From: an uncultured bacterium
GTDB lineage: Bacteria; Babelota; Babeliae; Babelales; Vermiphilaceae
Reading direction: 5' to 3'
DNA length: 64,000 nt
Assembly (NCBI GenBank): GCA_963695335.1
Contig: OY968764.1
Span: 1,120,001-1,184,000 of the forward strand
In this document: piece after piece, positions 1 through 64,000 of the stretch
Position numbering within the stretch: the first letter of the stretch is position 1
Layout of the letters: each line of letters starts with the position of its first letter
Notes under the pieces: generated by a model
Databases searched by the model: none
What the model was told of the DNA's origin: nothing
What the model saw: the letters and a program-made list of their open reading frames with translations, nothing else
Program-made: the position numbers and the translations under genes

Positions 1-3000
1 AAATGAAATAGGGTACAAAAATCTTTGTAAACTCATCTCATATTCATATCAAGAAGGATTTTATTTTAAACCACGCATCGATTACGACATTCTTGAAAAA
101 CATTCAGAAGGCCTTATTGTCACCACCGCATGTCTTGGTGGCCATATTCCTAAGCTATTAATGTCACGATCAAATCAGCAGAAGCAGAAGAGCGTATTGA
201 TTGGTTTTTAAGAGTATTTGGCCGAGATCGATTTTATCTTGAAGTGCAACCAGAAGATCAACAAGAACAAGTTATTTTAAATCAAAAATTGTTTGAGTTG
301 GCGCAACGAAAAAAATATTAATTGTGTTGCTGCAGGCGATTGCCATTATGTTGCGCTCGATGATCATGAAGCGCATGAAATTATGCTTGCAATTCAAACA
401 CAATCACAAATTGACTGATCCCGATCGCTTCATTTGGTGATTGCCGCGTGTACATGCGCACCACAGAAGAAATGCTTGATGAATTTAAAGATCATCCAGA
501 AGCGGTGTGGAATGCTGGCGTAATTGCTGATATGTGTAATTTTGATTTTGAAACAGATAAACTCTTTTTCCCACAATTTGAAATTCCTGCAGAACATACA
601 CAAGAAACATATTTTGCACACATGTGCCGCATAGGTCTGCAACGATTAATAGACCAAAAACTTATTCCACAAGATCAAATAGAAGCATATCGATGCACGG
701 CTTAGAATTAGAAATCGATCTGATTATCAGCATGGGATTTGTTGGTTACTTTTTGGTAGTGAGTGATTTTATTCAATGGGCAAAACGCAATGGCATTCCT
801 GTTGGCCCTGGCCGTGGTTCTGCAGCAGGATCACTAGTTGCATGGGCATTGCAAATTACTGATATTGATCCACTTAAATATAATCTTCTTTTTGAACGAT
901 TTTTAAATCCTGAACGTGTCAGCATGCCTGATATCGATATCGATTTTTGTATTGAAGGGCGTGAAAAAGTTATTCAATATGTGCGTGATAAATATGGCCA
1001 TGACAAAGTGTGTCAAATCATCACCTTTGGTACCATGATGGCAAAAGGTGTTATCAAAGATGTTGCACGTGTACTTGGATTTTCATTTGAAGATTCAAAT
1101 GCAATCACCAATCTTGATTCCTGAACAACTTAAAATTACGCTTAATGAAGCATTAGAACAAGAACCACGCTTAAAGAATTGATCGACAATAATCCACAAG
1201 TACCAAACATATTTTTGATATCGCATTTAAACTTGAAGGCCTAACCCGCCATGCATCAAAACATGCTGCTGGCATTGTGATTTCACCAGAACCAATTGAT
1301 GAAGTATTACCAGTTTATATTCCACCAAAAAGCAATGAATTGGTGACGCAATATGCAATGACTGAACTTGAAAGCATTGGATTTCTAAAAATGGATTTTT
1401 TGGGACTTAAAAACTTAACGCTCATTGATCGAGTACTGCAACTGATCAAAAAAAATCATAATGTTATGCTTGATATGAATAAACTCCCACTTGATGATGC
1501 AAAAACATTTGCACTGATTTGCGAAGGTAAAACATCAGGAGTGTTCCAGTTAGAATCTAATGGCCTAAAAGAAGTATTACGCAAACTGAAACCAGAAAAA
1601 TTTGAAGATATTATTGCGGTAAACGCACTGTATCGCCCAGGACCACTTGGTCTGGCATGGTCGATGATTTTATTGAACGTAGACATGGCGCAAAAAATTA
1701 AATATCTATTCCCTGAACTAGAACCAATTTTAGCAAGAAACATATGGTGTTATTGTATACCAAGAACAGGTAATGAAAATTGCTTCTGCAATTGGTGGTT
1801 ATTCACTTGGCGAAGCGGATATTTTACGCCGTGCAATGGGTAAGAAAAAAGCAGAAGAGATGGCAGAACAAAGTGCAATATTTGTTGAAAAAGCAACCGC
1901 ACGCAATTTTGATGGTAAAAAAGCAGAAGAACTTTTTGATCTAATGGCATATTTTGCTGGATACGGTTTTAATAAATCACACTCTGCTGCTTATGCACTT
2001 ATTGCCTATCAAACCGCATATCTAAAAGCAAACTATTTACCTGAATTTATGGCATGTCTTATTTCTTTAGAAGCCACGCATCCAGAAAAAATGTCATTCT
2101 ACTTACAAGAAGCAAAAGATTTAGGCATTACATTGTTGCCACCAGATATCAATAGATCAAGCATTGATTTTTCTGTTGTTGATGGCAACATTTTATTTGG
2201 ATTACAGGGAATTAAAAATGTTGGCCTTGCAGCGCTTGAAAATATTATTGAAGAACGCAGTAAAAAAGGCCCATTTAAAGATTTACTCGATTTTTGTAAA
2301 CGTGTAGATCTGCGCACAGCAAATAAGCGAGTGATTGAAAGTCTTATTTGTGCAGGTGCATTTGATACACTGCCCGGCAACCGTGCGCAAAAATACAAAG
2401 ACGTTGAACATATCATTGATCTTGCAACTACTCATAAAAAAAATAGCCTCACCGGGCAAATGGATTTATTTTCTATGGGCAAAAAAAATAGTGGTAGCGA
2501 CGATGAGTTACATATATTCTCTGCGTTGTCAGAATGGTCTGATAAAGAAAAGCTAGAAAAAGAACGGGAAGTTATCGGTTTTTACATCAGCTCACATCCA
2601 CTCGAAACGTATAAAAAACAGTGTGCATGGTTTGCTATTGAATCATTTGAAACTGCAACGGAAAAAGCAAAAAAAGCATCCGGAGAACATACAACGCTCT
2701 GCTGCGGACTGCTTAAAACACGCAAAGACATTGTCACCAAAAAAGGTGATCGCATGTCTTTCTTACAATTTGAAGATATGTCTGGAACTGCTGAAATTAT
2801 TGCGTTTCCCAAAACATTTGCAAAAGCCGAAAAATGGTTGAGTTCCTACCATGTTTTTATCATCAAAGGTACAGTTGATACTGAAGTAGAAACTGGTTGT
2901 AAAATAAAAGCTAATGATATTGTTCCTATTGAATTGGTGCTCAGCGAATGGCCGAATATTGAATATATATCACTTGTGCTACCAGATGAAGCAACAGAAG

Positions 3001-3173
3001 AAACAGTGACAGCTATTAAAGAGCTGATGACCAAAGGAACTTCTCCGCTGCATGTTATTTTCCATGAAAATGAAAAAAAATTGCGCTTAACAACAAAAGA
3101 AAAAATTCTTTTGAATGCTGAAAGTGCGCAAGCTTTGGAACAGTATAATATTACGATACAGTGTGGTTTATAA
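1..3173 (+). CDS. dnaE: DNA polymerase III alpha subunit, 5'-truncated by the window edge, with many apparent indel frameshifts before ~1770
   Basis: Consecutive frames give PHP-domain fragments, [55 protein letters not shown] and a C-terminal OB-fold (TKKGDRM). Essential gene, so shifts are most likely sequencing errors. Confidence 0.95.
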
Positions 3174-3188
3174 TTTGACGTTCGTTTA

Positions 3189-3265
3189 CTTCGACAAGCT
3201 CAGTACGAACGGGATATAAATTTTTTTCTCTCCGTTCGTGGTGAGCCTGTCGAACCATACGAACG
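3189..3265. repeat. REP-like palindrome doublet, family 1 variant
   Basis: cttcgacaagctcagtacgaacgg...ccgttcgtggtgagcctgtcgaaccatacgaacg; same motif at 5345-5440 and 63499-63531. Confidence 0.8.
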
Positions 3266-3272
3266 ATAAAAA

Positions 3273-3791
3273 TTACTTCCCCAAATACTCAACCGCATGC
3301 TCATGCAGAACATCAAAATGTTCTCGTAGCACAACAACAAAATCTTCAACATGTTTTTTATTCTGATCAAGATCATCAAGCATCTGTTCAAGCCACTGTT
3401 TTTTTTGTCCAAAAGAATCAACGAGCACCTGCACATGTGCTTGTACTTTTATAACCATTCCTAAGGAAAGATAAAGCTGAATCAACTGACGATGAAGTGA
3501 CATTTCCGCAGGCTGCAAAACAACCAAATGTTCACCAACCGCAGCAGCCTCAAGAAAACGATGAGATTTTTTATACGCTTCCATTGCCTGATAATACAAC
3601 GCAACCGCTAATTCCGTTTCACCAAAAGAACAATAAATATCAGCCTCAAGCTGATATTTAATAGCATTATCATTAAAAGAGTGAGAAAGCAGGCGGTATA
3701 CACCTAATGCGCGCTCTTTTTCACCACGAGACACGCATTCAGCAATTTTAAACCATGCAATATTATGTTTATCAAATTGCGCCTGCTTCAT
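3273..3791 (-). CDS. TPR-like helical hypothetical protein
   Basis: 172-aa ORF with TPR-like pattern (YQLEADIYCSFGETELAVALYYQAMEAY). Confidence 0.65.
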   Translation of the reverse strand: MKQAQFDKHNIAWFKIAECVSRGEKERALGVYRLLSHSFNDNAIKYQLEADIYCSFGETELAVALYYQAMEAYKKSHRFLEAAAVGEHLVVLQPAEMSLHRQLIQLYLSLGMVIKVQAHVQVLVDSFGQKKQWLEQMLDDLDQNKKHVEDFVVVLREHFDVLHEHAVEYLGK

Positions 3792-3810
3792 ATGTCACCC
3801 TCTGTTTTAA

Positions 3811-4116
3811 TTATTTTTTCTCAGCACTATTGGTACGCTGCAAAACTCGTGTTTTTATGTTTTCTTCTTTTACAAAAACGTCACTTTCTCGCGACTGGCT
3901 TCTTACACGACTATACACAGGTGAATCTTCTCTTTTCAAAGGCGAATCCACACTCAAAGTCTCACCATCTGTTAGCCGTCGGCCTTTGGTGACAGGTTGT
4001 AATGGAGTCCCACTACTTTTACGAGGAGATAATTTAATGACTTGACTAGATTGTTCCATTGAACACAAAAAAGAAGATGCTGTTATGCTTACCAGCATCA
4101 AAAGCACTTTGTTCAT
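3811..4116 (-). CDS. Small exported hypothetical protein (signal peptide + SME)
   Basis: MNKVLLMLVSITASSFLCSMEQ, aagga RBS upstream; Ser/Arg-rich tail. Confidence 0.65.
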   Translation of the reverse strand: MNKVLLMLVSITASSFLCSMEQSSQVIKLSPRKSSGTPLQPVTKGRRLTDGETLSVDSPLKREDSPVYSRVRSQSRESDVFVKEENIKTRVLQRTNSAEKK

Positions 4117-4277
4117 CGTATTTCCTTTTTTATTAAATACTCGCGACAAATATGTGAATAAAAAAATTTACCACGATAAAACAGAATTAACAATAAACAA
4201 AAAAGATATGCAAGAATTTTTAAAATAAGAATTTTAATGGAAAAGAAAAAAGATTTAATCTGACTTTTTATTAGTTA

Positions 4278-4426
4278 GTCTAGCATACACCTTCGATCCG
4301 TTTTCGCCTACGGCTTCTTCGGACTCACGCTACGTCGGACAGTCTTCGCTTCTGCTATCAAACTTTTTATATTATCAAAGTTATTATACTGCGGCGCAGC
4401 CAGACGAAGCTCGTTAGAGCGAAGAC
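4278..4426 (-). repeat. tRNA 3'-trailer structured element, copy after tRNA-Phe
   Basis: Starts immediately after CCA; closely similar to 39681-39828 and related to 33078-33223 and 33404-33550. Confidence 0.85.
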
Positions 4427-4501
4427 TGGTGCCGGGAGTCGGAATTGAACCAACGACGCGAAGCTCTTCAGGCTTCCGCTCTACCACTGAGCTACCCCGG
4501 C
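4427..4501 (-). tRNA. tRNA-Phe (GAA)
   Basis: Minus strand GCCGGGGTAGCTCAGTGGTAGAGC...CTGAAGA loop...GGTTCAATTCC...GGCACCA; cloverleaf folds. Confidence 0.97.
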
Positions 4502-4569
4502 GATGACAAAAAACTATCAATGTATGCAATTATGGTACCTGTTTGTAGGTTTTTGTCAATAAAAAGTGA

Positions 4570-5328
4570 CTATTTCTTCTTACAATATAAAGGCTTCGCC
4601 CTTCCCGCCTTCATAGCCTTAGGAACTGGGATCAAATCTCCCGTAATAACATCAAAAATATATGCATATATTGGAATGTTTGATGGTATCAATGGATGAT
4701 TACGAATTTTTTTAACGTCTTCAAGCATTGATTCAGCCAATCCATGGTTAATAGTGCGCCAATCAATACATCCATCTTTACATGGATTTGTTCCACAGCA
4801 ACTGCTAATATTAACCCACTTACATGCACTATTAGGCTCTAATGGACACAATGTTGTGTTACAGTTTTTAATAAGTTTTGCTTTCACTAAACTGCCGCGT
4901 AATAAATTATTCATAACATGATCAGTAAATTTCTGCATACCACAATCAGTGTGTTGGATAAGCATGATTTGTTCTACTTCAAGCAATTTATAAAGAATAA
5001 TAATTGACCTAATCCAATCTTCAGTCACCCTTCCTCCAGCATTACGCAAAATATACGTCCCAGGAGTCACTGTACTTAAAAAATCATTCAAACGATAATC
5101 CATACAGGTAATAATAGCCGCTTTTCTTACAGAAAACATATCCGGTTGAGGAATATATGTTTCTTCAAAAACGTCATCTGCGGCTAAAACTTGTGCAAGA
5201 AATTCACTATTTTCTGCATTGATAACTTCTTCATGCTTATTGCAAGGTGCCAACTTCTTTCTCGTGACATCATCATCACAAAGCGTAAGCATGCCACACA
5301 TCAGTAATGGCAATAACAATCTCTTCAT
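4570..5328 (-). CDS. Beta-class carbonic anhydrase with N-terminal signal peptide and Cys-rich insert
   Basis: Zn motifs CMDYR and HTDCG, RNAGGRV, YIFDVITG; start MKRLLLPLLMCG after aaaggag RBS. Confidence 0.85.
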   Translation of the reverse strand: MKRLLLPLLMCGMLTLCDDDVTRKKLAPCNKHEEVINAENSEFLAQVLAADDVFEETYIPQPDMFSVRKAAIITCMDYRLNDFLSTVTPGTYILRNAGGRVTEDWIRSIIILYKLLEVEQIMLIQHTDCGMQKFTDHVMNNLLRGSLVKAKLIKNCNTTLCPLEPNSACKWVNISSCCGTNPCKDGCIDWRTINHGLAESMLEDVKKIRNHPLIPSNIPIYAYIFDVITGDLIPVPKAMKAGRAKPLYCKKK

Positions 5329-5344
5329 CGGAACTCCTTTGTTT

Positions 5345-5440
5345 GTATTCGTGGTAAGCCTGTTTAATCCCATCTTCAGTTTCTTTCAACGGGGACCCCG
5401 ATTGGAACAAAGTGGAAATTGGGGCAAAACCATACGAACG
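5345..5440. repeat. Family-1 REP interrupted by a family-3 (GGGGWCCCC double hairpin) element
   Basis: ttcgtggtaagcctgt[ttaatcccatc...ggggacccc...ggggcaa]aaccatacgaacg versus uninterrupted copy at 3232-3265. Confidence 0.8.
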
Positions 5441-5554
5441 CTCTTTTTATTTATCTTTCACTATTCTATAATTCATATCAAATTGCCAAGGATATCATTC
5501 TTTGTTATCTTGTTTACATATAAAAACCACTTTTTTATCCTTGCGGAATAATGT

Positions 5555-6592
5555 ATGAAAAGCCTCTCACAAGAACTTGAAATAATTAAAAAAGAACTTA
5601 CGGCAGCCATTGCCGCTGCAACCAATGAAAGCTCCTTGGAAGCAGTCCGTGTTGCATTTTTAGGCCGTAAAGGCAAAATTGCTGACCTCATGGAGCAGCT
5701 TAAAAATTTATCTATCGATGAAAAAAAAATAGTTGGTCCACTTCTCAACCAACTCAAAACAGATGCTCAGCAACAACTTGATGATCGCATAACATCACTC
5801 AAACAAGAAGAATCTGCTCAGAAAAAATTATCTCACAAAAATTTTGATGTTTCTGCATACAAACACACCGAACTTAAAGGAACATCTCATATTTACACTC
5901 AAATCATCGCTGATCTAGAAGATATTTTTATATCTATGGGATATAACATAGCTGATGGCCCTGAAGTGGAAAATGAGTTCTATAACTTTGAATCACTCAA
6001 TATTCCTGCAGATCATCCAGCGCGCGAGGCAGAAGATTCATTCTTTTTAGAAAAAAAGGGTCTTCTTTTGCGCACACAATGTTCTAACGTGCAAGTTCGC
6101 GTTATGCAAAACTCCCAACCCCCCATTGCTATCTTTTCACCAGGAAGAACGTATCGACAAGAAGCAACGGATCAAACACATGATTATCAATTCACACAGT
6201 ACGAAGTGATGCTTATTGATAAAAATATATCAGTGAGCAATTTGCTTGCCACTGCGCGCACTTTTCTACAAAGAATATTAGACAATGACACTATCGAAAT
6301 CAGAGCGCGTCCTGGATTTTTCCCATTTGTCGAACCAGGAATAGAAATTGATGCTTCATGTCCTTTCTGCACAACAGGTTGCTCTGTTTGCAAGCATACA
6401 CGCTGGATTGAGCTGTTTGGTAGCGGCATCATTCATCCTAATGTACTACGTGCTGGTGGCATTGACCCAACTGTTTATTCTGGATTTGCATTGGGTGGTG
6501 GTGTTGAACGCCTTGCCATGATTAAATATGGCATTAATGATATTCGCTTGTTCCATTCCAGCAAAATAAAATTCTTAAACCAGTTTGCTTAA
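5555..6592 (+). CDS. pheS: Phenylalanine-tRNA ligase alpha subunit
   Basis: NFESLNIPADHPAR, LLRTQCS, FPFVEPG, GVERLAM; CxxC...CxxC insert; pheT not adjacent. Confidence 0.96.
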   Translation: MKSLSQELEIIKKELTAAIAAATNESSLEAVRVAFLGRKGKIADLMEQLKNLSIDEKKIVGPLLNQLKTDAQQQLDDRITSLKQEESAQKKLSHKNFDVSAYKHTELKGTSHIYTQIIADLEDIFISMGYNIADGPEVENEFYNFESLNIPADHPAREAEDSFFLEKKGLLLRTQCSNVQVRVMQNSQPPIAIFSPGRTYRQEATDQTHDYQFTQYEVMLIDKNISVSNLLATARTFLQRILDNDTIEIRARPGFFPFVEPGIEIDASCPFCTTGCSVCKHTRWIELFGSGIIHPNVLRAGGIDPTVYSGFALGGGVERLAMIKYGINDIRLFHSSKIKFLNQFA

Positions 6593-6664
6593 ACCCAATT
6601 CTCTTGAATAGCACGCACCTATTTTATTATATTAACCCAGAGTCTATCTTGAAATTTAATCCTT

Positions 6665-6740
6665 CCCGCTCGTCCTGAGCCTGTCGAAGGATATCTTCGA
6701 GCGCTCGAAAGATACCCTTCAACAAGTTCAGGGCCAGCGC
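6665..6740. repeat. Family-1 REP doublet (REPIN-like)
   Basis: cgctcgtcctgagcctgtcgaagg-atatcttcgagcgctcgaaagata-cccttcaacaagttcagggccagcg inverted pair. Confidence 0.85.
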
Positions 6741-6798
6741 ATGAAAAGAATTTATAAAGATAAATTCGTAAAAAATAGGGAAAAAGAAAGGGATTGTG

Positions 6799-7743
6799 AT
6801 GAAAAAGTTATTATCCACTGTTTGCATGCTTTCTCTAGCACAAACATCTCAAACTATGGAAACCGCTATGAAAATAAATAAAGCTGTTATTCCTGCTGCT
6901 GGTCTTGGAACACGTTTTTTACCTTACACAAAATCAATTCCAAAAGAAATGCTACCCATCTTAGAAAAACCATCAATCCAAATAATTGTTGAAGAAGGCC
7001 TTGGGTGTGGAATCAATGATTTTATTATTATCGCTAATGATGATAAACAAGCGCTGAAAAACTTTCTTTCTCATCAACCAGCACTTGAAAATGAACTTGC
7101 TGAACGAGGAAAATTAAATCTTCTTGAAGATCTCAACAAAATTATCGATGCGGCACAATTTAATTTTGTTCCACAATCAAAAGCACTTGGCCTTGGCCAT
7201 GCTGTACTCCAAACAAAAAGCGCTGTTGGTGACGAATATTTTGGTATTTTTTTACCTGATGAAATTATGGTTGGTGAAGTTCCTGCACTTGCACAACTTA
7301 TTGAAGTTGCACAAAAATATAACGCTTCAGTTATTGGGGTGCTCGAAGTTCCTCACGATAAAGTGTCATCATACGGTATTATTTCTATCAGAGAACAGTT
7401 AGAAGATGGAGTTTTTGACGTTGCTGAATTAGTTGAAAAACCTGCAGTTGAGCGAGCACCATCAAATTTAGCAATTGTAGGCCGTTATATTCTTTCTCCG
7501 CGCATTTTTGCTTCTTTGGAACGCACCAAACCTGGCGCCGGCAATGAAATTCAATTAACTGATGGAATTCTTGATATGATGCGCAATGGTGAGCGTGTTA
7601 TTGCATACGTTATGAATACATCACGTTATGATGTTGGCAATCCACTTGGATGGCTCCAAGCAAATATTGATATTGGATTTAAAAACCCAAAACTTGGCCC
7701 TGCTTTAAAAGAATATTGCGCGAAATTAATGGCAACTAAATAA
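6799..7743 (+). CDS. galU: UTP-glucose-1-phosphate uridylyltransferase with signal-peptide-like N-terminal extension
   Basis: KAVIPAAGLGTRFLPYTKSIPKEMLP, GLGHAV, VEKP, EIQLTD. Confidence 0.93.
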   Translation: MKKLLSTVCMLSLAQTSQTMETAMKINKAVIPAAGLGTRFLPYTKSIPKEMLPILEKPSIQIIVEEGLGCGINDFIIIANDDKQALKNFLSHQPALENELAERGKLNLLEDLNKIIDAAQFNFVPQSKALGLGHAVLQTKSAVGDEYFGIFLPDEIMVGEVPALAQLIEVAQKYNASVIGVLEVPHDKVSSYGIISIREQLEDGVFDVAELVEKPAVERAPSNLAIVGRYILSPRIFASLERTKPGAGNEIQLTDGILDMMRNGERVIAYVMNTSRYDVGNPLGWLQANIDIGFKNPKLGPALKEYCAKLMATK

Positions 7744-7745
7744 GT

Positions 7746-8951
7746 TTATATATGCAGCTCCTGATAGCCATTATCATAAACCTTAGAATAACTATAGCCA
7801 AAAACTTGATGCTGATCTTTATGATCCTGCAACATTTTGGCTATTTCTTTTCTCTCATCACTCACCTTAGGAGCATGGAAAAGATGCTTTAACTTGGGGG
7901 TATTATAATCAATCGCTGTTTTACCTTTCTTATCTTTTAAACGCACATCAGCATCTGCACTATTCAAAAGCTCCATAACCGCCTCAAGATTTTCTTTCTT
8001 AACTGCATAATGCAGTGGAGTCTTTTCATAAAAATCTCTACCATTCACATATGCACCTTTTTCAAGCGCTTTTTTTATAACAGTATCAAACCCACGCTCA
8101 GCAGCATAATGTAACACAGATTTTTTACCATCTTTGGTAGCACTTTCAACGGGTAAAATATCTTTATCAATTAAATCAAACAATACCTGCTCATCAGCAT
8201 AAAATATAACATATGGGAATGCTCTATCATCTACACAACCTCCACACATATTTTTTATAAGGTCCGTATTATGTGATAAAGATGCATTATAAAATATAGC
8301 ATCTATGTCATAATCTGTGCCTGTTTTTAACAAATCAAATACAGTTAATCCACTTTCTGACAAAATTGTATTAGCTTTATCTATTTTCTTAGAATCTTGA
8401 GAATCTATTGCTTCCCTTACATAGCGGAACATACGCCTATGAATATTTTTTAAACGACTATAATGCTCACGATAGCAACGCATTTCCTCTTGTATTGTTA
8501 TTTCTGGCTTTCGATGATGCGCTTTTTCCCCTTTTATTATTACCTCATACTTCTTTTTGTTTTTTCTAATACATCTTTCAATATCGCCCTTTCTTATATT
8601 TCTATGATGAAACCATACATGCTTGAACATCTGTTCATCATACCTCAGCGCAAAATGAACCAACATCTTAGTACATTGATAATAACTCTTCGCACAATGA
8701 TTACATGCATATGTTGAACACACATCATCACGCGAATAGGAACAATTCCGATCGGTATCATACAACTGATTATAATATTTAGATAATTGTTTAAGACGGG
8801 ATATCTCCTGAAACGTAAGCCATGATTGTATCTGATTACGAGCAATATCTTGGGGCAATAACATCATACTTGATGTTACCGGTTTATTTTTTTCCATGGA
8901 ATATAAAGGGCTCATGATAACAATGAACAATACTATAAACTGTTTGTACAT
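7746..8951 (-). CDS. Exported F-box-like + ankyrin-repeat protein
   Basis: Signal peptide ending SME; LLPQDIARNQIQSWLTFQEISRLKQLSKYYNQL (F-box-like); ankyrin repeats SVLHYAAERG, TPLHYAVKKEN, GKTAIDY. Confidence 0.85.
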   Translation of the reverse strand: MYKQFIVLFIVIMSPLYSMEKNKPVTSSMMLLPQDIARNQIQSWLTFQEISRLKQLSKYYNQLYDTDRNCSYSRDDVCSTYACNHCAKSYYQCTKMLVHFALRYDEQMFKHVWFHHRNIRKGDIERCIRKNKKKYEVIIKGEKAHHRKPEITIQEEMRCYREHYSRLKNIHRRMFRYVREAIDSQDSKKIDKANTILSESGLTVFDLLKTGTDYDIDAIFYNASLSHNTDLIKNMCGGCVDDRAFPYVIFYADEQVLFDLIDKDILPVESATKDGKKSVLHYAAERGFDTVIKKALEKGAYVNGRDFYEKTPLHYAVKKENLEAVMELLNSADADVRLKDKKGKTAIDYNTPKLKHLFHAPKVSDERKEIAKMLQDHKDQHQVFGYSYSKVYDNGYQELHI

Positions 8952-9146
8952 AATCAATACATCCTCACTTTGTTTTTTTGAACATAAAACAAATAACAAT
9001 TATGTACAACGTCAAGAATCAAAAAATCAAGAAAAAGGAGAGAAACCCCGCAACAACAACCATCACCCTTGTATTATCACCCTCAAAAATTATATCTTAT
9101 GAATATCAAGCTCTTTGCGTCATAAGCCTAACGATTAAGGGTGGCA

Positions 9147-10058
9147 ATGAAATATGCAAAAAAAATAGTTTGTTGTATCGCAATACTCAACAGCATTGCA
9201 TTGCCCTATACAACTGATAAAACCAATAAAAATTACATACAACGCCGAAATCAAAAAACAAAAGAACGGCGAGATGGTACACCGCAAGAGCGCGCACAAC
9301 GAGCTGATAAACCATGGTTGCGCGAAAATCCTCCCGCAAGGCGCCGTGTCACGTGCACACTCGCAGAAGTAGCAAGCGATGCCATATGGGTTAATTTAGG
9401 TCTTTTTTCATGGGATTCACTCAAAATATTTGCAACCACAGCACCTTTTTTTGTTGGCGCTCGTATGATTGATGAAAAATTGCATCACTGTTTTTTTGAT
9501 CAAAGACATAAGAAAAATAGATATGAACCTGCTCAATGGGTTAAAGAAACTGCACGTTTAAGTATCGGAATACCAATTACATTATTGGGATTACAAGCTG
9601 TTTTCAGCCACAATGATGATATGCAAAGAACCAGTCAAGTTTTTTTGACTGGTATGCCGTTTGTATTACTCGCAAAAGATATTATCAAAAAACTTGATTT
9701 TGATGTCTGCAAAAGACCGTTTCATGAAAAGTTTGCAAAACATCAACGTAAATTTGGTGGATTTCCTTCAGGACATTTAGCTGAAGCAACATATACCGCC
9801 GTACTCTATGGCATGCGCTTTGGTCCAAATTTTGCATTGCCTTTGGGTGGCGTTGCGGTATTTGTTAGTATAATATTCTTATCAAGTAACCGTCATTATC
9901 TCTCTCAAATGATCGCTGGTGCTGGTTTTGGTGCAATGTATGCATTTTCTGCCAACCGCCTCATTGATTCAAGATTAGCACACAAAAGAGACTTTCAACT
10001 TGGTCTAACAAGAGATGATTATGGCCAACCTGCAATGCAACTGTCTATGAAATTTTAA
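9147..10058 (+). CDS. PAP2-family phosphatase (membrane)
   Basis: KRP, FPSGH and SNRHY motifs with hydrophobic helices. Confidence 0.85.
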   Translation: MKYAKKIVCCIAILNSIALPYTTDKTNKNYIQRRNQKTKERRDGTPQERAQRADKPWLRENPPARRRVTCTLAEVASDAIWVNLGLFSWDSLKIFATTAPFFVGARMIDEKLHHCFFDQRHKKNRYEPAQWVKETARLSIGIPITLLGLQAVFSHNDDMQRTSQVFLTGMPFVLLAKDIIKKLDFDVCKRPFHEKFAKHQRKFGGFPSGHLAEATYTAVLYGMRFGPNFALPLGGVAVFVSIIFLSSNRHYLSQMIAGAGFGAMYAFSANRLIDSRLAHKRDFQLGLTRDDYGQPAMQLSMKF

Positions 10059-11094
10059 TATTTTTAATTTGTTCGTATTGATTGATAGCTTCCTGTAACA
10101 TACTAACCGCAACTTTTAATTGATTAGCATGCGTGGATATATCAAGAGCTCCTTGATTATATTCCTGCAATAATTTTTCAAAAGGTTCCACTGATACTAC
10201 TGTATTTTTTATAACTTCCTGCGGGATACGCTTTAAAAAACTAAGCCCAGAAGAAAGCAACGCTATCTGCTTCATCTGGTAGTAATGCATCAACTCTTGC
10301 TGCGTGGGTAGCCTATTAAAATAAGCATTCAAAAATAGTTTCTCATGATGAAAATTAGTTACAAAAAATAAGCCCACAGTACCCAAATCATAAAAAGGAT
10401 CATCTTGAGCTGCATCTTCAAAATCAATAATATATAACCGATTTCCCGAAAAAATAATATTACCTGGATTCAAATCACGATGTGTTGGGGCAATAATATC
10501 TGAACGATTTTTAATAATAGAATCGATAATATTTTGTAAGACTTCATAACTAATAGACTGTGGAATTTTACCTTCTTTATGTACATAATCTAATTTTTCT
10601 TCAACTTCCTTAACCTTATCTCTCACTAATGGAAAATCTGGACCTGTATGTATTTTACGTAAAGATTTTCCTAATGCTCTGTACGTATCATCATTCATTC
10701 TATCAGCTTGCGTAAGAGGAGTTGGTTTAATGTATTCCATTATAATCCATCCCTCGTCAATATCCGACGCATACAAATGAGGACCCCAACTATTTTGGGA
10801 TGCAATAGTTTGAACAGCAACTTCTCTTACCTTACTCGCTTCTGACCGATGCCTCATAAATCTCACAACATAATGCTGATCATTACTATCTATTTTATAC
10901 AACTCTGACTCTGACATTCCTCCTTTCAGAGGAACTATTTTTAAATCCTTTGTGCCAGCTAATGCATATAAATTTGATAAAACATTAGTTTGCAAAAATA
11001 TTGATGGAATAGACGGCTTTTTTACCTGCAACGTACATAAAATAAAAGCTGCCAATAAGAATATACATCCTAATACTTTGATCTCTTTTTTCAT
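10045..11094 (-). CDS. Choline/aminoglycoside phosphotransferase-family kinase with N-terminal hydrophobic segment
   Basis: LKGGMS, HRDLNPGN, IIDFE, DPFYDLG motifs. Confidence 0.85.
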   Translation of the reverse strand: MKKEIKVLGCIFLLAAFILCTLQVKKPSIPSIFLQTNVLSNLYALAGTKDLKIVPLKGGMSESELYKIDSNDQHYVVRFMRHRSEASKVREVAVQTIASQNSWGPHLYASDIDEGWIIMEYIKPTPLTQADRMNDDTYRALGKSLRKIHTGPDFPLVRDKVKEVEEKLDYVHKEGKIPQSISYEVLQNIIDSIIKNRSDIIAPTHRDLNPGNIIFSGNRLYIIDFEDAAQDDPFYDLGTVGLFFVTNFHHEKLFLNAYFNRLPTQQELMHYYQMKQIALLSSGLSFLKRIPQEVIKNTVVSVEPFEKLLQEYNQGALDISTHANQLKVAVSMLQEAINQYEQIKNIKIS

Positions 11095-11183
11095 TATTTT
11101 TCTCTTGCTTTATAAAAAATTTTATTTGATCTTAACAAAAATTACACAATCTTAATAATAGACTATACAAACATAGGAATATC

Positions 11184-12020
11184 GTGAAAAAAATAACTAT
11201 ATTACTTACTATATTCTCATTAACTTCAACAAATAGTTTCGGTACAAAACCTCAAACTGAGTTTCGTGACTATGAAAATAATGCATCTGAAACTGTTAAA
11301 AATTTTTATCTCCTTAATCACACTCATCAAACATTAGATTTTGTGTTAGCACAAAAACAAAAATACGCAGCATTGAATAAACTGCGTATGGGAATTTGGG
11401 ATGCAATAGAAGCGCTTGATAACATTATTGATGAGAGTGATCCAGATTTATCATTACCACAAAGTGTTCATGCATTCCAGACAGCTGAAAAACTGCGCAA
11501 AGATGGCCACCCAGGCTGGCTTATTCTCACAGGCTTAATACACGATCTTGGAAAAGTTTTATTGCTATTCAATGAGCCGCAATGGGCTGTTGTTGGTGAT
11601 ACATTTCCCGTTGGCTGCGCATACTCAGATACAATAATCTTTACACCCTATTTTTATCATAATTCTGATATCAACAACCCTGCACTGCAAACACAATACG
11701 GCATATATACCCCACATTGCGGACTTGAAAATATACATATGTCGTGGGGACACGATGAATATTTGTACTCTGTTGTCAAAGATTATCTGCCTGAACAGGC
11801 TTTATATATTATTAGATTCCATTCATTTTATGCTGCACACAAAGAAGGTGCATATGACTATTTGATGAATGATTATGATAGATCGATGATGCCATGGTTA
11901 CAACTGTTTAGCACATATGATCTTTATTCAAAAAGCTTTGAGTCAGTAAATATAGAAGACGTTATGCCGTATTATAAAGAGTTGGTCGCTGAATATTTCC
12001 CGGAAACGCTTAATTGGTAA
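11184..12020 (+). CDS. myo-inositol oxygenase (MIOX) with signal peptide
   Basis: FRDY, DESDPD, HAFQTAE, LIHDLGK, QWAVVGDTFPVGC, SWGHDEYLY, IRFHSFY, YDLYSK. Confidence 0.93.
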   Translation: MKKITILLTIFSLTSTNSFGTKPQTEFRDYENNASETVKNFYLLNHTHQTLDFVLAQKQKYAALNKLRMGIWDAIEALDNIIDESDPDLSLPQSVHAFQTAEKLRKDGHPGWLILTGLIHDLGKVLLLFNEPQWAVVGDTFPVGCAYSDTIIFTPYFYHNSDINNPALQTQYGIYTPHCGLENIHMSWGHDEYLYSVVKDYLPEQALYIIRFHSFYAAHKEGAYDYLMNDYDRSMMPWLQLFSTYDLYSKSFESVNIEDVMPYYKELVAEYFPETLNW

Positions 12021-12023
12021 CTT

Positions 12024-12143
12024 GCACCCTTCGATACATTTTTCTTCGCTTACGCTATGAAAAACACTCAGGGCGAGCGGAGTGAGAGATCTTTCTTTCC
12101 GCTCGCCCTGAGTGTTTTGTCTTCAAAACGTATCGAAGGGTGC
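12024..12143. repeat. Long family-1-like inverted repeat between convergent genes (may also terminate transcription)
   Basis: gcacccttcgatac...cactcagggcgagcgga / tccgctcgccctgagtg...gtatcgaagggtgc. Confidence 0.8.
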
Positions 12144-12162
12144 GAAAATAATTAGCTGGTAG

Positions 12163-12789
12163 TTATAGCTTCCCCAGCAAATCAGCAAAATATTGTGCCT
12201 CTTGAGCACTATCTTCAGCTTCGGTGATAGTCAACCCAACAACAATGCCGTCCGGTCCCAGCGAGACAATTTTATCCACATTTTCACGATTGATTTTTGC
12301 AGAAACAAAAATAGGCAAATTACTATTGCCTTTTATCATATCCCACTTATCAAGAAAGACGAGTGATTCAGCTTCACTATACGGCTGGTGAAATAATAAT
12401 GCATCTGCACCAAGATTTTTTGCTTCCAGCGCCGATTGCCCTACTGAATCAGAACCAATAAGATCAAGCATTACTTTAATATTTGCATTGTGCGCAGCGG
12501 TGGTTGTTGCATGAATAACATTACTCGATGTTCCTGCCATTACCGTAACCCAATCTGCTCCTGCATCAGCAAACAGATCTACAACTTCTTTGCCACGATC
12601 AACAATTTTTGTGTCCGCTAAAATAACTTTATCAGGAAATGCTTCTTTGAACTGTTTGACAGCATTGGTGCCGTGATGATAAATAAGAATTGTCCCCACT
12701 TCAATAATATCGGCATATTGAGCAACTTTTGAACCAATAGCAATCGCCTTATCTAAATCAATAAGATCAAATGAGATTTGTAACTTCAT
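12163..12789 (-). CDS. HPS/KGPDC-family (OMP-decarboxylase fold) enzyme, 3-hexulose-6-phosphate synthase-like
   Basis: MKLQISFD, IIEVGT, ADTKIVD, AGADWVTV. Confidence 0.8.
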   Translation of the reverse strand: MKLQISFDLIDLDKAIAIGSKVAQYADIIEVGTILIYHHGTNAVKQFKEAFPDKVILADTKIVDRGKEVVDLFADAGADWVTVMAGTSSNVIHATTTAAHNANIKVMLDLIGSDSVGQSALEAKNLGADALLFHQPYSEAESLVFLDKWDMIKGNSNLPIFVSAKINRENVDKIVSLGPDGIVVGLTITEAEDSAQEAQYFADLLGKL

Positions 12790-12867
12790 ATCACGTTCCT
12801 CAAAGAATGTGGAATAATGCCCATCTAGTATAGCAGGATTTATAATTAAAAAAAATGACGCTCCTTT

Positions 12868-13550
12868 TTAATCAATAATATGAGTAAGCATTTTGAGAGG
12901 TTCACGCTTTTCTTCCGTTTCAACAGGCTTGAAAAGATGTCTTACTGTTAACATATGAGAACTGTTTTTTACAATGTTAATCCCTTTTCTGACAAGTATA
13001 TCCGGCAATACAAGATTTGCCGTTTCATTAGTCACTGTTTCACCCATGTTTACGACAACGTTTTTTGGATCAGCTGTAATCACAAGAGCAGAAAGAGGAA
13101 TTATATTATCTTCTGGTAACGCTACTTCTTGTGTATCCCAATAATAACCCCCTGTTTTACCATTCTGCTTAAGTTCGCATGAATACATCTGCGCAGGCTC
13201 TCCTGGAATCAGTTGCCAGTGCAAAATAGTATTTTCAAATAACGCGATAGGAGTCATTTCTGGTGTTACCAAAATCGTAATTGCTGTTTTTTGATGTTTT
13301 CTTGGAAGCACAACTTCGCCATTATAATTTGATGCTGTCACAAATCCAGCATACGTAACCAAAATTCCTGCAATAGGAGCATGTTGCACAATGCCATGAA
13401 CAGTATGTTTGGCTAATTTACCAGGTTTTTTGATCTTTTGAGTAACTTGTTTTATATCAGGAATAGGTTTAAAAAAAAGGTAATTGTAGGATCAGCTACA
13501 ATCTTCACAAAACAGAATAGTGTGACAAGAACATAATAACTTTTTTTCAT
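12868..13550 (-). CDS. Exported hypothetical protein, one apparent frameshift in an A-run near 13470
   Basis: MKKSYYVLVTLFCFVKIVADPTITFF joins the 12868-13389 frame after a homopolymer indel. Confidence 0.6.
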
Positions 13551-13641
13551 ATACCGCCCCACAGGTAATACAAATTGTATTTTGCTCATAATCATGATAC
13601 CATAGATCAAAATATAAAAGCTATATTTTACAGGAATAAAA

Positions 13642-14289
13642 ATGAACAAACAGCATCCAGAGAACAATTCTTCATCCACTCAATTAGACATATTAGCCAA
13701 AGAATATGGCTTAACACAATCCCAAACTGATATGTTCGGCAGGTACTTGGAACTTTTGATTGAATGGAACAATAAATTTAACCTGACAGCAATAACTGAC
13801 CCTCAAGGTATTATACAGTACCATTTTAACGATTCTCTCGCGCTATCGCGATACGTCGATTTGACAAAAGTGCATTCAACTGCTGATATTGGTACGGGAG
13901 CTGGGTTCCCTGGAATTCCTTTAAAAATTTTATATCCTCATCTGCATACAGTGCTTATTGAAGTGAACAACAAAAAAAGAAGTTTTTTAGAGTATATTAT
14001 CAAAGAATTTTCACTCGATAATGTTACTGTTTATCCGCATGACTGGCGAACGTTTTTACGCAGTACCCATCATTCAATAGATTATTTCTTTGCCCGAGCA
14101 TCACTACAACCGGAAGAGCTTGTACGTATATTCAAGCCAACATCCCCATATAAAAACAGTACACTGGTGTACTGGGCGTCGCAACAATGGGCTCCTGAAA
14201 AAATAGAAGCGCCTTTTATAGAAAAAGAGGTATCCTATACAATAGATAACAAACAGAGGAAGTTTGTTTTTTTTAAAAACCTACCCTAA
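13642..14289 (+). CDS. rsmG: 16S rRNA m7G527 methyltransferase
   Basis: WNNKFNLTAI, HFNDSL, DIGTGAGFPGIPL, KKRSFL, ARA. Confidence 0.92.
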   Translation: MNKQHPENNSSSTQLDILAKEYGLTQSQTDMFGRYLELLIEWNNKFNLTAITDPQGIIQYHFNDSLALSRYVDLTKVHSTADIGTGAGFPGIPLKILYPHLHTVLIEVNNKKRSFLEYIIKEFSLDNVTVYPHDWRTFLRSTHHSIDYFFARASLQPEELVRIFKPTSPYKNSTLVYWASQQWAPEKIEAPFIEKEVSYTIDNKQRKFVFFKNLP

Positions 14290-14311
14290 AGTTGTACAAG
14301 CATAATCTTAA

Positions 14312-14388
14312 CGCGCTCATCCTGAACTTGTTGAAGGATTAAGGCGCGCTCAAAGATATCCTTCGACAGGCTCAGGACGAGCGCGGGG
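14312..14388. repeat. Family-1 REP doublet
   Basis: cgcgctcatcctgaacttgttgaagg...ccttcgacaggctcaggacgagcgcg. Confidence 0.85.
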
Positions 14389-14424
14389 AATAAAATCAAT
14401 TTAGAGTTAGTAAGGAATAGCATC

Positions 14425-15825
14425 ATGAGAAAAAACTCTCTCTCACGTCATCTCCACGATATCTGGCACAGCGAAAAAGGTGAAAAATATGGCGTACTAC
14501 TGCGCTATTTCTTACCCGAATTTATCACTAACTTCCTCTTATACGCAATGCCATTCTGGCTTGATGCAGCATTTATTGGATCTCTCGCATCAGTGCATAC
14601 GTATGCAACACTTGGCGTTACTAACAGCTTTCTCCATTTAATTATTAAAGTTGGTGAAGCCCTTTCTGTTGGAACCATTGTCATCAGTGGCCAATTTAAT
14701 GGGCAAAGCTCTTTTGAAAATGTTGGCCGCACTATTCGCGATGCTTTTTGGCTTACTACTATTGTAGGAATACTCTTTGGTAGCTTTCTTTTTTTTGGTG
14801 CACATACTATTTATACATGGTACGGTGTTTCAGAAGAAATCATAGCACTCGGCGTTCCATTTTTACGATTACGCGCCGTAGGTGTTCTTTGCATGTTTAT
14901 TTATCTTGCATTAGTGGGATTCTTACGAGGCATTAAAAATGCCCGCACGCCCATGAAAATTTTTATTTTTGGATCAATACTTTTTGTTTTCTTTGATTAC
15001 GTACTTATTTTTGGAAAATGGGGATTTCCTGAAATGGGGTTACAAGGTTCAGCCCTTGCAACCATTATTCAATACGGCAGCATGATGGTCATCGCGCTTG
15101 GGTATGTACTATTCAATGAAAAAAACCGCAAATATGGTATCAAACTTTTCTCTGCACTCACTGATGTCTCATACGTTAAACATCTTATCTCTGTATCATG
15201 GCCAGTCATGCTTGATAAAGCAGTGATGGCATGGGCATATGTATGGCTTGGCAAAATGGTTGCAACAATGGGAACCAACGGTATTGCGGCTGCATGTGTG
15301 GTAAAAGATATGGAACGTTTTGCATTCTTGCCTGCGCTTGCATTTGCGCAAGTTATTACATTTTTGGTGAGCAACGATGTTGGAATAAAAAACTGGGATG
15401 GCGTTAAAGTTAATATCAAAAAAATAATGGTTTTAGCATCTGGGATGGTATCAATTGTCCTTGGATTTTTTATTTATAAACGGGAATACATCATCAACAT
15501 TTTTGATAAAAAAGGTGATTTTACCGATCTAGCAATGCAAGCGTTCCCGCTCCTGAGTATATTTATTATTTTTGATTTGATACAATTAATCCTATCAGGG
15601 GCGCTGCGTGGCGCTGGTAATGTTCGCATTGTAATGATAGTACGATTTATTACCTGTTTTTGTTATTTTGTTCCCATATCTTATCTGTTATCAACAGTAA
15701 CATTCAACAATGAAGTAATAAAACTTGTTCTACTTTATGGGTCATTCTATCTTGGCAACGCATTAATGAGCATATGGTATATTAGACGATTCCGCAGTGA
15801 ACATTGGAAAACACCAACGGTTTAA
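14425..15825 (+). CDS. MATE-family efflux transporter/flippase
   Basis: About 12 TM helices; LRGIKNARTPM, FPEMGLQGSALAT, ALRGAG. Confidence 0.9.
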   Translation: MRKNSLSRHLHDIWHSEKGEKYGVLLRYFLPEFITNFLLYAMPFWLDAAFIGSLASVHTYATLGVTNSFLHLIIKVGEALSVGTIVISGQFNGQSSFENVGRTIRDAFWLTTIVGILFGSFLFFGAHTIYTWYGVSEEIIALGVPFLRLRAVGVLCMFIYLALVGFLRGIKNARTPMKIFIFGSILFVFFDYVLIFGKWGFPEMGLQGSALATIIQYGSMMVIALGYVLFNEKNRKYGIKLFSALTDVSYVKHLISVSWPVMLDKAVMAWAYVWLGKMVATMGTNGIAAACVVKDMERFAFLPALAFAQVITFLVSNDVGIKNWDGVKVNIKKIMVLASGMVSIVLGFFIYKREYIINIFDKKGDFTDLAMQAFPLLSIFIIFDLIQLILSGALRGAGNVRIVMIVRFITCFCYFVPISYLLSTVTFNNEVIKLVLLYGSFYLGNALMSIWYIRRFRSEHWKTPTV

Positions 15826-15840
15826 ACCAAAGGAAAATAC

Positions 15841-16134
15841 ATGACACAACAACAACTTATTACGCACGAAGAAATTGAAAAAATTGCACGTCTCTCACAC
15901 ATAGAACTTCAACAAACAGAAATCAAAGCCACAATACAACACGTCAGCGCAGTATTGAGTTATGCTGCACGCGTACAAGAAATAGCAAAAGATGTTACGA
16001 TTCCATCTTTAAAAAACAGCAATGTTGAACGTGAAGATGTTGTTATTCCTTGCAATGCACAAGCTATTTTGGCGCAAGCACCAGAACGTGAAGGCGACTT
16101 CTTTGTTGTTCCAGTAATTATCGAAAGCCAATAA
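15841..16134 (+). CDS. gatC: Asp/Glu-tRNA amidotransferase subunit C
   Basis: IEKIARLSHIEL, REDVV, APEREGDFFVVP; upstream of gatA. Confidence 0.9.
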   Translation: MTQQQLITHEEIEKIARLSHIELQQTEIKATIQHVSAVLSYAARVQEIAKDVTIPSLKNSNVEREDVVIPCNAQAILAQAPEREGDFFVVPVIIESQ

Positions 16135-16154
16135 TGAACATTTATCCATCTCCT

Positions 16155-16195
16155 GCGCTCGTCCTGAGCTTGTCGAAGGATATCTTTGAGCGCTC
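16155..16195. repeat. Single family-1 REP between gatC and gatA
   Basis: gcgctcgtcctgagcttgtcgaaggatatctttgagcgctc. Confidence 0.8.
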
Positions 16196-16225
16196 TTATG
16201 AAATAAAAAACACCATAGGAAAAAA

Positions 16226-17674
16226 ATGAGCATTCATCCATTTATCACAATCCAAGAATTAGAACAAAAATTAGCAAACAAAGAAATCACTCGAGAAGAA
16301 ATTCTCGAATTTTATCTCAGACGTTTTGAAGCATTTGATGGGCAAATTGGTTCAGCATTAGAAATCTTTGATAAAGAATCAATTTTACAAAATAGCAATG
16401 CTCAAGGCGGCGAACTGTTCGGCATCCCTGGTCTTATTAAAGATAATATTTGCCAAAAAGATCGCATAACATCCTGTGCATCAAAAATATTAGAAAATTT
16501 TATTGCAACGTATGATGCAACTGCCACTCAACGCCTGAAAAAAGCTGGTGCATTACTCATTGGGCGCGCAAACATGGACGAGTTTGCAATGGGTAGTTCC
16601 ACTGAAACATCTGCGTTTCAAAAAACTCATAATCCATGGGATCTTACACGTGTACCAGGCGGTTCAAGTGGTGGATCTATTGCAGCAGTAGCTGCAGGTC
16701 TTGTACCATGGGCGCTGGGTTCTGAAACAGGTGGATCTGTGCGCCAACCAGCAGCATTATGCGGAATTGTGGGACTTAAGCCAACGTATGGTTTAATTTC
16801 CCGTTATGGCTTAGTTGCCTATGCATCATCACTTGACCAAATAGGTATCGCAACACGAACCGTGTATGATAATGCGCGCGTACTTTCCGTGATTGCAGGT
16901 AAAGATAAAAACGATGCATCAATGCAACAAGTAGATACAAAAGATTATACACAAAAGCTTGATGGTAAACTGCCACACAATCTTAAAATTGGTGTTGTAA
17001 AAAATGCCCTCTATGCAGAAGGCATGGATGCAGAAATTATAGAAAAAATTCAACAAGCAGTTAAAGTTTTTGAATCACAAGGTGCATCAATCACAGAGAT
17101 GCAACTCCCAACGCTTGATTACGCAGCAGCAACATACTTTATTTTAAGCCGTGCAGAAGCTGCATCAAACTTGGCACGCTTTGATGGTGTGCGTTACGGA
17201 CTCCGTAATAAAAAAGCACAAAGCTTATCAAAAATGTATTTCACAAGTCGTCACGATGGTTTTGGGCAGGAAGTACGATCACGTATTCTCGTTGGTAATT
17301 ATGTACTTTCAGCAGGTCATGCTGGGCAGTTCTATAATAACGCACAAAAAGTACAAAGACTTATCAGCCATGAATTTAAACAAGCATTTGCAGATGTTGA
17401 TATCCTGGTTATGCCGGTGCACCCTGCTCCCGCATTCAAATTAGGGGCTTTTGAAAACGATAAGTTGCAAATGGATCTGCAAGACTACTTTACTTGCGCA
17501 ATGAACATAGCAGGAATCCCTGCGCTTGCATTGCCATGTGGTATGAGCAAAGATAACTTGCCTATTGGGTTCCAGATTGTTGGTCCTCATTTATCTGAAG
17601 AACTACTATTCCAAGTTGGCCATGCATTCCAGCAAGCTACTGATTGGCATACAAAAACGCCTGCGGGATATTAA
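16226..17674 (+). CDS. gatA: Asp/Glu-tRNA amidotransferase subunit A
   Basis: [47 protein letters not shown]. Confidence 0.97.
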
Positions 17675-17690
17675 AAAAAAAGCACACAAT

Positions 17691-17727
17691 AAAAAAAGAG
17701 CCCTGGGTAAAACCAGAGCTCTTTTTT
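17691..17727. terminator. Bidirectional intrinsic terminator
   Basis: aaaaaaagagccctgg-gtaaaa-ccagagctctttttt between convergent genes. Confidence 0.75.
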
Positions 17728-17738
17728 ATCATTATTAA

Positions 17739-19601
17739 TTAATAACAAGGTATCGAATTAAGCAGATTATTAATGACAGCTAATTGAGCCGGTGATAACT
17801 GACCAGTTTTTTCTTCTAAAATAGTCTCAGCATATGCAATAAGCTCTAAAACAGCATCTTTCACTTCACACATATACCAATTTGGTACATCTCTATGCAA
17901 TGGACCTTGATCTTGATCACATGAATATATATGCGCTAAAACCTCTGCTACATTACTCAAACCTTTTGAATGACTTTCCAAAGCAAGCAAGCGATTGTTG
18001 ATTATTTCTAAAGCATGCGAAAAGTCTATCTCTTGTTGTTCAAGCGCCGCACGTTGCTTTTGCACTTCATTTAATAAAAGCACTGGCAGTACTTGATATT
18101 GAACAGTACGAGGTTGGCCGTCACTCCCCAGAACTACAATTTGAGGAAATACTTGCGCAACTTCTTCAGCAATGAGCCCATATTGCTGCACTTCCAACGG
18201 ATCATCATTATACACAAAAGTTACTGGATTAAGCTTATAAATAACTTCAGAAACTTCATTCATATCACGTATATCATGCTTAACCGTTCTTGTTGATAAA
18301 ACTGTGCCAAGCTGCCCTGCTCCATCAATAAGAACAGGAACAGAAGCTGCAACGGTAACCCCTTCTATGCCTTGGATAAAACAATTTGTATGAGTGCCAA
18401 GAGTTCCAATACGAATTGCACCACTTTCATCGGTACCATTATTAGCAATATAAATATTATTAGCACTAGAGCTTAACGTTGAGCCGTTTCCTGCACTGCT
18501 ACCAATAGCAATATTAAAACCTCCCTGTACATTAGAAAGTGCTTCATACCCAAGCGCCACGTTATTACCATTTATAGATGAGCTACTAACCATTGAACGA
18601 TAACCAATTGCAACATTTTGATCAGAATCACAATTAAACAAATTATTCACCCCAATACCAACGTTTTGTGATCCGTTATTACCCGCATTGTATCCCATAA
18701 TAACGTTGTCATCGCCTGAAGCAAATGATGATACCCCAAGAACAACATTCTGAGATCCTGTTATATTGTTTGCCATGGAAGTATCGCCAATTGCCACATT
18801 AAGACGTCCTGTTGTGTTAAGAAACATCGATAAATAACCAATGCCTGTATTAAAAGAACCTGTTGTATTGCTTAACAAAACACCAGTACCAACTGCAGTA
18901 TTATGCTGCCCTGTTGTATTACTTAAGAGCGATATAGCACCCATTGCCGTATTTCCTGCACCAGTTGTATCGTTCATTAATGAACTTGCCCCAAATGCTG
19001 TATTTTGTGTACCAGTCATACTAAAATTACCCGCAGCTTGACCAACAAATGTGTTCAAAGAAGCTGCAGGGTACGTATGAATAAATGGCATACCATTTTT
19101 AATAACATTACCAATATCTTCACTGACTGAATCATTAAGAGAAATATTACAACCAACAGTCAGATCACAATTGATATCTGTAGCCCCTACAAATAAGTCG
19201 TTCACAGACAAAGTGCCACTCACTACCTCATCAACAACTGATAAATTATTTATGCAAACAGCGTCTATACAACTTGTTATTATTAAATCAGCTACAGAAA
19301 GCACACCATCAATTTCAACATTCTTTCTAAATTTTACATTCCCATCAAATGATACAAAATCTTCAAACTTCACATGATCTTTAAATTTTACATCTTCTTC
19401 GAACGTCACTTTATCAAAAAATTTCGCCTTATTAAGTACAAATAACTTCTTTCTAATTTTTAGAATTGAATCTTGACCACAATCACGTTCTTCTTGTGCA
19501 AAATCCTCATTTTCAAATCCATCCGCCATTCCATTATCCGCTTGCATTATCTGCACTGATAATCCCAAAAAAACAAACAACAAAAAAACCTTCATTCTCA
19601 T
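17739..19601 (-). CDS. Exported trimeric fibre/adhesin-like protein with NTAxG repeats and Peptidase_S74-type intramolecular chaperone
   Basis: Signal peptide; ~14-aa repeats NTTG..NTA.G; STRTVKHDIRDM...LNPVTFVY...YGLIAEEV...VQY; coiled coil after it. Confidence 0.8.
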   Translation of the reverse strand: MRMKVFLLFVFLGLSVQIMQADNGMADGFENEDFAQEERDCGQDSILKIRKKLFVLNKAKFFDKVTFEEDVKFKDHVKFEDFVSFDGNVKFRKNVEIDGVLSVADLIITSCIDAVCINNLSVVDEVVSGTLSVNDLFVGATDINCDLTVGCNISLNDSVSEDIGNVIKNGMPFIHTYPAASLNTFVGQAAGNFSMTGTQNTAFGASSLMNDTTGAGNTAMGAISLLSNTTGQHNTAVGTGVLLSNTTGSFNTGIGYLSMFLNTTGRLNVAIGDTSMANNITGSQNVVLGVSSFASGDDNVIMGYNAGNNGSQNVGIGVNNLFNCDSDQNVAIGYRSMVSSSSINGNNVALGYEALSNVQGGFNIAIGSSAGNGSTLSSSANNIYIANNGTDESGAIRIGTLGTHTNCFIQGIEGVTVAASVPVLIDGAGQLGTVLSTRTVKHDIRDMNEVSEVIYKLNPVTFVYNDDPLEVQQYGLIAEEVAQVFPQIVVLGSDGQPRTVQYQVLPVLLLNEVQKQRAALEQQEIDFSHALEIINNRLLALESHSKGLSNVAEVLAHIYSCDQDQGPLHRDVPNWYMCEVKDAVLELIAYAETILEEKTGQLSPAQLAVINNLLNSIPCY

Positions 19602-19692
19602 AAAAACCCTTTTTTTTAATGATATAAAAAATAGACTGTTTTTACTCATATAGAAAAGGGAATTTATAAGTCAATCAAATTAAAAAATCACA

Positions 19693-21005
19693 CAGGGCGA
19701 TCGCATTTAAAACCCTGGATTTATAAGGGTATCCAAAATAAAATTAGGGTCACTATTTCCTCTTCGTAATTTATTTCCCAAGCTGAAATCTGAGGTTTTT
19801 CTGGTTAAAAGTGAATTAACGAAGGCACTGAGAAAATTAAAATTTTGAGCCCCATGGCCTTTTCTTAAGCTTCTTTGATCATCGTTAAAATTGACATCAA
19901 GACTTCTGTGAAGATGGTTTTCGATGCTCCAATGGGCACGAATATAACCCAAGATACGTTCGGGATCTGCTGGTAGGCTGCTGATAAAAAGACGTATATT
20001 ATTTGCATTTCTTCTTTTACCTTCAACCTTTGATTCTATAAGAGTTATTGATTTTAGATTGGTCCATTCTTTCTTTTGATAGATCCAATCAATATATTCG
20101 GTTGAATAGCACCTTCGGATTTCTTTTCTACCATGCTTATAATCGATAGTTTCATGATATTTATATGCAATTTCTTCATGTTCACCTTGTGCGAGTGTAC
20201 GTAAAAAAAGGTCAATATCTTCGTAAAGTAAACGATTATTCAGTTTAACTGGCAAGATATAATCACCGCCTCGTGCGATAATTTTTTTTACAAATGCTTT
20301 TCTTGTACCCATCGCATCAATAGTGATTACTTTTCCCTTTAAATTTAGCGTATCTAATACGCGATTCATACCGGTTAATTCATTATTGCCATCTGGAACA
20401 CGTGCTTGCTCAAGAACTATTTTTGATGAAGGACTGAATGCATTTATTAACGTAAACGGATTGTTTGAAGACCAAGCTTCTATGACTTTGCCATCAATTG
20501 CGATATGGTCGCTATTATCATGCAGTGCAACTTCGAGCCAAAGCACTAACCAATCTTTTAATTCTTTTGGATTTAAAAGTAAAAAGACACGATGGAAGGT
20601 ATCATGTGATGGAATACCATTTGGAAGCCATATTTTATCATGTAACCATTCTTCATGATCATGTGCAAATCTCACCACATGTACCCAGTTTTGTGCACCG
20701 GAAAATATAGCTAAAATTGCAATCAAAAGTATTACGACAAGTTCATGTTTTTTACATCGATCAATTCTTGGATCAGTGACTTCTTCTAAGCATGCTATAA
20801 GATTTGCCAAATGGTCGTAGTTATGCCATATTTCATGCAGTATGATGCTCATTAAAAATCTCCTTTTTCAAGTGGGACGTTTTTTTTGAGCATCATACTT
20901 TTTTTATTTTGTTCCGTCTTTATCCTCCAGCCTCCAATACAAATAGTGTATCAAGTGAATTTCGAAATTTCCGTTAAAATCAGAGTTTTAAATGCGATCG
21001 CCCTG
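19693..21005 (-). mobile_element. ISAs1-family insertion sequence
   Basis: Perfect 21-bp terminal inverted repeats cagggcgatcgcatttaaaac (19693-19713) / gttttaaatgcgatcgccctg (20985-21005); no clear target duplication. Confidence 0.92.
19707..20852 (-). CDS. ISAs1-family DDE transposase
   Basis: DPR..CKKHEL, GIPSHDTF, IAIDGK, ITIDAM, VKLN, HGRKEIR, HWSIENHLH..LDV.F.DD. Confidence 0.93.
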   Translation of the reverse strand: MSIILHEIWHNYDHLANLIACLEEVTDPRIDRCKKHELVVILLIAILAIFSGAQNWVHVVRFAHDHEEWLHDKIWLPNGIPSHDTFHRVFLLLNPKELKDWLVLWLEVALHDNSDHIAIDGKVIEAWSSNNPFTLINAFSPSSKIVLEQARVPDGNNELTGMNRVLDTLNLKGKVITIDAMGTRKAFVKKIIARGGDYILPVKLNNRLLYEDIDLFLRTLAQGEHEEIAYKYHETIDYKHGRKEIRRCYSTEYIDWIYQKKEWTNLKSITLIESKVEGKRRNANNIRLFISSLPADPERILGYIRAHWSIENHLHRSLDVNFNDDQRSLRKGHGAQNFNFLSAFVNSLLTRKTSDFSLGNKLRRGNSDPNFILDTLINPGF

Positions 21006-21156
21006 GATCATCAATCCTGCGCAACATATAAAAAGCTTTATTTACTGACTTTTTATCTTCAATTCAAACAACACTATTGCCATTTGCAATTTAACAACCA
21101 TATAATAAAAATGATACTAAGATTTATTTTGTATAAAACCTGACAAGGATATTGCT

Positions 21157-21321
21157 ATGAGAAAATATATATTTTTTATATTCATCATCATAAACATCCT
21201 ACATGTTACCAACCTCATGCCATGCCCTTGTGAATTTTCAGCTGATGATGAACGACCATTTTTTGAACAGTATGAAATAGAAAATAAGAGCGCTGACGCG
21301 CAAGAAAAGGATAAAAAATGA
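21157..21321 (+). CDS. Small exported peptide (54 aa), absent from the ORF track
   Basis: MRKYIFFIFIIINILHVTNLMPCPCEFSADDERPFFEQYEIENKSADAQEKDKK; aagga RBS; ATGA overlap with next ORF. Confidence 0.6.
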   Translation: MRKYIFFIFIIINILHVTNLMPCPCEFSADDERPFFEQYEIENKSADAQEKDKK

Positions 21322-21692
21322 AAAAAATAAATACGATTGCGCTCGCCCTGAACTTGTTGAAGGGTTTCTTCGAGCGCTCGAGGATATCCTTCGACAGGCT
21401 CAGGACGAGCGCGGGACTACTACTACTCATTTCTTTAACACCTCTTGCAGCGGGTCCTTATTGCATAGATAAACAAGGACACTCTCTTGCATGTCCCTGC
21501 AATTGTGATGCTGTAAGAAGAAGATATTGTATTGATTGCACTCATTTGCAAGATGCTCAGCCATTAACTGTTATTGACTCTACTCAGAAACAAATATATG
21601 GTTCAACAACAAAGGCATACATCCCTGAAGATCTAAAACATGCGCTTGAAAAATTGGCTGCTCAGTACGTTAAAAATAAATATGATGTATAA
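21318..21692 (+). CDS. Small Cys-rich exported protein with an in-frame REP doublet inside its signal peptide
   Basis: MKKINTI[REP-derived ~26 aa]LLLLISLTPLAA; C..CPCNC..CxxCxH cluster. Confidence 0.65.
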   Translation: MKKINTIALALNLLKGFFERSRISFDRLRTSAGLLLLISLTPLAAGPYCIDKQGHSLACPCNCDAVRRRYCIDCTHLQDAQPLTVIDSTQKQIYGSTTKAYIPEDLKHALEKLAAQYVKNKYDV

Positions 21693-21723
21693 TAATCGCT
21701 CGCACTTTAATCCTTCAACATGT

Positions 21724-24126
21724 TCAGGATGAGCGCGAGCGCATCAAAAATGATAATACTGAATCGCTATTTAATGAAAGTGAATCAATACCCTCTTTAA
21801 TTAAAAATTCAGCAATATCAGGATAATCCGATGGTGCTTGACCACAAATGCCAATATATCGTTTATTTTTATGCGCACCTTCAATTGCCATTGCCATCAT
21901 TATTTTAACTGCTTCATCACGTTCATCAAACAATTCTGCAAGAATTGTAGAATCACGATCAACACCCAAAACCAATTGTGTTAAATCATTTGATCCAATA
22001 GAAAAACCATCAAAATAACGTGCTAAATTCATCAATCATAATCACATTTGATGGAACTTCACACATCATTACAAATTCCAAATCATTTAGTCATGCTTTA
22101 ATCCATGTTTTGCCATTTCAGCTTCAACCAACTGTGCTTCTTGCACCGTGCGCACAAATGGAATCATAATTTTTATATTTTTTAAACCCATCACGTCACG
22201 CAGCGTGCATAAGGGCTGTACATTCCAATGCAAACGCTTGCTTGTAACGTTCATTGTAATAACGTGATGCTCCACGAAACCCAATCATCGGGTTTTCTTC
22301 TTCTGGTTCAAAATAAGCTACCACCAATAAGATTACGATACTCATTACTTTTAAAATCAGAAAAACGCACCGTTACTGGTCGTGGATAAAAAGCTGCTGC
22401 AATCATACCAATACCTTGTGCTAGACGTTCAACAAAAAAATCTGTTTTTTTACTGATATGCAGCAGTTATTTCATCTATTTTAGCTTTCATTCTTTATCT
22501 TTAACTTTTTCAGGATGAATAAGTGCCATGGGATGAATTTTGATAAGATTCGTGATAATAAATTCCATACGCGCAAGACCAACTCCTGCAACTGGTAAAA
22601 ATGATGTCTGAAATGCACTATCAGGATCAGCAATATTAACCATAATATCAACTGTTGGTTTGGGGATATCTGTAAGAGCTATTTTTTTAATGGTATATTC
22701 CAATTTTCCCTTATAAACAGCGCCTGTAGCGCCTTGAGAACAATCGATCGTTACCACTTCTCCAGTTTTTATTACAGCAGTTCCGTTATCAGTCCCAACA
22801 ATTGCAGGAATACCCAATTCTCGGCTCACAATTGCTGCATGGCACGTGCGCCCACCACGATCAGTAATAATACCTGCTGCACGCTTCATTGCAGGAACCC
22901 AATCAGGATCAGTCATTGTTGTAACAATAATCTCACCATCTTTAATTTTACTAATATCTTTGGCACTTTTTACTACACGTGCTATACCAGATACAATTTT
23001 GTGACCAATACTCAAACCAGTCACAATAGTTTCTTTTTTTGCACCGTTTTTTATAATATAGCGCTGTAATGCAACTTCTTTTTTACCACCATAAATGGTT
23101 TCTGGGCGTGCTTGCACAATATACAATTTCCCATCATGTCCATCTTTTGCCCACTCAATATCCATGGGTGACCAGACTTGTCCTTCGAAGCTTTAGCGAA
23201 GTAGGATTTCTTTAATTTTGAATAATAGTTTTCAATAGTAACCACGAACTGTGCGAGTTCAATAATTTCTTTATCAGTTAATGCAAAAGTATGCTGATCT
23301 TTCTTTGATACTTTTACTGTTTTTATATGGGCATGCCCATATATAATCTTTGTCTTTTTATCACCACATAATTTTTTAATAATTGGTGTAAACCCTTCGC
23401 AAGCGTGAGTTTATGCACAACAAATTCATCTGGAGTCACCAAGCCTTGTACAATTGATTCACCAAGTCCATACGATGCATCAATCATCACCACATCTTTA
23501 AAACCAGTTTCTGTATCCAATGAAAATGCAACTCCAGAAACTGCACCATCAGAACGAATCATTTTTTGTACACCAATAGAAAGCGCAACTTTAAAATGAT
23601 CAAATCCTTGATCAATGCGATACATAATTGCACGATCAGTAAATAGAGATGCTATACTTTTTTTGCATGCATCTAATAACTTTTCATCACCAACCACATT
23701 TAAAAATGTATCTTGTTGACCAGCAAATGATGCTGTGGGTAAATCTTCAGCTGTTGCAGAGGAACGAACCGCAACATCAATATTATGTTTCTTATACCGA
23801 GTGGAAAGTTCATGATACGCTTGCAGAATTTCTTGTGCCAAATCATCTGGCATTGTTCCACTCATAATAAGTTTACGAATTTCAGAACCAACTGTATGCA
23901 CGTTTTTTGTACCATGCAGTTGCTTCATAACTGATTTCATTTTTGCAAGCAACTTATTTTCATTAATATAGTGCCAATACGCATCTGCTGTTATGGCAAA
24001 TCCCATAGGCACTCTAATCTTTTGTGATGAGAGTTGCGTTATCATCTCACCCAATGATGCATTTTTTCCACCAACCTGGCTAACATCAGCAAGACGTATT
24101 TCATCAAAATATTTTATATAGCGCAT
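21724..24126 (-). CDS. ppsA: Phosphoenolpyruvate synthase, several apparent frameshifts (error or pseudogene)
   Basis: [85 protein letters not shown] across frames. Confidence 0.92.
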
Positions 24127-24141
24127 ATTCTCTCACTTACG

Positions 24142-25341
24142 TTATATCAAAAAAGCTTCCAATAAATTCAACCAATTAGGATTACCCTCAGTCCAATACA
24201 AACCATAATATGATGGATCAAGTGAGAAACGAGAAAAATATATAGAAATCCCACCTGCTTTAGAATAACGTGCGCTCGTAACATTAGCTTTAACAACATG
24301 AGCAAGCAAACGTAATCCGTTATTCACAAGCTGTTTAAACTGATTAATCACTGAATTTGATAACTTTAATCCATCAATATATTTCAATACATTCTTATAA
24401 AACTGGCATAGATCAATATAAATACCTTGATCAAAAGAAGGACAAAGATTAGTATTAATACATTTTTTAAGAGCAATTCGAACATCTGTACTATTTTTTC
24501 CTGTTAACTGTGTTGTTAAAATTTGAGCAACTGCACTACAATTATCAGCCAATGGTTGCAACAAATTTAAATCAATTGCCGACAATGTATAATCAGATGT
24601 TCCCGTATACTCTTGTTGATATGCACGTACCATTAACTGAGCAAAAGAAAGCGGATCAAAAGTCTGAGTTGCACATTGGCGTAACACATATGCATATTCA
24701 AATCCATCCACAGGAACTTCTTCTTCCGATGCAACCATATAATCGGCACACGCAGACAATGCATATGCCATTTCAATTGATCCTAAAAAAGACGCATCAA
24801 ATACTATAATGTCAAACTTTTGTCCCCCACGTAAACTATTTTTTGCCCATGAGAATGCTTGCAAACAATCGCGATCTGTTAAATAATTATCGGTATCAAA
24901 ATCATAACAAACTCCCTTAGTCTGCATCATCGTAGATCTATTTAAAGGCCCCGATCCATGATTCCACAACACCACAGCAATATGATCTGAAGGATAATCA
25001 ATACAGGCCCATTGCAATGCTTCTTGCAATGTTGCCACATCACCACTATCGCGCACCATTCTATCACCAATTTGCACTATTGATCCGTTTTCAATATACA
25101 ATTTTGCACTGTATTTTTGTTGCCCCTCTTCATGCAGCGTAAGATATACTATGACATTAATATTCTCATTAGAACCAGCTTGTGCCATTTCCTCTAAATC
25201 TAATAATGCATATTGACTCAGATCATTTGCTGCCGCCATATATACCAAAAATGTCCACGGTTTTTGTTCAATAGCCTGCACTCTGCACATAAAAAAAGAA
25301 GCGCCTACAATACATAAGCCCTTCCATACATCTTTTATCAT
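24142..25341 (-). CDS. Clostripain-family (C11) protein, exported; catalytic Cys position reads Ser
   Basis: WTFLVYMAAANDL, VLWNHGSG, FDASFLGSIE (family consensus FDAC), YMVASEE. Confidence 0.85.
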   Translation of the reverse strand: MIKDVWKGLCIVGASFFMCRVQAIEQKPWTFLVYMAAANDLSQYALLDLEEMAQAGSNENINVIVYLTLHEEGQQKYSAKLYIENGSIVQIGDRMVRDSGDVATLQEALQWACIDYPSDHIAVVLWNHGSGPLNRSTMMQTKGVCYDFDTDNYLTDRDCLQAFSWAKNSLRGGQKFDIIVFDASFLGSIEMAYALSACADYMVASEEEVPVDGFEYAYVLRQCATQTFDPLSFAQLMVRAYQQEYTGTSDYTLSAIDLNLLQPLADNCSAVAQILTTQLTGKNSTDVRIALKKCINTNLCPSFDQGIYIDLCQFYKNVLKYIDGLKLSNSVINQFKQLVNNGLRLLAHVVKANVTSARYSKAGGISIYFSRFSLDPSYYGLYWTEGNPNWLNLLEAFLI

Positions 25342-25422
25342 ACTCTCTCCCTTGTAAGAAGATTATTACAAATCAATATCCACATCCTAAAAAAATTGAT
25401 ATACCAATTTCTACAAAAAAAA

Positions 25423-25447
25423 TAGGTCCGTGTTTTTCACGGACCTA
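25423..25447 (-). terminator. Intrinsic terminator
   Basis: taggtccgtg-ttttt-cacggaccta preceded by an A-run on the plus strand. Confidence 0.7.
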
Positions 25448-25474
25448 CCTTTAATATTCTTTCTTAATCAGCGA

Positions 25475-26056
25475 TTATAATACTGCTATGTATTCTGCGC
25501 CTGTAACTTTACTTAATGCTTTTTTCCAAGCTTCTTTTGGAGTCACAAGAAGAATAAATATAGCTGCGGCTTCAGGTAACAATTTATTATTTGTTTCTAG
25601 TTGTTGTAACACATATGCATCAAACAGTCCCATTGCACCCGATGGTTTTTGTGCTACTTTATTACGTTTAAGCGTAACAACAGAACCATCATCTTCTTTG
25701 GTTCTAACAGTTTGCTCATCAAGTTTGAATTTTGCTCCAACAAAATATTTATCAATAAAACTCAAAATAGTTGCGCGAGAATCAGCATCAAAAATATTGT
25801 AAGAATTGAGCAACGCTATAATATCATCTTGCATATTACTATAGTCATAAGTCCCTCTTGGTTTTGTATCCAAACGAACTTTTGCAGCAAGTCCTAGCGC
25901 AACAGCAGCAACAAGCAAAGTGTGTTTATTAATAGGACAAACAGAACTGTCTGTTGCGAATGGATTTAAAAAATTGAAACAAGAAACATTACTTGATGAG
26001 ACAACCATTGCAAAAGCTAATGCAACTGATTTTGTACGTGCCGTCAAAGTGATCAT
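25475..26056 (-). CDS. Hypothetical membrane/exported protein
   Basis: Signal-like N-terminus plus internal hydrophobic segments. Confidence 0.6.
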   Translation of the reverse strand: MITLTARTKSVALAFAMVVSSSNVSCFNFLNPFATDSSVCPINKHTLLVAAVALGLAAKVRLDTKPRGTYDYSNMQDDIIALLNSYNIFDADSRATILSFIDKYFVGAKFKLDEQTVRTKEDDGSVVTLKRNKVAQKPSGAMGLFDAYVLQQLETNNKLLPEAAAIFILLVTPKEAWKKALSKVTGAEYIAVL

Positions 26057-26151
26057 AATAACCCTTTTTTGTGTAAAAATGTAAAACATTGAGTTCAATT
26101 CTGCTTAAACGATATACCATAATATAAAAAAGTCAAAAAACAGTAACCATT

Positions 26152-26179
26152 TTGACATGCAATGTAACTTACATATAAT
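26152..26179 (+). promoter_or_regulatory. Sigma70-type promoter
   Basis: TTGACA-16 bp-TATAAT upstream of ATG 26221; includes palindrome atgtaa-c-ttacat. Confidence 0.65.
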
Positions 26180-26220
26180 AAAATCTATCCATTAAATTCT
26201 TTATAATTGGAGTAGTAAAC

Positions 26221-26835
26221 ATGTATGCATGTATTAATAAACAGATACGATATTTTTTTGTCATATTACTTTTTTGTAATGTATGCACTTCACAAACAGA
26301 TTCTAACGAACTTCCCTCATTATATCCCACGCACTACTATATAGCAGCAACGGCTGCAGCATTACTTATTGGGAAATTATGGTACGATTACTTTTACAAC
26401 AACAGCTCAACTCCAGAAGAAACAATTGAATGCTGCCAAGCAACATTTAGTACCATACAGCAAGATATCATTCATTATCAGAAACTATACAACAATGATG
26501 CACACATGAGCGATTGGGAACTCAAAGAACTCATCTTAGACAACAGTAAAGATCCATATCCATTTTTGGAATATTACAGATCGCTCCAAGATGCTTTACT
26601 GCTCTTACAACAACATCACGCAACCGTTACAACACACATCGCTGAAATTAAAAAACATGAAAAAAAACTAAAGTACAAAAATCTAACTCTGCAACTTAAA
26701 CGAGAAGGGACAAATCTTGAAAAGCAGATTGCAAAAATAATATCTTTGATAACAATACTCCACATGAGAATCCAATCATTCAAAGAATATCATGAAGATT
26801 GTTATTATTGGAAAGAAAAAATGGGCAGTGCATGA
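26221..26835 (+). CDS. Hypothetical protein (signal peptide, TM segment, coiled coil)
   Basis: ggag RBS; ATGA overlap with next gene. Confidence 0.65.
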   Translation: MYACINKQIRYFFVILLFCNVCTSQTDSNELPSLYPTHYYIAATAAALLIGKLWYDYFYNNSSTPEETIECCQATFSTIQQDIIHYQKLYNNDAHMSDWELKELILDNSKDPYPFLEYYRSLQDALLLLQQHHATVTTHIAEIKKHEKKLKYKNLTLQLKREGTNLEKQIAKIISLITILHMRIQSFKEYHEDCYYWKEKMGSA

Positions 26836-27920
26836 AAAAGCTTTTCATTATTTTTATTATGATAGCAGTACCACACATCTCTCATCTTTTTTGTATGGAA
26901 GCTATGAAAAACACATCTGCAAGCAAGCAAGGCATAATTTATGCACCATGGCGAGAAAATTATGTTAATGCACCACAAAAACCATACATGTTAACCAACA
27001 AATCCTGCACACTTTGTAATATCATCAATAATAAAAACAACCCTGAAAATCTTATTTTACATCGCGGAAAACATTCACTGATTATGCTTGCAAGTCAGCC
27101 ATACATAGACAATGGTATACATCTTCTGATTGTTCCGTATGAACATAAAAAAGAGATATCTGAACTATCGCCAGAATCATATCATGAAGAAAATATGTTT
27201 ACTCAACAACTATGTGCCTTATTTTCATCACACGCCAATGAAACATACATTAACTCTAATCAAGGCTCTGCTGCCGGAGCAAGCATACCAGAACATCAAC
27301 ATAAACATATCATCATCAACCATGCCCCCATTTATTACAATCTTAAAGACGCAGTACAAAACACAAAAAAGCAGATTAATCTGCCAACGCTCTATGAACA
27401 ACTACTCCCGCAAATAAAAAGTTTAGAAAATGTTAGTGTTCCTCAAACGCAACTGTTTAATGTCCACAAAAACTGTTATTACTGCTCAATATTACAAAAA
27501 GATCCCCAAGAAAACTTCATTATTCATCGGGGTAAACATGCAACAATTATGCTCTCTCATTACCCTACCTATTTTGGAGAAATAGATATTATTCCCAATG
27601 AACACGTTGAAGCACTCGAAGCAATGTCAGCTGAAACATATGAAGAAATTAATAAGCTCACCACAGAAATGTATCCTCTTGCGCTTAAAATAATAAATGC
27701 TCAGGATAGTAATATTGGATTAGTTTCGTATGGTAGTAAATCACCGCAGAAAGAGCATATCAGACAAAAATTGATTCCGCGCAAAGATAGTTGGAAAAAA
27801 ACACCAATCACAAAAAGTAATCATATCAGCGGTGATATTAAAAGATTTTATAACAAATTATTATCAGAATGGCATTCGTTACTCGACAAAAATTACTACA
27901 AACAAACGGCAAAATTGTAA
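26832..27920 (+). CDS. Tandem HIT-domain protein (Ap4A phosphorylase-like) with signal peptide
   Basis: IYAPWRENY, CTLC, AGASIPEHQHKHII; second domain CYYC..ENFIIHRGKH with degenerate triad (EHIRQKLIPR). Confidence 0.8.
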   Translation: MKKLFIIFIMIAVPHISHLFCMEAMKNTSASKQGIIYAPWRENYVNAPQKPYMLTNKSCTLCNIINNKNNPENLILHRGKHSLIMLASQPYIDNGIHLLIVPYEHKKEISELSPESYHEENMFTQQLCALFSSHANETYINSNQGSAAGASIPEHQHKHIIINHAPIYYNLKDAVQNTKKQINLPTLYEQLLPQIKSLENVSVPQTQLFNVHKNCYYCSILQKDPQENFIIHRGKHATIMLSHYPTYFGEIDIIPNEHVEALEAMSAETYEEINKLTTEMYPLALKIINAQDSNIGLVSYGSKSPQKEHIRQKLIPRKDSWKKTPITKSNHISGDIKRFYNKLLSEWHSLLDKNYYKQTAKL

Positions 27921-27929
27921 CAACAAAAA

Positions 27930-27957
27930 AATAGGACTGATCTAAATCAGTCCTATT
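27930..27957. terminator. Intrinsic terminator between convergent genes
   Basis: aataggactgat-ctaa-atcagtcctatt. Confidence 0.75.
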
Positions 27958-27978
27958 ACAAAATCACAATTATATTTC

Positions 27979-29049
27979 TTACTTCTGCAGCGCTAATCTG
28001 CGCCGTTCTTCACGATCAAGCGTACGTAAAGCTTCAACAATCTCATCAAGATCACCTTCAATAACATAATCTAATTTTTTCAATGTTATATCAGCATTAT
28101 GATCAGTAACACGATTTTGCGGGAAATTATATGTACGCGTTTTTTCAGCACGCATACCTCTTCCCACTTGATCTTTACGCTGTTTGCCAACCTCAGCTGC
28201 ATGACGTTCTTTTTCAAACACAAGTAAACGTGATTGTAACACTTTCAAAGCTTTAGCTTTATTTTTGTGCTGAGAACGCTCATCTTGGCATGAAACTACA
28301 ACACCTGAAGGGATATGGGTAATACGCACGGCTGAGTCAGTGGTATTAACATGCTGACCACCAGCACCACTCGCACGGAACACATCAATACGCAAATCAG
28401 CAGGGTTAATGGTTACATCAACTTCTTCCGCTTCAGGCAATACTGCCACTGTGGCTGTTGAAGTATGAACACGTCCCTGCGTTTCCGTTTTTGGTACACG
28501 TTGCACACGATGAACACCCGCTTCAAACTTTAAATGCCCATAAACACCAGTGCCTTCAACGTGCAATGTTACATCACGAATACCACCAAGATCAGTAAAA
28601 CTTTCATCAACCACCGTTGCTTTCCAACCCTTGCGCAATGCATAGTTTGTATACATTCTCAAAAGATCAGCTGCAAACAATGCCGCTTCTTGCCCACCTG
28701 CTCCTGCACGTATTTCTATAAAAACTGAACGTTCATCATGTTCATCAGAAGGGATCATAAGATCTTCAAGAGCTCTCTCTTTTTGCAGTTTTTGCAGTTC
28801 AAGATCATGCAACTCAAGCTTAAAAAGTTCCGACATTTCTGGATCTTCTACTGAACTTTTGAGCTGATTTTTTGCATCAACAATCAATGCTTCACAGCGT
28901 GCAAGATCTTTCTGCGCATCTATAATACGCAAAAGACGAGCCAGCTCTTTTTGCAGCACAATTCTTTTTGCGCTATCAGTAACAGTAGCTAGCTCGCTTG
29001 CAAGATCGTCATATTTTTTTTGCAATAGAGCGATATCAGACATATTCAT
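27979..29049 (-). CDS. prfA: Peptide chain release factor 1
   Basis: GVHRVQRVPKTE (PxT), GGQHVN, RTYNFPQNRVTDH; downstream of rpmE. Confidence 0.96.
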   Translation of the reverse strand: MNMSDIALLQKKYDDLASELATVTDSAKRIVLQKELARLLRIIDAQKDLARCEALIVDAKNQLKSSVEDPEMSELFKLELHDLELQKLQKERALEDLMIPSDEHDERSVFIEIRAGAGGQEAALFAADLLRMYTNYALRKGWKATVVDESFTDLGGIRDVTLHVEGTGVYGHLKFEAGVHRVQRVPKTETQGRVHTSTATVAVLPEAEEVDVTINPADLRIDVFRASGAGGQHVNTTDSAVRITHIPSGVVVSCQDERSQHKNKAKALKVLQSRLLVFEKERHAAEVGKQRKDQVGRGMRAEKTRTYNFPQNRVTDHNADITLKKLDYVIEGDLDEIVEALRTLDREERRRLALQK

Positions 29050-29055
29050 AAAAAT

Positions 29056-29259
29056 TTACGCTTTTTTTGCGTATTTTTTATTGAATTTATCAATACGACC
29101 AGCAGTATCAACAAATTTCTGTTGGCCAGTAAAGAAAGGATGACAATTAGAACAGATAGTAACTCTTAATTCATTATTTGTTGAATGAGTTTCAAATGAA
29201 TTACCACATGCACAGCGTGCAGTGACTTCATGAAGATTTGGATGAATATTCTTTTTCAT
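29056..29259 (-). CDS. rpmE: 50S ribosomal protein L31 (Zn-binding type)
   Basis: [30 protein letters not shown]. Confidence 0.96.
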
Positions 29260-29348
29260 ACAATGCCCTCGTTATTTTATGTTTTTATAAATCTATTTCT
29301 AGGGAATAATATTCTAAATGTAACTGAAAAACGTCCTTTTGTAAAGGC

Positions 29349-30995
29349 TCAAAGGCTCATAAGCTCATCTTGTATACTCTCTTTAACCAGCTGAACAATC
29401 CCTTCAATCTTCTCTTGATCCCCCTCAAACACAATCCCTGAGTCGGAATTGAGCACTATTTTTACGTTAGCCCCTTCAAGATTAGCAACCGTAGCGCTAT
29501 CACCATGAAGTACGGTAAAATGGGTTCCCTCTTTTTCCAGACATCCAGTGATAATATGGAACATTTGGGTGGTCCCAATAAAAGGGAATTGCCCGATATT
29601 AAGTGCAAAAGCCTGATCTTTGGTGATTAAAGCAAGACGTTCAAAACCTTGCGCAAGCATAATTGGTGTTGCCACAGTGGTCAGTACTATCACCACAATT
29701 GCTATCACATAATGCGATGGCTGAATAATGCCTGATCCGAATAAAATAGTAGAAACAACAAGGCCAACTTCCCCGCGAGCAACCATAGATGAACCAAATA
29801 GATACGTGTCAAGTCCTGTCCACTGATAACTATCTTTATGAGCAAAACGGTTACTCAATGCAGTAGCCATCCAACACCCCACCAATTTAGAAATAATGGC
29901 AATCACCAAAAGTACTATAACCAAGAACCAGTCATACCCATTGAGCAATCTCACATCAAGTTGCAATCCTATTGATCCCAAAAATATAGGTAACAAAAAT
30001 GCATTAACAAAGGGGGAAATAACCTTCTCTGCTGCATGCCTGTGATCGCCCATACGATGAAACAAACCCGCAAAGTATGCACCGGTAATACCTGCTAATC
30101 CGCCAACAATTTCAGCAAACGCAAAATAAACAAGCATCACACCACTGGCTACGGGAGCAATAAGATGCGATAAATGAGAGCGTTTTAACCATTCAAGACT
30201 TGGACGCACAATATAATACCCCACACCACTCATCACAATAAATGCAATAACTATAGAAAGCATTGCAAAGCCCACCGATGTGCCATGACCTTGCAACATT
30301 GCTCCATCAACAGCTCCCAGAACCCCTGCTTGAACAGCCAAAGAAAAAACTGCTAATAAAATAACAGCAAAAATATCATCCGCAACCGCTGCACCCAATG
30401 CTGCTTTAGAGCTTTTGAGGTGCATTTTATTATACGCAAACAACATCGCTACCGGAATAGAAACACTTGTAGCAGCAAAGATAAGACCCATACCAAGAGC
30501 CTGTACCATATTCCATTCACCACCTAAACCATAATACAATGGTGCTGCAATCATAATGATAGGCAACACTGCACCAAAAATTCCGGCTAATATAGCAACA
30601 GGTCCAATAGAAAAAGCGTCTTGCAAATCAGTTTCATGCCCTGCAATCCACAAAAGATATGATACGGTTAATGCAGATGAAATAAGCAACACAACAAACA
30701 ACATAACATCATAACTCGCAAGGCTATACAACTGCCCTGTCATATGGTCAAGTAAAAGTAATGGTTGAGAAAAAAAAGAAAAAGCACCAACATTCAACAA
30801 TGATGGCCCGAGTAAAATACCTGCAACAATACGTCCGGCTATCACGGGAAGACCTAATAATTTTTTTAAAATTTTTCCCCATGTAATGGTCCACATCAGA
30901 ATAATAGCCAAAAATAGCGAAAATTGTGCAACAAATGCAGGCGATAAGCCTGCTGTAACGAGTAAACCTGCTGGGATAGTTAATTGATCTTGCAT
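29349..30995 (-). CDS. Cation:proton antiporter (CPA2)
   Basis: GILLGPS, ATSVSI, AAVADD, RGEVGLV; multiple TM helices. Confidence 0.88.
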   Translation of the reverse strand: MQDQLTIPAGLLVTAGLSPAFVAQFSLFLAIILMWTITWGKILKKLLGLPVIAGRIVAGILLGPSLLNVGAFSFFSQPLLLLDHMTGQLYSLASYDVMLFVVLLISSALTVSYLLWIAGHETDLQDAFSIGPVAILAGIFGAVLPIIMIAAPLYYGLGGEWNMVQALGMGLIFAATSVSIPVAMLFAYNKMHLKSSKAALGAAVADDIFAVILLAVFSLAVQAGVLGAVDGAMLQGHGTSVGFAMLSIVIAFIVMSGVGYYIVRPSLEWLKRSHLSHLIAPVASGVMLVYFAFAEIVGGLAGITGAYFAGLFHRMGDHRHAAEKVISPFVNAFLLPIFLGSIGLQLDVRLLNGYDWFLVIVLLVIAIISKLVGCWMATALSNRFAHKDSYQWTGLDTYLFGSSMVARGEVGLVVSTILFGSGIIQPSHYVIAIVVIVLTTVATPIMLAQGFERLALITKDQAFALNIGQFPFIGTTQMFHIITGCLEKEGTHFTVLHGDSATVANLEGANVKIVLNSDSGIVFEGDQEKIEGIVQLVKESIQDELMSL

Positions 30996-31077
30996 ACCAA
31001 TACTCCATTTATTAATAATTTTTTAAGACTTATTTAAATGTATATATATACCATATTTTGCGGCTTCTTAAAATAAA

Positions 31078-31099
31078 TAAAGCCCCAACTGGGGCTTTA
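31078..31099. terminator. Intrinsic terminator
   Basis: taaagcccca-ac-tggggcttta. Confidence 0.65.
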
Positions 31100-31125
31100 T
31101 ACACACAAACAACTTTTTTAAAAAT

Positions 31126-32391
31126 TTATACCATAAAGAGATCATCACCTTTTTCAAAATCAACAATCAATTCTAAAAGCTTAATCCACAATGATTTTTG
31201 TGCAAAGCCTGTTGCATAATATGAGCTATCAATATCTTTCCACGGTAAATATATCGCAACGCCGCGAGCAAGATCTTGTGTGCTAAAACCACCACATCGA
31301 GCAACGATTAAAGAATCTGTTGTTCGATAAAAATTCTGCAAACTATCTTCTATTGCAAACAGATTATCTGACGATTTCATTTCTAATAATCCAACTTCTA
31401 TGAGTTTACAAAATGCTATAAGATCACTATACATTGGCCATAAACAAAATCGTGGGCTCAGGTTGCGAGCTTCAACAAGTATCTCTTCAATGCTAGGCGT
31501 CTGTAGCAACTGTTCAATAACAACATCTAATGCACGACTAACATTATATATATGCGATAAATCAAGTGCTGCATGAGTATATACACCAGAACTATCATGT
31601 TCGCTATAATATGCATCAAAAGCATCAACCATCCCCATACCAACTTCACGTACAGAAAACCCTTGATTAAGCACCGCCATTAATCCCTGATAATCAAACC
31701 CATCTGCTAAAGAACAACTTTGATTACCTACCAAATAATGCGCATACGGCGCAACCAAATATGCTATTTCAAACATGTCACCCATACATGTATCAAATGC
31801 AAGAATATCTATTTTTTGACCATTCAAAATATCACGATGAATAATTTCCAAACTTGCTACCACATCATTATTATTGAGATATGTGCGTGGATTAGTATTA
31901 AACATAAATCCTCGATGTTTTTTATGTTCTTTAATTGATTTAAGTGTGCAACCACATTGACTATTTAACGAACCCTCATCCATTTCCCACTCCTTGGTTA
32001 CCTCGTTCCATTGAGGATCCAAAATACCATACCCATGATTCGACATAATAAGCATAGTATGATCACGATCATTATCTGCAAAACCCCAATGCGCTGCAGT
32101 AATGAAATCTTGTTTGCTATTACCACTGAGTTGTACCTCTTCCAAAAACTCCAACCCATGCTCTGTTACACGGTAACGCAAACCAGCATCATAATATGCA
32201 TGTAACTGAATCATAAAATCTACTGCATCATTTGGTTTACCTCGGATCATATCAGTAATATTTTTAATGGCCATATCACTTAAAGCATCACTTGAGTCCA
32301 TGTAAAAAAAAACTCTCCATGTATCAGCACACAGAGAGGATGGTAAACTAACAAATAATAAAAACGGTAAAAAAAGCTGCTTCATATTCAT
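31126..32391 (-). CDS. Clostripain-family (C11) peptidase, exported
   Basis: WRVFFYM, MSNHGYG, AFDTCM: His and Cys both present. Confidence 0.82.
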   Translation of the reverse strand: MNMKQLFLPFLLFVSLPSSLCADTWRVFFYMDSSDALSDMAIKNITDMIRGKPNDAVDFMIQLHAYYDAGLRYRVTEHGLEFLEEVQLSGNSKQDFITAAHWGFADNDRDHTMLIMSNHGYGILDPQWNEVTKEWEMDEGSLNSQCGCTLKSIKEHKKHRGFMFNTNPRTYLNNNDVVASLEIIHRDILNGQKIDILAFDTCMGDMFEIAYLVAPYAHYLVGNQSCSLADGFDYQGLMAVLNQGFSVREVGMGMVDAFDAYYSEHDSSGVYTHAALDLSHIYNVSRALDVVIEQLLQTPSIEEILVEARNLSPRFCLWPMYSDLIAFCKLIEVGLLEMKSSDNLFAIEDSLQNFYRTTDSLIVARCGGFSTQDLARGVAIYLPWKDIDSSYYATGFAQKSLWIKLLELIVDFEKGDDLFMV

Positions 32392-32491
32392 AAAGCAACC
32401 TCATTTTTTAGCTAACAGTATTTAAAATATTTTTATCTTATCCTGGAGTTAACATAGAAAAAGTACGCAAATATTATCAAGGCAAAAAAAT

Positions 32492-33010
32492 CTAAACATT
32501 ACCAAGCTTAAATCGATCAACTAACTCATCCAACTCTTTTGCATTCTTTACTACAAAAATTTTCTTTTGATCTTTGTAGCTATTCAATGAAAATTCAATT
32601 GCTTGTTTTTGTTTTTTATTAAAACTCCACACATATTTCAGAAATTCCCAACTCGGAAACCTTTCAGGACATCCAGGAGCGCTTGAAAAAAATACTTTAC
32701 CAAAATTCAAAAACGCTCTTTTAAATATTCGATACAAACAAATATACAACGGTATATCTAAAAAAATAATAACATCTGCCTGAAAAAATCTATATTCGGA
32801 CACTCTCATCGCCATGCCCTCAATAATCCATGAATCACGATCACACAAATCATAATGTGTTTCTACGAACTCATTATAATCTGGTCTTTGCCAACCAGGC
32901 TTCCAAAAATATTGATCCAAATGAAAAAGGGGAATATGTAAAATGTTATGAAGTTGGAGAGCTAACGTTGATTTACCAGAACCAGGACTGCCGATAATTG
33001 CTATTTTCAT
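32492..33010 (-). CDS. P-loop kinase, FlaR/'topology modulation protein' family
   Basis: IIGSPGSGKSTLA, HLDQYFWKPGW, WIIEG, GCPER. Confidence 0.85.
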   Translation of the reverse strand: MKIAIIGSPGSGKSTLALQLHNILHIPLFHLDQYFWKPGWQRPDYNEFVETHYDLCDRDSWIIEGMAMRVSEYRFFQADVIIFLDIPLYICLYRIFKRAFLNFGKVFFSSAPGCPERFPSWEFLKYVWSFNKKQKQAIEFSLNSYKDQKKIFVVKNAKELDELVDRFKLGNV

Positions 33011-33077
33011 ACTATCTCCTGAATACAAAAAAAAAGACCAACTTAAAAAGTTGATCTTAATTTTACATTTAATAATC

Positions 33078-33223
33078 TGGCCGCGCCATACGAAGCTTTA
33101 GCGAGAGTCCGTCTACGTTCTTTGAACTACGTCGGACAGTCTTCGCATTTGCTATCACAGTTTTTGTAATCGCCAAATATTTCTTATTGGCGCAAGCCAG
33201 ACGAAGCTCGTAAGAGCGAAGAC
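33078..33223 (-). repeat. tRNA 3'-trailer structured element, copy after tRNA-Asp
   Basis: CCA|gtcttcgctcttacgagcttcgtctgg...gcgaagactgtccgacgtag-ttcaaagaa-cgtagacggac. Confidence 0.85.
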
Positions 33224-33301
33224 TGGCGGGGTGGACGGGACTTGAACCCGCGACCTTCCGCGTGACAGGCGGACGCTCTATCCGAGCTGAGCTACCACCC
33301 C
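33224..33301 (-). tRNA. tRNA-Asp (GTC)
   Basis: GGGGTGG acceptor, CTGTCAC loop, GGTTCAAGTCC, encoded CCA. Confidence 0.97.
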
Positions 33302-33308
33302 AAATTAG

Positions 33309-33383
33309 TGGCTCCTCGGGCAGGATTCGAACCTGCGACCCAACGATTAACAGTCGTTTGCTCTACCACTGAGCTACCGAGGA
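33309..33383 (-). tRNA. tRNA-Asn (GTT)
   Basis: TCCTCGG acceptor, CTGTTAA loop, GGTTCGAATCC, encoded CCA. Confidence 0.97.
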
Positions 33384-33403
33384 ATAATTTCAATTAAAAA
33401 GTA

Positions 33404-33550
33404 TGGCCATGCCATACAAAGCTTTAGCGAGCCCTACTTCGCTCTACGAGCTACGAAGGGCATACTTCGCTTTTAAACCATCAAACTTCTTTTCAAATAA
33501 AAGACAAACCTTTGAAAAATTGGCTTGCCATACGTAGCTTTAGCGAAGTA
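33404..33550 (-). repeat. tRNA 3'-trailer structured element, divergent copy after tRNA-Val
   Basis: CCA|tacttcgctaaagctacgtatgg...agcgaagtatgcccttcgtagctcgtagagcgaagtagggc. Confidence 0.8.
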
Positions 33551-33625
33551 TGGTGGGCGATGTAGGTTTCGAACCTACGACCCCCAGTTTGTAAGACTGA
33601 TGCTCTACCACTGAGCTAATCGCCC
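33551..33625 (-). tRNA. tRNA-Val (TAC)
   Basis: GGGCGAT acceptor, CTTACAA loop, GGTTCGAAACC, encoded CCA. Confidence 0.96.
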
Positions 33626-33782
33626 TTAAATCCCACCTAAACTTACTGAAGAAAGTGTAATGGATATAGCATCAAAAGTCAAAAAAATTATATCACATTT
33701 CTTTCACAACGATCCCTTTTGAGATATGCTACTAAAAATAATACGTTAAAAAAGCACTTTTTTACCTCTAGAAAGCTTTATC

Positions 33783-34529
33783 ATGACACTCCTTAATCTC
33801 CTCAGATCTCTCCTGCTTTTAACTATAATCCTCTACATCGCTCCGTTTTTTGTTGATGGCATTAAACAACAATACATCAATCTTCTCGAGCCACAAACCC
33901 CTATTGGTGTTATTTCTATCACTAAACCATTACACAATGAATACAACCCGACCAAAGAACTCCATTCGTTTTTTAAAGATCCCAATATTAAAGGAATTTT
34001 AATAAAAATAAACTGTGCTGAAACAGCTTCCGGCACAAGCCAATCTTTGTTTCACGACATCCGCTGCCTCAAAAAACAGTACCCTAAACCAATTATTGCT
34101 TTGGTAGAAAACATGTGCCTTTCAGGCGCTTATCTTATTGCAAGCGCATGCGACTATATCATTGCTCCAGAATCTGCACTCATTGGCAACATAGGACAGA
34201 CATTCAGCACACAAACCATACAACAGGCAACTGCTGAAAATAACGCCCCTAACTTAGAAAATGAATCATATCAACAACTGATAAAACAGATTGCCCTCAG
34301 CAGGAAATTATCGCTTACTACTGTTGCTAATTGGGCTGATGGAAAAATATTCACCGGAACACAGGCAATAGCTCTTGGATTGATTAATGAAATTGGTTCA
34401 CTATGCACCGTTATAAAAATTATTAAAGAAAAGGCTCTCATTGAAGGAGAAATTAAATGGATTGAGCATAATCACAGCAAACAATACCAATTAAATATCC
34501 TCTTTAGCAACGAGAGTGCAATATCGTAA
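33783..34529 (+). CDS. S49 (SppA-like) peptidase, short form
   Basis: N-terminal TM, KPIIA, SGAYLIASACD.I.A, IGNIG, ADGKIFTG.QA..LGLI. Confidence 0.8.
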   Translation: MTLLNLLRSLLLLTIILYIAPFFVDGIKQQYINLLEPQTPIGVISITKPLHNEYNPTKELHSFFKDPNIKGILIKINCAETASGTSQSLFHDIRCLKKQYPKPIIALVENMCLSGAYLIASACDYIIAPESALIGNIGQTFSTQTIQQATAENNAPNLENESYQQLIKQIALSRKLSLTTVANWADGKIFTGTQAIALGLINEIGSLCTVIKIIKEKALIEGEIKWIEHNHSKQYQLNILFSNESAIS

Positions 34530-35429
34530 TGTCTGGAAATCTAACGCTGGTTGTACAGCAATGGTGTAAAAAAGTTCTCCCTTATCGGCGCAAATAACTT
34601 TTCCCAACAAAAATCCTTTGGGAAACACTAACCCTTCACCGCTGGAAAGCACATCATCGCCTTCATGAATTGATTCTAGATGACTCACGTAACGCACATT
34701 TGTTCGAACTGTTTCATTAATACCTTCATGAATACCGCTTGCACCCTTGAATGACATTTTACTATTTTTACGAGCCTGCATAGTTTTATGCGCGTTTTGC
34801 AGTTTTGCAGATGAAGGCGCACACAGCACCGCTACCTTGCAATCAACATCTGTAATCAGAGAGACTTTACAATACCATGGATACAATTCAGTAACTCTTC
34901 CCACAATAGTATTACCATACAACGCTACCATATCTTTTTTTATACCATGCACGCTACCCATATCCATGAGAAAGAATTGATTATTACCTGAAAAATGACG
35001 TGCCAACACCTGCGCAATGCTCCCCTTCTGTAATGCATACCGTTTATTAAATCCACGCAACTCTTCCGTTTCATCCGCATACTGGCACATCGCTTTTAAC
35101 GCAATATGCTCTGTACAAAGATCCGCATATTTTTTTTGTAAATCACCAATGCTTTTTTCCAAATCTGCAACAGAATTTGAACGGTGCCTCCATCGCGCAA
35201 CAGGCTCAACAATCATCTGCTGAGCTTTTAATAACGGATATAAACAGCACGAAGCAACAATCTGGAGTATTGATGCTTGCCCTTCGTCCTTCGACAAGCT
35301 TACATCCTTCGCCGAAGGCTTCGGAGCACACGGCAGGATGAGCGGGAAGCGAAGTATAGGCTGCATCACAAAAAAAAATATCATAACAAAAACCACGCCA
35401 ATCACTATTCTATTTTTATACACAAACAT
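34491..35429 (-). CDS. mreC: Rod shape-determining protein MreC with REP-derived in-frame insert
   Basis: N-terminal TM, coiled coil, GIKKDM, VGRV, VSLITD, SSGEGLVFPKG..G.V. Confidence 0.85.
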   Translation of the reverse strand: MFVYKNRIVIGVVFVMIFFFVMQPILRFPLILPCAPKPSAKDVSLSKDEGQASILQIVASCCLYPLLKAQQMIVEPVARWRHRSNSVADLEKSIGDLQKKYADLCTEHIALKAMCQYADETEELRGFNKRYALQKGSIAQVLARHFSGNNQFFLMDMGSVHGIKKDMVALYGNTIVGRVTELYPWYCKVSLITDVDCKVAVLCAPSSAKLQNAHKTMQARKNSKMSFKGASGIHEGINETVRTNVRYVSHLESIHEGDDVLSSGEGLVFPKGFLLGKVICADKGELFYTIAVQPALDFQTLRYCTLVAKEDI

Positions 35430-35523
35430 TCACTCTTGATTTCAGTAACAAAAAATTTTATTGTAAACACACACATTATAAGGTAACTCTTAAATGAATT
35501 TTTTTTAATAAAAAGGATTTTTC

Positions 35524-36165
35524 ATGACATTATCTTGCAAAAAATTACTTACCATTTCTTGTGTATCATTTTCTTTATGCGCAATGGAACAAGAGCAATT
35601 ATCCACAACCAAAAACTCCTCTCAAATAGTATCAAAAGATCATTACAGCACTCTCAACAGTCTCTACAAAAAAACTTATCAAGCATTACGTAATTATAAT
35701 CCTACTGACAGCCAAACGATTACAAGCATATTTCAAATTCTTGATACAACAACACAATTACAAATTGATGGTTGCGGCGAAATGGAATGTGGAAAATTCG
35801 CCTACCAACAACATATACTCCAACAAGCCCCAATGGCCCCTTATATAAGTCTTTTTTTTAAAAGAATTGCAAAACACAATGCCCGCATGAAAGACAATAA
35901 TTTCACTCCATCAACACTAGAACAATTTATTCAGTACAGAAAAATACCTCTCATCAATGAAGCGATTGAAGAATCTAATTCATTTGATCTTGGAATCAAA
36001 GATGAAATAGACACACATACTACAGAATTTCTTGATTCTTACAATAAAACCACAAATAGTCTCAGCGAATACGAAAACCTGCTACAAAACATCACAAAAA
36101 TGCTCACCATGAACCCAGAAAAAACAAAACTTCTTGCTGACCTTATTTATGGCCCTAAACTTTAA
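35524..36165 (+). CDS. Exported hypothetical protein (signal peptide + AME)
   Basis: KKLLTISCVSFSLCAMEQEQ; aagga RBS. Confidence 0.7.
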   Translation: MTLSCKKLLTISCVSFSLCAMEQEQLSTTKNSSQIVSKDHYSTLNSLYKKTYQALRNYNPTDSQTITSIFQILDTTTQLQIDGCGEMECGKFAYQQHILQQAPMAPYISLFFKRIAKHNARMKDNNFTPSTLEQFIQYRKIPLINEAIEESNSFDLGIKDEIDTHTTEFLDSYNKTTNSLSEYENLLQNITKMLTMNPEKTKLLADLIYGPKL

Positions 36166-36251
36166 TTGTTACTACAATTTGCTGCATAACAAGACCTATG
36201 ATACAATGAAATGTACTCTTTTTTAGCTTTCAAAAAGAATAGGTTTTTTCT

Positions 36252-37406
36252 ATGCATTATGACATTTCAGCCAATACGCGCTCCTTATACATACATTGGC
36301 CATTTTGTCCGTACCGTTGCCATTACTGCCCTTTTGTGGCATTAGCATCGCACGATCCATTCATGGAACGGTATCATAATGCCCTCATCAAAGAAATTAA
36401 AGATTTTGGCAGCAATTACACCGAAAAACTACAACTCGATACCATTTATTTTGGTGGCGGCACTCCAAGCACCTACCCAGATCATCTGCTCACTGAAATG
36501 TTTGCCGTACTCAACCAATACTTCAGTTTCAGCGAAAACATCGAAATAACGTTAGAAGTGAACCCAGGAACGGTGCGCTTTGAACAGTTAGCTTTGTGGA
36601 AACAACTCGGGATTAATCGAATCAGCATTGGCGTTCAAAGCCTTAATGATGAAGTTCTTACAAAATTAAATCGCCTCCAAAAAGCGTCTGATGTGTACAC
36701 ATTACTCAGCACTGCTCCTGCCTATTTTGATAACATCTCTGTGGATGTTATTTTGGGTCTGCCAGGTGTTAGTACATCTGAATGGGAAAATATGCTTGCA
36801 ACAATAGTGACATGGAACATTACCCATCTATCGATGTACGTTTTAGAAGTTCATGATAGCACACCACTATTTTTCAATGTTAAATCAAAAAAAGTTACAT
36901 TGCCTTGCGATGACGATGTTATTAATGCATATTATTGGTCACGTGAATTTCTTGCCAATCATGGTTTTACGCAGTATGAAGTTTCTAGTTTTGCACGATC
37001 AGCAAAAGAATCACGACACAACACAACCTACTGGGAACGCCGACCATATCGTGGTTTTGGACTTGGTGCATGTTCATTTGATGGAACTTCCCGACTGCAA
37101 AATGAAAAAAATCTTATGAAATACTTGCAAAGCATTGAGCAAAACGATTATAAACCAATATTTGCTGAGACACTCACTCAAAATCAGGTATATACCGAAA
37201 AAGTTATGTTGGGATTACGAAGAATAAAGGGGGTTTGTTGGGAAGAAATTAGTAGCAGTTTAGATAGTGAACAGAAAACAAAAATCAGATCAACAATCGA
37301 TATATTGCAACAAAAAAATTTAGTTACAGAAAATAATGGTCGTCTACAGTTAAGTCCTGCGGGACTTGTAGTAGAAAATGAAATTATAACGCAACTTTCT
37401 TTATAA
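36252..37406 (+). CDS. hemW: Radical SAM heme chaperone HemW (HemN-like)
   Basis: SLYIHWPFCPYRCHYC, YFGGGTPS, RISIGVQS, YEVSSFA, HNTTYW. Confidence 0.9.
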   Translation: MHYDISANTRSLYIHWPFCPYRCHYCPFVALASHDPFMERYHNALIKEIKDFGSNYTEKLQLDTIYFGGGTPSTYPDHLLTEMFAVLNQYFSFSENIEITLEVNPGTVRFEQLALWKQLGINRISIGVQSLNDEVLTKLNRLQKASDVYTLLSTAPAYFDNISVDVILGLPGVSTSEWENMLATIVTWNITHLSMYVLEVHDSTPLFFNVKSKKVTLPCDDDVINAYYWSREFLANHGFTQYEVSSFARSAKESRHNTTYWERRPYRGFGLGACSFDGTSRLQNEKNLMKYLQSIEQNDYKPIFAETLTQNQVYTEKVMLGLRRIKGVCWEEISSSLDSEQKTKIRSTIDILQQKNLVTENNGRLQLSPAGLVVENEIITQLSL

Positions 37407-37445
37407 AAATATTTTAGTACTTGTTTTAAGTAAGTTAGGGTATCC

Positions 37446-37907
37446 ATGGCAAAACATGTTGGTGTAAAATTACCAGAAGATTTATTGGCGGTTTTAAAAA
37501 AAGGACAAACAGTAGGCATTCTTGCAACTTTTTCTGAAAAAGGTTTGCCAAACACAACTCCTGTTCAATGCATTGCTGCAAAAGGCCTTGAAAGCATTTT
37601 ACTCACCATTCACAAAGATCACACAGGTTACCATAACATGGTATGGCAAAAAAAAGTTATGATCTGCTTTTTAGATGAAGGAAACGTTGCATACAGTATT
37701 TTAGGACGAGCTGGCGTTGTACGCGCGCCATCTCTTGTTCATCCTTTTATGAATGTTGTACGCATTGATATTATTGATATTAAAAGCGATAGATCAGTCT
37801 TAACTAAAGTAGAAAGTGGTGTAAGATGGAGTTATACTTCACCTGACGCTGAAGAGCTTTCAAACGCTCTTATGGCTGAATTGGATGAACTCTCTGAATC
37901 ACTTTAA
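37446..37907 (+). CDS. Pyridoxamine 5'-phosphate oxidase-like split-barrel protein
   Basis: ILATFSEKGLPNTTP pattern; YSILGRA. Confidence 0.7.
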   Translation: MAKHVGVKLPEDLLAVLKKGQTVGILATFSEKGLPNTTPVQCIAAKGLESILLTIHKDHTGYHNMVWQKKVMICFLDEGNVAYSILGRAGVVRAPSLVHPFMNVVRIDIIDIKSDRSVLTKVESGVRWSYTSPDAEELSNALMAELDELSESL

Positions 37908-37930
37908 AATAAACAAAGGAGATTAGTATT

Positions 37931-39280
37931 ATGCATAAACAAACGATCATAACTGTAGCAATGTTCGGCCTCATATCACAAACAACTTTAGGGTCCGAAA
38001 CTTCTTCTATAGAAACAACTCAGCAAACCCAATCCTTCGCTAAAGCTTCGGAGGACAAGTCGGAGAGCACGGTAGAACAACCAGCTCAAGCAGAAACAAC
38101 AACACAAGAAGAAACATCAATCGTATCCCCAGAAATAGAATCTACTCCAACACCCCCTGAAGAAGTACCCCTACTTCGCCAAGGCTCCGAAGGGCAGGCA
38201 ATGATTCCGTATAAAGAGACTTCTTCTCATGAAGAATCTCCAGCCCTACTTCGCTCTACGAGCTCCGAAGGGCAAGCAGAATCAACAGAAACTGCAACAC
38301 CTCCAACAGAAGAAACTGTTACCATCCCTGGAGAAGAAACAGAGCCTACTCAGCCTACCATACCCACCATGCCTGAACCAATTAAAGAAGAACCAATTGT
38401 TATTCCAGAAGAACCAGAAAAAGCAGAAGCTCCTGCTGGAATTGATACCGTTTCACTTGAAAATCCACAAGGCAACTGGCTCTATAAACGTATTTGGTGG
38501 GAACGAGCAGAAGAACGTTATGAAAAAATTCGTCTTCTTGTTGACGCAATATGGGAATCACGCACTATCTTTTTTGTAAAACGTAATGAACTTGATAGAA
38601 ATGTTCTTGATCCTTTTTATCTGAATGTTGGTATTGGACAAGGAGAGCTACAAGTTATACTTTCTGAACTTGTTGATTTCTTTGAAAAACATCGTGAACA
38701 ACAAGGTGATTTAAATGAACAAGAGCGTTCATTATACGATACCATCGCAACAGAAGAAGAAGCATTAAAACAGCTTAAACAAGATGTTGAATCTGTTGCC
38801 AATCTTGATCATGCTATTGATGATGCTCTTGGCACACTCATGAATCAAATCAATCGTGTGCGCCAATATGAACGACAAGCATGGGAAAATTTTAAAGAGA
38901 TTGCTCATATTTTAAATGATACAAAAGCACGCGAACTGTATTACATGATAGAAGGTGCAGCACGTAATATAAAAAATATAAGCACCTACGTTGAACAAGA
39001 TTTTTTCACCCACTTCGCTAAACTCATTGAAGAAGCAACAAAACACGTTAATCGCGTACAAAGCCAAATCGAATCACTCAAAGAAAAAGGTGTAAGCTTT
39101 AAACGCCAAACAGAGCTTCTTGAACAAAAACAAGAACAGTTAGAACAAGAAGAGGAAGAAGAAGTTGCCCCAAAACCAAAATTAGGCTGGTTTGGTTGGA
39201 TTATGTCATATCTTAATAGTGTTTCTGATTTTATTTTCTCTATTATCAGAATGCCGTATGACCTAATTTTTGGGAAATAA
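37931..39280 (+). CDS. Exported/anchored protein: E/T/P-rich linker containing three in-frame REPs, coiled coil, C-terminal amphipathic helix
   Basis: Signal peptide; PQGNWLYKRIWW; REP translations SFAKASEDK, PLLRQGSEGQA, ALLRSTSSEGQA. Confidence 0.75.
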   Translation: MHKQTIITVAMFGLISQTTLGSETSSIETTQQTQSFAKASEDKSESTVEQPAQAETTTQEETSIVSPEIESTPTPPEEVPLLRQGSEGQAMIPYKETSSHEESPALLRSTSSEGQAESTETATPPTEETVTIPGEETEPTQPTIPTMPEPIKEEPIVIPEEPEKAEAPAGIDTVSLENPQGNWLYKRIWWERAEERYEKIRLLVDAIWESRTIFFVKRNELDRNVLDPFYLNVGIGQGELQVILSELVDFFEKHREQQGDLNEQERSLYDTIATEEEALKQLKQDVESVANLDHAIDDALGTLMNQINRVRQYERQAWENFKEIAHILNDTKARELYYMIEGAARNIKNISTYVEQDFFTHFAKLIEEATKHVNRVQSQIESLKEKGVSFKRQTELLEQKQEQLEQEEEEEVAPKPKLGWFGWIMSYLNSVSDFIFSIIRMPYDLIFGK

Positions 39281-39298
39281 ACTGTAAATTTTATTGAT

Positions 39299-39529
39299 GA
39301 GCGCTTTAATCATTTTTCCCCAATTTTACTTCGTTTCAATCGGGGACCCCATCGAAAGAAACTGAAGATGGGGGTGAGCTGATGAGCGCTCATTTTTTTA
39401 TATTCTCAAATCATATCTCAATCCTACTTCAAACCAGGTCAATTTTTCTTATTTTCAAAGAAATATTAACACAAATAGATGAAGACTTTCTTAAGCGCTC
39501 ATCCTGAACTTGTTGAAGGATTAAGCGCC
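39299..39529. repeat. Family-3 double hairpin (39317-39374) inside gagcgct-flanked repeat, plus single family-1 REP (39494-39529)
   Basis: ccccaatt..aatcggggaccccatcgaaagaaactgaagatgggg; gcgctcatcctgaacttgttgaagg. Confidence 0.75.
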
Positions 39530-39593
39530 CAGACTATTTAAAAAAAATTGATAATATCGAATTTATCGCTATACTAAAAAACATTGAAATAAA

Positions 39594-39680
39594 GCCGGGG
39601 TGGTGAAATTGGCAGACACGCAGCCTTGAGGTGGCTGTGGGAGAAATCCCATAGGGGTTCGAGTCCCCTCCCTGGCACCA
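39594..39680 (+). tRNA. tRNA-Leu (GAG)
   Basis: GCCGGGG acceptor, TTGAGGT loop, long variable arm, GGTTCGAGTCC, encoded CCA. Confidence 0.96.
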
Positions 39681-39828
39681 GTTTTCGCTCTAACGAGCTT
39701 CATCTGGCTGCGCCGCAACAAGATGGTTTTTGAAATAGAAAAAGTTCGATAGCAAAAGCGAAAACTGTCCGACGTAGCGTGAGTCCGAAGAAGCCGCAGG
39801 CGAAAACGGATCGAAGGCGTAGACGGAC
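39681..39828 (+). repeat. tRNA 3'-trailer structured element, copy after tRNA-Leu
   Basis: Closely similar to the tRNA-Phe trailer apart from the AT-rich spacer, with compensatory change gttttcgc/gcgaaaac. Confidence 0.85.
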
Positions 39829-39906
39829 TAACTTACTATCTGGCTATCGTCAATAAAAAATAATTAAAAAAAGAAGAGAAGCCCCAAGTTTTTAAGGAGT
39901 TTTTTG

Positions 39907-41458
39907 ATGAATTCAACAGCAAAGCGTTTTGCAAATTCTAGTTTAATGATATGGATACTGTTAATTGTTATCGGTATCTATTTTTTATATCCATTACGCA
40001 AATCAATACGTTTTGGAATTGATCTTGTTGGTGGAAGTTATCTAACATTAGAAGTAAAAACAGATGTAGCAATTGAAGCAGAACTTATTAGAAAAATGCA
40101 GACAATTGAAGCAAAATGTAAACGGGAACGCATCAACGTCCTTTCAAGATCTATTCAAGATCAAAAAATAATTCTCACATTCGAAAATCCTCAACAAACA
40201 CAAGAAGCTACTCGCATCATAAAATCAGATGAACGTGAACTAGTTCAAACCGTTGAACGTAACAGTATCACATTAAATTTCTCTGATGCAATGGAAAAAC
40301 GAATCAAAGAAGATGCTGTTTTACGAAACATAGAAGTATTACGCACACGTCTTGATAGATTCAGCGTTGCAGAAATTTCTATCGCAAAACAGGGTGAAAA
40401 AGAGATTATCATTGAGCTTCCAGATGTTTCAAATCCTCAAGAAGCAAAAGAGATGATCGGTCGTGCTGCACTTCTTGAATTCAAACTTGTTGAAAAAATA
40501 GGTTCAAGTGAACAAGAACTGCTTCTTGAATATGATGGTGAATTGCCTGATGATTTACAAATTTTACCAGGCGAACGTGATCACGGACGCACTCCATATT
40601 ATGTTGTACAAAGATATGCAAAAGTAACAGGTAACATGCTTGCTGATGCACGTCCTACAATGGGTGGTAAAACTGGAGTTGAACCGGTTGTACAATTTTC
40701 ATTCAGTGATGAAGGTGGCGACAAATTTTATGAACTGACAAGCAAAAATTATAACCGTCAACTTGCAATAGTTCTTGATGGTGAAGTTATATCTGCACCA
40801 CGCATAGAATCAGCAATTCGCAACACTGGTACTATTACCGGAAACTTCACAACAGCAGAAGTTAAAAAATTAGCATATCTTCTTAAAATCAGGATCATTT
40901 GTAGCGCCAGTAACTTTTGAAGAAGAACGTCAAATTGGACCTTCACTTGGTGCTGAATCAATTAAAAATGGTTTATATTCTTGCCTTGGTGGCTTTGGCT
41001 TAATTTTCCTCTTTAGTGTGTATTACTACAAATTAAGCGGATTACTTGCATTCTTGGCACTTATATATAACCTCATTCTTATTTTAATGGGTCTTGCATG
41101 GTTGCATGCAACATTAACATTGCCTGGTATTGCAGGTATGGTGTTGACTATTGGTATGGCAATTGATGCTTCAATTTTGATTTATGAACGTATTAAAGAA
41201 GAATTGGCACGCGGTAGCAGTATTAAAAATGCTGTTGATACTGGATTTTCTGGTGCGATGGGTGTGATTTTAGATGCAAACATTACTACCTTTATAAGTG
41301 GTATTGTTTTATACAATTTGGGCTCAGGACCAATTCAAGGATTTGCAGTAACAATGATGTTGGGAATTATTGCAACATTCATTGCAACACTATTTTTCTT
41401 AAAATCGTTCTTTAGATTTATTTTAAGTAACTTTAGTATTCAAAAGCTTTCTATTTAG
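39907..41458 (+). CDS. secD: Protein translocase subunit SecD, one apparent +1 indel near 40887
   Basis: FGIDLVGG, IIIELP, LAIVLDG..ISAP, TLTLPGIAG.VLTIGMAIDA..LIYERIKEE, DANITT, GFAVT. Confidence 0.93.
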
Positions 41459-41500
41459 TGTTATACTAAGTTTATAATATTGAAATGTTTGATATTTATA

Positions 41501-41541
41501 AGCGCTCAAGGATATCCTTCGACAGGCTCAGGACGAGCGGG
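41501..41541. repeat. Single family-1 REP in the tRNA-Met leader
   Basis: agcgctcaaggatatccttcgacaggctcaggacgagcggg. Confidence 0.8.
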
Positions 41542-41566
41542 ATAAAAGCTTATAATAAAATTTAGT

Positions 41567-41643
41567 GGCGACGTAGCTCAGCTGGTTAGAGCGGCGGAAT
41601 CATAATCCGTAGGTCCGGGGTTCGAGTCCCTGCGTCGCTACCA
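41567..41643 (+). tRNA. tRNA-Met (CAT), elongator type
   Basis: GGCGACG acceptor, CAT anticodon, GGTTCGAGTCC, encoded CCA; lacks initiator GGG/CCC anticodon stem. Confidence 0.93.
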
Positions 41644-41662
41644 AAAAATAAATACCATTCTC

Positions 41663-42244
41663 ATGTTGAACACAGAACTTTCACTTCCCATGCTTCTCAC
41701 ATGTATCAGATTAATTGGTTCTCCAATTATTTTGCCTTTCTTGCTTGTTTACTTATTACCATGTAATATTTTTTGGCTCAATTGCAGCTTAGCTGCAATT
41801 TTTGTTTTATTTGGTCTTACTGATTTTTTTGATGGTTATCTAGCGCGTAAATACAATCAAGTCACTTCCACAGGCGCTATGCTTGATCATGTTGCTGATA
41901 AGTTTTTACTCTATGCAACACTCATTGCACTTGTTGCCGCACACAAACTTTATTTTTTTTGGGCTATTATGTGGATTGGAAGAGAATTTTTTATCATGAC
42001 ACTGCGTCAAATCGCTCTGGAAAACAATTTTGCAATTACCGTCTCATCGTATGGAAAAGTTAAAACCGTTGCGCAAATGGCATGCTTAGCCTTTATAATC
42101 GCTAATCCATACCACGCACATCTTTTTACTGCTTTATATTGGAATGGAACTGAACTGCTCTTATTAATTATAGGCACTGCCTTATCAATCGGCAGCGCCT
42201 ACAATTATTTCTCTGTTTTTATGGAACAATACAATAATAATTAG
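41663..42244 (+). CDS. pgsA: CDP-diacylglycerol--glycerol-3-phosphate 3-phosphatidyltransferase
   Basis: TDFFDGYLARK...GAMLDHVADK, RE, GKVKT..Q. Confidence 0.9.
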   Translation: MLNTELSLPMLLTCIRLIGSPIILPFLLVYLLPCNIFWLNCSLAAIFVLFGLTDFFDGYLARKYNQVTSTGAMLDHVADKFLLYATLIALVAAHKLYFFWAIMWIGREFFIMTLRQIALENNFAITVSSYGKVKTVAQMACLAFIIANPYHAHLFTALYWNGTELLLLIIGTALSIGSAYNYFSVFMEQYNNN

Positions 42245-42245
42245 T

Positions 42246-43208
42246 TCACGATAAATACCAAAAGAACTGTGTGACGCAATCAATTACATCTCGCGGAATT
42301 TTATATAAAAAATGCTCAGATTGCTTTTCATATACATCATGATGCACGCCATACAACTGCACTATTTTATCCGTTACGCCACATGCACGCATCAACAACA
42401 GTTTATACCAATTAAACTCAAAATCTGTTTCTATAACCAATTCTATTCGCTTATATGTATCTTCTTTTTGCTGTTTTAAATATTCAAAAATTGATGCTAC
42501 AGCAACTGATACTGCTTTTCCTTTGGGAAAGGCTACTGGCATATCAACCGTTCCCAACGTAGGCAATGCTATACTTTTTTCATCTTTCGCATCATATAGA
42601 TGAATTTTATTAAGAACAATTTCATAACATTGAGCCAAATCTTTAAATAGTTGTTGCATGCCCTTATCACCAGACATTTGAAATGTTGTGTACAGCTTTC
42701 TTTTGTTATCTACATAATAATAACTATGTATTGCTTTTTTATTTTGATTATCCTTTTTAAAAAAGCTCAACCTACTTTTTATTTTATCAACATGTAAGTT
42801 TCCTGTTTTGCTTTTGCTAACATAATAAAATAACCGATCATCTTTGCCCTTCATAGCATATGGTTCTTGAATAGCAACAACCTGACCTACCACACGCTCA
42901 CTCACAATCTTCTCTGGATCAAAAATCTCATCAGCAGACTTTTTATACGAATAAATAGAATGTCCTCTATAAAAATAATTACCAACCTCTTGTTGATACG
43001 GATTAAATGTTCTTTTGCTTAATACTGTTTGTTGATTTTCCCCCACAATCATAACACTCACGTTCAATATCGGGTAAACATCACACAAATAACCTTTAAT
43101 AAGATTAATTTTGGTACCATGCGCTGTAATGCTCCACTTATTTTCTTTTTCCATTGCATGACTAGATATCATAAAAATAGATGCTAGAATGAATATATTT
43201 TTTGTCAT
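42246..43208 (-). CDS. Exported macrodomain-like protein, array member 5
   Basis: AMEKENKWSIT..GTKINL, SIALPTLGT, FPKGKAVSVAV, RIELV; tail LYKIPRDVIDCV. Confidence 0.75.
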   Translation of the reverse strand: MTKNIFILASIFMISSHAMEKENKWSITAHGTKINLIKGYLCDVYPILNVSVMIVGENQQTVLSKRTFNPYQQEVGNYFYRGHSIYSYKKSADEIFDPEKIVSERVVGQVVAIQEPYAMKGKDDRLFYYVSKSKTGNLHVDKIKSRLSFFKKDNQNKKAIHSYYYVDNKRKLYTTFQMSGDKGMQQLFKDLAQCYEIVLNKIHLYDAKDEKSIALPTLGTVDMPVAFPKGKAVSVAVASIFEYLKQQKEDTYKRIELVIETDFEFNWYKLLLMRACGVTDKIVQLYGVHHDVYEKQSEHFLYKIPRDVIDCVTQFFWYLS

Positions 43209-43230
43209 AAGTTCTGCAACCTTGGTAATG

Positions 43231-44055
43231 TTATATTAATTTTGCAATATAACTGATCAACTCATACGGCAATAATGCAAAAATATTCTCAGAATCTTTT
43301 TGTGCAAAATAGAGAAGTAACACATTTTCTTTACCTCTCCATTGCATCAACAACTCTTTGTAATGATTAAAATCAGCCATCTCTTCCATAAACAATTCAA
43401 CATTATCATACGCCTTTGAATTATTTTTTATACATTCAAGAACAGCATTTACTGCAATTGAAATAACATCTTCTTTAAACATACGCGCATGCTCATAGTG
43501 AGAATCTGCACCCAACATTGGCAAAGCTATATTCTTAATCTCTTTTTCTTTTAATAATTCTATGCCTTTATTCAATACAGTGTTATAACAACGCAATAAA
43601 TCCTTACGACTCTCTTGAATCGCTAACTCTTTTGTATAACATTCACTATCTGCATACCAATATTGTGCAGCCCCACTAGAAAGGTTAAAAACTCGAGGCT
43701 CTGTAACAACTAAAAATTTTATATCTTCTCGAATTGGGAAATACCAATCATGTAATAGAAGTTTTTGATAATGAATACTATCTTTTTTTGGCCTAAACGT
43801 AACTGTTTGCTGCTCACAACAATATCCTAGCAGATTGCTTGCCATCGGAACCACACCAAGCTCTTCTTGTTTATATTGCCCCACGCAAATAACAACATCT
43901 TCTTTTTTTCTATCATCAGCATAATATTCCAATATATCCGCTTGATGCAGATTAATTTTGGTACCATATGCTGTAATACTCCACTTATTTTCTTTTTCCA
44001 TCGCATGCACAAATACAGTAAAAATGAATGCAACGATAAATATCTTTTTTTTCAT
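43231..44055 (-). CDS. Exported macrodomain-like protein, array member 4
   Basis: TKINLHQADI, NIALPMLG, NVELF; tail FALLPYELISYIAKLI. Confidence 0.75.
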   Translation of the reverse strand: MKKKIFIVAFIFTVFVHAMEKENKWSITAYGTKINLHQADILEYYADDRKKEDVVICVGQYKQEELGVVPMASNLLGYCCEQQTVTFRPKKDSIHYQKLLLHDWYFPIREDIKFLVVTEPRVFNLSSGAAQYWYADSECYTKELAIQESRKDLLRCYNTVLNKGIELLKEKEIKNIALPMLGADSHYEHARMFKEDVISIAVNAVLECIKNNSKAYDNVELFMEEMADFNHYKELLMQWRGKENVLLLYFAQKDSENIFALLPYELISYIAKLI

Positions 44056-44079
44056 AAAAACTCTGCAACCTTGGTAATG

Positions 44080-44910
44080 TTATATTAAATTTGCTATATA
44101 ACTGATCAACTCACACGGCAATGACGAAAGTAAATGTTCAGAATCTTTGTGCGCAAAATAAAAAAGTAACACATTTTTTTCTGTATTTATCCATTGTATC
44201 AACAACTTTTTATACAAATTAAAATCTGCATCTTCTTCCATGAACAACTGAATTGTATCATAAAAATTTGGTTTATTTTTTATATATGTAAGAATGGCAT
44301 CTACAGCAATTGGAACTGCTTTGTCTTCTGGAATCCCCCAAAGATCATACTCAGAATCCGCGCCTAACATTGGCAAAGCTATATTTTTACTCTTTTTTTC
44401 TTTCAACAATATTGTGGCGTGATCCAAAGCAGCATTATAACAAAATAATAAATCGTCACAGCTTTTGCGTATTGTCAATTTACCTATATGGAAGTTTTTA
44501 TCAAAACCCAAACTTTCAACACTTCTAAAGAAAGAAAATGTACATAGATGCGGCTCTGTAACACATAAAAAACAGATACCTTCTCGAGGGTGCAGTTGCC
44601 AACCTTCTGAATAAGCTCTTTGATAATTAAGGCTACCTTTTTTTGGTGTAAATCGAACTGTCCTCTGCACATAACAATCTCCTACTGAATTACTTTTACA
44701 TGGAATCGCGCCAAGCTCTTCTTGTTTATATTTCCCCACGCAAACAACAACATCTTCTTTTTTTCTATCATCAGCATAATATTCCAATATATCCGCTTGA
44801 TGCAGATTAATTTTGGTACCATATGCTGTAATACTCCACTTATTTTCTTTTTCCATCGCATGCACAAATACAGTAAAAATGAATGCAACGATAAATATCT
44901 TTTTTTTCAT
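44080..44910 (-). CDS. Exported macrodomain-like protein, array member 3
   Basis: First ~54 aa identical to member 4; NIALPMLG; tail LSSLPCELISYIANLI. Confidence 0.75.
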   Translation of the reverse strand: MKKKIFIVAFIFTVFVHAMEKENKWSITAYGTKINLHQADILEYYADDRKKEDVVVCVGKYKQEELGAIPCKSNSVGDCYVQRTVRFTPKKGSLNYQRAYSEGWQLHPREGICFLCVTEPHLCTFSFFRSVESLGFDKNFHIGKLTIRKSCDDLLFCYNAALDHATILLKEKKSKNIALPMLGADSEYDLWGIPEDKAVPIAVDAILTYIKNKPNFYDTIQLFMEEDADFNLYKKLLIQWINTEKNVLLFYFAHKDSEHLLSSLPCELISYIANLI

Positions 44911-44935
44911 AAAAACTCTGCAAACCTTGGTAATG

Positions 44936-45790
44936 TTATATTAAATTTGCTATATAACTGATCAACTCACACGGCAATGACGAAAGTAAATGTTCAGAAT
45001 CTTTTTGCGCAAAATAAAGAAGCAACACATTTTCTTTACCCCTCCATTGCATCAACAACTCTTTGTACAAATCAAATCCACAATTTTGTTCTACAAATAA
45101 CTCTATACAATTATACGCTCCTATATTGTTTTTTATAAATTCAAGAATGGATGCTGCCGCAATAGGTGCTGCTTTTTCTCGTGGAAAACCAACCTGATCA
45201 TGTGATACTAAATTAAGATCAGCACTTAATGCTAACAATCCTATACTTTTTTCCTCTTTATTTCCTAATCTTTCCAGTCCCTCTTTTAAAACAATTTCAT
45301 AACAGAAACTCAAATCTTTAGATGCCTCCTGAAGTGCCATATCTGCATAAAATTCCACTCTCTGAATACAATCTTCCTCAACCAATTTTCCTTTTTTTTC
45401 ATAACAATATCTTATTGTCTCGTCACTATATTGACCATTTATATATACAGAACAATGAGCAACCCATGGTTCTGCTATACTAAAAACATTACTCACAGTA
45501 CTGCTTAAGCTAAATAATTGTAATCCATCATCATCACGTGGCATGGGTGCTAAAAGTATATCATCCTCTCCCTTATCGTTTCGTCTCGATATGCTACAAA
45601 TGTTACGTGATCCTGCACTCTTATTATATCCCACAACCATTACATCAACATTCACTTGTCTTTTATCATATGAATCTTTCGTGAGATTAATTTTTGTACC
45701 ATATACTGTAATACTCCATTGATTTTCTTTTTCCATTGCATGCATCTGCATTGCAAAACATATCATCAACATCACAATGTTCTTTTTCAT
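44936..45790 (-). CDS. Exported macrodomain-like protein, array member 2
   Basis: AMEKENQWSIT, VDVMVV, SIGLLALS, GFPREKAAPIA, CIELF; tail identical to member 3. Confidence 0.75.
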   Translation of the reverse strand: MKKNIVMLMICFAMQMHAMEKENQWSITVYGTKINLTKDSYDKRQVNVDVMVVGYNKSAGSRNICSISRRNDKGEDDILLAPMPRDDDGLQLFSLSSTVSNVFSIAEPWVAHCSVYINGQYSDETIRYCYEKKGKLVEEDCIQRVEFYADMALQEASKDLSFCYEIVLKEGLERLGNKEEKSIGLLALSADLNLVSHDQVGFPREKAAPIAAASILEFIKNNIGAYNCIELFVEQNCGFDLYKELLMQWRGKENVLLLYFAQKDSEHLLSSLPCELISYIANLI

Positions 45791-45880
45791 CGCAAATCCT
45801 TTATATAAAAAAAGTGAGTTGCATGCCTTTTGAATACAAGGCACACAACCCACATAGTATACTGGAATAACAATTATTTT

Positions 45881-46558
45881 TCAGCAGCACTTTTTTTCTA
45901 AAAGTTCTTTGTATAATGCAAATTCAGACTGTTTTTCTACAAATAACTCTATACGATCATACGCATTCGGACTGTTTTTAATAAACTCCAAAATAGTAGT
46001 TATTGTACGTTGTGCAGCTTTACTCTCCAAATTATTACTGTCTGGAAAATGCGATTTATAAGACCCAACAGTTAAAGCTGGTAATGCTATGCTTCTTGCC
46101 ACCTTTTCATTTTTTTCTAGTATCGCTTTTGTAAAAACATCTGTATAACACAAATTTAAGTCTTTTAATGCTTCTCCAACCACTTCATCAACAGAATGAG
46201 AACCATCTCTGTTAAAAAGCTTTGCGTGATACAACTTATATCCAGGTGTATATCTTTCATAAAATACATCAAGACTAGTGCTTACACTAACGTAAGGCGC
46301 TTTAACTTCTACCAGTTTGTCTTTATTGATAAGCAAAAAACGATTACGTGCCAACTGATTAGGATCTGTTTCTTTTGGTTTTTCATATTTTTTCACAACG
46401 ATAACATCTGCCTTTTTGCCATCATTACTATCGAGTATATTCCCTTGATACAAATTAATTTTTGTATTACCAACGGTTATGCTCCAATTCTTTTCATTCT
46501 CCATGCCTTGTATACACGCTGCAGATAACATTATCGCAACCACCACCAATTTCTTCAT
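45881..46558 (-). CDS. Exported macrodomain-like protein, array member 1 (no C-terminal tail)
   Basis: GMENEKNWSIT, KINLYQGNIL, ADVIV, SIALPALTVG, RIELFV. Confidence 0.75.
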   Translation of the reverse strand: MKKLVVVAIMLSAACIQGMENEKNWSITVGNTKINLYQGNILDSNDGKKADVIVVKKYEKPKETDPNQLARNRFLLINKDKLVEVKAPYVSVSTSLDVFYERYTPGYKLYHAKLFNRDGSHSVDEVVGEALKDLNLCYTDVFTKAILEKNEKVARSIALPALTVGSYKSHFPDSNNLESKAAQRTITTILEFIKNSPNAYDRIELFVEKQSEFALYKELLEKKCC

Positions 46559-46580
46559 CCATCATCCTTTGAGGTTAAAG

Positions 46581-47141
46581 TGAAAAACAGGGGGCTTAAA
46601 AGCCCCCGCTTCGCTTTTTAAGATATATTCTACTGATTTCGGATGTATTCTCGTATGCGATCTTCGTTTACCTGACCACTTGTTTCTGCAAAATACCCAT
46701 CTGACCAAAAACTTTTACCCCACAAAAACTCTTTTAATTCTGGAAATTCTTCGCGCACAACTTTACTGGTCATTCCTTTAAACAATTGTACCATCCTGCT
46801 CACGCTTACATCTGGATTCATTTGAACTAACATATGAACATGATCTAATTGAATGTTTAGCTCTTCTATTTTCCATCTTTGCAAATCTGCGCATTCATAC
46901 AATAGATCTTTTATTCTTTCTGCTATCTCTCCTTTTAATACTCTCTTTCTATATTTTGGAATCCATACTAAATGATACATAAGTCTGTGCTTTGTTTGAG
47001 ATCCACACCAATATTTACCCATGTTTTTTAGTATGCCTAAAGAGCCGGCTCTTCGCAATTACTATAACTGCATTGCTCCATCGCCTCCATTTTGACTCGC
47101 ATTCATCCCTGGCTTTGAAAAGCCAGGGTTTTCTGCTCAAT
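46581..47141 (-). mobile_element. IS200/IS605-family element carrying tnpA only (ends approximate)
   Basis: Subterminal hairpins gggggct-taaa-agccccc (~46590-46607) and ccctggctt-tgaa-aagccaggg (~47107-47128); no tnpB. Confidence 0.75.
46630..47022 (-). CDS. tnpA: IS200-type HUH Y1 transposase
   Basis: YHLVWIPKYRK, DHVHML (HUH), KG, FWSDGYF, IREYIRNQ. Confidence 0.93.
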   Translation of the reverse strand: MGKYWCGSQTKHRLMYHLVWIPKYRKRVLKGEIAERIKDLLYECADLQRWKIEELNIQLDHVHMLVQMNPDVSVSRMVQLFKGMTSKVVREEFPELKEFLWGKSFWSDGYFAETSGQVNEDRIREYIRNQ

Positions 47142-47289
47142 TAAATAAACAATATACGCACTTTTTATACAATACATTGTAAGTATTGGCAAGCAATCTT
47201 TCGAATTTATATAAAAAAATGATACTCTTTAAAAAAGAACAATCGTATTCGTTTTCAATAATCAAAAAATTAATCTTTTTGAGGATATA

Positions 47290-47598
47290 ATGACTTTAAC
47301 ACATGATGGAATTGATGAAACTATAAAACAAAAAATTATAGCTATAATTTCAGCACTTGTGCCTGATGCAACAATTTATTTATTTGGATCACGCTCACGT
47401 GGCACTCAATCAAAATGGTCGGATATCGATATAGCACTTGATTCCGGACATCCTATCTCACGATTTGTTCTTGGTGAACTTATGAGCGTTTTTGAAGCAA
47501 CTGACATATTGTACAAAATCCAAGTTGTTGATATTAATTCTGTTAATGAAGCAATGAAAACATCAATTTTAAGAGATCGCGTATTATGGAAAAAATAA
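47290..47598 (+). CDS. Minimal nucleotidyltransferase (MntA-like antitoxin)
   Basis: YLFGSRSRG....SDIDIA (GSx10DxD). Confidence 0.88.
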   Translation: MTLTHDGIDETIKQKIIAIISALVPDATIYLFGSRSRGTQSKWSDIDIALDSGHPISRFVLGELMSVFEATDILYKIQVVDINSVNEAMKTSILRDRVLWKK

Positions 47599-48002
47599 GA
47601 GATCGTTACGACATTACCATACAAACATTATCAACATTAAAAGAAGTCTTAGATGAATATGATGCAGGCTTTCCAGAAAAATACATACTTATCTTTCATG
47701 ATTCAATAATTCAACGATTTGAATACTCAATAGATACTTTTTGGAAATTTTTAAAACTCTATCTTCAAGAACAGCTCAAAATAGCTCTGGAATCAAATGC
47801 TCCACGTGCAATCATCAGAGAAGCGGCTAATGCCAACCTTATATCAGAAGAAGAAGCCTCTATTTTACTGAAGTGTATTACAAGCCGTAATGAAACATCT
47901 CATACTTATAATGAATTTTTAGCAGAACAAGTAGTTAAGAGTGTCCCTGAATATTATAAAATTATGCACAAAATTATGAAAAACATACCCATCTCACAAT
48001 AA
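47586..48002 (+). CDS. HEPN-domain protein (HI0074/HepT-like)
   Basis: DSIIQRFEYS..FWK, PRAIIRE, RNETSHTY (Rx4H); overlaps the MNT gene. Confidence 0.88.
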   Translation: MEKIRDRYDITIQTLSTLKEVLDEYDAGFPEKYILIFHDSIIQRFEYSIDTFWKFLKLYLQEQLKIALESNAPRAIIREAANANLISEEEASILLKCITSRNETSHTYNEFLAEQVVKSVPEYYKIMHKIMKNIPISQ

Positions 48003-48016
48003 ATAAAGAGTATACC

Positions 48017-48598
48017 ATGGATTTTTTCACCCTCATTATTGCGTTACTCGCATATCTTATTGGCGCAATCCCAACTGGTTACCTCATTGCAAAACTGAAC
48101 GGCATTGCTGATATTCGCGCGCATGGATCTGGCAATATTGGTGCAACCAATGTTGCACGCTTTTTAGGCAAACATTATTTTTTTATTATTTTTTTTATTG
48201 ATGCAGGAAAAGCATTTTTATGCATGTATTTTTTGCAACCGTACTTTGATTACAATTATCTCTGCCTCTTTGCAGGCATACTTCTTTTTGGCAACGGATA
48301 TTCCATTTTTTTACATGGCAGCGGAGGCAAAGGAGTTGCAACATTGTGCGGATTACTTGCAAATTTATGCCCAGCAGCATGTTTACCACTGTTTGTCGTA
48401 TGGCTTTTAACAGTTTTTATCACAAAAACAGTTGGAATTGCTTCTGTAGCCGCAACTGCATGCTTACCAATATATGCATATACCACGCATAATCATCCGT
48501 TCTTTTTATTTTCACTGTTTGCTGCCACAATTATTATTTGGAAACACAAAATTAATATTACAAACTATTTTAATGAGAATAAACCGCGCTCGTCCTGA
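48017..48598 (+). CDS. plsY: Glycerol-3-phosphate acyltransferase PlsY
   Basis: AYLIGAIP, DIR.HGSGNIGATN, GGKGVAT, KH..NI. Confidence 0.92.
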   Translation: MDFFTLIIALLAYLIGAIPTGYLIAKLNGIADIRAHGSGNIGATNVARFLGKHYFFIIFFIDAGKAFLCMYFLQPYFDYNYLCLFAGILLFGNGYSIFLHGSGGKGVATLCGLLANLCPAACLPLFVVWLLTVFITKTVGIASVAATACLPIYAYTTHNHPFFLFSLFAATIIIWKHKINITNYFNENKPRSS

Positions 48599-48725
48599 AC
48601 TTGTTGAAGGATATCTTCGAGCGCTCTAAAATATTCTTTTTCCCCAGTTTTCGTTTCACTCTAAACCGGGGTCCCCGTCTGAAGGAACTGAAGATGGGGT
48701 TAAACAGGCTCAGAACGAGCGCGGG
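48584..48725. repeat. Family-1 REP doublet with nested family-3 element
   Basis: Second REP (minus) reads ctgagcctgt[ttaaccccatc...ggggacccc...ggggaaa]aagaatat; first REP supplies the plsY stop. Confidence 0.8.
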
Positions 48726-48840
48726 AGAAAATATATTGCTTAGTAAGAAACGTTACATTTTATCCTTTGTATTTAGCACACTTATCATTGCAACATGTAT
48801 AATACTCACAAAAAATTATTTATCTCTGAGGAAAAATACC

Positions 48841-50574
48841 ATGAAATTTATTGAAGTCGCGCAAAGTTTTAATGAGATCGAACCAATTGCAGCACGATTA
48901 GAAATCACACGCTTACTTGCTGAACTATTCAAAAAAGCATCCCCGCATGAAGCGGAAATTATTGCATCCCTTTCACTCGGACAACTGCATCCGCCACACA
49001 TTGGCACGCAATTTAATATTGCAGAAAAAAACTTACTCAAAGCAATTGCAGGATTTTTGCATATTCCAGAAGAAACTTTAAAAAAAGAAATGAAACTGGT
49101 TGGTGATATCGGCCTTGTGCTTAGCAAGCATACATGGCAGCACGATGCAGATCTTTCTGTTGAGGCTGTGTATCAGGCACTCTGTACGCTGGAAGAAATC
49201 AGTGGAACCGGGTCACAAGAAGAAAAAACAAATGTTCTTATTAATCTTTTACAACACCTCGATCCCCTTTCTGCTAAATTTGTTACGCGCATTATCATTG
49301 GCAAATTGCGCCTTGGTTTTTCTGATATGACTATTATTGATGCACTTTCTTGGATGGAACGTGGCGATAAATCATTACGTCAGGAACTTGAAAATGCATA
49401 TAATATGTGCGCTGATATTGGTTTAATCGCTAAAGCACTCAAAGAAGGTGGTGTTAACGCAATCACGCACATGAGTATTCAACTTGGTATACCAATCATT
49501 CCTGCTGCAGCGGAACGGCTGCCCACTGCACAAGCAATATTTGATAAATTAGGCCCCTGCATTGCGGAACCAAAACTCGATGGTTTTAGATTGCAAATAC
49601 ATTTTAATGCATCAACCAAGGAAATCCATTTCTTCTCACGCAACTTACAAGATATGTCAGCAATGTTTCCTGATCTGACCAAAGAAATACTCAAACTCAA
49701 TGTTCAAAATATCATCTGTGAAGGTGAAGCAATTGGCTATGATCCAGATACCGGCAACTTCCGGCCTTTCCAAGAAACAGTAAAACGTAAACGTAAACAT
49801 GGCGTAGAAGAAGCTGCAACTGAATTCCCACTACAACTCTTTTTGTTTGATCTGTTATATCTCAATAATAAAAGTTATTTGGATGTACCCTATAATCAAC
49901 GTCATCAAACATTACAAGATATCGTACAAGACGTACAATCACACCATCTTTTTGTTATTGAACATAAACAAATAGAAAGCGGAAATGCATTAGAACATTA
50001 TTTTTATTCAGAAGTAGCACACGGCCTTGAGGGGCTTGTTGTAAAACGTCCTGATGCAATCTATCAACCAGGTAAACGTAACTTCAATTGGATTAAACTA
50101 AAACGCCAAGAAGAAGGCCATCTGGAAGATACCATTGATTGTGTTGTGCTGGGTTATTACGCTGGAGAAGGTAAACGCGCTCATTTTGGCATCGGTGCAT
50201 TTTTGGTTGGCGTATACAATAAAACAGCTGATATGTTCCAAACCGTTGCAAAAATTGGTACTGGTATGACTGACGATGAATGGCGTGAACTTAAGAAAAA
50301 ATGTGATGCAATTGCAACAGAAGATAAACCAAAAAATGTTGAATGCGCTAAAGAATTAACGCCTGATGTGTGGGTAAATCCTACCATTGTTTGTAGAGTT
50401 CGCGCTGATGAAATTACTCTGTCGCCATTACACACTGCTGGCAAAACTGCAAACACACTTGGGTATGCATTGCGCTTTCCGCGATTTATGGATTATAGAA
50501 CTGATAAAAGTGCGGAAGAAGCTTCAACGGATTATGAAATTAAGCGATTGTACGAAGATCAATTTGTAAAATAA
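48841..50574 (+). CDS. ATP-dependent DNA ligase (archaeal/eukaryal type with N-terminal DNA-binding domain)
   Basis: EPKLDGFR, FSRN, EGE, FDLLY, EGLVVK, WIKLK, LRFPRF; start MKFIEVA after gagga RBS. Confidence 0.93.
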   Translation: MKFIEVAQSFNEIEPIAARLEITRLLAELFKKASPHEAEIIASLSLGQLHPPHIGTQFNIAEKNLLKAIAGFLHIPEETLKKEMKLVGDIGLVLSKHTWQHDADLSVEAVYQALCTLEEISGTGSQEEKTNVLINLLQHLDPLSAKFVTRIIIGKLRLGFSDMTIIDALSWMERGDKSLRQELENAYNMCADIGLIAKALKEGGVNAITHMSIQLGIPIIPAAAERLPTAQAIFDKLGPCIAEPKLDGFRLQIHFNASTKEIHFFSRNLQDMSAMFPDLTKEILKLNVQNIICEGEAIGYDPDTGNFRPFQETVKRKRKHGVEEAATEFPLQLFLFDLLYLNNKSYLDVPYNQRHQTLQDIVQDVQSHHLFVIEHKQIESGNALEHYFYSEVAHGLEGLVVKRPDAIYQPGKRNFNWIKLKRQEEGHLEDTIDCVVLGYYAGEGKRAHFGIGAFLVGVYNKTADMFQTVAKIGTGMTDDEWRELKKKCDAIATEDKPKNVECAKELTPDVWVNPTIVCRVRADEITLSPLHTAGKTANTLGYALRFPRFMDYRTDKSAEEASTDYEIKRLYEDQFVK

Positions 50575-50578
50575 AAAC

Positions 50579-50598
50579 ACCCCGCCTTGCAGCGGGGT
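50579..50598. terminator. Bidirectional intrinsic terminator
   Basis: accccgc-cttgca-gcggggt with A/T flanks. Confidence 0.7.
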
Positions 50599-50625
50599 TA
50601 TTTTTAAATCTAAAACAAAATCGTA

Positions 50626-51633
50626 TTATGCTTCTTGTTGCAAATATTTCTGTGCTGCTGCAATACGCGCCTCAGGACTTGGATGCGCACCTAAGAAAGT
50701 ATTATGATAAATATATCTACGTGCCTTATCAATATTATGACCAAATTTTTCTAAATAATAACGAGGCATTAAATCAAAATAATAATCCGAAAATGTAAGA
50801 TCTACTTTATTTTGTTGTAATAGATTATGAATAGCTACAAACTCTTCTTCTCGTAATTGTTCTTTTCCTAAAATAAATTCAAAGAATTCAACAATTCCTT
50901 CGCTTTTACCATTATCACATGCAAATGCATCTGCTTCTTTTTCAAACTGTTTATTAATAACCAATGGAGGTAACAATAAACATCCTTGCAGCACTGCCAC
51001 TTTCTTTGCTATAAGACCACCTAATTTCAAAAATTTCTCTGCTTCTGTCTCAGAAGAATATACACGCACGCTTTCAAGATCCAATGCTTTACACAATAAA
51101 CGATAAAGAAGATAACTCATAGCCATTAAACCAAGGATTTTATTCACATGATTATGTTTAATATGACCAATTTCATGCGCAACAATCGCTTCCAAAGCTT
51201 CATCTGAAACTTCATGCATTAATTTTTGACCAATAATAATACCACCAGTACTAGCAAATAATTTTTGAGCAAAAGCATTAAAAAAACCATCGTGACGAGT
51301 TACAAAAATAGTAGGCGTTGCAATATCAGCCTTTTTACAAATACCGTCTACATATTCATAAAGTTTTGGTAAAGTATCTGGGGTAACAAGAATAACATCC
51401 AGACCAAGAAAACCCGATCTTACAAATCTTTGGAAAGATGTTAAGTTTTTATAAATAGTTATATCGCTTTGAATTCTAGCCAATCCAGAATGAGCATATT
51501 CATCAAACATTTCTTTAGTAGCCGGAGCTTTTTTATAAGCTTTCAACTCACTGTAATACACACCATGATTACCCGCAGATACCATCACATGCGATATAAT
51601 CAGCAAACCAGATAATATTTTCGACAAATTCAT
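50626..51633 (-). CDS. M48-family zinc metallopeptidase
   Basis: NAFA, AHEIGH, EKEAD, HPSPEARI. Confidence 0.88.
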   Translation of the reverse strand: MNLSKILSGLLIISHVMVSAGNHGVYYSELKAYKKAPATKEMFDEYAHSGLARIQSDITIYKNLTSFQRFVRSGFLGLDVILVTPDTLPKLYEYVDGICKKADIATPTIFVTRHDGFFNAFAQKLFASTGGIIIGQKLMHEVSDEALEAIVAHEIGHIKHNHVNKILGLMAMSYLLYRLLCKALDLESVRVYSSETEAEKFLKLGGLIAKKVAVLQGCLLLPPLVINKQFEKEADAFACDNGKSEGIVEFFEFILGKEQLREEEFVAIHNLLQQNKVDLTFSDYYFDLMPRYYLEKFGHNIDKARRYIYHNTFLGAHPSPEARIAAAQKYLQQEA

Positions 51634-51762
51634 GCAAACCCCTTACATATGGTTAAAAACGCAGACTAATACTCTATTAAAATCTTACCAGATATTTTAA
51701 CTTTGGTCAAAAAAAGGGCCTTTTTAAGGCCCCTTTCTTCTATTCTTTTTAACAACACATTA

Positions 51763-52278
51763 CTACTTTTTTTCCGGTATAGTCTTTGTAATAATCGCAA
51801 TAGATCGTACATAATCATGATCAATCTGCTCTTGAGCCGCTTGGACATTAGCAAATTTAATAATCACGCTGCCCTGCAGCAAAGCCTTGATATCTTCTAT
51901 GCTCTGCGCATCAGGGTAATGTTCCTGCAAATACTGAATCATCTCATCATCCGTTTTGCCCACCACATCATACCCAAAACGGTCATAAAAATACTTTTTT
52001 AATAACGCAGAGACAGTGACATAAAATTCTTTACCATACAAAACATCAACTTTATGCTCTTGTTTGAGTTGATTCAAATCTGCAAGTGCTTGATCCCACA
52101 ACGGTAATTTTTTTCTTTTGCGATATTGCATGTATTTTCTAATCACAAGTGCAACAACTAATAACATCACAGAAATTGCGATAATTTTTACCGCTAATTG
52201 GAACTTTTCGGTTTGCCAGATTGGTACGTGCCACAAACCATAATTTTCATATAAACCAGTCTTTTCATTTAACTTCAT
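51763..52278 (-). CDS. BatD/DUF4381-like membrane protein of MoxR-VWA loci
   Basis: One TM, QALADL, FY..VS.LLK.Y, KTDDEM, IIKFA; close to the DUF58 gene. Confidence 0.6.
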   Translation of the reverse strand: MKLNEKTGLYENYGLWHVPIWQTEKFQLAVKIIAISVMLLVVALVIRKYMQYRKRKKLPLWDQALADLNQLKQEHKVDVLYGKEFYVTVSALLKKYFYDRFGYDVVGKTDDEMIQYLQEHYPDAQSIEDIKALLQGSVIIKFANVQAAQEQIDHDYVRSIAIITKTIPEKK

Positions 52279-52321
52279 ATATTTTCTTTAATACATTACC
52301 TAAGTCAAATCCAGGGGTTCT

Positions 52322-52831
52322 TTATGCCTTTTTAAATTCATTATTCGCTTTATTCATCAACCCCAAAAGCCAATCACATGGAATAGCAATATTTTTTCTA
52401 TGATCAAACAATATAAGTTCTAATCCATGTTTTCCAGGCTTTATAACACCAATATCTTCACCATTACAAAGAAGCTCTATCACTAATTTAGAATCATTAT
52501 GAGGATCGTTTATAAAATCAGCTGTCCATTGTAATGTGCTATTATTCTCTATATATTCTAAGTTTTCTATTTTATTTGTTGGAATTTCTTTATCTAATGG
52601 AGCCCTTACAAGATCAAGATATTCTGCAAATATAGCACCCATTTTTTTATAATTTTCACGAGCTTCAGTCAAACTAATACCATTTGCACCACCCTTATAA
52701 TCAGGATCATTTCTCTGGATATTATCATCTTCCCAGTAACATACTGGGCATATGTCAAAAGATCCTGGTTTATCATCTAAAGTAAGATAACCACAGCATG
52801 GGCAACTATATTTAACTTTTGTTTTATTCAT
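52322..52831 (-). CDS. CPCC cysteine-rich immunity-type protein with extra C-terminal domain
   Basis: YSCPCCGYLTL..FDICPVCYWEDD..GGAN.ISL.EARENY. Confidence 0.85.
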   Translation of the reverse strand: MNKTKVKYSCPCCGYLTLDDKPGSFDICPVCYWEDDNIQRNDPDYKGGANGISLTEARENYKKMGAIFAEYLDLVRAPLDKEIPTNKIENLEYIENNSTLQWTADFINDPHNDSKLVIELLCNGEDIGVIKPGKHGLELILFDHRKNIAIPCDWLLGLMNKANNEFKKA

Positions 52832-52838
52832 ATATTTT

Positions 52839-53171
52839 TTATGGTTTATATTTTTTAACCTGTTCTATCCAATAATTTATACCTTCAGTAGGCCGAAATA
52901 ACGTTTCTATAACTCCATCTGATTTTGCTATGGCCAATTCATTGGTTGCTTTATTATATCTAAATACCCAACCCTCTTTTGAAATAAATCCTTCAATATA
53001 ATGATTAACTTCACTATTTAAAAGAATTCTAGCTCTATCAAGATATTCAGCCATAGACATGGATATATTTCCCCATTCAGCTTTTTTAAGAACATGTTTA
53101 TTAAAATGTGTTTCTAATTTTCCTGGTGCAAAATTATTTGCTTTCCAATTACACAATGTGTATATCGCCAT
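52839..53171 (-). CDS. Stand-alone polymorphic-toxin-like nuclease domain
   Basis: L..HF.KH...EW....EY...A...RYN..TNE......G.I.T.F.P..G..YW pattern; directly upstream of the CPCC gene. Confidence 0.65.
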   Translation of the reverse strand: MAIYTLCNWKANNFAPGKLETHFNKHVLKKAEWGNISMSMAEYLDRARILLNSEVNHYIEGFISKEGWVFRYNKATNELAIAKSDGVIETLFRPTEGINYWIEQVKKYKP

Positions 53172-53189
53172 ATTTTTATTTTTATTAAT

Positions 53190-53240
53190 AGTTCCAAATC
53201 TTTTTTATGGGGCCCCCAATTGAAAGTGTAAATTGGGGTT
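53190..53240. repeat. Partial family-3 double hairpin
   Basis: atggggcccccaattgaaagtgtaaattgggg. Confidence 0.6.
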
Positions 53241-54130
53241 TAATACTGCATGCGTCGTCTAAAAAAATTAATCATCCCAGACAAATAATCTGTTCTATCT
53301 GGTGATACCTCAAAAAGATCAACTCCACAACGCCGCAATAGTTTATCTTGTTTATCAATACGCGCAGATAAAAACTTTTTTACTTCATTATTCCGCGTAT
53401 TGCGCAAATCCAACTCAACCAATTCACCTGTTTCCAAATCTTCCACTGTAATAAAACCAACGGATGGAATAGCTTTTTCATTGCCATCCAAACAGCGCAC
53501 TGCGATCAGATCATATTTACGCGCTGCCTGCGCCAAATACGTATCTAATGTATCATCAATAAAATCAGAAATAAGAAACACAATTGCATCACTTTTTTTA
53601 ATAGAAAGAAGATGCTGCAACGCTTTTGATATATCTGTTGTGGTTTGCTTTGGTTTAAAACTGAGCAGAGTTTCCATAATATAATGTATATGGTTTAAGC
53701 TGCTGCCAGGCGGAATATACGCTTCAATAGTGTCAGAAAACATCAAAAGCCCAACATGATCTTTACCATGCTGAGCTACGAGTGCCAATACACTTGCAAG
53801 TTCTACAATACGACTATTTTTATTCTGTTTTCCAGAACCAAACATTGATGATTGCGAAACATCTACGACTAAAAAAATTGTTCGGCTGCGCTCTTCTATA
53901 TACTGTTTTACCAACAGCTTATCATTGCGTGCTGATGCTTTCCAATCAATAAATCTGATATCATCACCAAAACTATATTCACGAATTTGATCAAATTCAA
54001 AGCCCGTGCCTTTAATTGCAGAACGGCTATCACCTACCAATGTTCCATTGAGTAGACGACGTGTAAAAATTTCCAACTGCTTAATCTTGTGCACAATTTC
54101 CGGCGAGACTAAACTCTTTTTTACCATCAT
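53240..54130 (-). CDS. DUF58 (VWA-like) protein
   Basis: G.GFEFDQIREY..GDDIRFIDWKASAR, VKQY.EER, DVSQSS, ISDF. Confidence 0.9.
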   Translation of the reverse strand: MMVKKSLVSPEIVHKIKQLEIFTRRLLNGTLVGDSRSAIKGTGFEFDQIREYSFGDDIRFIDWKASARNDKLLVKQYIEERSRTIFLVVDVSQSSMFGSGKQNKNSRIVELASVLALVAQHGKDHVGLLMFSDTIEAYIPPGSSLNHIHYIMETLLSFKPKQTTTDISKALQHLLSIKKSDAIVFLISDFIDDTLDTYLAQAARKYDLIAVRCLDGNEKAIPSVGFITVEDLETGELVELDLRNTRNNEVKKFLSARIDKQDKLLRRCGVDLFEVSPDRTDYLSGMINFFRRRMQY

Positions 54131-54144
54131 AATTCACTTATTAT

Positions 54145-55380
54145 TTAAAATAAGCCTTCATTCTTCAATATTTCTGGCAACTGAATGCTACCATCAGCTT
54201 GTTGATATGTTTCCATCAATGCAACCATCAAACGCGGTAATGCCAATGATGAACCATTCAGAGTGTGCACAAGCTGTGTTTTGCTATCAACTTTTTCTTT
54301 AAACCTGATCATACCGCGACGCGCCTGAAAATCAGTACAGTTACTGATTGATGAAACTTCTTTATATTCACCTTGCCCCGGGCACCACACTTCTAAATCA
54401 TATGTTTTAGCTGAAGCCCATGATGCATCTTGCCCGGCTAATAGCATCACACGATAATGCAAACCTAATGCCTGTAAAATACCTTCTGCGCACGCAAGCA
54501 TTCTTTGATGTTCTTCTTCAGACTTTTCTGGCTCACACATCGATACAATTTCTACCTTTTCAAATTGACGCATACGGATCAAACCACGTTCACTTGAACC
54601 ATACGCACCACCCTCACGCCTAAAACAGCTTGTAAATGCTGTCATGCGCAATGGTAAATCTGATGCAGCAAAAATATGATCGCGATACATATTGGTTAAG
54701 TTAACTTCTGATGTTGGGGTTAAAAAAAGATCATCGGATGGAACTGCAAAAACTTGATCCCTAAATTTAGGGAAGTTGCCGGTTGTTTCTAAAGATTTTT
54801 CATTCACAAACACAGAAGGTAATACAAAATTAAAACCATGCTTACGATTATGTTTGAGCATAAACATCGCCAAAGAAAAAAGCAGTGTAACACCATCACC
54901 TTTATATAAAGCAAGACTTGCACCACCAATTTTTGCCGATGTCTCAAAATCTAACCACCCAAGTTTTTCACCAAGATCCAAGTGATTTTGTGGTGTAAAT
55001 GAAAATGTTGGCTTTTCACCAAACATACTTACCACAAGATTTTCTTCTTTATTGCCGGCAGGAACTTCATCAAGTAACAAGTTTGGACATGCAAGATAAT
55101 ACTCTTTAAACGCATGCCCCAATGTTTCTAACTGCTGTTCTTTATCTTTTAACTGATTATTGAGCGCAATTGATTGTTCACGCAGCTCCGGCGTTATGCC
55201 CGACTTACCTTGCTTTGCCAACTCATTTTTTGCACAACGCAATTGCTCAACATCACTTTTAATTGCTCGTAACTCTTTATCTAATGTTATCAGCTTTGCC
55301 ACATCGTAATGCGGATCTTTTTTAGCAAGCGCTGCTATAACACGTTCAGGATTTTCACGCAAAAGCGTAAGGTCTATCAT
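54145..55380 (-). CDS. serS: Serine-tRNA ligase
   Basis: LTPTSE, CFRREGG, GLIR..QFEKVE, KTYDLEVW, SNCTDFQARR, HTLNGS.LA..R. Confidence 0.97.
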   Translation of the reverse strand: MIDLTLLRENPERVIAALAKKDPHYDVAKLITLDKELRAIKSDVEQLRCAKNELAKQGKSGITPELREQSIALNNQLKDKEQQLETLGHAFKEYYLACPNLLLDEVPAGNKEENLVVSMFGEKPTFSFTPQNHLDLGEKLGWLDFETSAKIGGASLALYKGDGVTLLFSLAMFMLKHNRKHGFNFVLPSVFVNEKSLETTGNFPKFRDQVFAVPSDDLFLTPTSEVNLTNMYRDHIFAASDLPLRMTAFTSCFRREGGAYGSSERGLIRMRQFEKVEIVSMCEPEKSEEEHQRMLACAEGILQALGLHYRVMLLAGQDASWASAKTYDLEVWCPGQGEYKEVSSISNCTDFQARRGMIRFKEKVDSKTQLVHTLNGSSLALPRLMVALMETYQQADGSIQLPEILKNEGLF

Positions 55381-55401
55381 TGAAATTCCCTTATGTAGAT
55401 T

Positions 55402-55513
55402 CCCCCCGCGCTCGTCCTGCCGTGTGCTCCGAAGCCTTTGGCGAAGGATGTAAGCCTGTCGAAGGATATCTTTGAGCGCGCTTTAATTCTTCAACAAGTT
55501 CAGAATGAGCGCG
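55402..55513. repeat. Family-1 REP doublet with nested family-2 hairpin
   Basis: cgctcgtcctg[ccgtgtgctccgaagcctttggcgaaggatgta]agcctgtcgaagg; same composite inside mreC. Confidence 0.82.
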
Positions 55514-55560
55514 ATAATAAAAAATATATTTTGAAAAAAGCATACCGCAAATAAGCCTTT

Positions 55561-55589
55561 TTGACTACAAGCAGAACATCATATACACT
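55561..55589 (+). promoter_or_regulatory. Sigma70-type promoter
   Basis: TTGACT-17 bp-TACACT upstream of ATG 55662. Confidence 0.5.
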
Positions 55590-55661
55590 AACCCATTACT
55601 GAGTAAAAAATTTCTCAATGTTCAATATTCAACAAAAAATACGATACTTCAAAGGTTTTTC

Positions 55662-58600
55662 ATGTTAGCACGATTAATTCAATCGATATTTTTTCTTTGC
55701 ATTTATACCTCACTGCAAGCAATGAATAAAAACCAAAAAGATATTGTACATGCTAAGCTCTATGAAAAATATCAAATAGCAGAAACTCCCCAAAATTATC
55801 GCTTAGTTATTCAACCACTCCCTGAACTAAACAGAGATGTTGAATTGATTAAAGCTAACCGCACCAAACTAGTAAATGAAACTAAAGAAGATAAACAAAT
55901 TCTTAATGAGTACAAAATAAAACAAGCTCTTGATACATACAATGCAATAAAAAATCGCCTACCCAATGATCTTTCCATCCTAAAACCAAAAACTCAAAAA
56001 AAATACAGTTCAATCAACAATGCCATTAAAAAATATGCCATTGAAGGCAATACAAACGCACAATCACTGATCATTGAACAGTATATAGATAAACTCAATC
56101 CATTATGTAACGCACCTGAATTTCTTGAAAAAATACAATTTCAACAATGCTTACATGCTTATGAGTTCCTTGATTTTACTGCAACAGTTAAAAGCAATAA
56201 CATTCCAGTAGCTACAACAGATTCTCAAGGAAAACAGCTCATCGACATCAGAAATCAAACAAACAAAACAAATCCTTCTGCATCATACATTATTCAGTCA
56301 ATATACTATTTGCAGTCTATTACAGAAAATGAAAGAAAATTTCGCTACTCAAAACTATCAAATATGAAGCCGGAAACTGCAGAAACTGAAATAATCTGCC
56401 AATTTCTCATTAACTATGGGGATGATACATTATCACCACAAGCTGTTGCAAAAAAATTTATCCAAGCTATCAACACCTGTGAAAATGACACAAAAAGCAT
56501 TATTCAAACCATTGAACATTGTGCAAACGGTACTGTATCACCACAAGATGTTACAATACAACTGATTCAAACTATTAAAGCCCAAAAAAAGAGTGCTGAT
56601 ATACTGAGCGCTATAGCAAAATCACCATTATTTCCCCATGTTATACAAAAACTGAATAATGCCATTCTCAATAGCACAAACAAACAACTTGTATCAGATA
56701 TTAATTATATTGTAGCTGAGCTCTATTATAGCAAGCTAGATTACAGCCAAGCTGATAGTTATTACAGAAAAAATAAGCCTGCATTTCTTAAAGAAAAAAA
56801 AGTGCAATACCATGCATTTAATGCAAACATTGCTACATCACAAAGTTTTAACAAAGAAGATATCAACTATCTCTCTTCTCTTGTGGGCAACACTTATAAT
56901 CAATTGAAAAAAATAGATACAACCAATCCAGAACTATCATACAAAGTAGGGTTACTGATACACGCACTGGTCAATAATACCCCTGCTATGAACATCGCAG
57001 AAAAAATTGAAATGCTCCATGATGCATTACGTCACATTGAAAACACACACAAAGACGCTGCAACCTGCATAACATTACACACAACATTATCCACCATCTA
57101 CACGCAAAAAAATGATCATATTTCTGCGCTCAAACACACCACATCAGCTTTGCAACTACATGACAGCAACTCACAAGAATATGCCATAGCAAACATCCTT
57201 GATAACGCAGAAAAAAACAGTTGTGATTTTTATAAACAACACGTGCAATCAATACAATGCATCATCAATTTTATTAACAATGGCGTTGCAGATAGCACAA
57301 AAAATTGCAATCTACCATCTGAATTCATTTTATCTGATCTGTGGCAACAATTGCTCCCTTATTGTGATGCAACATACGCAAAAAACAAGAATGCCAATAA
57401 TGACATTCTCTATGCTATGGCACTCAGTCATACCGAAAGTGGCAATTATGATACAGCGTGCACATACATAGATGTATTACCACAACCCTTATCAAAAACA
57501 GCCCAACTTCTTAAAGCACGCATCTATACGGCAACACAAAAAACATTATCTGATGAAGAGCTGGAAGCTATCTTTAAAACATTTGTGCACAATAAAAAAA
57601 CATCCTCCACTGATCAAGAAACGACTGTTTCTCTATTGACACAATCAGATCGATCAGAACAATTGCTTGCTCAACCAAAAAATCATGATTTAGCAATTAA
57701 ATTAATTACCAAATTAAGCGATACATCAACATCACATGCTGCAATACTGTTAGCATTTAATATCACAAAACATCTTAAAACTACGCAGAGCTCCACCACC
57801 CAACAGTGGCAAGAAAAACTCAAATCATGCAATCAATTTTATACAAATATTGCAGCACCATCAGAATATAATGGCTACACTAATTTTGCAGCTGGCTTAT
57901 TACTGATGGAAAGTGGAATCACATACAGTTCTCGAATTATTTCATATTTTATTGCTGCACTTAATAGCAAAGAAGTATTACCAAAATCAGCTGAAGCAGC
58001 ACAAAAAGCAATTGCAGCACTGTACAATGAATGGGCGCTGGCAATACATGACGATTTCAACACACGCTTAGCATTATTTGATGAAGCACTGCAATACAAT
58101 AACAACAGTGCGATCCGATTTAATAAAGCAAGCGCTATTCTTGTAGATAGTGATGATCAAGATCTTATTAACGATGCATTACAGCTATTAGAAGAGAATA
58201 GTACACAAGATTGTCCTGAACGTACATTCTCTCAACTTGCACTCGCACAAGTATACTGCAATTACAGTCCTGATGCTGCGCGTTTACCAATATTAAAAAA
58301 ACTCATTCCACTTGATATCAACAAAGCAATTGCTTGCTTACAAAATCACAATAACCAACCAGAGCTCTTAAAACGGTTAATAAGCATATATGCTGGAGAA
58401 TCTATTTGGATACCAAAACAGCTCGCAGAACCGTATATTAACTTAGAACAAGCACTCCATTATATCAATGTGTTAATAGACACTGATAAATATAAGATTG
58501 ACTATATATCTCTCCGTATGGAACTGTATGTTAAGTTACATCACATTGATAACGCTATTGCAGACATTGATCTGATGCTCAATGCTCAAAACTTATCAAA

Positions 58601-61600
58601 TACACGTGGCGTAACCAAAGAAAAACTGTTATTCAGAAAATCAGAACTGCTCTTACAAAAAGAGCCTCATGAAGAACTCTACAATCAAATTCTTGAATGT
58701 GCTCAGCAACTCAAGACATATGATGAACGAGACGTAATACTTTTTAATATGTCCCCTCTTATCAAAGAACGTACAAAATATCTTGTAGACAACACTATTA
58801 TGACAGACAGTGCCATTGAATGGTGTTGTTTTGCAGTTAATTCTTGCGTAGCTGCTAATAACTGTAGAGAATCTGATGTTACACAACTCCTGTCAGCAGA
58901 TCTATTGTTAAGAGAGCCAACACAAGAACAAAAAGATCTTGCTCACTACATATTATCAGCTGCAAAGGCAGATAATCTTGATGCACAGCTCATTGCACTA
59001 CCTTATCTGAATGCAATAGGTTATGTAACCCAAAGCAACTTCACTGAAAGTTTACGATATAGCCATCAAGCATTGTGTAACCCGAAAAGCAGACAGAAAG
59101 AAGCAAATGTCACTTTCCTTATAGAATTGTTACAAAGTTATATAGTCAAAGAAGGAGTTATTTTAGCGTATTACATTCTTTGTGATTATTACAAAAATTA
59201 TCCCAAGAAAATTGAAAAAAGAATGCTCTTTCTTAATCAAGCAAAAAAATACGAACGCCCTGATGAGAGCGCTACAGATCTTATAGAAACAATATTCACT
59301 TCATGCAAACATGTGTTCTCAAAAAGTGTTGAGCTTTGTGTAAAAAATCAAAAAAATCTCAATAAGTTAACCTTAACCGATGCAATTGCAAGCTTTACCT
59401 ACGGTTCCATGTGCCAATATAGTAACAAAAAAGATACACTCACTTCAGCAATACTTTCTCTGGATATAGCCCAAAAACTTCTGTGTGAAAAATTTAAATT
59501 ACAGCAATATCGATCTCCTCTTCACTTCTTCCTTGGCAGTGCATATTATAAATTGGCTATACTCAATGAAAAAATTGATTATGAATTATTACGCAAAAGT
59601 GCACAGACTGAATATATACCGCCATTGCATAAAATGGCAGAAATATATATAGAACAACATGAAAATGGCAAACACGATATTCCTGTGAAAACAATTGATT
59701 TTATGCCATTACTCGCAAAAGATCTTAACTATCCACTTTCACGTGAATTGTTCAAGAAATGTGCAGATATAACAACACTCCAAGAAAAAAGAGAAGTAAG
59801 TGATGATAGTGACGACAAACCTGTTCTTGTCAAATTTACAGGCAACTCTACAGATCTTACGGCATTATTAGAAGCAAGCGCTACATACGTTACCTCGAAC
59901 ACCGAAATAAAAGAAAAAACTGGCATAGATTTAACATCAATTCCAGACAGGCAAATACATAAAAAAAATCAGGATTTAGCTACTATCGTTAAAGACCTGA
60001 ACAACACAGAATGCCCTCCCGAAATTATAGATGCAATGATTAATTTTGAAAAAGGCAATAAAGCTGCTGCATTAAAAGTGATACGCAATGCCGCTGCAAA
60101 ACATAAAATACCATCGGCATATATGCTCCTTGCCAGTAATTATTTACAAGGAGATGGAGTAAAACAAAATTATGCTCTATCACAAGAATATTTAGAAGAA
60201 GCTTTTAAATATGGTTTAGTTGGAAATCAGTTATGCAATGGTCATTTTTTTGGCACAGTATGCACATATCTGAGCGATTTGACACTCAAACATCTACCTT
60301 CTATGCAGCAACATTTATTACGTATCATCACGCAGGCACTCACAGACCATGGTGTTGATATCACCACTTTTTATGTTTTGGTCAAGGAATATACCAAATT
60401 AGATGTATCTTTACATACTGAAAAAAAAGATGTCGCTCCATTCATTAAAAATCATAATTATCAAGAAACATCCTCCGCTTTTCTTGCGGGATTACAAGCA
60501 TATCAACACAAAGATCGCAAAAAAGCTTTCGAATACATGTACAAAGCAGCAATAGATGAACATCATCCAAGCGCATGCCTTTATGCATCGTATCATTATT
60601 ATATCGGAGACATGGTTAAAAAAAATAATAAACAATCAAATGTTTTGCTTCTCGAAGCGCTTGCTGATGGTCTCATAACAGGACAATTTTGCTCGCCTCA
60701 ATTTTTAGAAGAATTAGTTGCATACACAAAAGAAATACTAAAAAACAAAAATGATAACACAGCCTACTCATTGCAAATCATAAAATCTGCGTTGACTGTT
60801 CAAGGAATTGATCCATCCTATTTTTGTAACATATATAAAGAATATACTGACACAGATCTCGCATCAGTTCCTGAGTGGTCAGAAACAGATACAAACACCA
60901 CCAATACAAATGCACCAGTACAACCACAACTATCGATTACTGATCTGCAAAAAAAAATGGTAAAAGATCACACAAATCGATTATCTGATGATTTTAAACA
61001 AGCTTTAACAGATGCCCTTAAAAAAGATATGACTAAGATGACTATCGCTGCCGATAAAAATGACTCCTGTGCCTGCATTATTATGGCTTTACATAATTTT
61101 ACAGGCGAAGGAGTTAAAAAATGTCTTTACCTATCAGGAGCTTACATAAAAGAAGCTCTTAAATATGGCTTAATCGAACAGCAGTTTTGCAATAATTTAT
61201 TCTTAAAAAAATTATGTTCATACATTAAAACAATAATCTCGGCAGAGTATGCACCTGATGACATACTATTTAAAAAACAGTTATTACATAAAATCAAAAA
61301 ATATCTTCTCATCAACAACATTGATCTTACCGACTTTTGTACTATAATGCTCAACGAAACTCAAATAGACCTACTAACATGCCTTGAATGGATAGAATCA
61401 GACAAGAATTATAAATTTACCGAACAGAAAAAATTACTCTTAAGAATTGATGCGATCAAAAATGACAGTGCTGTTGATAATTGTTTGCAAAAAGCTGTTA
61501 TCAATCTGCTTACAAACATGACAACTAAACAAGAAAATCAACCCAAAAATAAACTCTTCCAACAGCGAAGACCTAAAAACTCCCTTGCTTTTGCCGCTGT

Positions 61601-62003
61601 TGAAGATGCTGCAGTAGAAGGCAATATTAAAAAATGTATGGAACTTGCTAAAACCGTTGCTGAAATTGAACACCATCCAAGAGCTTATATGGTACTTGCT
61701 TTTGAACATGTAAGAGGAACATTCCTCGATAAAAACATTGATGCATCAAAACAGTTCCTCATCAATGCTCTTTTTTACGGATTAATAGAACAACAGTTTT
61801 GTGATGGCGAGTTTATGGAAGATTTATGCGATTACATCAACTTTGTAATCAAAGCAAAATACTCAAAAAATAATAAACAAACATTGTTATTGACAATAAA
61901 AAAAGCTCTTGAGGCAAAATCTATTGATCTGAATGCCTTTTATGATGAATTCAAAAAACAGCACAAAATAGACTTATCAAAGGTTGCTGAGTGGAATATA
62001 TAA
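55662..62003 (+). CDS. 2113-aa exported alpha-helical protein (TPR/Sel1-like) with four C-terminal repeats
   Basis: Signal peptide ending QAMN; Sel1-like A...LA..Y..G.GV..N units near the C-terminus. Confidence 0.8.
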   Translation: MLARLIQSIFFLCIYTSLQAMNKNQKDIVHAKLYEKYQIAETPQNYRLVIQPLPELNRDVELIKANRTKLVNETKEDKQILNEYKIKQALDTYNAIKNRLPNDLSILKPKTQKKYSSINNAIKKYAIEGNTNAQSLIIEQYIDKLNPLCNAPEFLEKIQFQQCLHAYEFLDFTATVKSNNIPVATTDSQGKQLIDIRNQTNKTNPSASYIIQSIYYLQSITENERKFRYSKLSNMKPETAETEIICQFLINYGDDTLSPQAVAKKFIQAINTCENDTKSIIQTIEHCANGTVSPQDVTIQLIQTIKAQKKSADILSAIAKSPLFPHVIQKLNNAILNSTNKQLVSDINYIVAELYYSKLDYSQADSYYRKNKPAFLKEKKVQYHAFNANIATSQSFNKEDINYLSSLVGNTYNQLKKIDTTNPELSYKVGLLIHALVNNTPAMNIAEKIEMLHDALRHIENTHKDAATCITLHTTLSTIYTQKNDHISALKHTTSALQLHDSNSQEYAIANILDNAEKNSCDFYKQHVQSIQCIINFINNGVADSTKNCNLPSEFILSDLWQQLLPYCDATYAKNKNANNDILYAMALSHTESGNYDTACTYIDVLPQPLSKTAQLLKARIYTATQKTLSDEELEAIFKTFVHNKKTSSTDQETTVSLLTQSDRSEQLLAQPKNHDLAIKLITKLSDTSTSHAAILLAFNITKHLKTTQSSTTQQWQEKLKSCNQFYTNIAAPSEYNGYTNFAAGLLLMESGITYSSRIISYFIAALNSKEVLPKSAEAAQKAIAALYNEWALAIHDDFNTRLALFDEALQYNNNSAIRFNKASAILVDSDDQDLINDALQLLEENSTQDCPERTFSQLALAQVYCNYSPDAARLPILKKLIPLDINKAIACLQNHNNQPELLKRLISIYAGESIWIPKQLAEPYINLEQALHYINVLIDTDKYKIDYISLRMELYVKLHHIDNAIADIDLMLNAQNLSNTRGVTKEKLLFRKSELLLQKEPHEELYNQILECAQQLKTYDERDVILFNMSPLIKERTKYLVDNTIMTDSAIEWCCFAVNSCVAANNCRESDVTQLLSADLLLREPTQEQKDLAHYILSAAKADNLDAQLIALPYLNAIGYVTQSNFTESLRYSHQALCNPKSRQKEANVTFLIELLQSYIVKEGVILAYYILCDYYKNYPKKIEKRMLFLNQAKKYERPDESATDLIETIFTSCKHVFSKSVELCVKNQKNLNKLTLTDAIASFTYGSMCQYSNKKDTLTSAILSLDIAQKLLCEKFKLQQYRSPLHFFLGSAYYKLAILNEKIDYELLRKSAQTEYIPPLHKMAEIYIEQHENGKHDIPVKTIDFMPLLAKDLNYPLSRELFKKCADITTLQEKREVSDDSDDKPVLVKFTGNSTDLTALLEASATYVTSNTEIKEKTGIDLTSIPDRQIHKKNQDLATIVKDLNNTECPPEIIDAMINFEKGNKAAALKVIRNAAAKHKIPSAYMLLASNYLQGDGVKQNYALSQEYLEEAFKYGLVGNQLCNGHFFGTVCTYLSDLTLKHLPSMQQHLLRIITQALTDHGVDITTFYVLVKEYTKLDVSLHTEKKDVAPFIKNHNYQETSSAFLAGLQAYQHKDRKKAFEYMYKAAIDEHHPSACLYASYHYYIGDMVKKNNKQSNVLLLEALADGLITGQFCSPQFLEELVAYTKEILKNKNDNTAYSLQIIKSALTVQGIDPSYFCNIYKEYTDTDLASVPEWSETDTNTTNTNAPVQPQLSITDLQKKMVKDHTNRLSDDFKQALTDALKKDMTKMTIAADKNDSCACIIMALHNFTGEGVKKCLYLSGAYIKEALKYGLIEQQFCNNLFLKKLCSYIKTIISAEYAPDDILFKKQLLHKIKKYLLINNIDLTDFCTIMLNETQIDLLTCLEWIESDKNYKFTEQKKLLLRIDAIKNDSAVDNCLQKAVINLLTNMTTKQENQPKNKLFQQRRPKNSLAFAAVEDAAVEGNIKKCMELAKTVAEIEHHPRAYMVLAFEHVRGTFLDKNIDASKQFLINALFYGLIEQQFCDGEFMEDLCDYINFVIKAKYSKNNKQTLLLTIKKALEAKSIDLNAFYDEFKKQHKIDLSKVAEWNI

Positions 62004-62015
62004 CATTTATCTCAT

Positions 62016-62112
62016 TTTCGATTCTCTCTTAACCGGGGTCCCCATTGAAATGTAATGGAAATGGGGTTTAAAAAAACCCAAAAATTATTAAAAATATAAT
62101 TTTTGGGTTTTT
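62016..62112. terminator. Partial family-3 repeat followed by bidirectional terminator
   Basis: ccggggtccccattgaaatgtaatggaaatgggg; aaaaacccaaaaattat...ataatttttgggttttt. Confidence 0.65.
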
Positions 62113-62145
62113 GTGTAAAAACTCTACTTGCGAAAAGTTTTTTGA

Positions 62146-62433
62146 TTAACCTAGTCTTACTGAACGAACAACTTCACGTAAGCTTTTACCTGCTTTAAAG
62201 CGAGGGATGCTGATTTCTGGTAAATCAATACGTTCTTTTGTTGCAGGATTGATTCCTTTGCGAGAAGGACGGCAAGAAATCCAAAAGCTTCCAAATCCTG
62301 TGATAGAAACTTTTTCACCTTTTTTTAACGCACGGCTGATAACGCGTGTTAGTGAATCGAGCACTCGAGTAACATCCATTTTACTAAATGTTGTCTCTTC
62401 GCTGAGCTCATTTATTAATTCGCTCTTGTTCAT
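62146..62433 (-). CDS. hup: HU-family DNA-binding protein
   Basis: MNKSELI, GEKVSITGFGSF, G.NPATKE, PRFKAGK.L. Confidence 0.93.
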   Translation of the reverse strand: MNKSELINELSEETTFSKMDVTRVLDSLTRVISRALKKGEKVSITGFGSFWISCRPSRKGINPATKERIDLPEISIPRFKAGKSLREVVRSVRLG

Positions 62434-62561
62434 AAGAACTCCTCATATTATGGTTAGTAAAAATTTAAAAACACTGTCTCTTCATTAAAACTTCTTTATA
62501 ATAGTGTAAGATATAATAATTTAAAACGATTTTGTCAACTTTATTGCACAAAAGGATTGCT

Positions 62562-63398
62562 ATGCTCATAGATACTCATTGCCATATAAACATGATGGTC
62601 AAAGATAGTTTTGATACTCCAATGCAAACATCTGACTTATCAAAAGCAGAAATTATCATAAGACAAGCACACGAGGCAAGAGTTTCTTTAATTATTAATG
62701 TTGGAACTCGCAAAATTGAAAATCGAAATTGCATATTACTTGCTCAATCATTCGATTCAGTCTTTGCAACCGTTGGCATTCACCCAAATGATTCTGACAC
62801 ATGGCAAGAAGATATAATGTTTATGAAAAAGTGGTTACAAAACAAAGAAGAAAACAAAATTGTTGGTATTGGCGAATGCGGAATCGATCTCCATTATCCT
62901 AATCATAATCTTATGCGTCAGCAAAATGCTTTCAAAGCACAAATAGAACTTGCACTTGAACATGATCTTGCACTTGTTGTGCACAGCCGTGATGCATATG
63001 ATGAAACATTAAAAATTTTAGAAGAGTATAAAAACAATCTCACCCATGCTGTTATGCATTGCTTTTCTTACGACCAAACATTTGCAAACATTGTCACATC
63101 TTGGGGATTTGTGCTCGGCATTGGCGGTCCTATTACCTATCCAAAAAATCATGAACTGCGCAATGTTGTTCTTAATGCTGATCTTAAAAATATTGTGTTA
63201 GAAACTGACGCACCATTCTTACCACCACAAGCTATTCGTGGCAAACAAAATCACCCCAAAGAAATTGCAACTATTGCACAATATATCGCTGAACTGCGCG
63301 GTGAAAGTTTTGAAACTATTGCACAACAAACTACGGAAAATGCGCTTCGCTTATTTTCCATTAATATGAGTTCGCTCATTTCGACCCTACTTCGTTAA
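62562..63398 (+). CDS. tatD: TatD-family nuclease
   Basis: IDTHCH, GIHP, IGECGID, VHSRDA, MHCF, LETDAPFL. Confidence 0.93.
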   Translation: MLIDTHCHINMMVKDSFDTPMQTSDLSKAEIIIRQAHEARVSLIINVGTRKIENRNCILLAQSFDSVFATVGIHPNDSDTWQEDIMFMKKWLQNKEENKIVGIGECGIDLHYPNHNLMRQQNAFKAQIELALEHDLALVVHSRDAYDETLKILEEYKNNLTHAVMHCFSYDQTFANIVTSWGFVLGIGGPITYPKNHELRNVVLNADLKNIVLETDAPFLPPQAIRGKQNHPKEIATIAQYIAELRGESFETIAQQTTENALRLFSINMSSLISTLLR

Positions 63399-63531
63399 AA
63401 CTTCGTAGGGCACGCAAGTAGGGCGTTTACTCCTGAGCTTGCCGAAGGGTCAATGCGAACGGAATGATAACAATAACAAACAAAAAAATAATTCTAATCC
63501 CGTTCGTGGTGAGCCTGTCGAACCATACGAA
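63384..63531. repeat. Composite family-2/family-1 palindromes; first hairpin supplies the tatD stop
   Basis: ccctacttcgttaaaacttcgtaggg; cctgagcttgccgaagg; ccgttcgtggtgagcctgtcgaaccatacgaac. Confidence 0.75.
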
Positions 63532-63612
63532 CTCATAAAGTGCCTGATAAAAAAATTTGCATAAACTCATTTTCAAGTAAACTGATATAATAAAACCACA
63601 AAGGAGAATTAC

Positions 63613-64000
63613 ATGAACAAAGCATTCATCGCAATCAGTATAACTCTCCACACATTATCGTATAATTCATCCGTCTCAGGCATGACGATCGATCAACTTC
63701 TCAACATTCAAGATATCGAACCACAAATTATCAGAAAAATTGCATGCCAAGATTTTCCAGACATGCGATTGGTATGCAAAAAATGGGCTGCAAGAGGCTT
63801 CGATGGCAAAATTAAAAAAGATTGGCAATTTATGCCCGATAGTGTTGAAAAACATTATGATAAAATTATTAAACAAAAAAAAGAGTTAAACCCTTTCTAC
63901 AAAAATATAATTTTATTTGACCTCATTAATGATTATCCCGCAGTTGAATGGATGGCAGACAGAAACACAAATAGAACAGGCATACTGTGTGATTATACAT
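63613..64000 (+). CDS. Exported F-box-like protein, truncated by the window edge
   Basis: aaggag RBS; MNKAFIAISITLHTLSYNSSVSGMT; LLNIQDIEPQIIRKIACQDFPDMRLVCKKW; open to the end. Confidence 0.7.
   Translation, partial: MNKAFIAISITLHTLSYNSSVSGMTIDQLLNIQDIEPQIIRKIACQDFPDMRLVCKKWAARGFDGKIKKDWQFMPDSVEKHYDKIIKQKKELNPFYKNIILFDLINDYPAVEWMADRNTNRTGILCDYT

Follow-up and report, generated by a model that had tools for sequence, protein, structure and literature searches.

Four tRNA genes of one genome, those for Phe, Asp, Val and Leu, run directly into what looks like the same structured trailer, and the question is what kind of entity would occupy such a position. The genes lie in a 64-kb stretch (hereafter the window) of the 1.37-Mb genome of an uncultured Babeliae (Dependentiae) bacterium. 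An earlier sequence-only reading of the window had offered two explanations, a tRNA-targeting non-autonomous mobile element whose spacer stands in for a cargo gene, or a two-state pre-tRNA trailer controlling 3' processing. Comparative analysis establishes the architecture of the trailers and its covariation, their linkage and co-phylogeny with a nuclease gene, their turnover, the presence of inserted units in protein genes, and a strand polarity in their hairpins. Our preferred reading, which we consider probable, is a DNA element that targets tRNA ends, with the trailers as its non-autonomous copies; its nuclease would recognize single-stranded DNA (ssDNA) hairpins, and cleavage and mobility are its presumed activities.

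Architecture of the tRNA trailers

ARAGORN called tRNA-Phe, Asp, Val, Leu, Asn and Met in the window. At the Phe, Asp, Val and Leu genes the trailer starts with the base right after CCA, and all four trailers could be parsed into the common, gapless architecture that had been claimed for them. Arm a (CCA plus 8 nt) is followed by the hairpin-1 loop, arm b ending in TGG, a small GGC..GCC hairpin, a 41-50-nt AT-rich spacer, arm c (the reverse complement of CA plus a) and hairpin 2. Their positions in the window are as follows.

4427-4501, minus strand: tRNA-Phe(GAA); CCA 4429-4427 also serving as left arm of hairpin 1 (ARAGORN and parse)
4400-4429, plus strand: Phe hairpin 1 (a:b), antisense to the tRNA, with purine-rich face, GAA/GAA internal loop and c(GTTA)g mini-loop
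4393-4402, minus strand: Phe small GGC..GCC hairpin; c(GCA)g loop on the antisense strand
4351-4392, minus strand: Phe AT-rich spacer, 42 nt
4340-4350, minus strand: Phe arm c, the reverse complement of CA plus a
4278-4339, minus strand: Phe hairpin 2, its loop enclosing a second unit, its 3' arm decayed
33224-33301, minus strand: tRNA-Asp(GTC) (ARAGORN)
33107-33226, minus strand: Asp trailer (a 33216-33226, b 33197-33207, small hairpin to 33189, spacer 33148-33188, c 33137-33147, hairpin 2 33107-33136)
33078-33106, minus strand: Asp extra headless copy, hairpin 1 plus small hairpin, with GGCCA end
33551-33625, minus strand: tRNA-Val(TAC) (ARAGORN)
33431-33553, minus strand: Val trailer, TAC subtype (a 33543-33553, b 33528-33538, small hairpin to 33522, spacer 33472-33521, c 33461-33471, hairpin 2 33431-33460)
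33404-33430, minus strand: Val extra headless copy, hairpin 1 plus small hairpin, with GGCCA end
39594-39680, plus strand: tRNA-Leu(GAG) (ARAGORN)
39678-39828, plus strand: Leu trailer (a 39678-39688, b 39697-39707, small hairpin to 39714, spacer 39715-39756, c 39757-39767, nested hairpin 2 39768-39828)

The three long-range stems that had been quoted are correct as given, and the Phe and Leu-GAG trailers are indeed the most alike pair (86% over 120 nt). The leading motif said to be repeated at the far end of the Asp and Val trailers, closing in GGCCA, is the headless hairpin-1 copy listed above. Asn and Met lack a trailer here, as had been noted, yet hairpin 1 is found at Asn in three congeneric genomes (G005, G015 and G107). 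A strict link of subtype to a GGCACCA end was considered and rejected: Leu-CAA ends in GGCACCA and carries the other subtype, and the Arg-TCT trailer is 82% like that of Phe. An IHF-like WATCAA-N4-TTT motif was spotted by eye in the spacer, with BIME-1 as an analogy, and the genome has two HU/IHF-family genes.

A genome-wide repeat unit and its insertion into protein genes

The trailers are mosaics of an imperfect hairpin repeat of ~26-30 bp, present in 84 copies in the genome and in 0-1 copies in each of five shuffles. Hairpin 1 begins at the CCA of 16 of the 35 tRNA/tmRNA genes, 58 of the 84 copies lie away from tRNAs, and 25 fall within ORFs; because the unit is a genome-wide repeat, the element is not restricted to tRNAs. 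Among 43 orientable units away from tRNAs, the purine face is on the transcribed strand in only 15. The window holds the following free-standing units.

23181-23206, plus strand: intergenic unit
38169-38272, minus strand: two units (38169-38194 and 38244-38272), in-frame inside the 449-aa ORF 37931-39280
63385-63410, minus strand: unit at the end of ORF 62532-63398

Empty sites could be read for three protein genes. The ligD gene carries an in-frame 36-nt insertion consisting of hairpin 1 and the small hairpin, at a site that is empty in 5/5 relatives; a similar 36-nt insertion in tsaD is likewise absent from 5/5 relatives, and one of 30 nt in an ABC ATPase gene from 4/4. With regard to a target-site duplication, the inserted segments have CC on both sides in ligD and the ABC ATPase gene and unclear ends in tsaD, with boundaries that are ambiguous by ~2 nt; at locus L320 the CCA is regenerated. 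Alignments for ftsK, a jag-like gene, znuA and namZ were too divergent or contained independent insertions, and contigs from sequencing runs carried mostly tRNAs of other organisms, with no informative joint found among them.

Turnover is also evident at the tRNAs themselves. At orthologous tRNAs, congeneric genomes carry other subtypes or no trailer, and the subtype seen here at tRNA-Phe or Leu-GAG occurs in 0/8 relatives; in genome G006, ~170 nt are missing at the site corresponding to the Leu-GAG trailer. Compared in this way, trailers turn over rapidly at orthologous tRNAs. A point against the element proposed below is that a GIY-YIG gene, the subject of a later section, was found within 900 nt at 0/16 of the orthologous Phe/Leu loci read in relatives.

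Covariation and strand polarity

Covariation was assessed in an alignment of 37 copies in which complementarity was no selection criterion, apart from the fixed CCA, TGG and TG ends. The long-range a:c stem is 98.9% paired, with double-sided changes in 5 of 10 pairs and a covariation of 0.372, and the local a:b hairpin is 95.9% paired, with double-sided changes in 4 of 8 pairs and a covariation of 0.323; neither value was equalled in 500 shuffles, which ignore relatedness. The compensatory changes reported for the long-range stem, including the last CA of the tRNA, hold across the 37 copies, as does the local hairpin that pairs the CCA. These folds had been called mutually exclusive; they may simply be one per DNA strand.

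The loops bear on the strand that hairpin 1 would use. Read on the antisense strand, hairpin-1 loops take the forms Y(TT)R, c(GNA)g or c(GNNA)g in 51 of 90 cases, against one in the reverse form, and among hairpin-2 and free units the mini-loop forms number 42 of 63 against one. GCGNAGC/GCGNNAGC mini-hairpins are far more stable in DNA than in RNA (PMC13037366), and the hairpin-1 loops display no RNA-type preference (GNRA 7, GNYA 8). To judge by these loops, it is the non-transcribed strand for which hairpin 1 is tuned. In nearest-neighbour folding, a:c wins on either strand and the mean probability of a:b does not exceed 0.04, whether RNA or DNA parameters are used; the case for an antisense hairpin 1 therefore builds on loop statistics and covariation and not on computed energy. 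Wobbles in a:c comprise 3 G.T against 1 A.C in 41 copies, or 6 against 0 in a separate count after removal of two false matches, a weak indication that a:c may form on the sense strand.

These data bear directly on the proposal that the trailer acts as RNA, as a two-state pre-tRNA leader/trailer that masks or frees the CCA and tunes 3' processing or GIY-YIG expression. Such a role would account for a transcript trailer that begins exactly at CCA, for the near-complete, covarying a:c pairing with its few wobbles, mostly G.U on the sense strand, and for the persistence of the a:b versus a:c alternative in Planctomycetota, where the module order is altered and c directly follows a. The trailer is also probably transcribed, since no promoter-like site was found between tRNA-Arg and the GIY-YIG gene. 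However, the stable hairpin-1 loops form on the antisense strand only, the unit sits in ligD and at the 58 non-tRNA sites with no bias of its purine face toward the transcribed strand, and the same tRNA occurs in congeneric genomes with a swapped subtype or none. In Rfam 15, tRNA and tmRNA alone reached the gathering score, and the trailers had no credible match to a described structured RNA even at relaxed E-values. SsnA, the nearest characterized analogue, is inactive on RNA according to the main text of PMC11893778. We therefore regard the two-state switch as poorly supported and an RNA role as unlikely. On the DNA reading, a covarying 'RNA' motif downstream of a tRNA may in fact be a DNA structure, a caution of wider use.

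A small GIY-YIG gene accompanies complete copies

In complete copies, a gene for a ~80-aa SLX1-like GIY-YIG protein lies directly 3' of hairpin 2. Longer copies with an ORF in the spacer had been suggested as something to look for; this gene supplies the ORF, although behind hairpin 2 and not in the spacer. The idea that the spacer stands in for a cargo gene is not borne out: the spacer stays short, and its size is kept in ORF-bearing copies (CCA to arm c mostly 76-88 nt). The protein (80-81 aa) is a single domain that matches PF01541 above cut-off, with Tyr, Tyr, Arg, His and Glu at least 90% conserved over 56 rows, and its best PDB matches are SLX1 (E 1e-7) and then UPF0213. An AlphaFold single-sequence model (pLDDT 48) was set aside; the ESM Atlas returned generic GIY-YIG names only, and NCBIfam no family.

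Two of the three small GIY-YIG ORFs of this genome stand right behind a trailer, at tRNA-Arg-TCT and at an att-like Gln site. The genome's two proteins with cognate trailers are encoded at C1:205100-205345 and 895128-895370. The 84 related ORFs compared are best-match loci with 300 nt or more of upstream sequence. In 53 of them a tRNA/tmRNA end lies on the same strand no more than 450 nt upstream, and a strict a:c pair likewise accompanies 53 of the 84. No tRNA was called upstream of the other 31, many of which resemble att duplicates by eye, and a few ORFs are without any trailer (for example L057, L064 and L077). Paired half-sites lie upstream of the gene in 64/79 cases and downstream in 13/79, and a conserved right end behind the gene was not found. 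When metagenomes were scanned for the motif first, 70 of 92 non-redundant matches with enough flank began at a tRNA/tmRNA CCA (24 types), and the gene lay within 350 nt in 28/87, including behind Phe and Asp. The scan pattern bounded the spacer at 50-80 nt, so its spacer-length histogram is clipped; hairpin-1 length and spacer length were not anti-correlated (rho 0.05).

Across 149 genomes, 84 have both trailer and gene, 13 the trailer only, 6 the gene only and 46 neither (19 discordant). On the protein tree (81 columns, 56 rows), the trailer triplet requires 11 changes compared with 24.1 when shuffled (0/300 as low), while host family requires 20 compared with 21.2 (51/300). By this measure the trailer subtype follows the protein tree. 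Both co-occurrence and co-phylogeny would follow from physical linkage alone, and the kin compared are not independent. Together with turnover and insertions, they support the tRNA-targeting non-autonomous element that had been suggested, with mobility as its presumed behaviour.

Could the host instead have domesticated the pair, nuclease and repeats guarding tRNA ends or cutting incoming ssDNA, with spread as a side effect? Tidy as this would be for a genome with 16 of its 35 tRNA/tmRNA ends capped, and for a gene found in 87/150 relatives (E<=1e-18) with its catalytic residues kept, islands are present at capped ends regardless (Gln, Glu, Arg and tmRNA). tRNA ends are the favourite integration sites of islands. 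Gene copy number varies, some copies contain stops, the protein tree ignores host family, and neither part is present in 46 of the 149 genomes; this combination would fit a parasite better. Restriction of transforming DNA by SsnA/NTS in Neisseria, described in the main text of PMC11893778, offers a precedent for a host function, which we nonetheless judge improbable here. At an att-like Glu site of this genome, the trailer is broken off in the spacer and fused to a terminator that follows the gene in L010, L040 and L046, a joint that reads as gene loss by deletion.

The GIY-YIG gene was not found in viral, phage and plasmid collections, including INPHARED and IMG/VR, searched with a single protein, and nine viral motif matches were chance-like, none at tRNAs.

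Comparison with known systems

The closest parallel is Ssn (cd10448) with its NTS/SRM repeats (Chenal et al. 2025), likewise a small single-domain GIY-YIG protein beside oriented hairpin repeats with many copies elsewhere, for which the main text of PMC11893778 proposes a mobile-element origin. By analogy the element would work like Ssn/SRM, but the published degenerate SRM motif has 0 matches in the 1.37-Mb genome, and the unit here carries an internal GWA/GWA loop and lacks a CGTC tag. The protein is closest to SLX1 among solved structures, and an Slx1-like group is listed apart from Ssn in the same main text (PMC11893778), which points to membership in that group. Ssn repeats often flank the gene on both sides (42%; PMC11893778, main text); the repeat here appears to be mainly 5' of it, with some paired half-sites downstream. 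It is also anchored on the tRNA CCA, and the word tRNA is absent from the main text of PMC11893778.

REP, BIME and REPIN sequences are palindromes of 20-40 bp with dimers 20-100 bp apart in opposite orientation, some of them in genes, as the main text of PMC3733652 (Di Nocera et al. 2013) describes; a many-copy palindrome, opposite-facing units in trailers and some copies in genes are shared here. If the repeat were instead a plain REP/MITE family, mobilized by a transposase of the HUH (IS200/RAYT) or another type, with the GIY-YIG gene hitch-hiking, this would explain the 26-30-bp palindrome, its frequent inverted pairs resembling REP dimers (PMC3733652, main text) and the perfect 10-bp inverted repeat formed by a and c, and the genome does have three IS200 tnpA copies. 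Yet the IS200 model gives the tnpA in the window 147.6 bits and the RAYT model 29.2 (cut-off 80), and the 300 nt around each of the three copies contain no unit. The GTAG/CGTC end tag is absent, GTAG/GAAG being inside the internal loop and not terminal; 5' of the purine strand, the flanking sequence mostly closes in (T)G. This explanation would leave the 5' linkage, co-phylogeny and co-occurrence of the GIY-YIG gene without a cause, and we consider it very unlikely. A RAYT partner was also rejected as a candidate, the three PF01797 matches being IS200 TnpA and none near a unit. Unlike REP/RAYT, the unit is partnered by GIY-YIG and occupies a fixed place at the ends of tRNA/tmRNA genes, and unlike MITEs and classical insertion sequences it has no terminal inverted repeats at both ends, c being internal with hairpin 2 and the gene beyond it.

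Rickettsia palindromic elements (RPE) are in-frame palindromic insertions in conserved protein genes of an intracellular bacterium. The insertions described here are similarly in-frame, in conserved proteins and empty in relatives, a likeness of insertion pattern, but the unit is shorter (30-36 nt) and has a candidate mobilizer and a tRNA-end form. IS200/IS605 elements (IS608) combine ssDNA hairpins with element bases complementary to a short target and an HUH transposase; the partner here is GIY-YIG and not HUH, and arms b and c would serve as guides. Phage T4/T6 SegB, in the account of PMC13096335, is a free-standing GIY-YIG homing endonuclease beside tRNA genes, phage-borne, implicated in double-strand breaks and spreading by cleavage and recombination. 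A GIY-YIG gene beside tRNA genes (53/84) is common to both systems, whereas the protein here is ~80 aa, chromosomal, accompanied by a covarying hairpin arm and absent from the phage, plasmid and viral collections.

A literature search that covered mostly open-access papers, and the main text of PMC11893778 and PMC3733652, whose supplements list repeat families, found no description of the element, nor any paper on a 'COG2827 RNA motif'.

A model for a proposed tRNA-end-targeting element

In the model that we propose, a selfish DNA element occupies the CCA of tRNA/tmRNA genes, and the trailers are copies of its non-coding arm that lack the gene. In its complete form the element runs from CCA through hairpin 1, the small hairpin, a 40-50-nt spacer and arm c to hairpin 2 and the ~80-aa GIY-YIG gene. 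The nuclease would recognize an imperfect ssDNA hairpin, in which two facing CGWAG half-sites flank a G.A-rich 3x3 loop beneath a DNA mini-loop cap, and would nick beside it, as SsnA does at its own hairpin. The antisense strand would fold hairpin 1 over the TGG of the tRNA end and the sense strand would fold a:c and hairpin 2. In this way each strand of the target CCA would be read by a complement that the element encodes. Other tRNA ends could then receive hairpin 1 alone, the entire trailer, or the trailer with its gene, through nick-primed recombination or template switching; the CCA would be kept or regenerated and the tRNA would stay intact. Read-through from the tRNA promoter would transcribe the gene, and islands that integrate at tRNAs could carry it between hosts.

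A more specific version, tentative and rather doubtful, has the SLX1-like nuclease steered by element DNA: pairing of arms b and c with TGG and CA on opposite strands would create a branched substrate for it to cut. If true, homing or insertion would here be DNA-guided in a minimal form: the universal CCA end would be targeted and then regenerated, and exchanging a few bases could redirect the system.

The proposed element would offer a way to target all tRNA/tmRNA genes through their common CCA with the genes unbroken, a candidate mobilizer for RPE-like in-frame repeats, and a second family of nuclease/ssDNA-hairpin pairs beside Ssn, with cognate pairs to hand. It would also suggest a substrate and a way of life for a large uncharacterized group of tiny bacterial SLX1-like GIY-YIG proteins, which comprises 717 clusters (50% identity, E<=1e-10), not all of which need have a trailer.

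Trailer architecture and covariation

Contig C1 of this genome is a single 1.37-Mb sequence of 35.7% GC, within which the window spans C1:1120001-1184000, and its genes have their nearest named relatives among Dependentiae/Babeliales MAGs. tRNA calls on the window placed the genes for tRNA-Phe, -Asp, -Val and -Leu(GAG) where the sequence-only reading had put them and agreed with it that no gap intervenes, the base after CCA being the first base of each of the four trailers. Every trailer runs in the order arm a (CCA plus 8 nt), loop, arm b ending in TGG, a small GGC..GCC hairpin, a 41-50-nt spacer, arm c and hairpin 2; arms a and b form hairpin 1. In an alignment of 37 copies (out of 39 candidates, with two irregular copies excluded), the a:c stem is paired at 98.9% with both-sided changes in 5 of its 10 pairs, and the a:b stem at 95.9% with both-sided changes in 4 of 8; the earlier observation itself is confirmed. 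The covariation score of each was equalled by none of 500 shuffles, and pairing dropped to 17-40% in slid-alignment controls, shuffles and controls alike ignoring relatedness. An Rfam search matched the tRNAs and tmRNA alone and none of the trailers. Searches of openly accessible main texts found no account of a hairpin anchored at the tRNA CCA and accompanied by a GIY-YIG gene.

Hairpin loops point to DNA

On the antisense strand of the tRNA gene, 51 of 90 distinct hairpin-1 loops belong to four stable types, against 1 reverse form: Y(TT)R in 21 cases (two-base YTTR loops occur in DNA), c(GNA)g in 15, c(GNRA)g in 7 and c(GNYA)g in 8. On the pre-tRNA strand the same loops would be C(AA)G, C(TAC)G or similar. 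The small-hairpin loops have the same antisense bias (40 of 91 versus 1), and hairpin 2 and the free units are biased toward their purine strand (42 of 63 versus 1). Mini-hairpins of the GCGNAGC and GCGNNAGC types are described as far more stable in their DNA form than in their RNA form (PMC13037366). From these loop statistics we infer opposite facings, antisense for hairpin 1 and sense for hairpin 2, as would suit double-stranded DNA whose strands have been separated at the locus.

The alternative offered earlier, that the trailer is a two-state RNA switch in the pre-tRNA, is unlikely, since stable hairpin-1 loops lie antisense to the tRNA in 51 of 90 distinct cases and in the reverse form in 1. 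Standard folding with either RNA or DNA parameters preferred a:c on both strands, which counts against an antisense hairpin 1 and arises because the models penalize the 3x3 loop. Wobbles placing a:c on the sense strand numbered 3 versus 1, and 6 versus 0 in another count with two false matches dropped, both of them thin samples.

A probably mobile repeat unit

A single imperfect palindrome of 26-30 bp, with two CGWAG half-sites facing each other, recurs as both hairpin 1 and hairpin 2. A symmetric-frame search found 84 such units in the genome, compared with 0-1 in each of five shuffles. The basic unit is not confined to tRNA ends: 26 of the 84 lie within 250 nt behind a tRNA or tmRNA and 58 elsewhere (25 of them within ORFs). 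The CCA..TGG-armed form is strongly linked with tRNA ends, being present at 16 of 35 tRNA/tmRNA genes and at 6 of the ~36,800 remaining CCA sites. Four of those six resemble att duplicates; the other two are the copy within ligD and a member of a different repeat family. Where units away from tRNAs could be oriented, 15 of 43 have their purine face on the transcribed strand.

In-frame insertions occur in protein genes: in ligD, hairpin 1 plus the small hairpin (36 nt; missing in 5/5 congeneric genomes), and free-form units in tsaD (36 nt; empty in 5/5 relatives) and in an ABC ATPase gene (30 nt; empty in 4/4 relatives). Insertion boundaries are uncertain by ~2 nt and lie within or beside the opening three bases of the left arm. 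These insertions argue that the CCA-pairing hairpin is mobile by itself and does not require a tRNA. Elsewhere, one FtsK loop (ftsK; loci L143, L279-L283) and one loop of a jag-like gene (L147, L292-L295) were each hit independently by different repeat insertions in several congeneric genomes.

At congeneric Val, Asn and Asp orthologues, the trailer is complete, reduced to hairpin 1, swapped for another repeat or missing. The trailer subtypes that this genome carries at tRNA-Phe and Leu-GAG were each found at the corresponding gene in 0 of 8 relatives (relative G087 has no trailer at either, and G006 none at Leu), and the Phe and Leu trailers within this genome are 86% alike. In relative G107 (locus L320), the Leu CCA is separated from an older complete trailer by a new hairpin-1 unit that closes with a fresh copy of CCA, the single case of such stacking among 221 distinct hairpin-1 contexts. 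Together, these observations indicate that trailers spread by copying from one tRNA end to another, and not by vertical conservation.

A GIY-YIG gene travels with the trailer

Besides three small GIY-YIG ORFs, this genome has a further PF01541 match in a frame of 461 aa. The first small ORF lies behind tRNA-Arg(TCT) and its trailer, and the second behind two trailers in tandem at an att-like CCA; no gene lies behind any of the window's four trailers. Proteins of this family retain the GIY-YIG residues Tyr, Tyr, Arg, His and Glu, and their best structure matches are SLX1, whose prokaryotic relatives are described as minimal stand-alone domains (PMC1564403). Best-hit loci in relatives gave 91 distinct ORFs, 84 of them with at least 300 nt upstream; of these 84, a same-strand tRNA/tmRNA end lies within 450 nt upstream in 53, a strict a:c pair is present in 53 and at least three half-sites in 69. 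A metagenome search by motif alone gave 107 matches (103 non-redundant), which begin at a tRNA/tmRNA CCA in 70 of 92 cases with sufficient upstream flank (24 types) and have a GIY-YIG gene within 350 nt in 28 of 87, including Phe (2) and Asp (3).

By covariance model, 98 of the 150 genomes of the class have trailers, and this genome has 16. Across the compared genomes G001-G149, 84 have both trailer and close gene homologue, 13 the trailer only, 6 the gene only and 46 neither; these counts include non-independent kin and incomplete assemblies. On a protein tree built from the 56 ORFs whose a:c pair could be parsed, changes were counted within the 49 rows outside Planctomycetota: the post-CCA triplet changes 11 times versus 24.1 when shuffled, host tRNA 13 versus 17.3 (31 rows, 9 states) and host family 20 versus 21.2 (40 rows; 51 of 300 shuffles as low). 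Co-occurrence and change counts together indicate that gene and trailer move jointly, change tRNA and pass between host families.

This genome's att-like site for Glu carries a trailer that breaks off in the spacer and runs into the terminator found after the gene at loci L010, L040 and L046; the site reads as a gene deletion. In Planctomycetota, mostly behind tmRNA, the same modules are permuted to a-c-hairpin 2-spacer-b (L059, L060, L061, L065, L068-L070). In Pelagibacteraceae (L077, L078), a related GIY-YIG ORF begins 3 nt after tRNA-Glu without a trailer.

Proposed mechanism and comparison with known systems

We consider it probable that the window's trailers are non-autonomous copies of a tRNA-end-targeting DNA element whose predicted nuclease recognizes single-stranded DNA hairpins. 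The insertions of the repeat unit, its turnover and the gene linkage support the earlier proposal of a tRNA-targeting mobile element; the accompanying idea that the spacer stands in for a cargo gene does not survive, since in the longer copies with a GIY-YIG ORF that were found, the gene is behind the trailer and the spacer holds no cargo.

SsnA cleaves ssDNA close to its hairpin, a few bases away and on a single strand, and leaves RNA and dsDNA uncut (PMC11893778); by analogy, the nuclease here would bind the purine-face ssDNA hairpin and nick beside it. At a tRNA end, arm b would close over TGG on one strand and arm c over CA on the opposite one. Repair templated by a filled copy could then carry over hairpin 1 by itself, the whole trailer, or the trailer together with its gene, with CCA staying intact. 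No promoter-like site was found between tRNA-Arg and the GIY-YIG gene, which is thus likely transcribed by read-through from the tRNA promoter. Islands that use tRNA ends as integration sites displace trailers or duplicate them, and may ferry them between hosts.

The element might work much as Ssn/SRM does, although the SRM motif is absent (0 matches in this genome). The likeness to REP/RAYT is looser, REP tag and RAYT tests being negative here; that to RPE is loose, as is that to SegB, for which a test of phage origin was negative.

Other repeats, islands and genes

Further loci on C1 are:

445162-445323 and 454726-454887: tmRNA 3' end plus 162-bp trailer, a near-exact duplicate pair enclosing a 9.5-kb block with many ankyrin-like ORFs and, by eye, no integrase
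494261-499980: tRNA-Glu island with a 501-aa serine-recombinase-like ORF (by eye), its end running into the tRNA
565584-565799 (L001/L148): third small GIY-YIG, UPF0213-like by eye, with a second hairpin repeat family on both flanks
885300-895500 (L149): tRNA-Gln island with integrase-like, primase-like and LAGLIDADG-like ORFs (by eye), which pushes trailer and GIY-YIG gene to its far end

The second repeat family (CCTGAG..GTCGAAG type) has 188 pattern matches in the genome, 12 of them in the window, and with the third small GIY-YIG suggests a second nuclease/repeat pair. A third family with a GGGGWCCCC core (62 matches genome-wide) occurs behind tRNA-Ser(GCT), -Met, -Val(GAC) and -Tyr; an ACTTTT-ACCCAA..GGG unit related to it directly follows CCA at some tRNAs. 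Within the window, an IS200-family tnpA (46630-47058) is one of three genome copies with identical scores, secD (39904-41458) falls into two ORFs because the frame changes near 40900, through either a real frameshift or an assembly error, and 55662-62003 holds a 2113-aa ORF.
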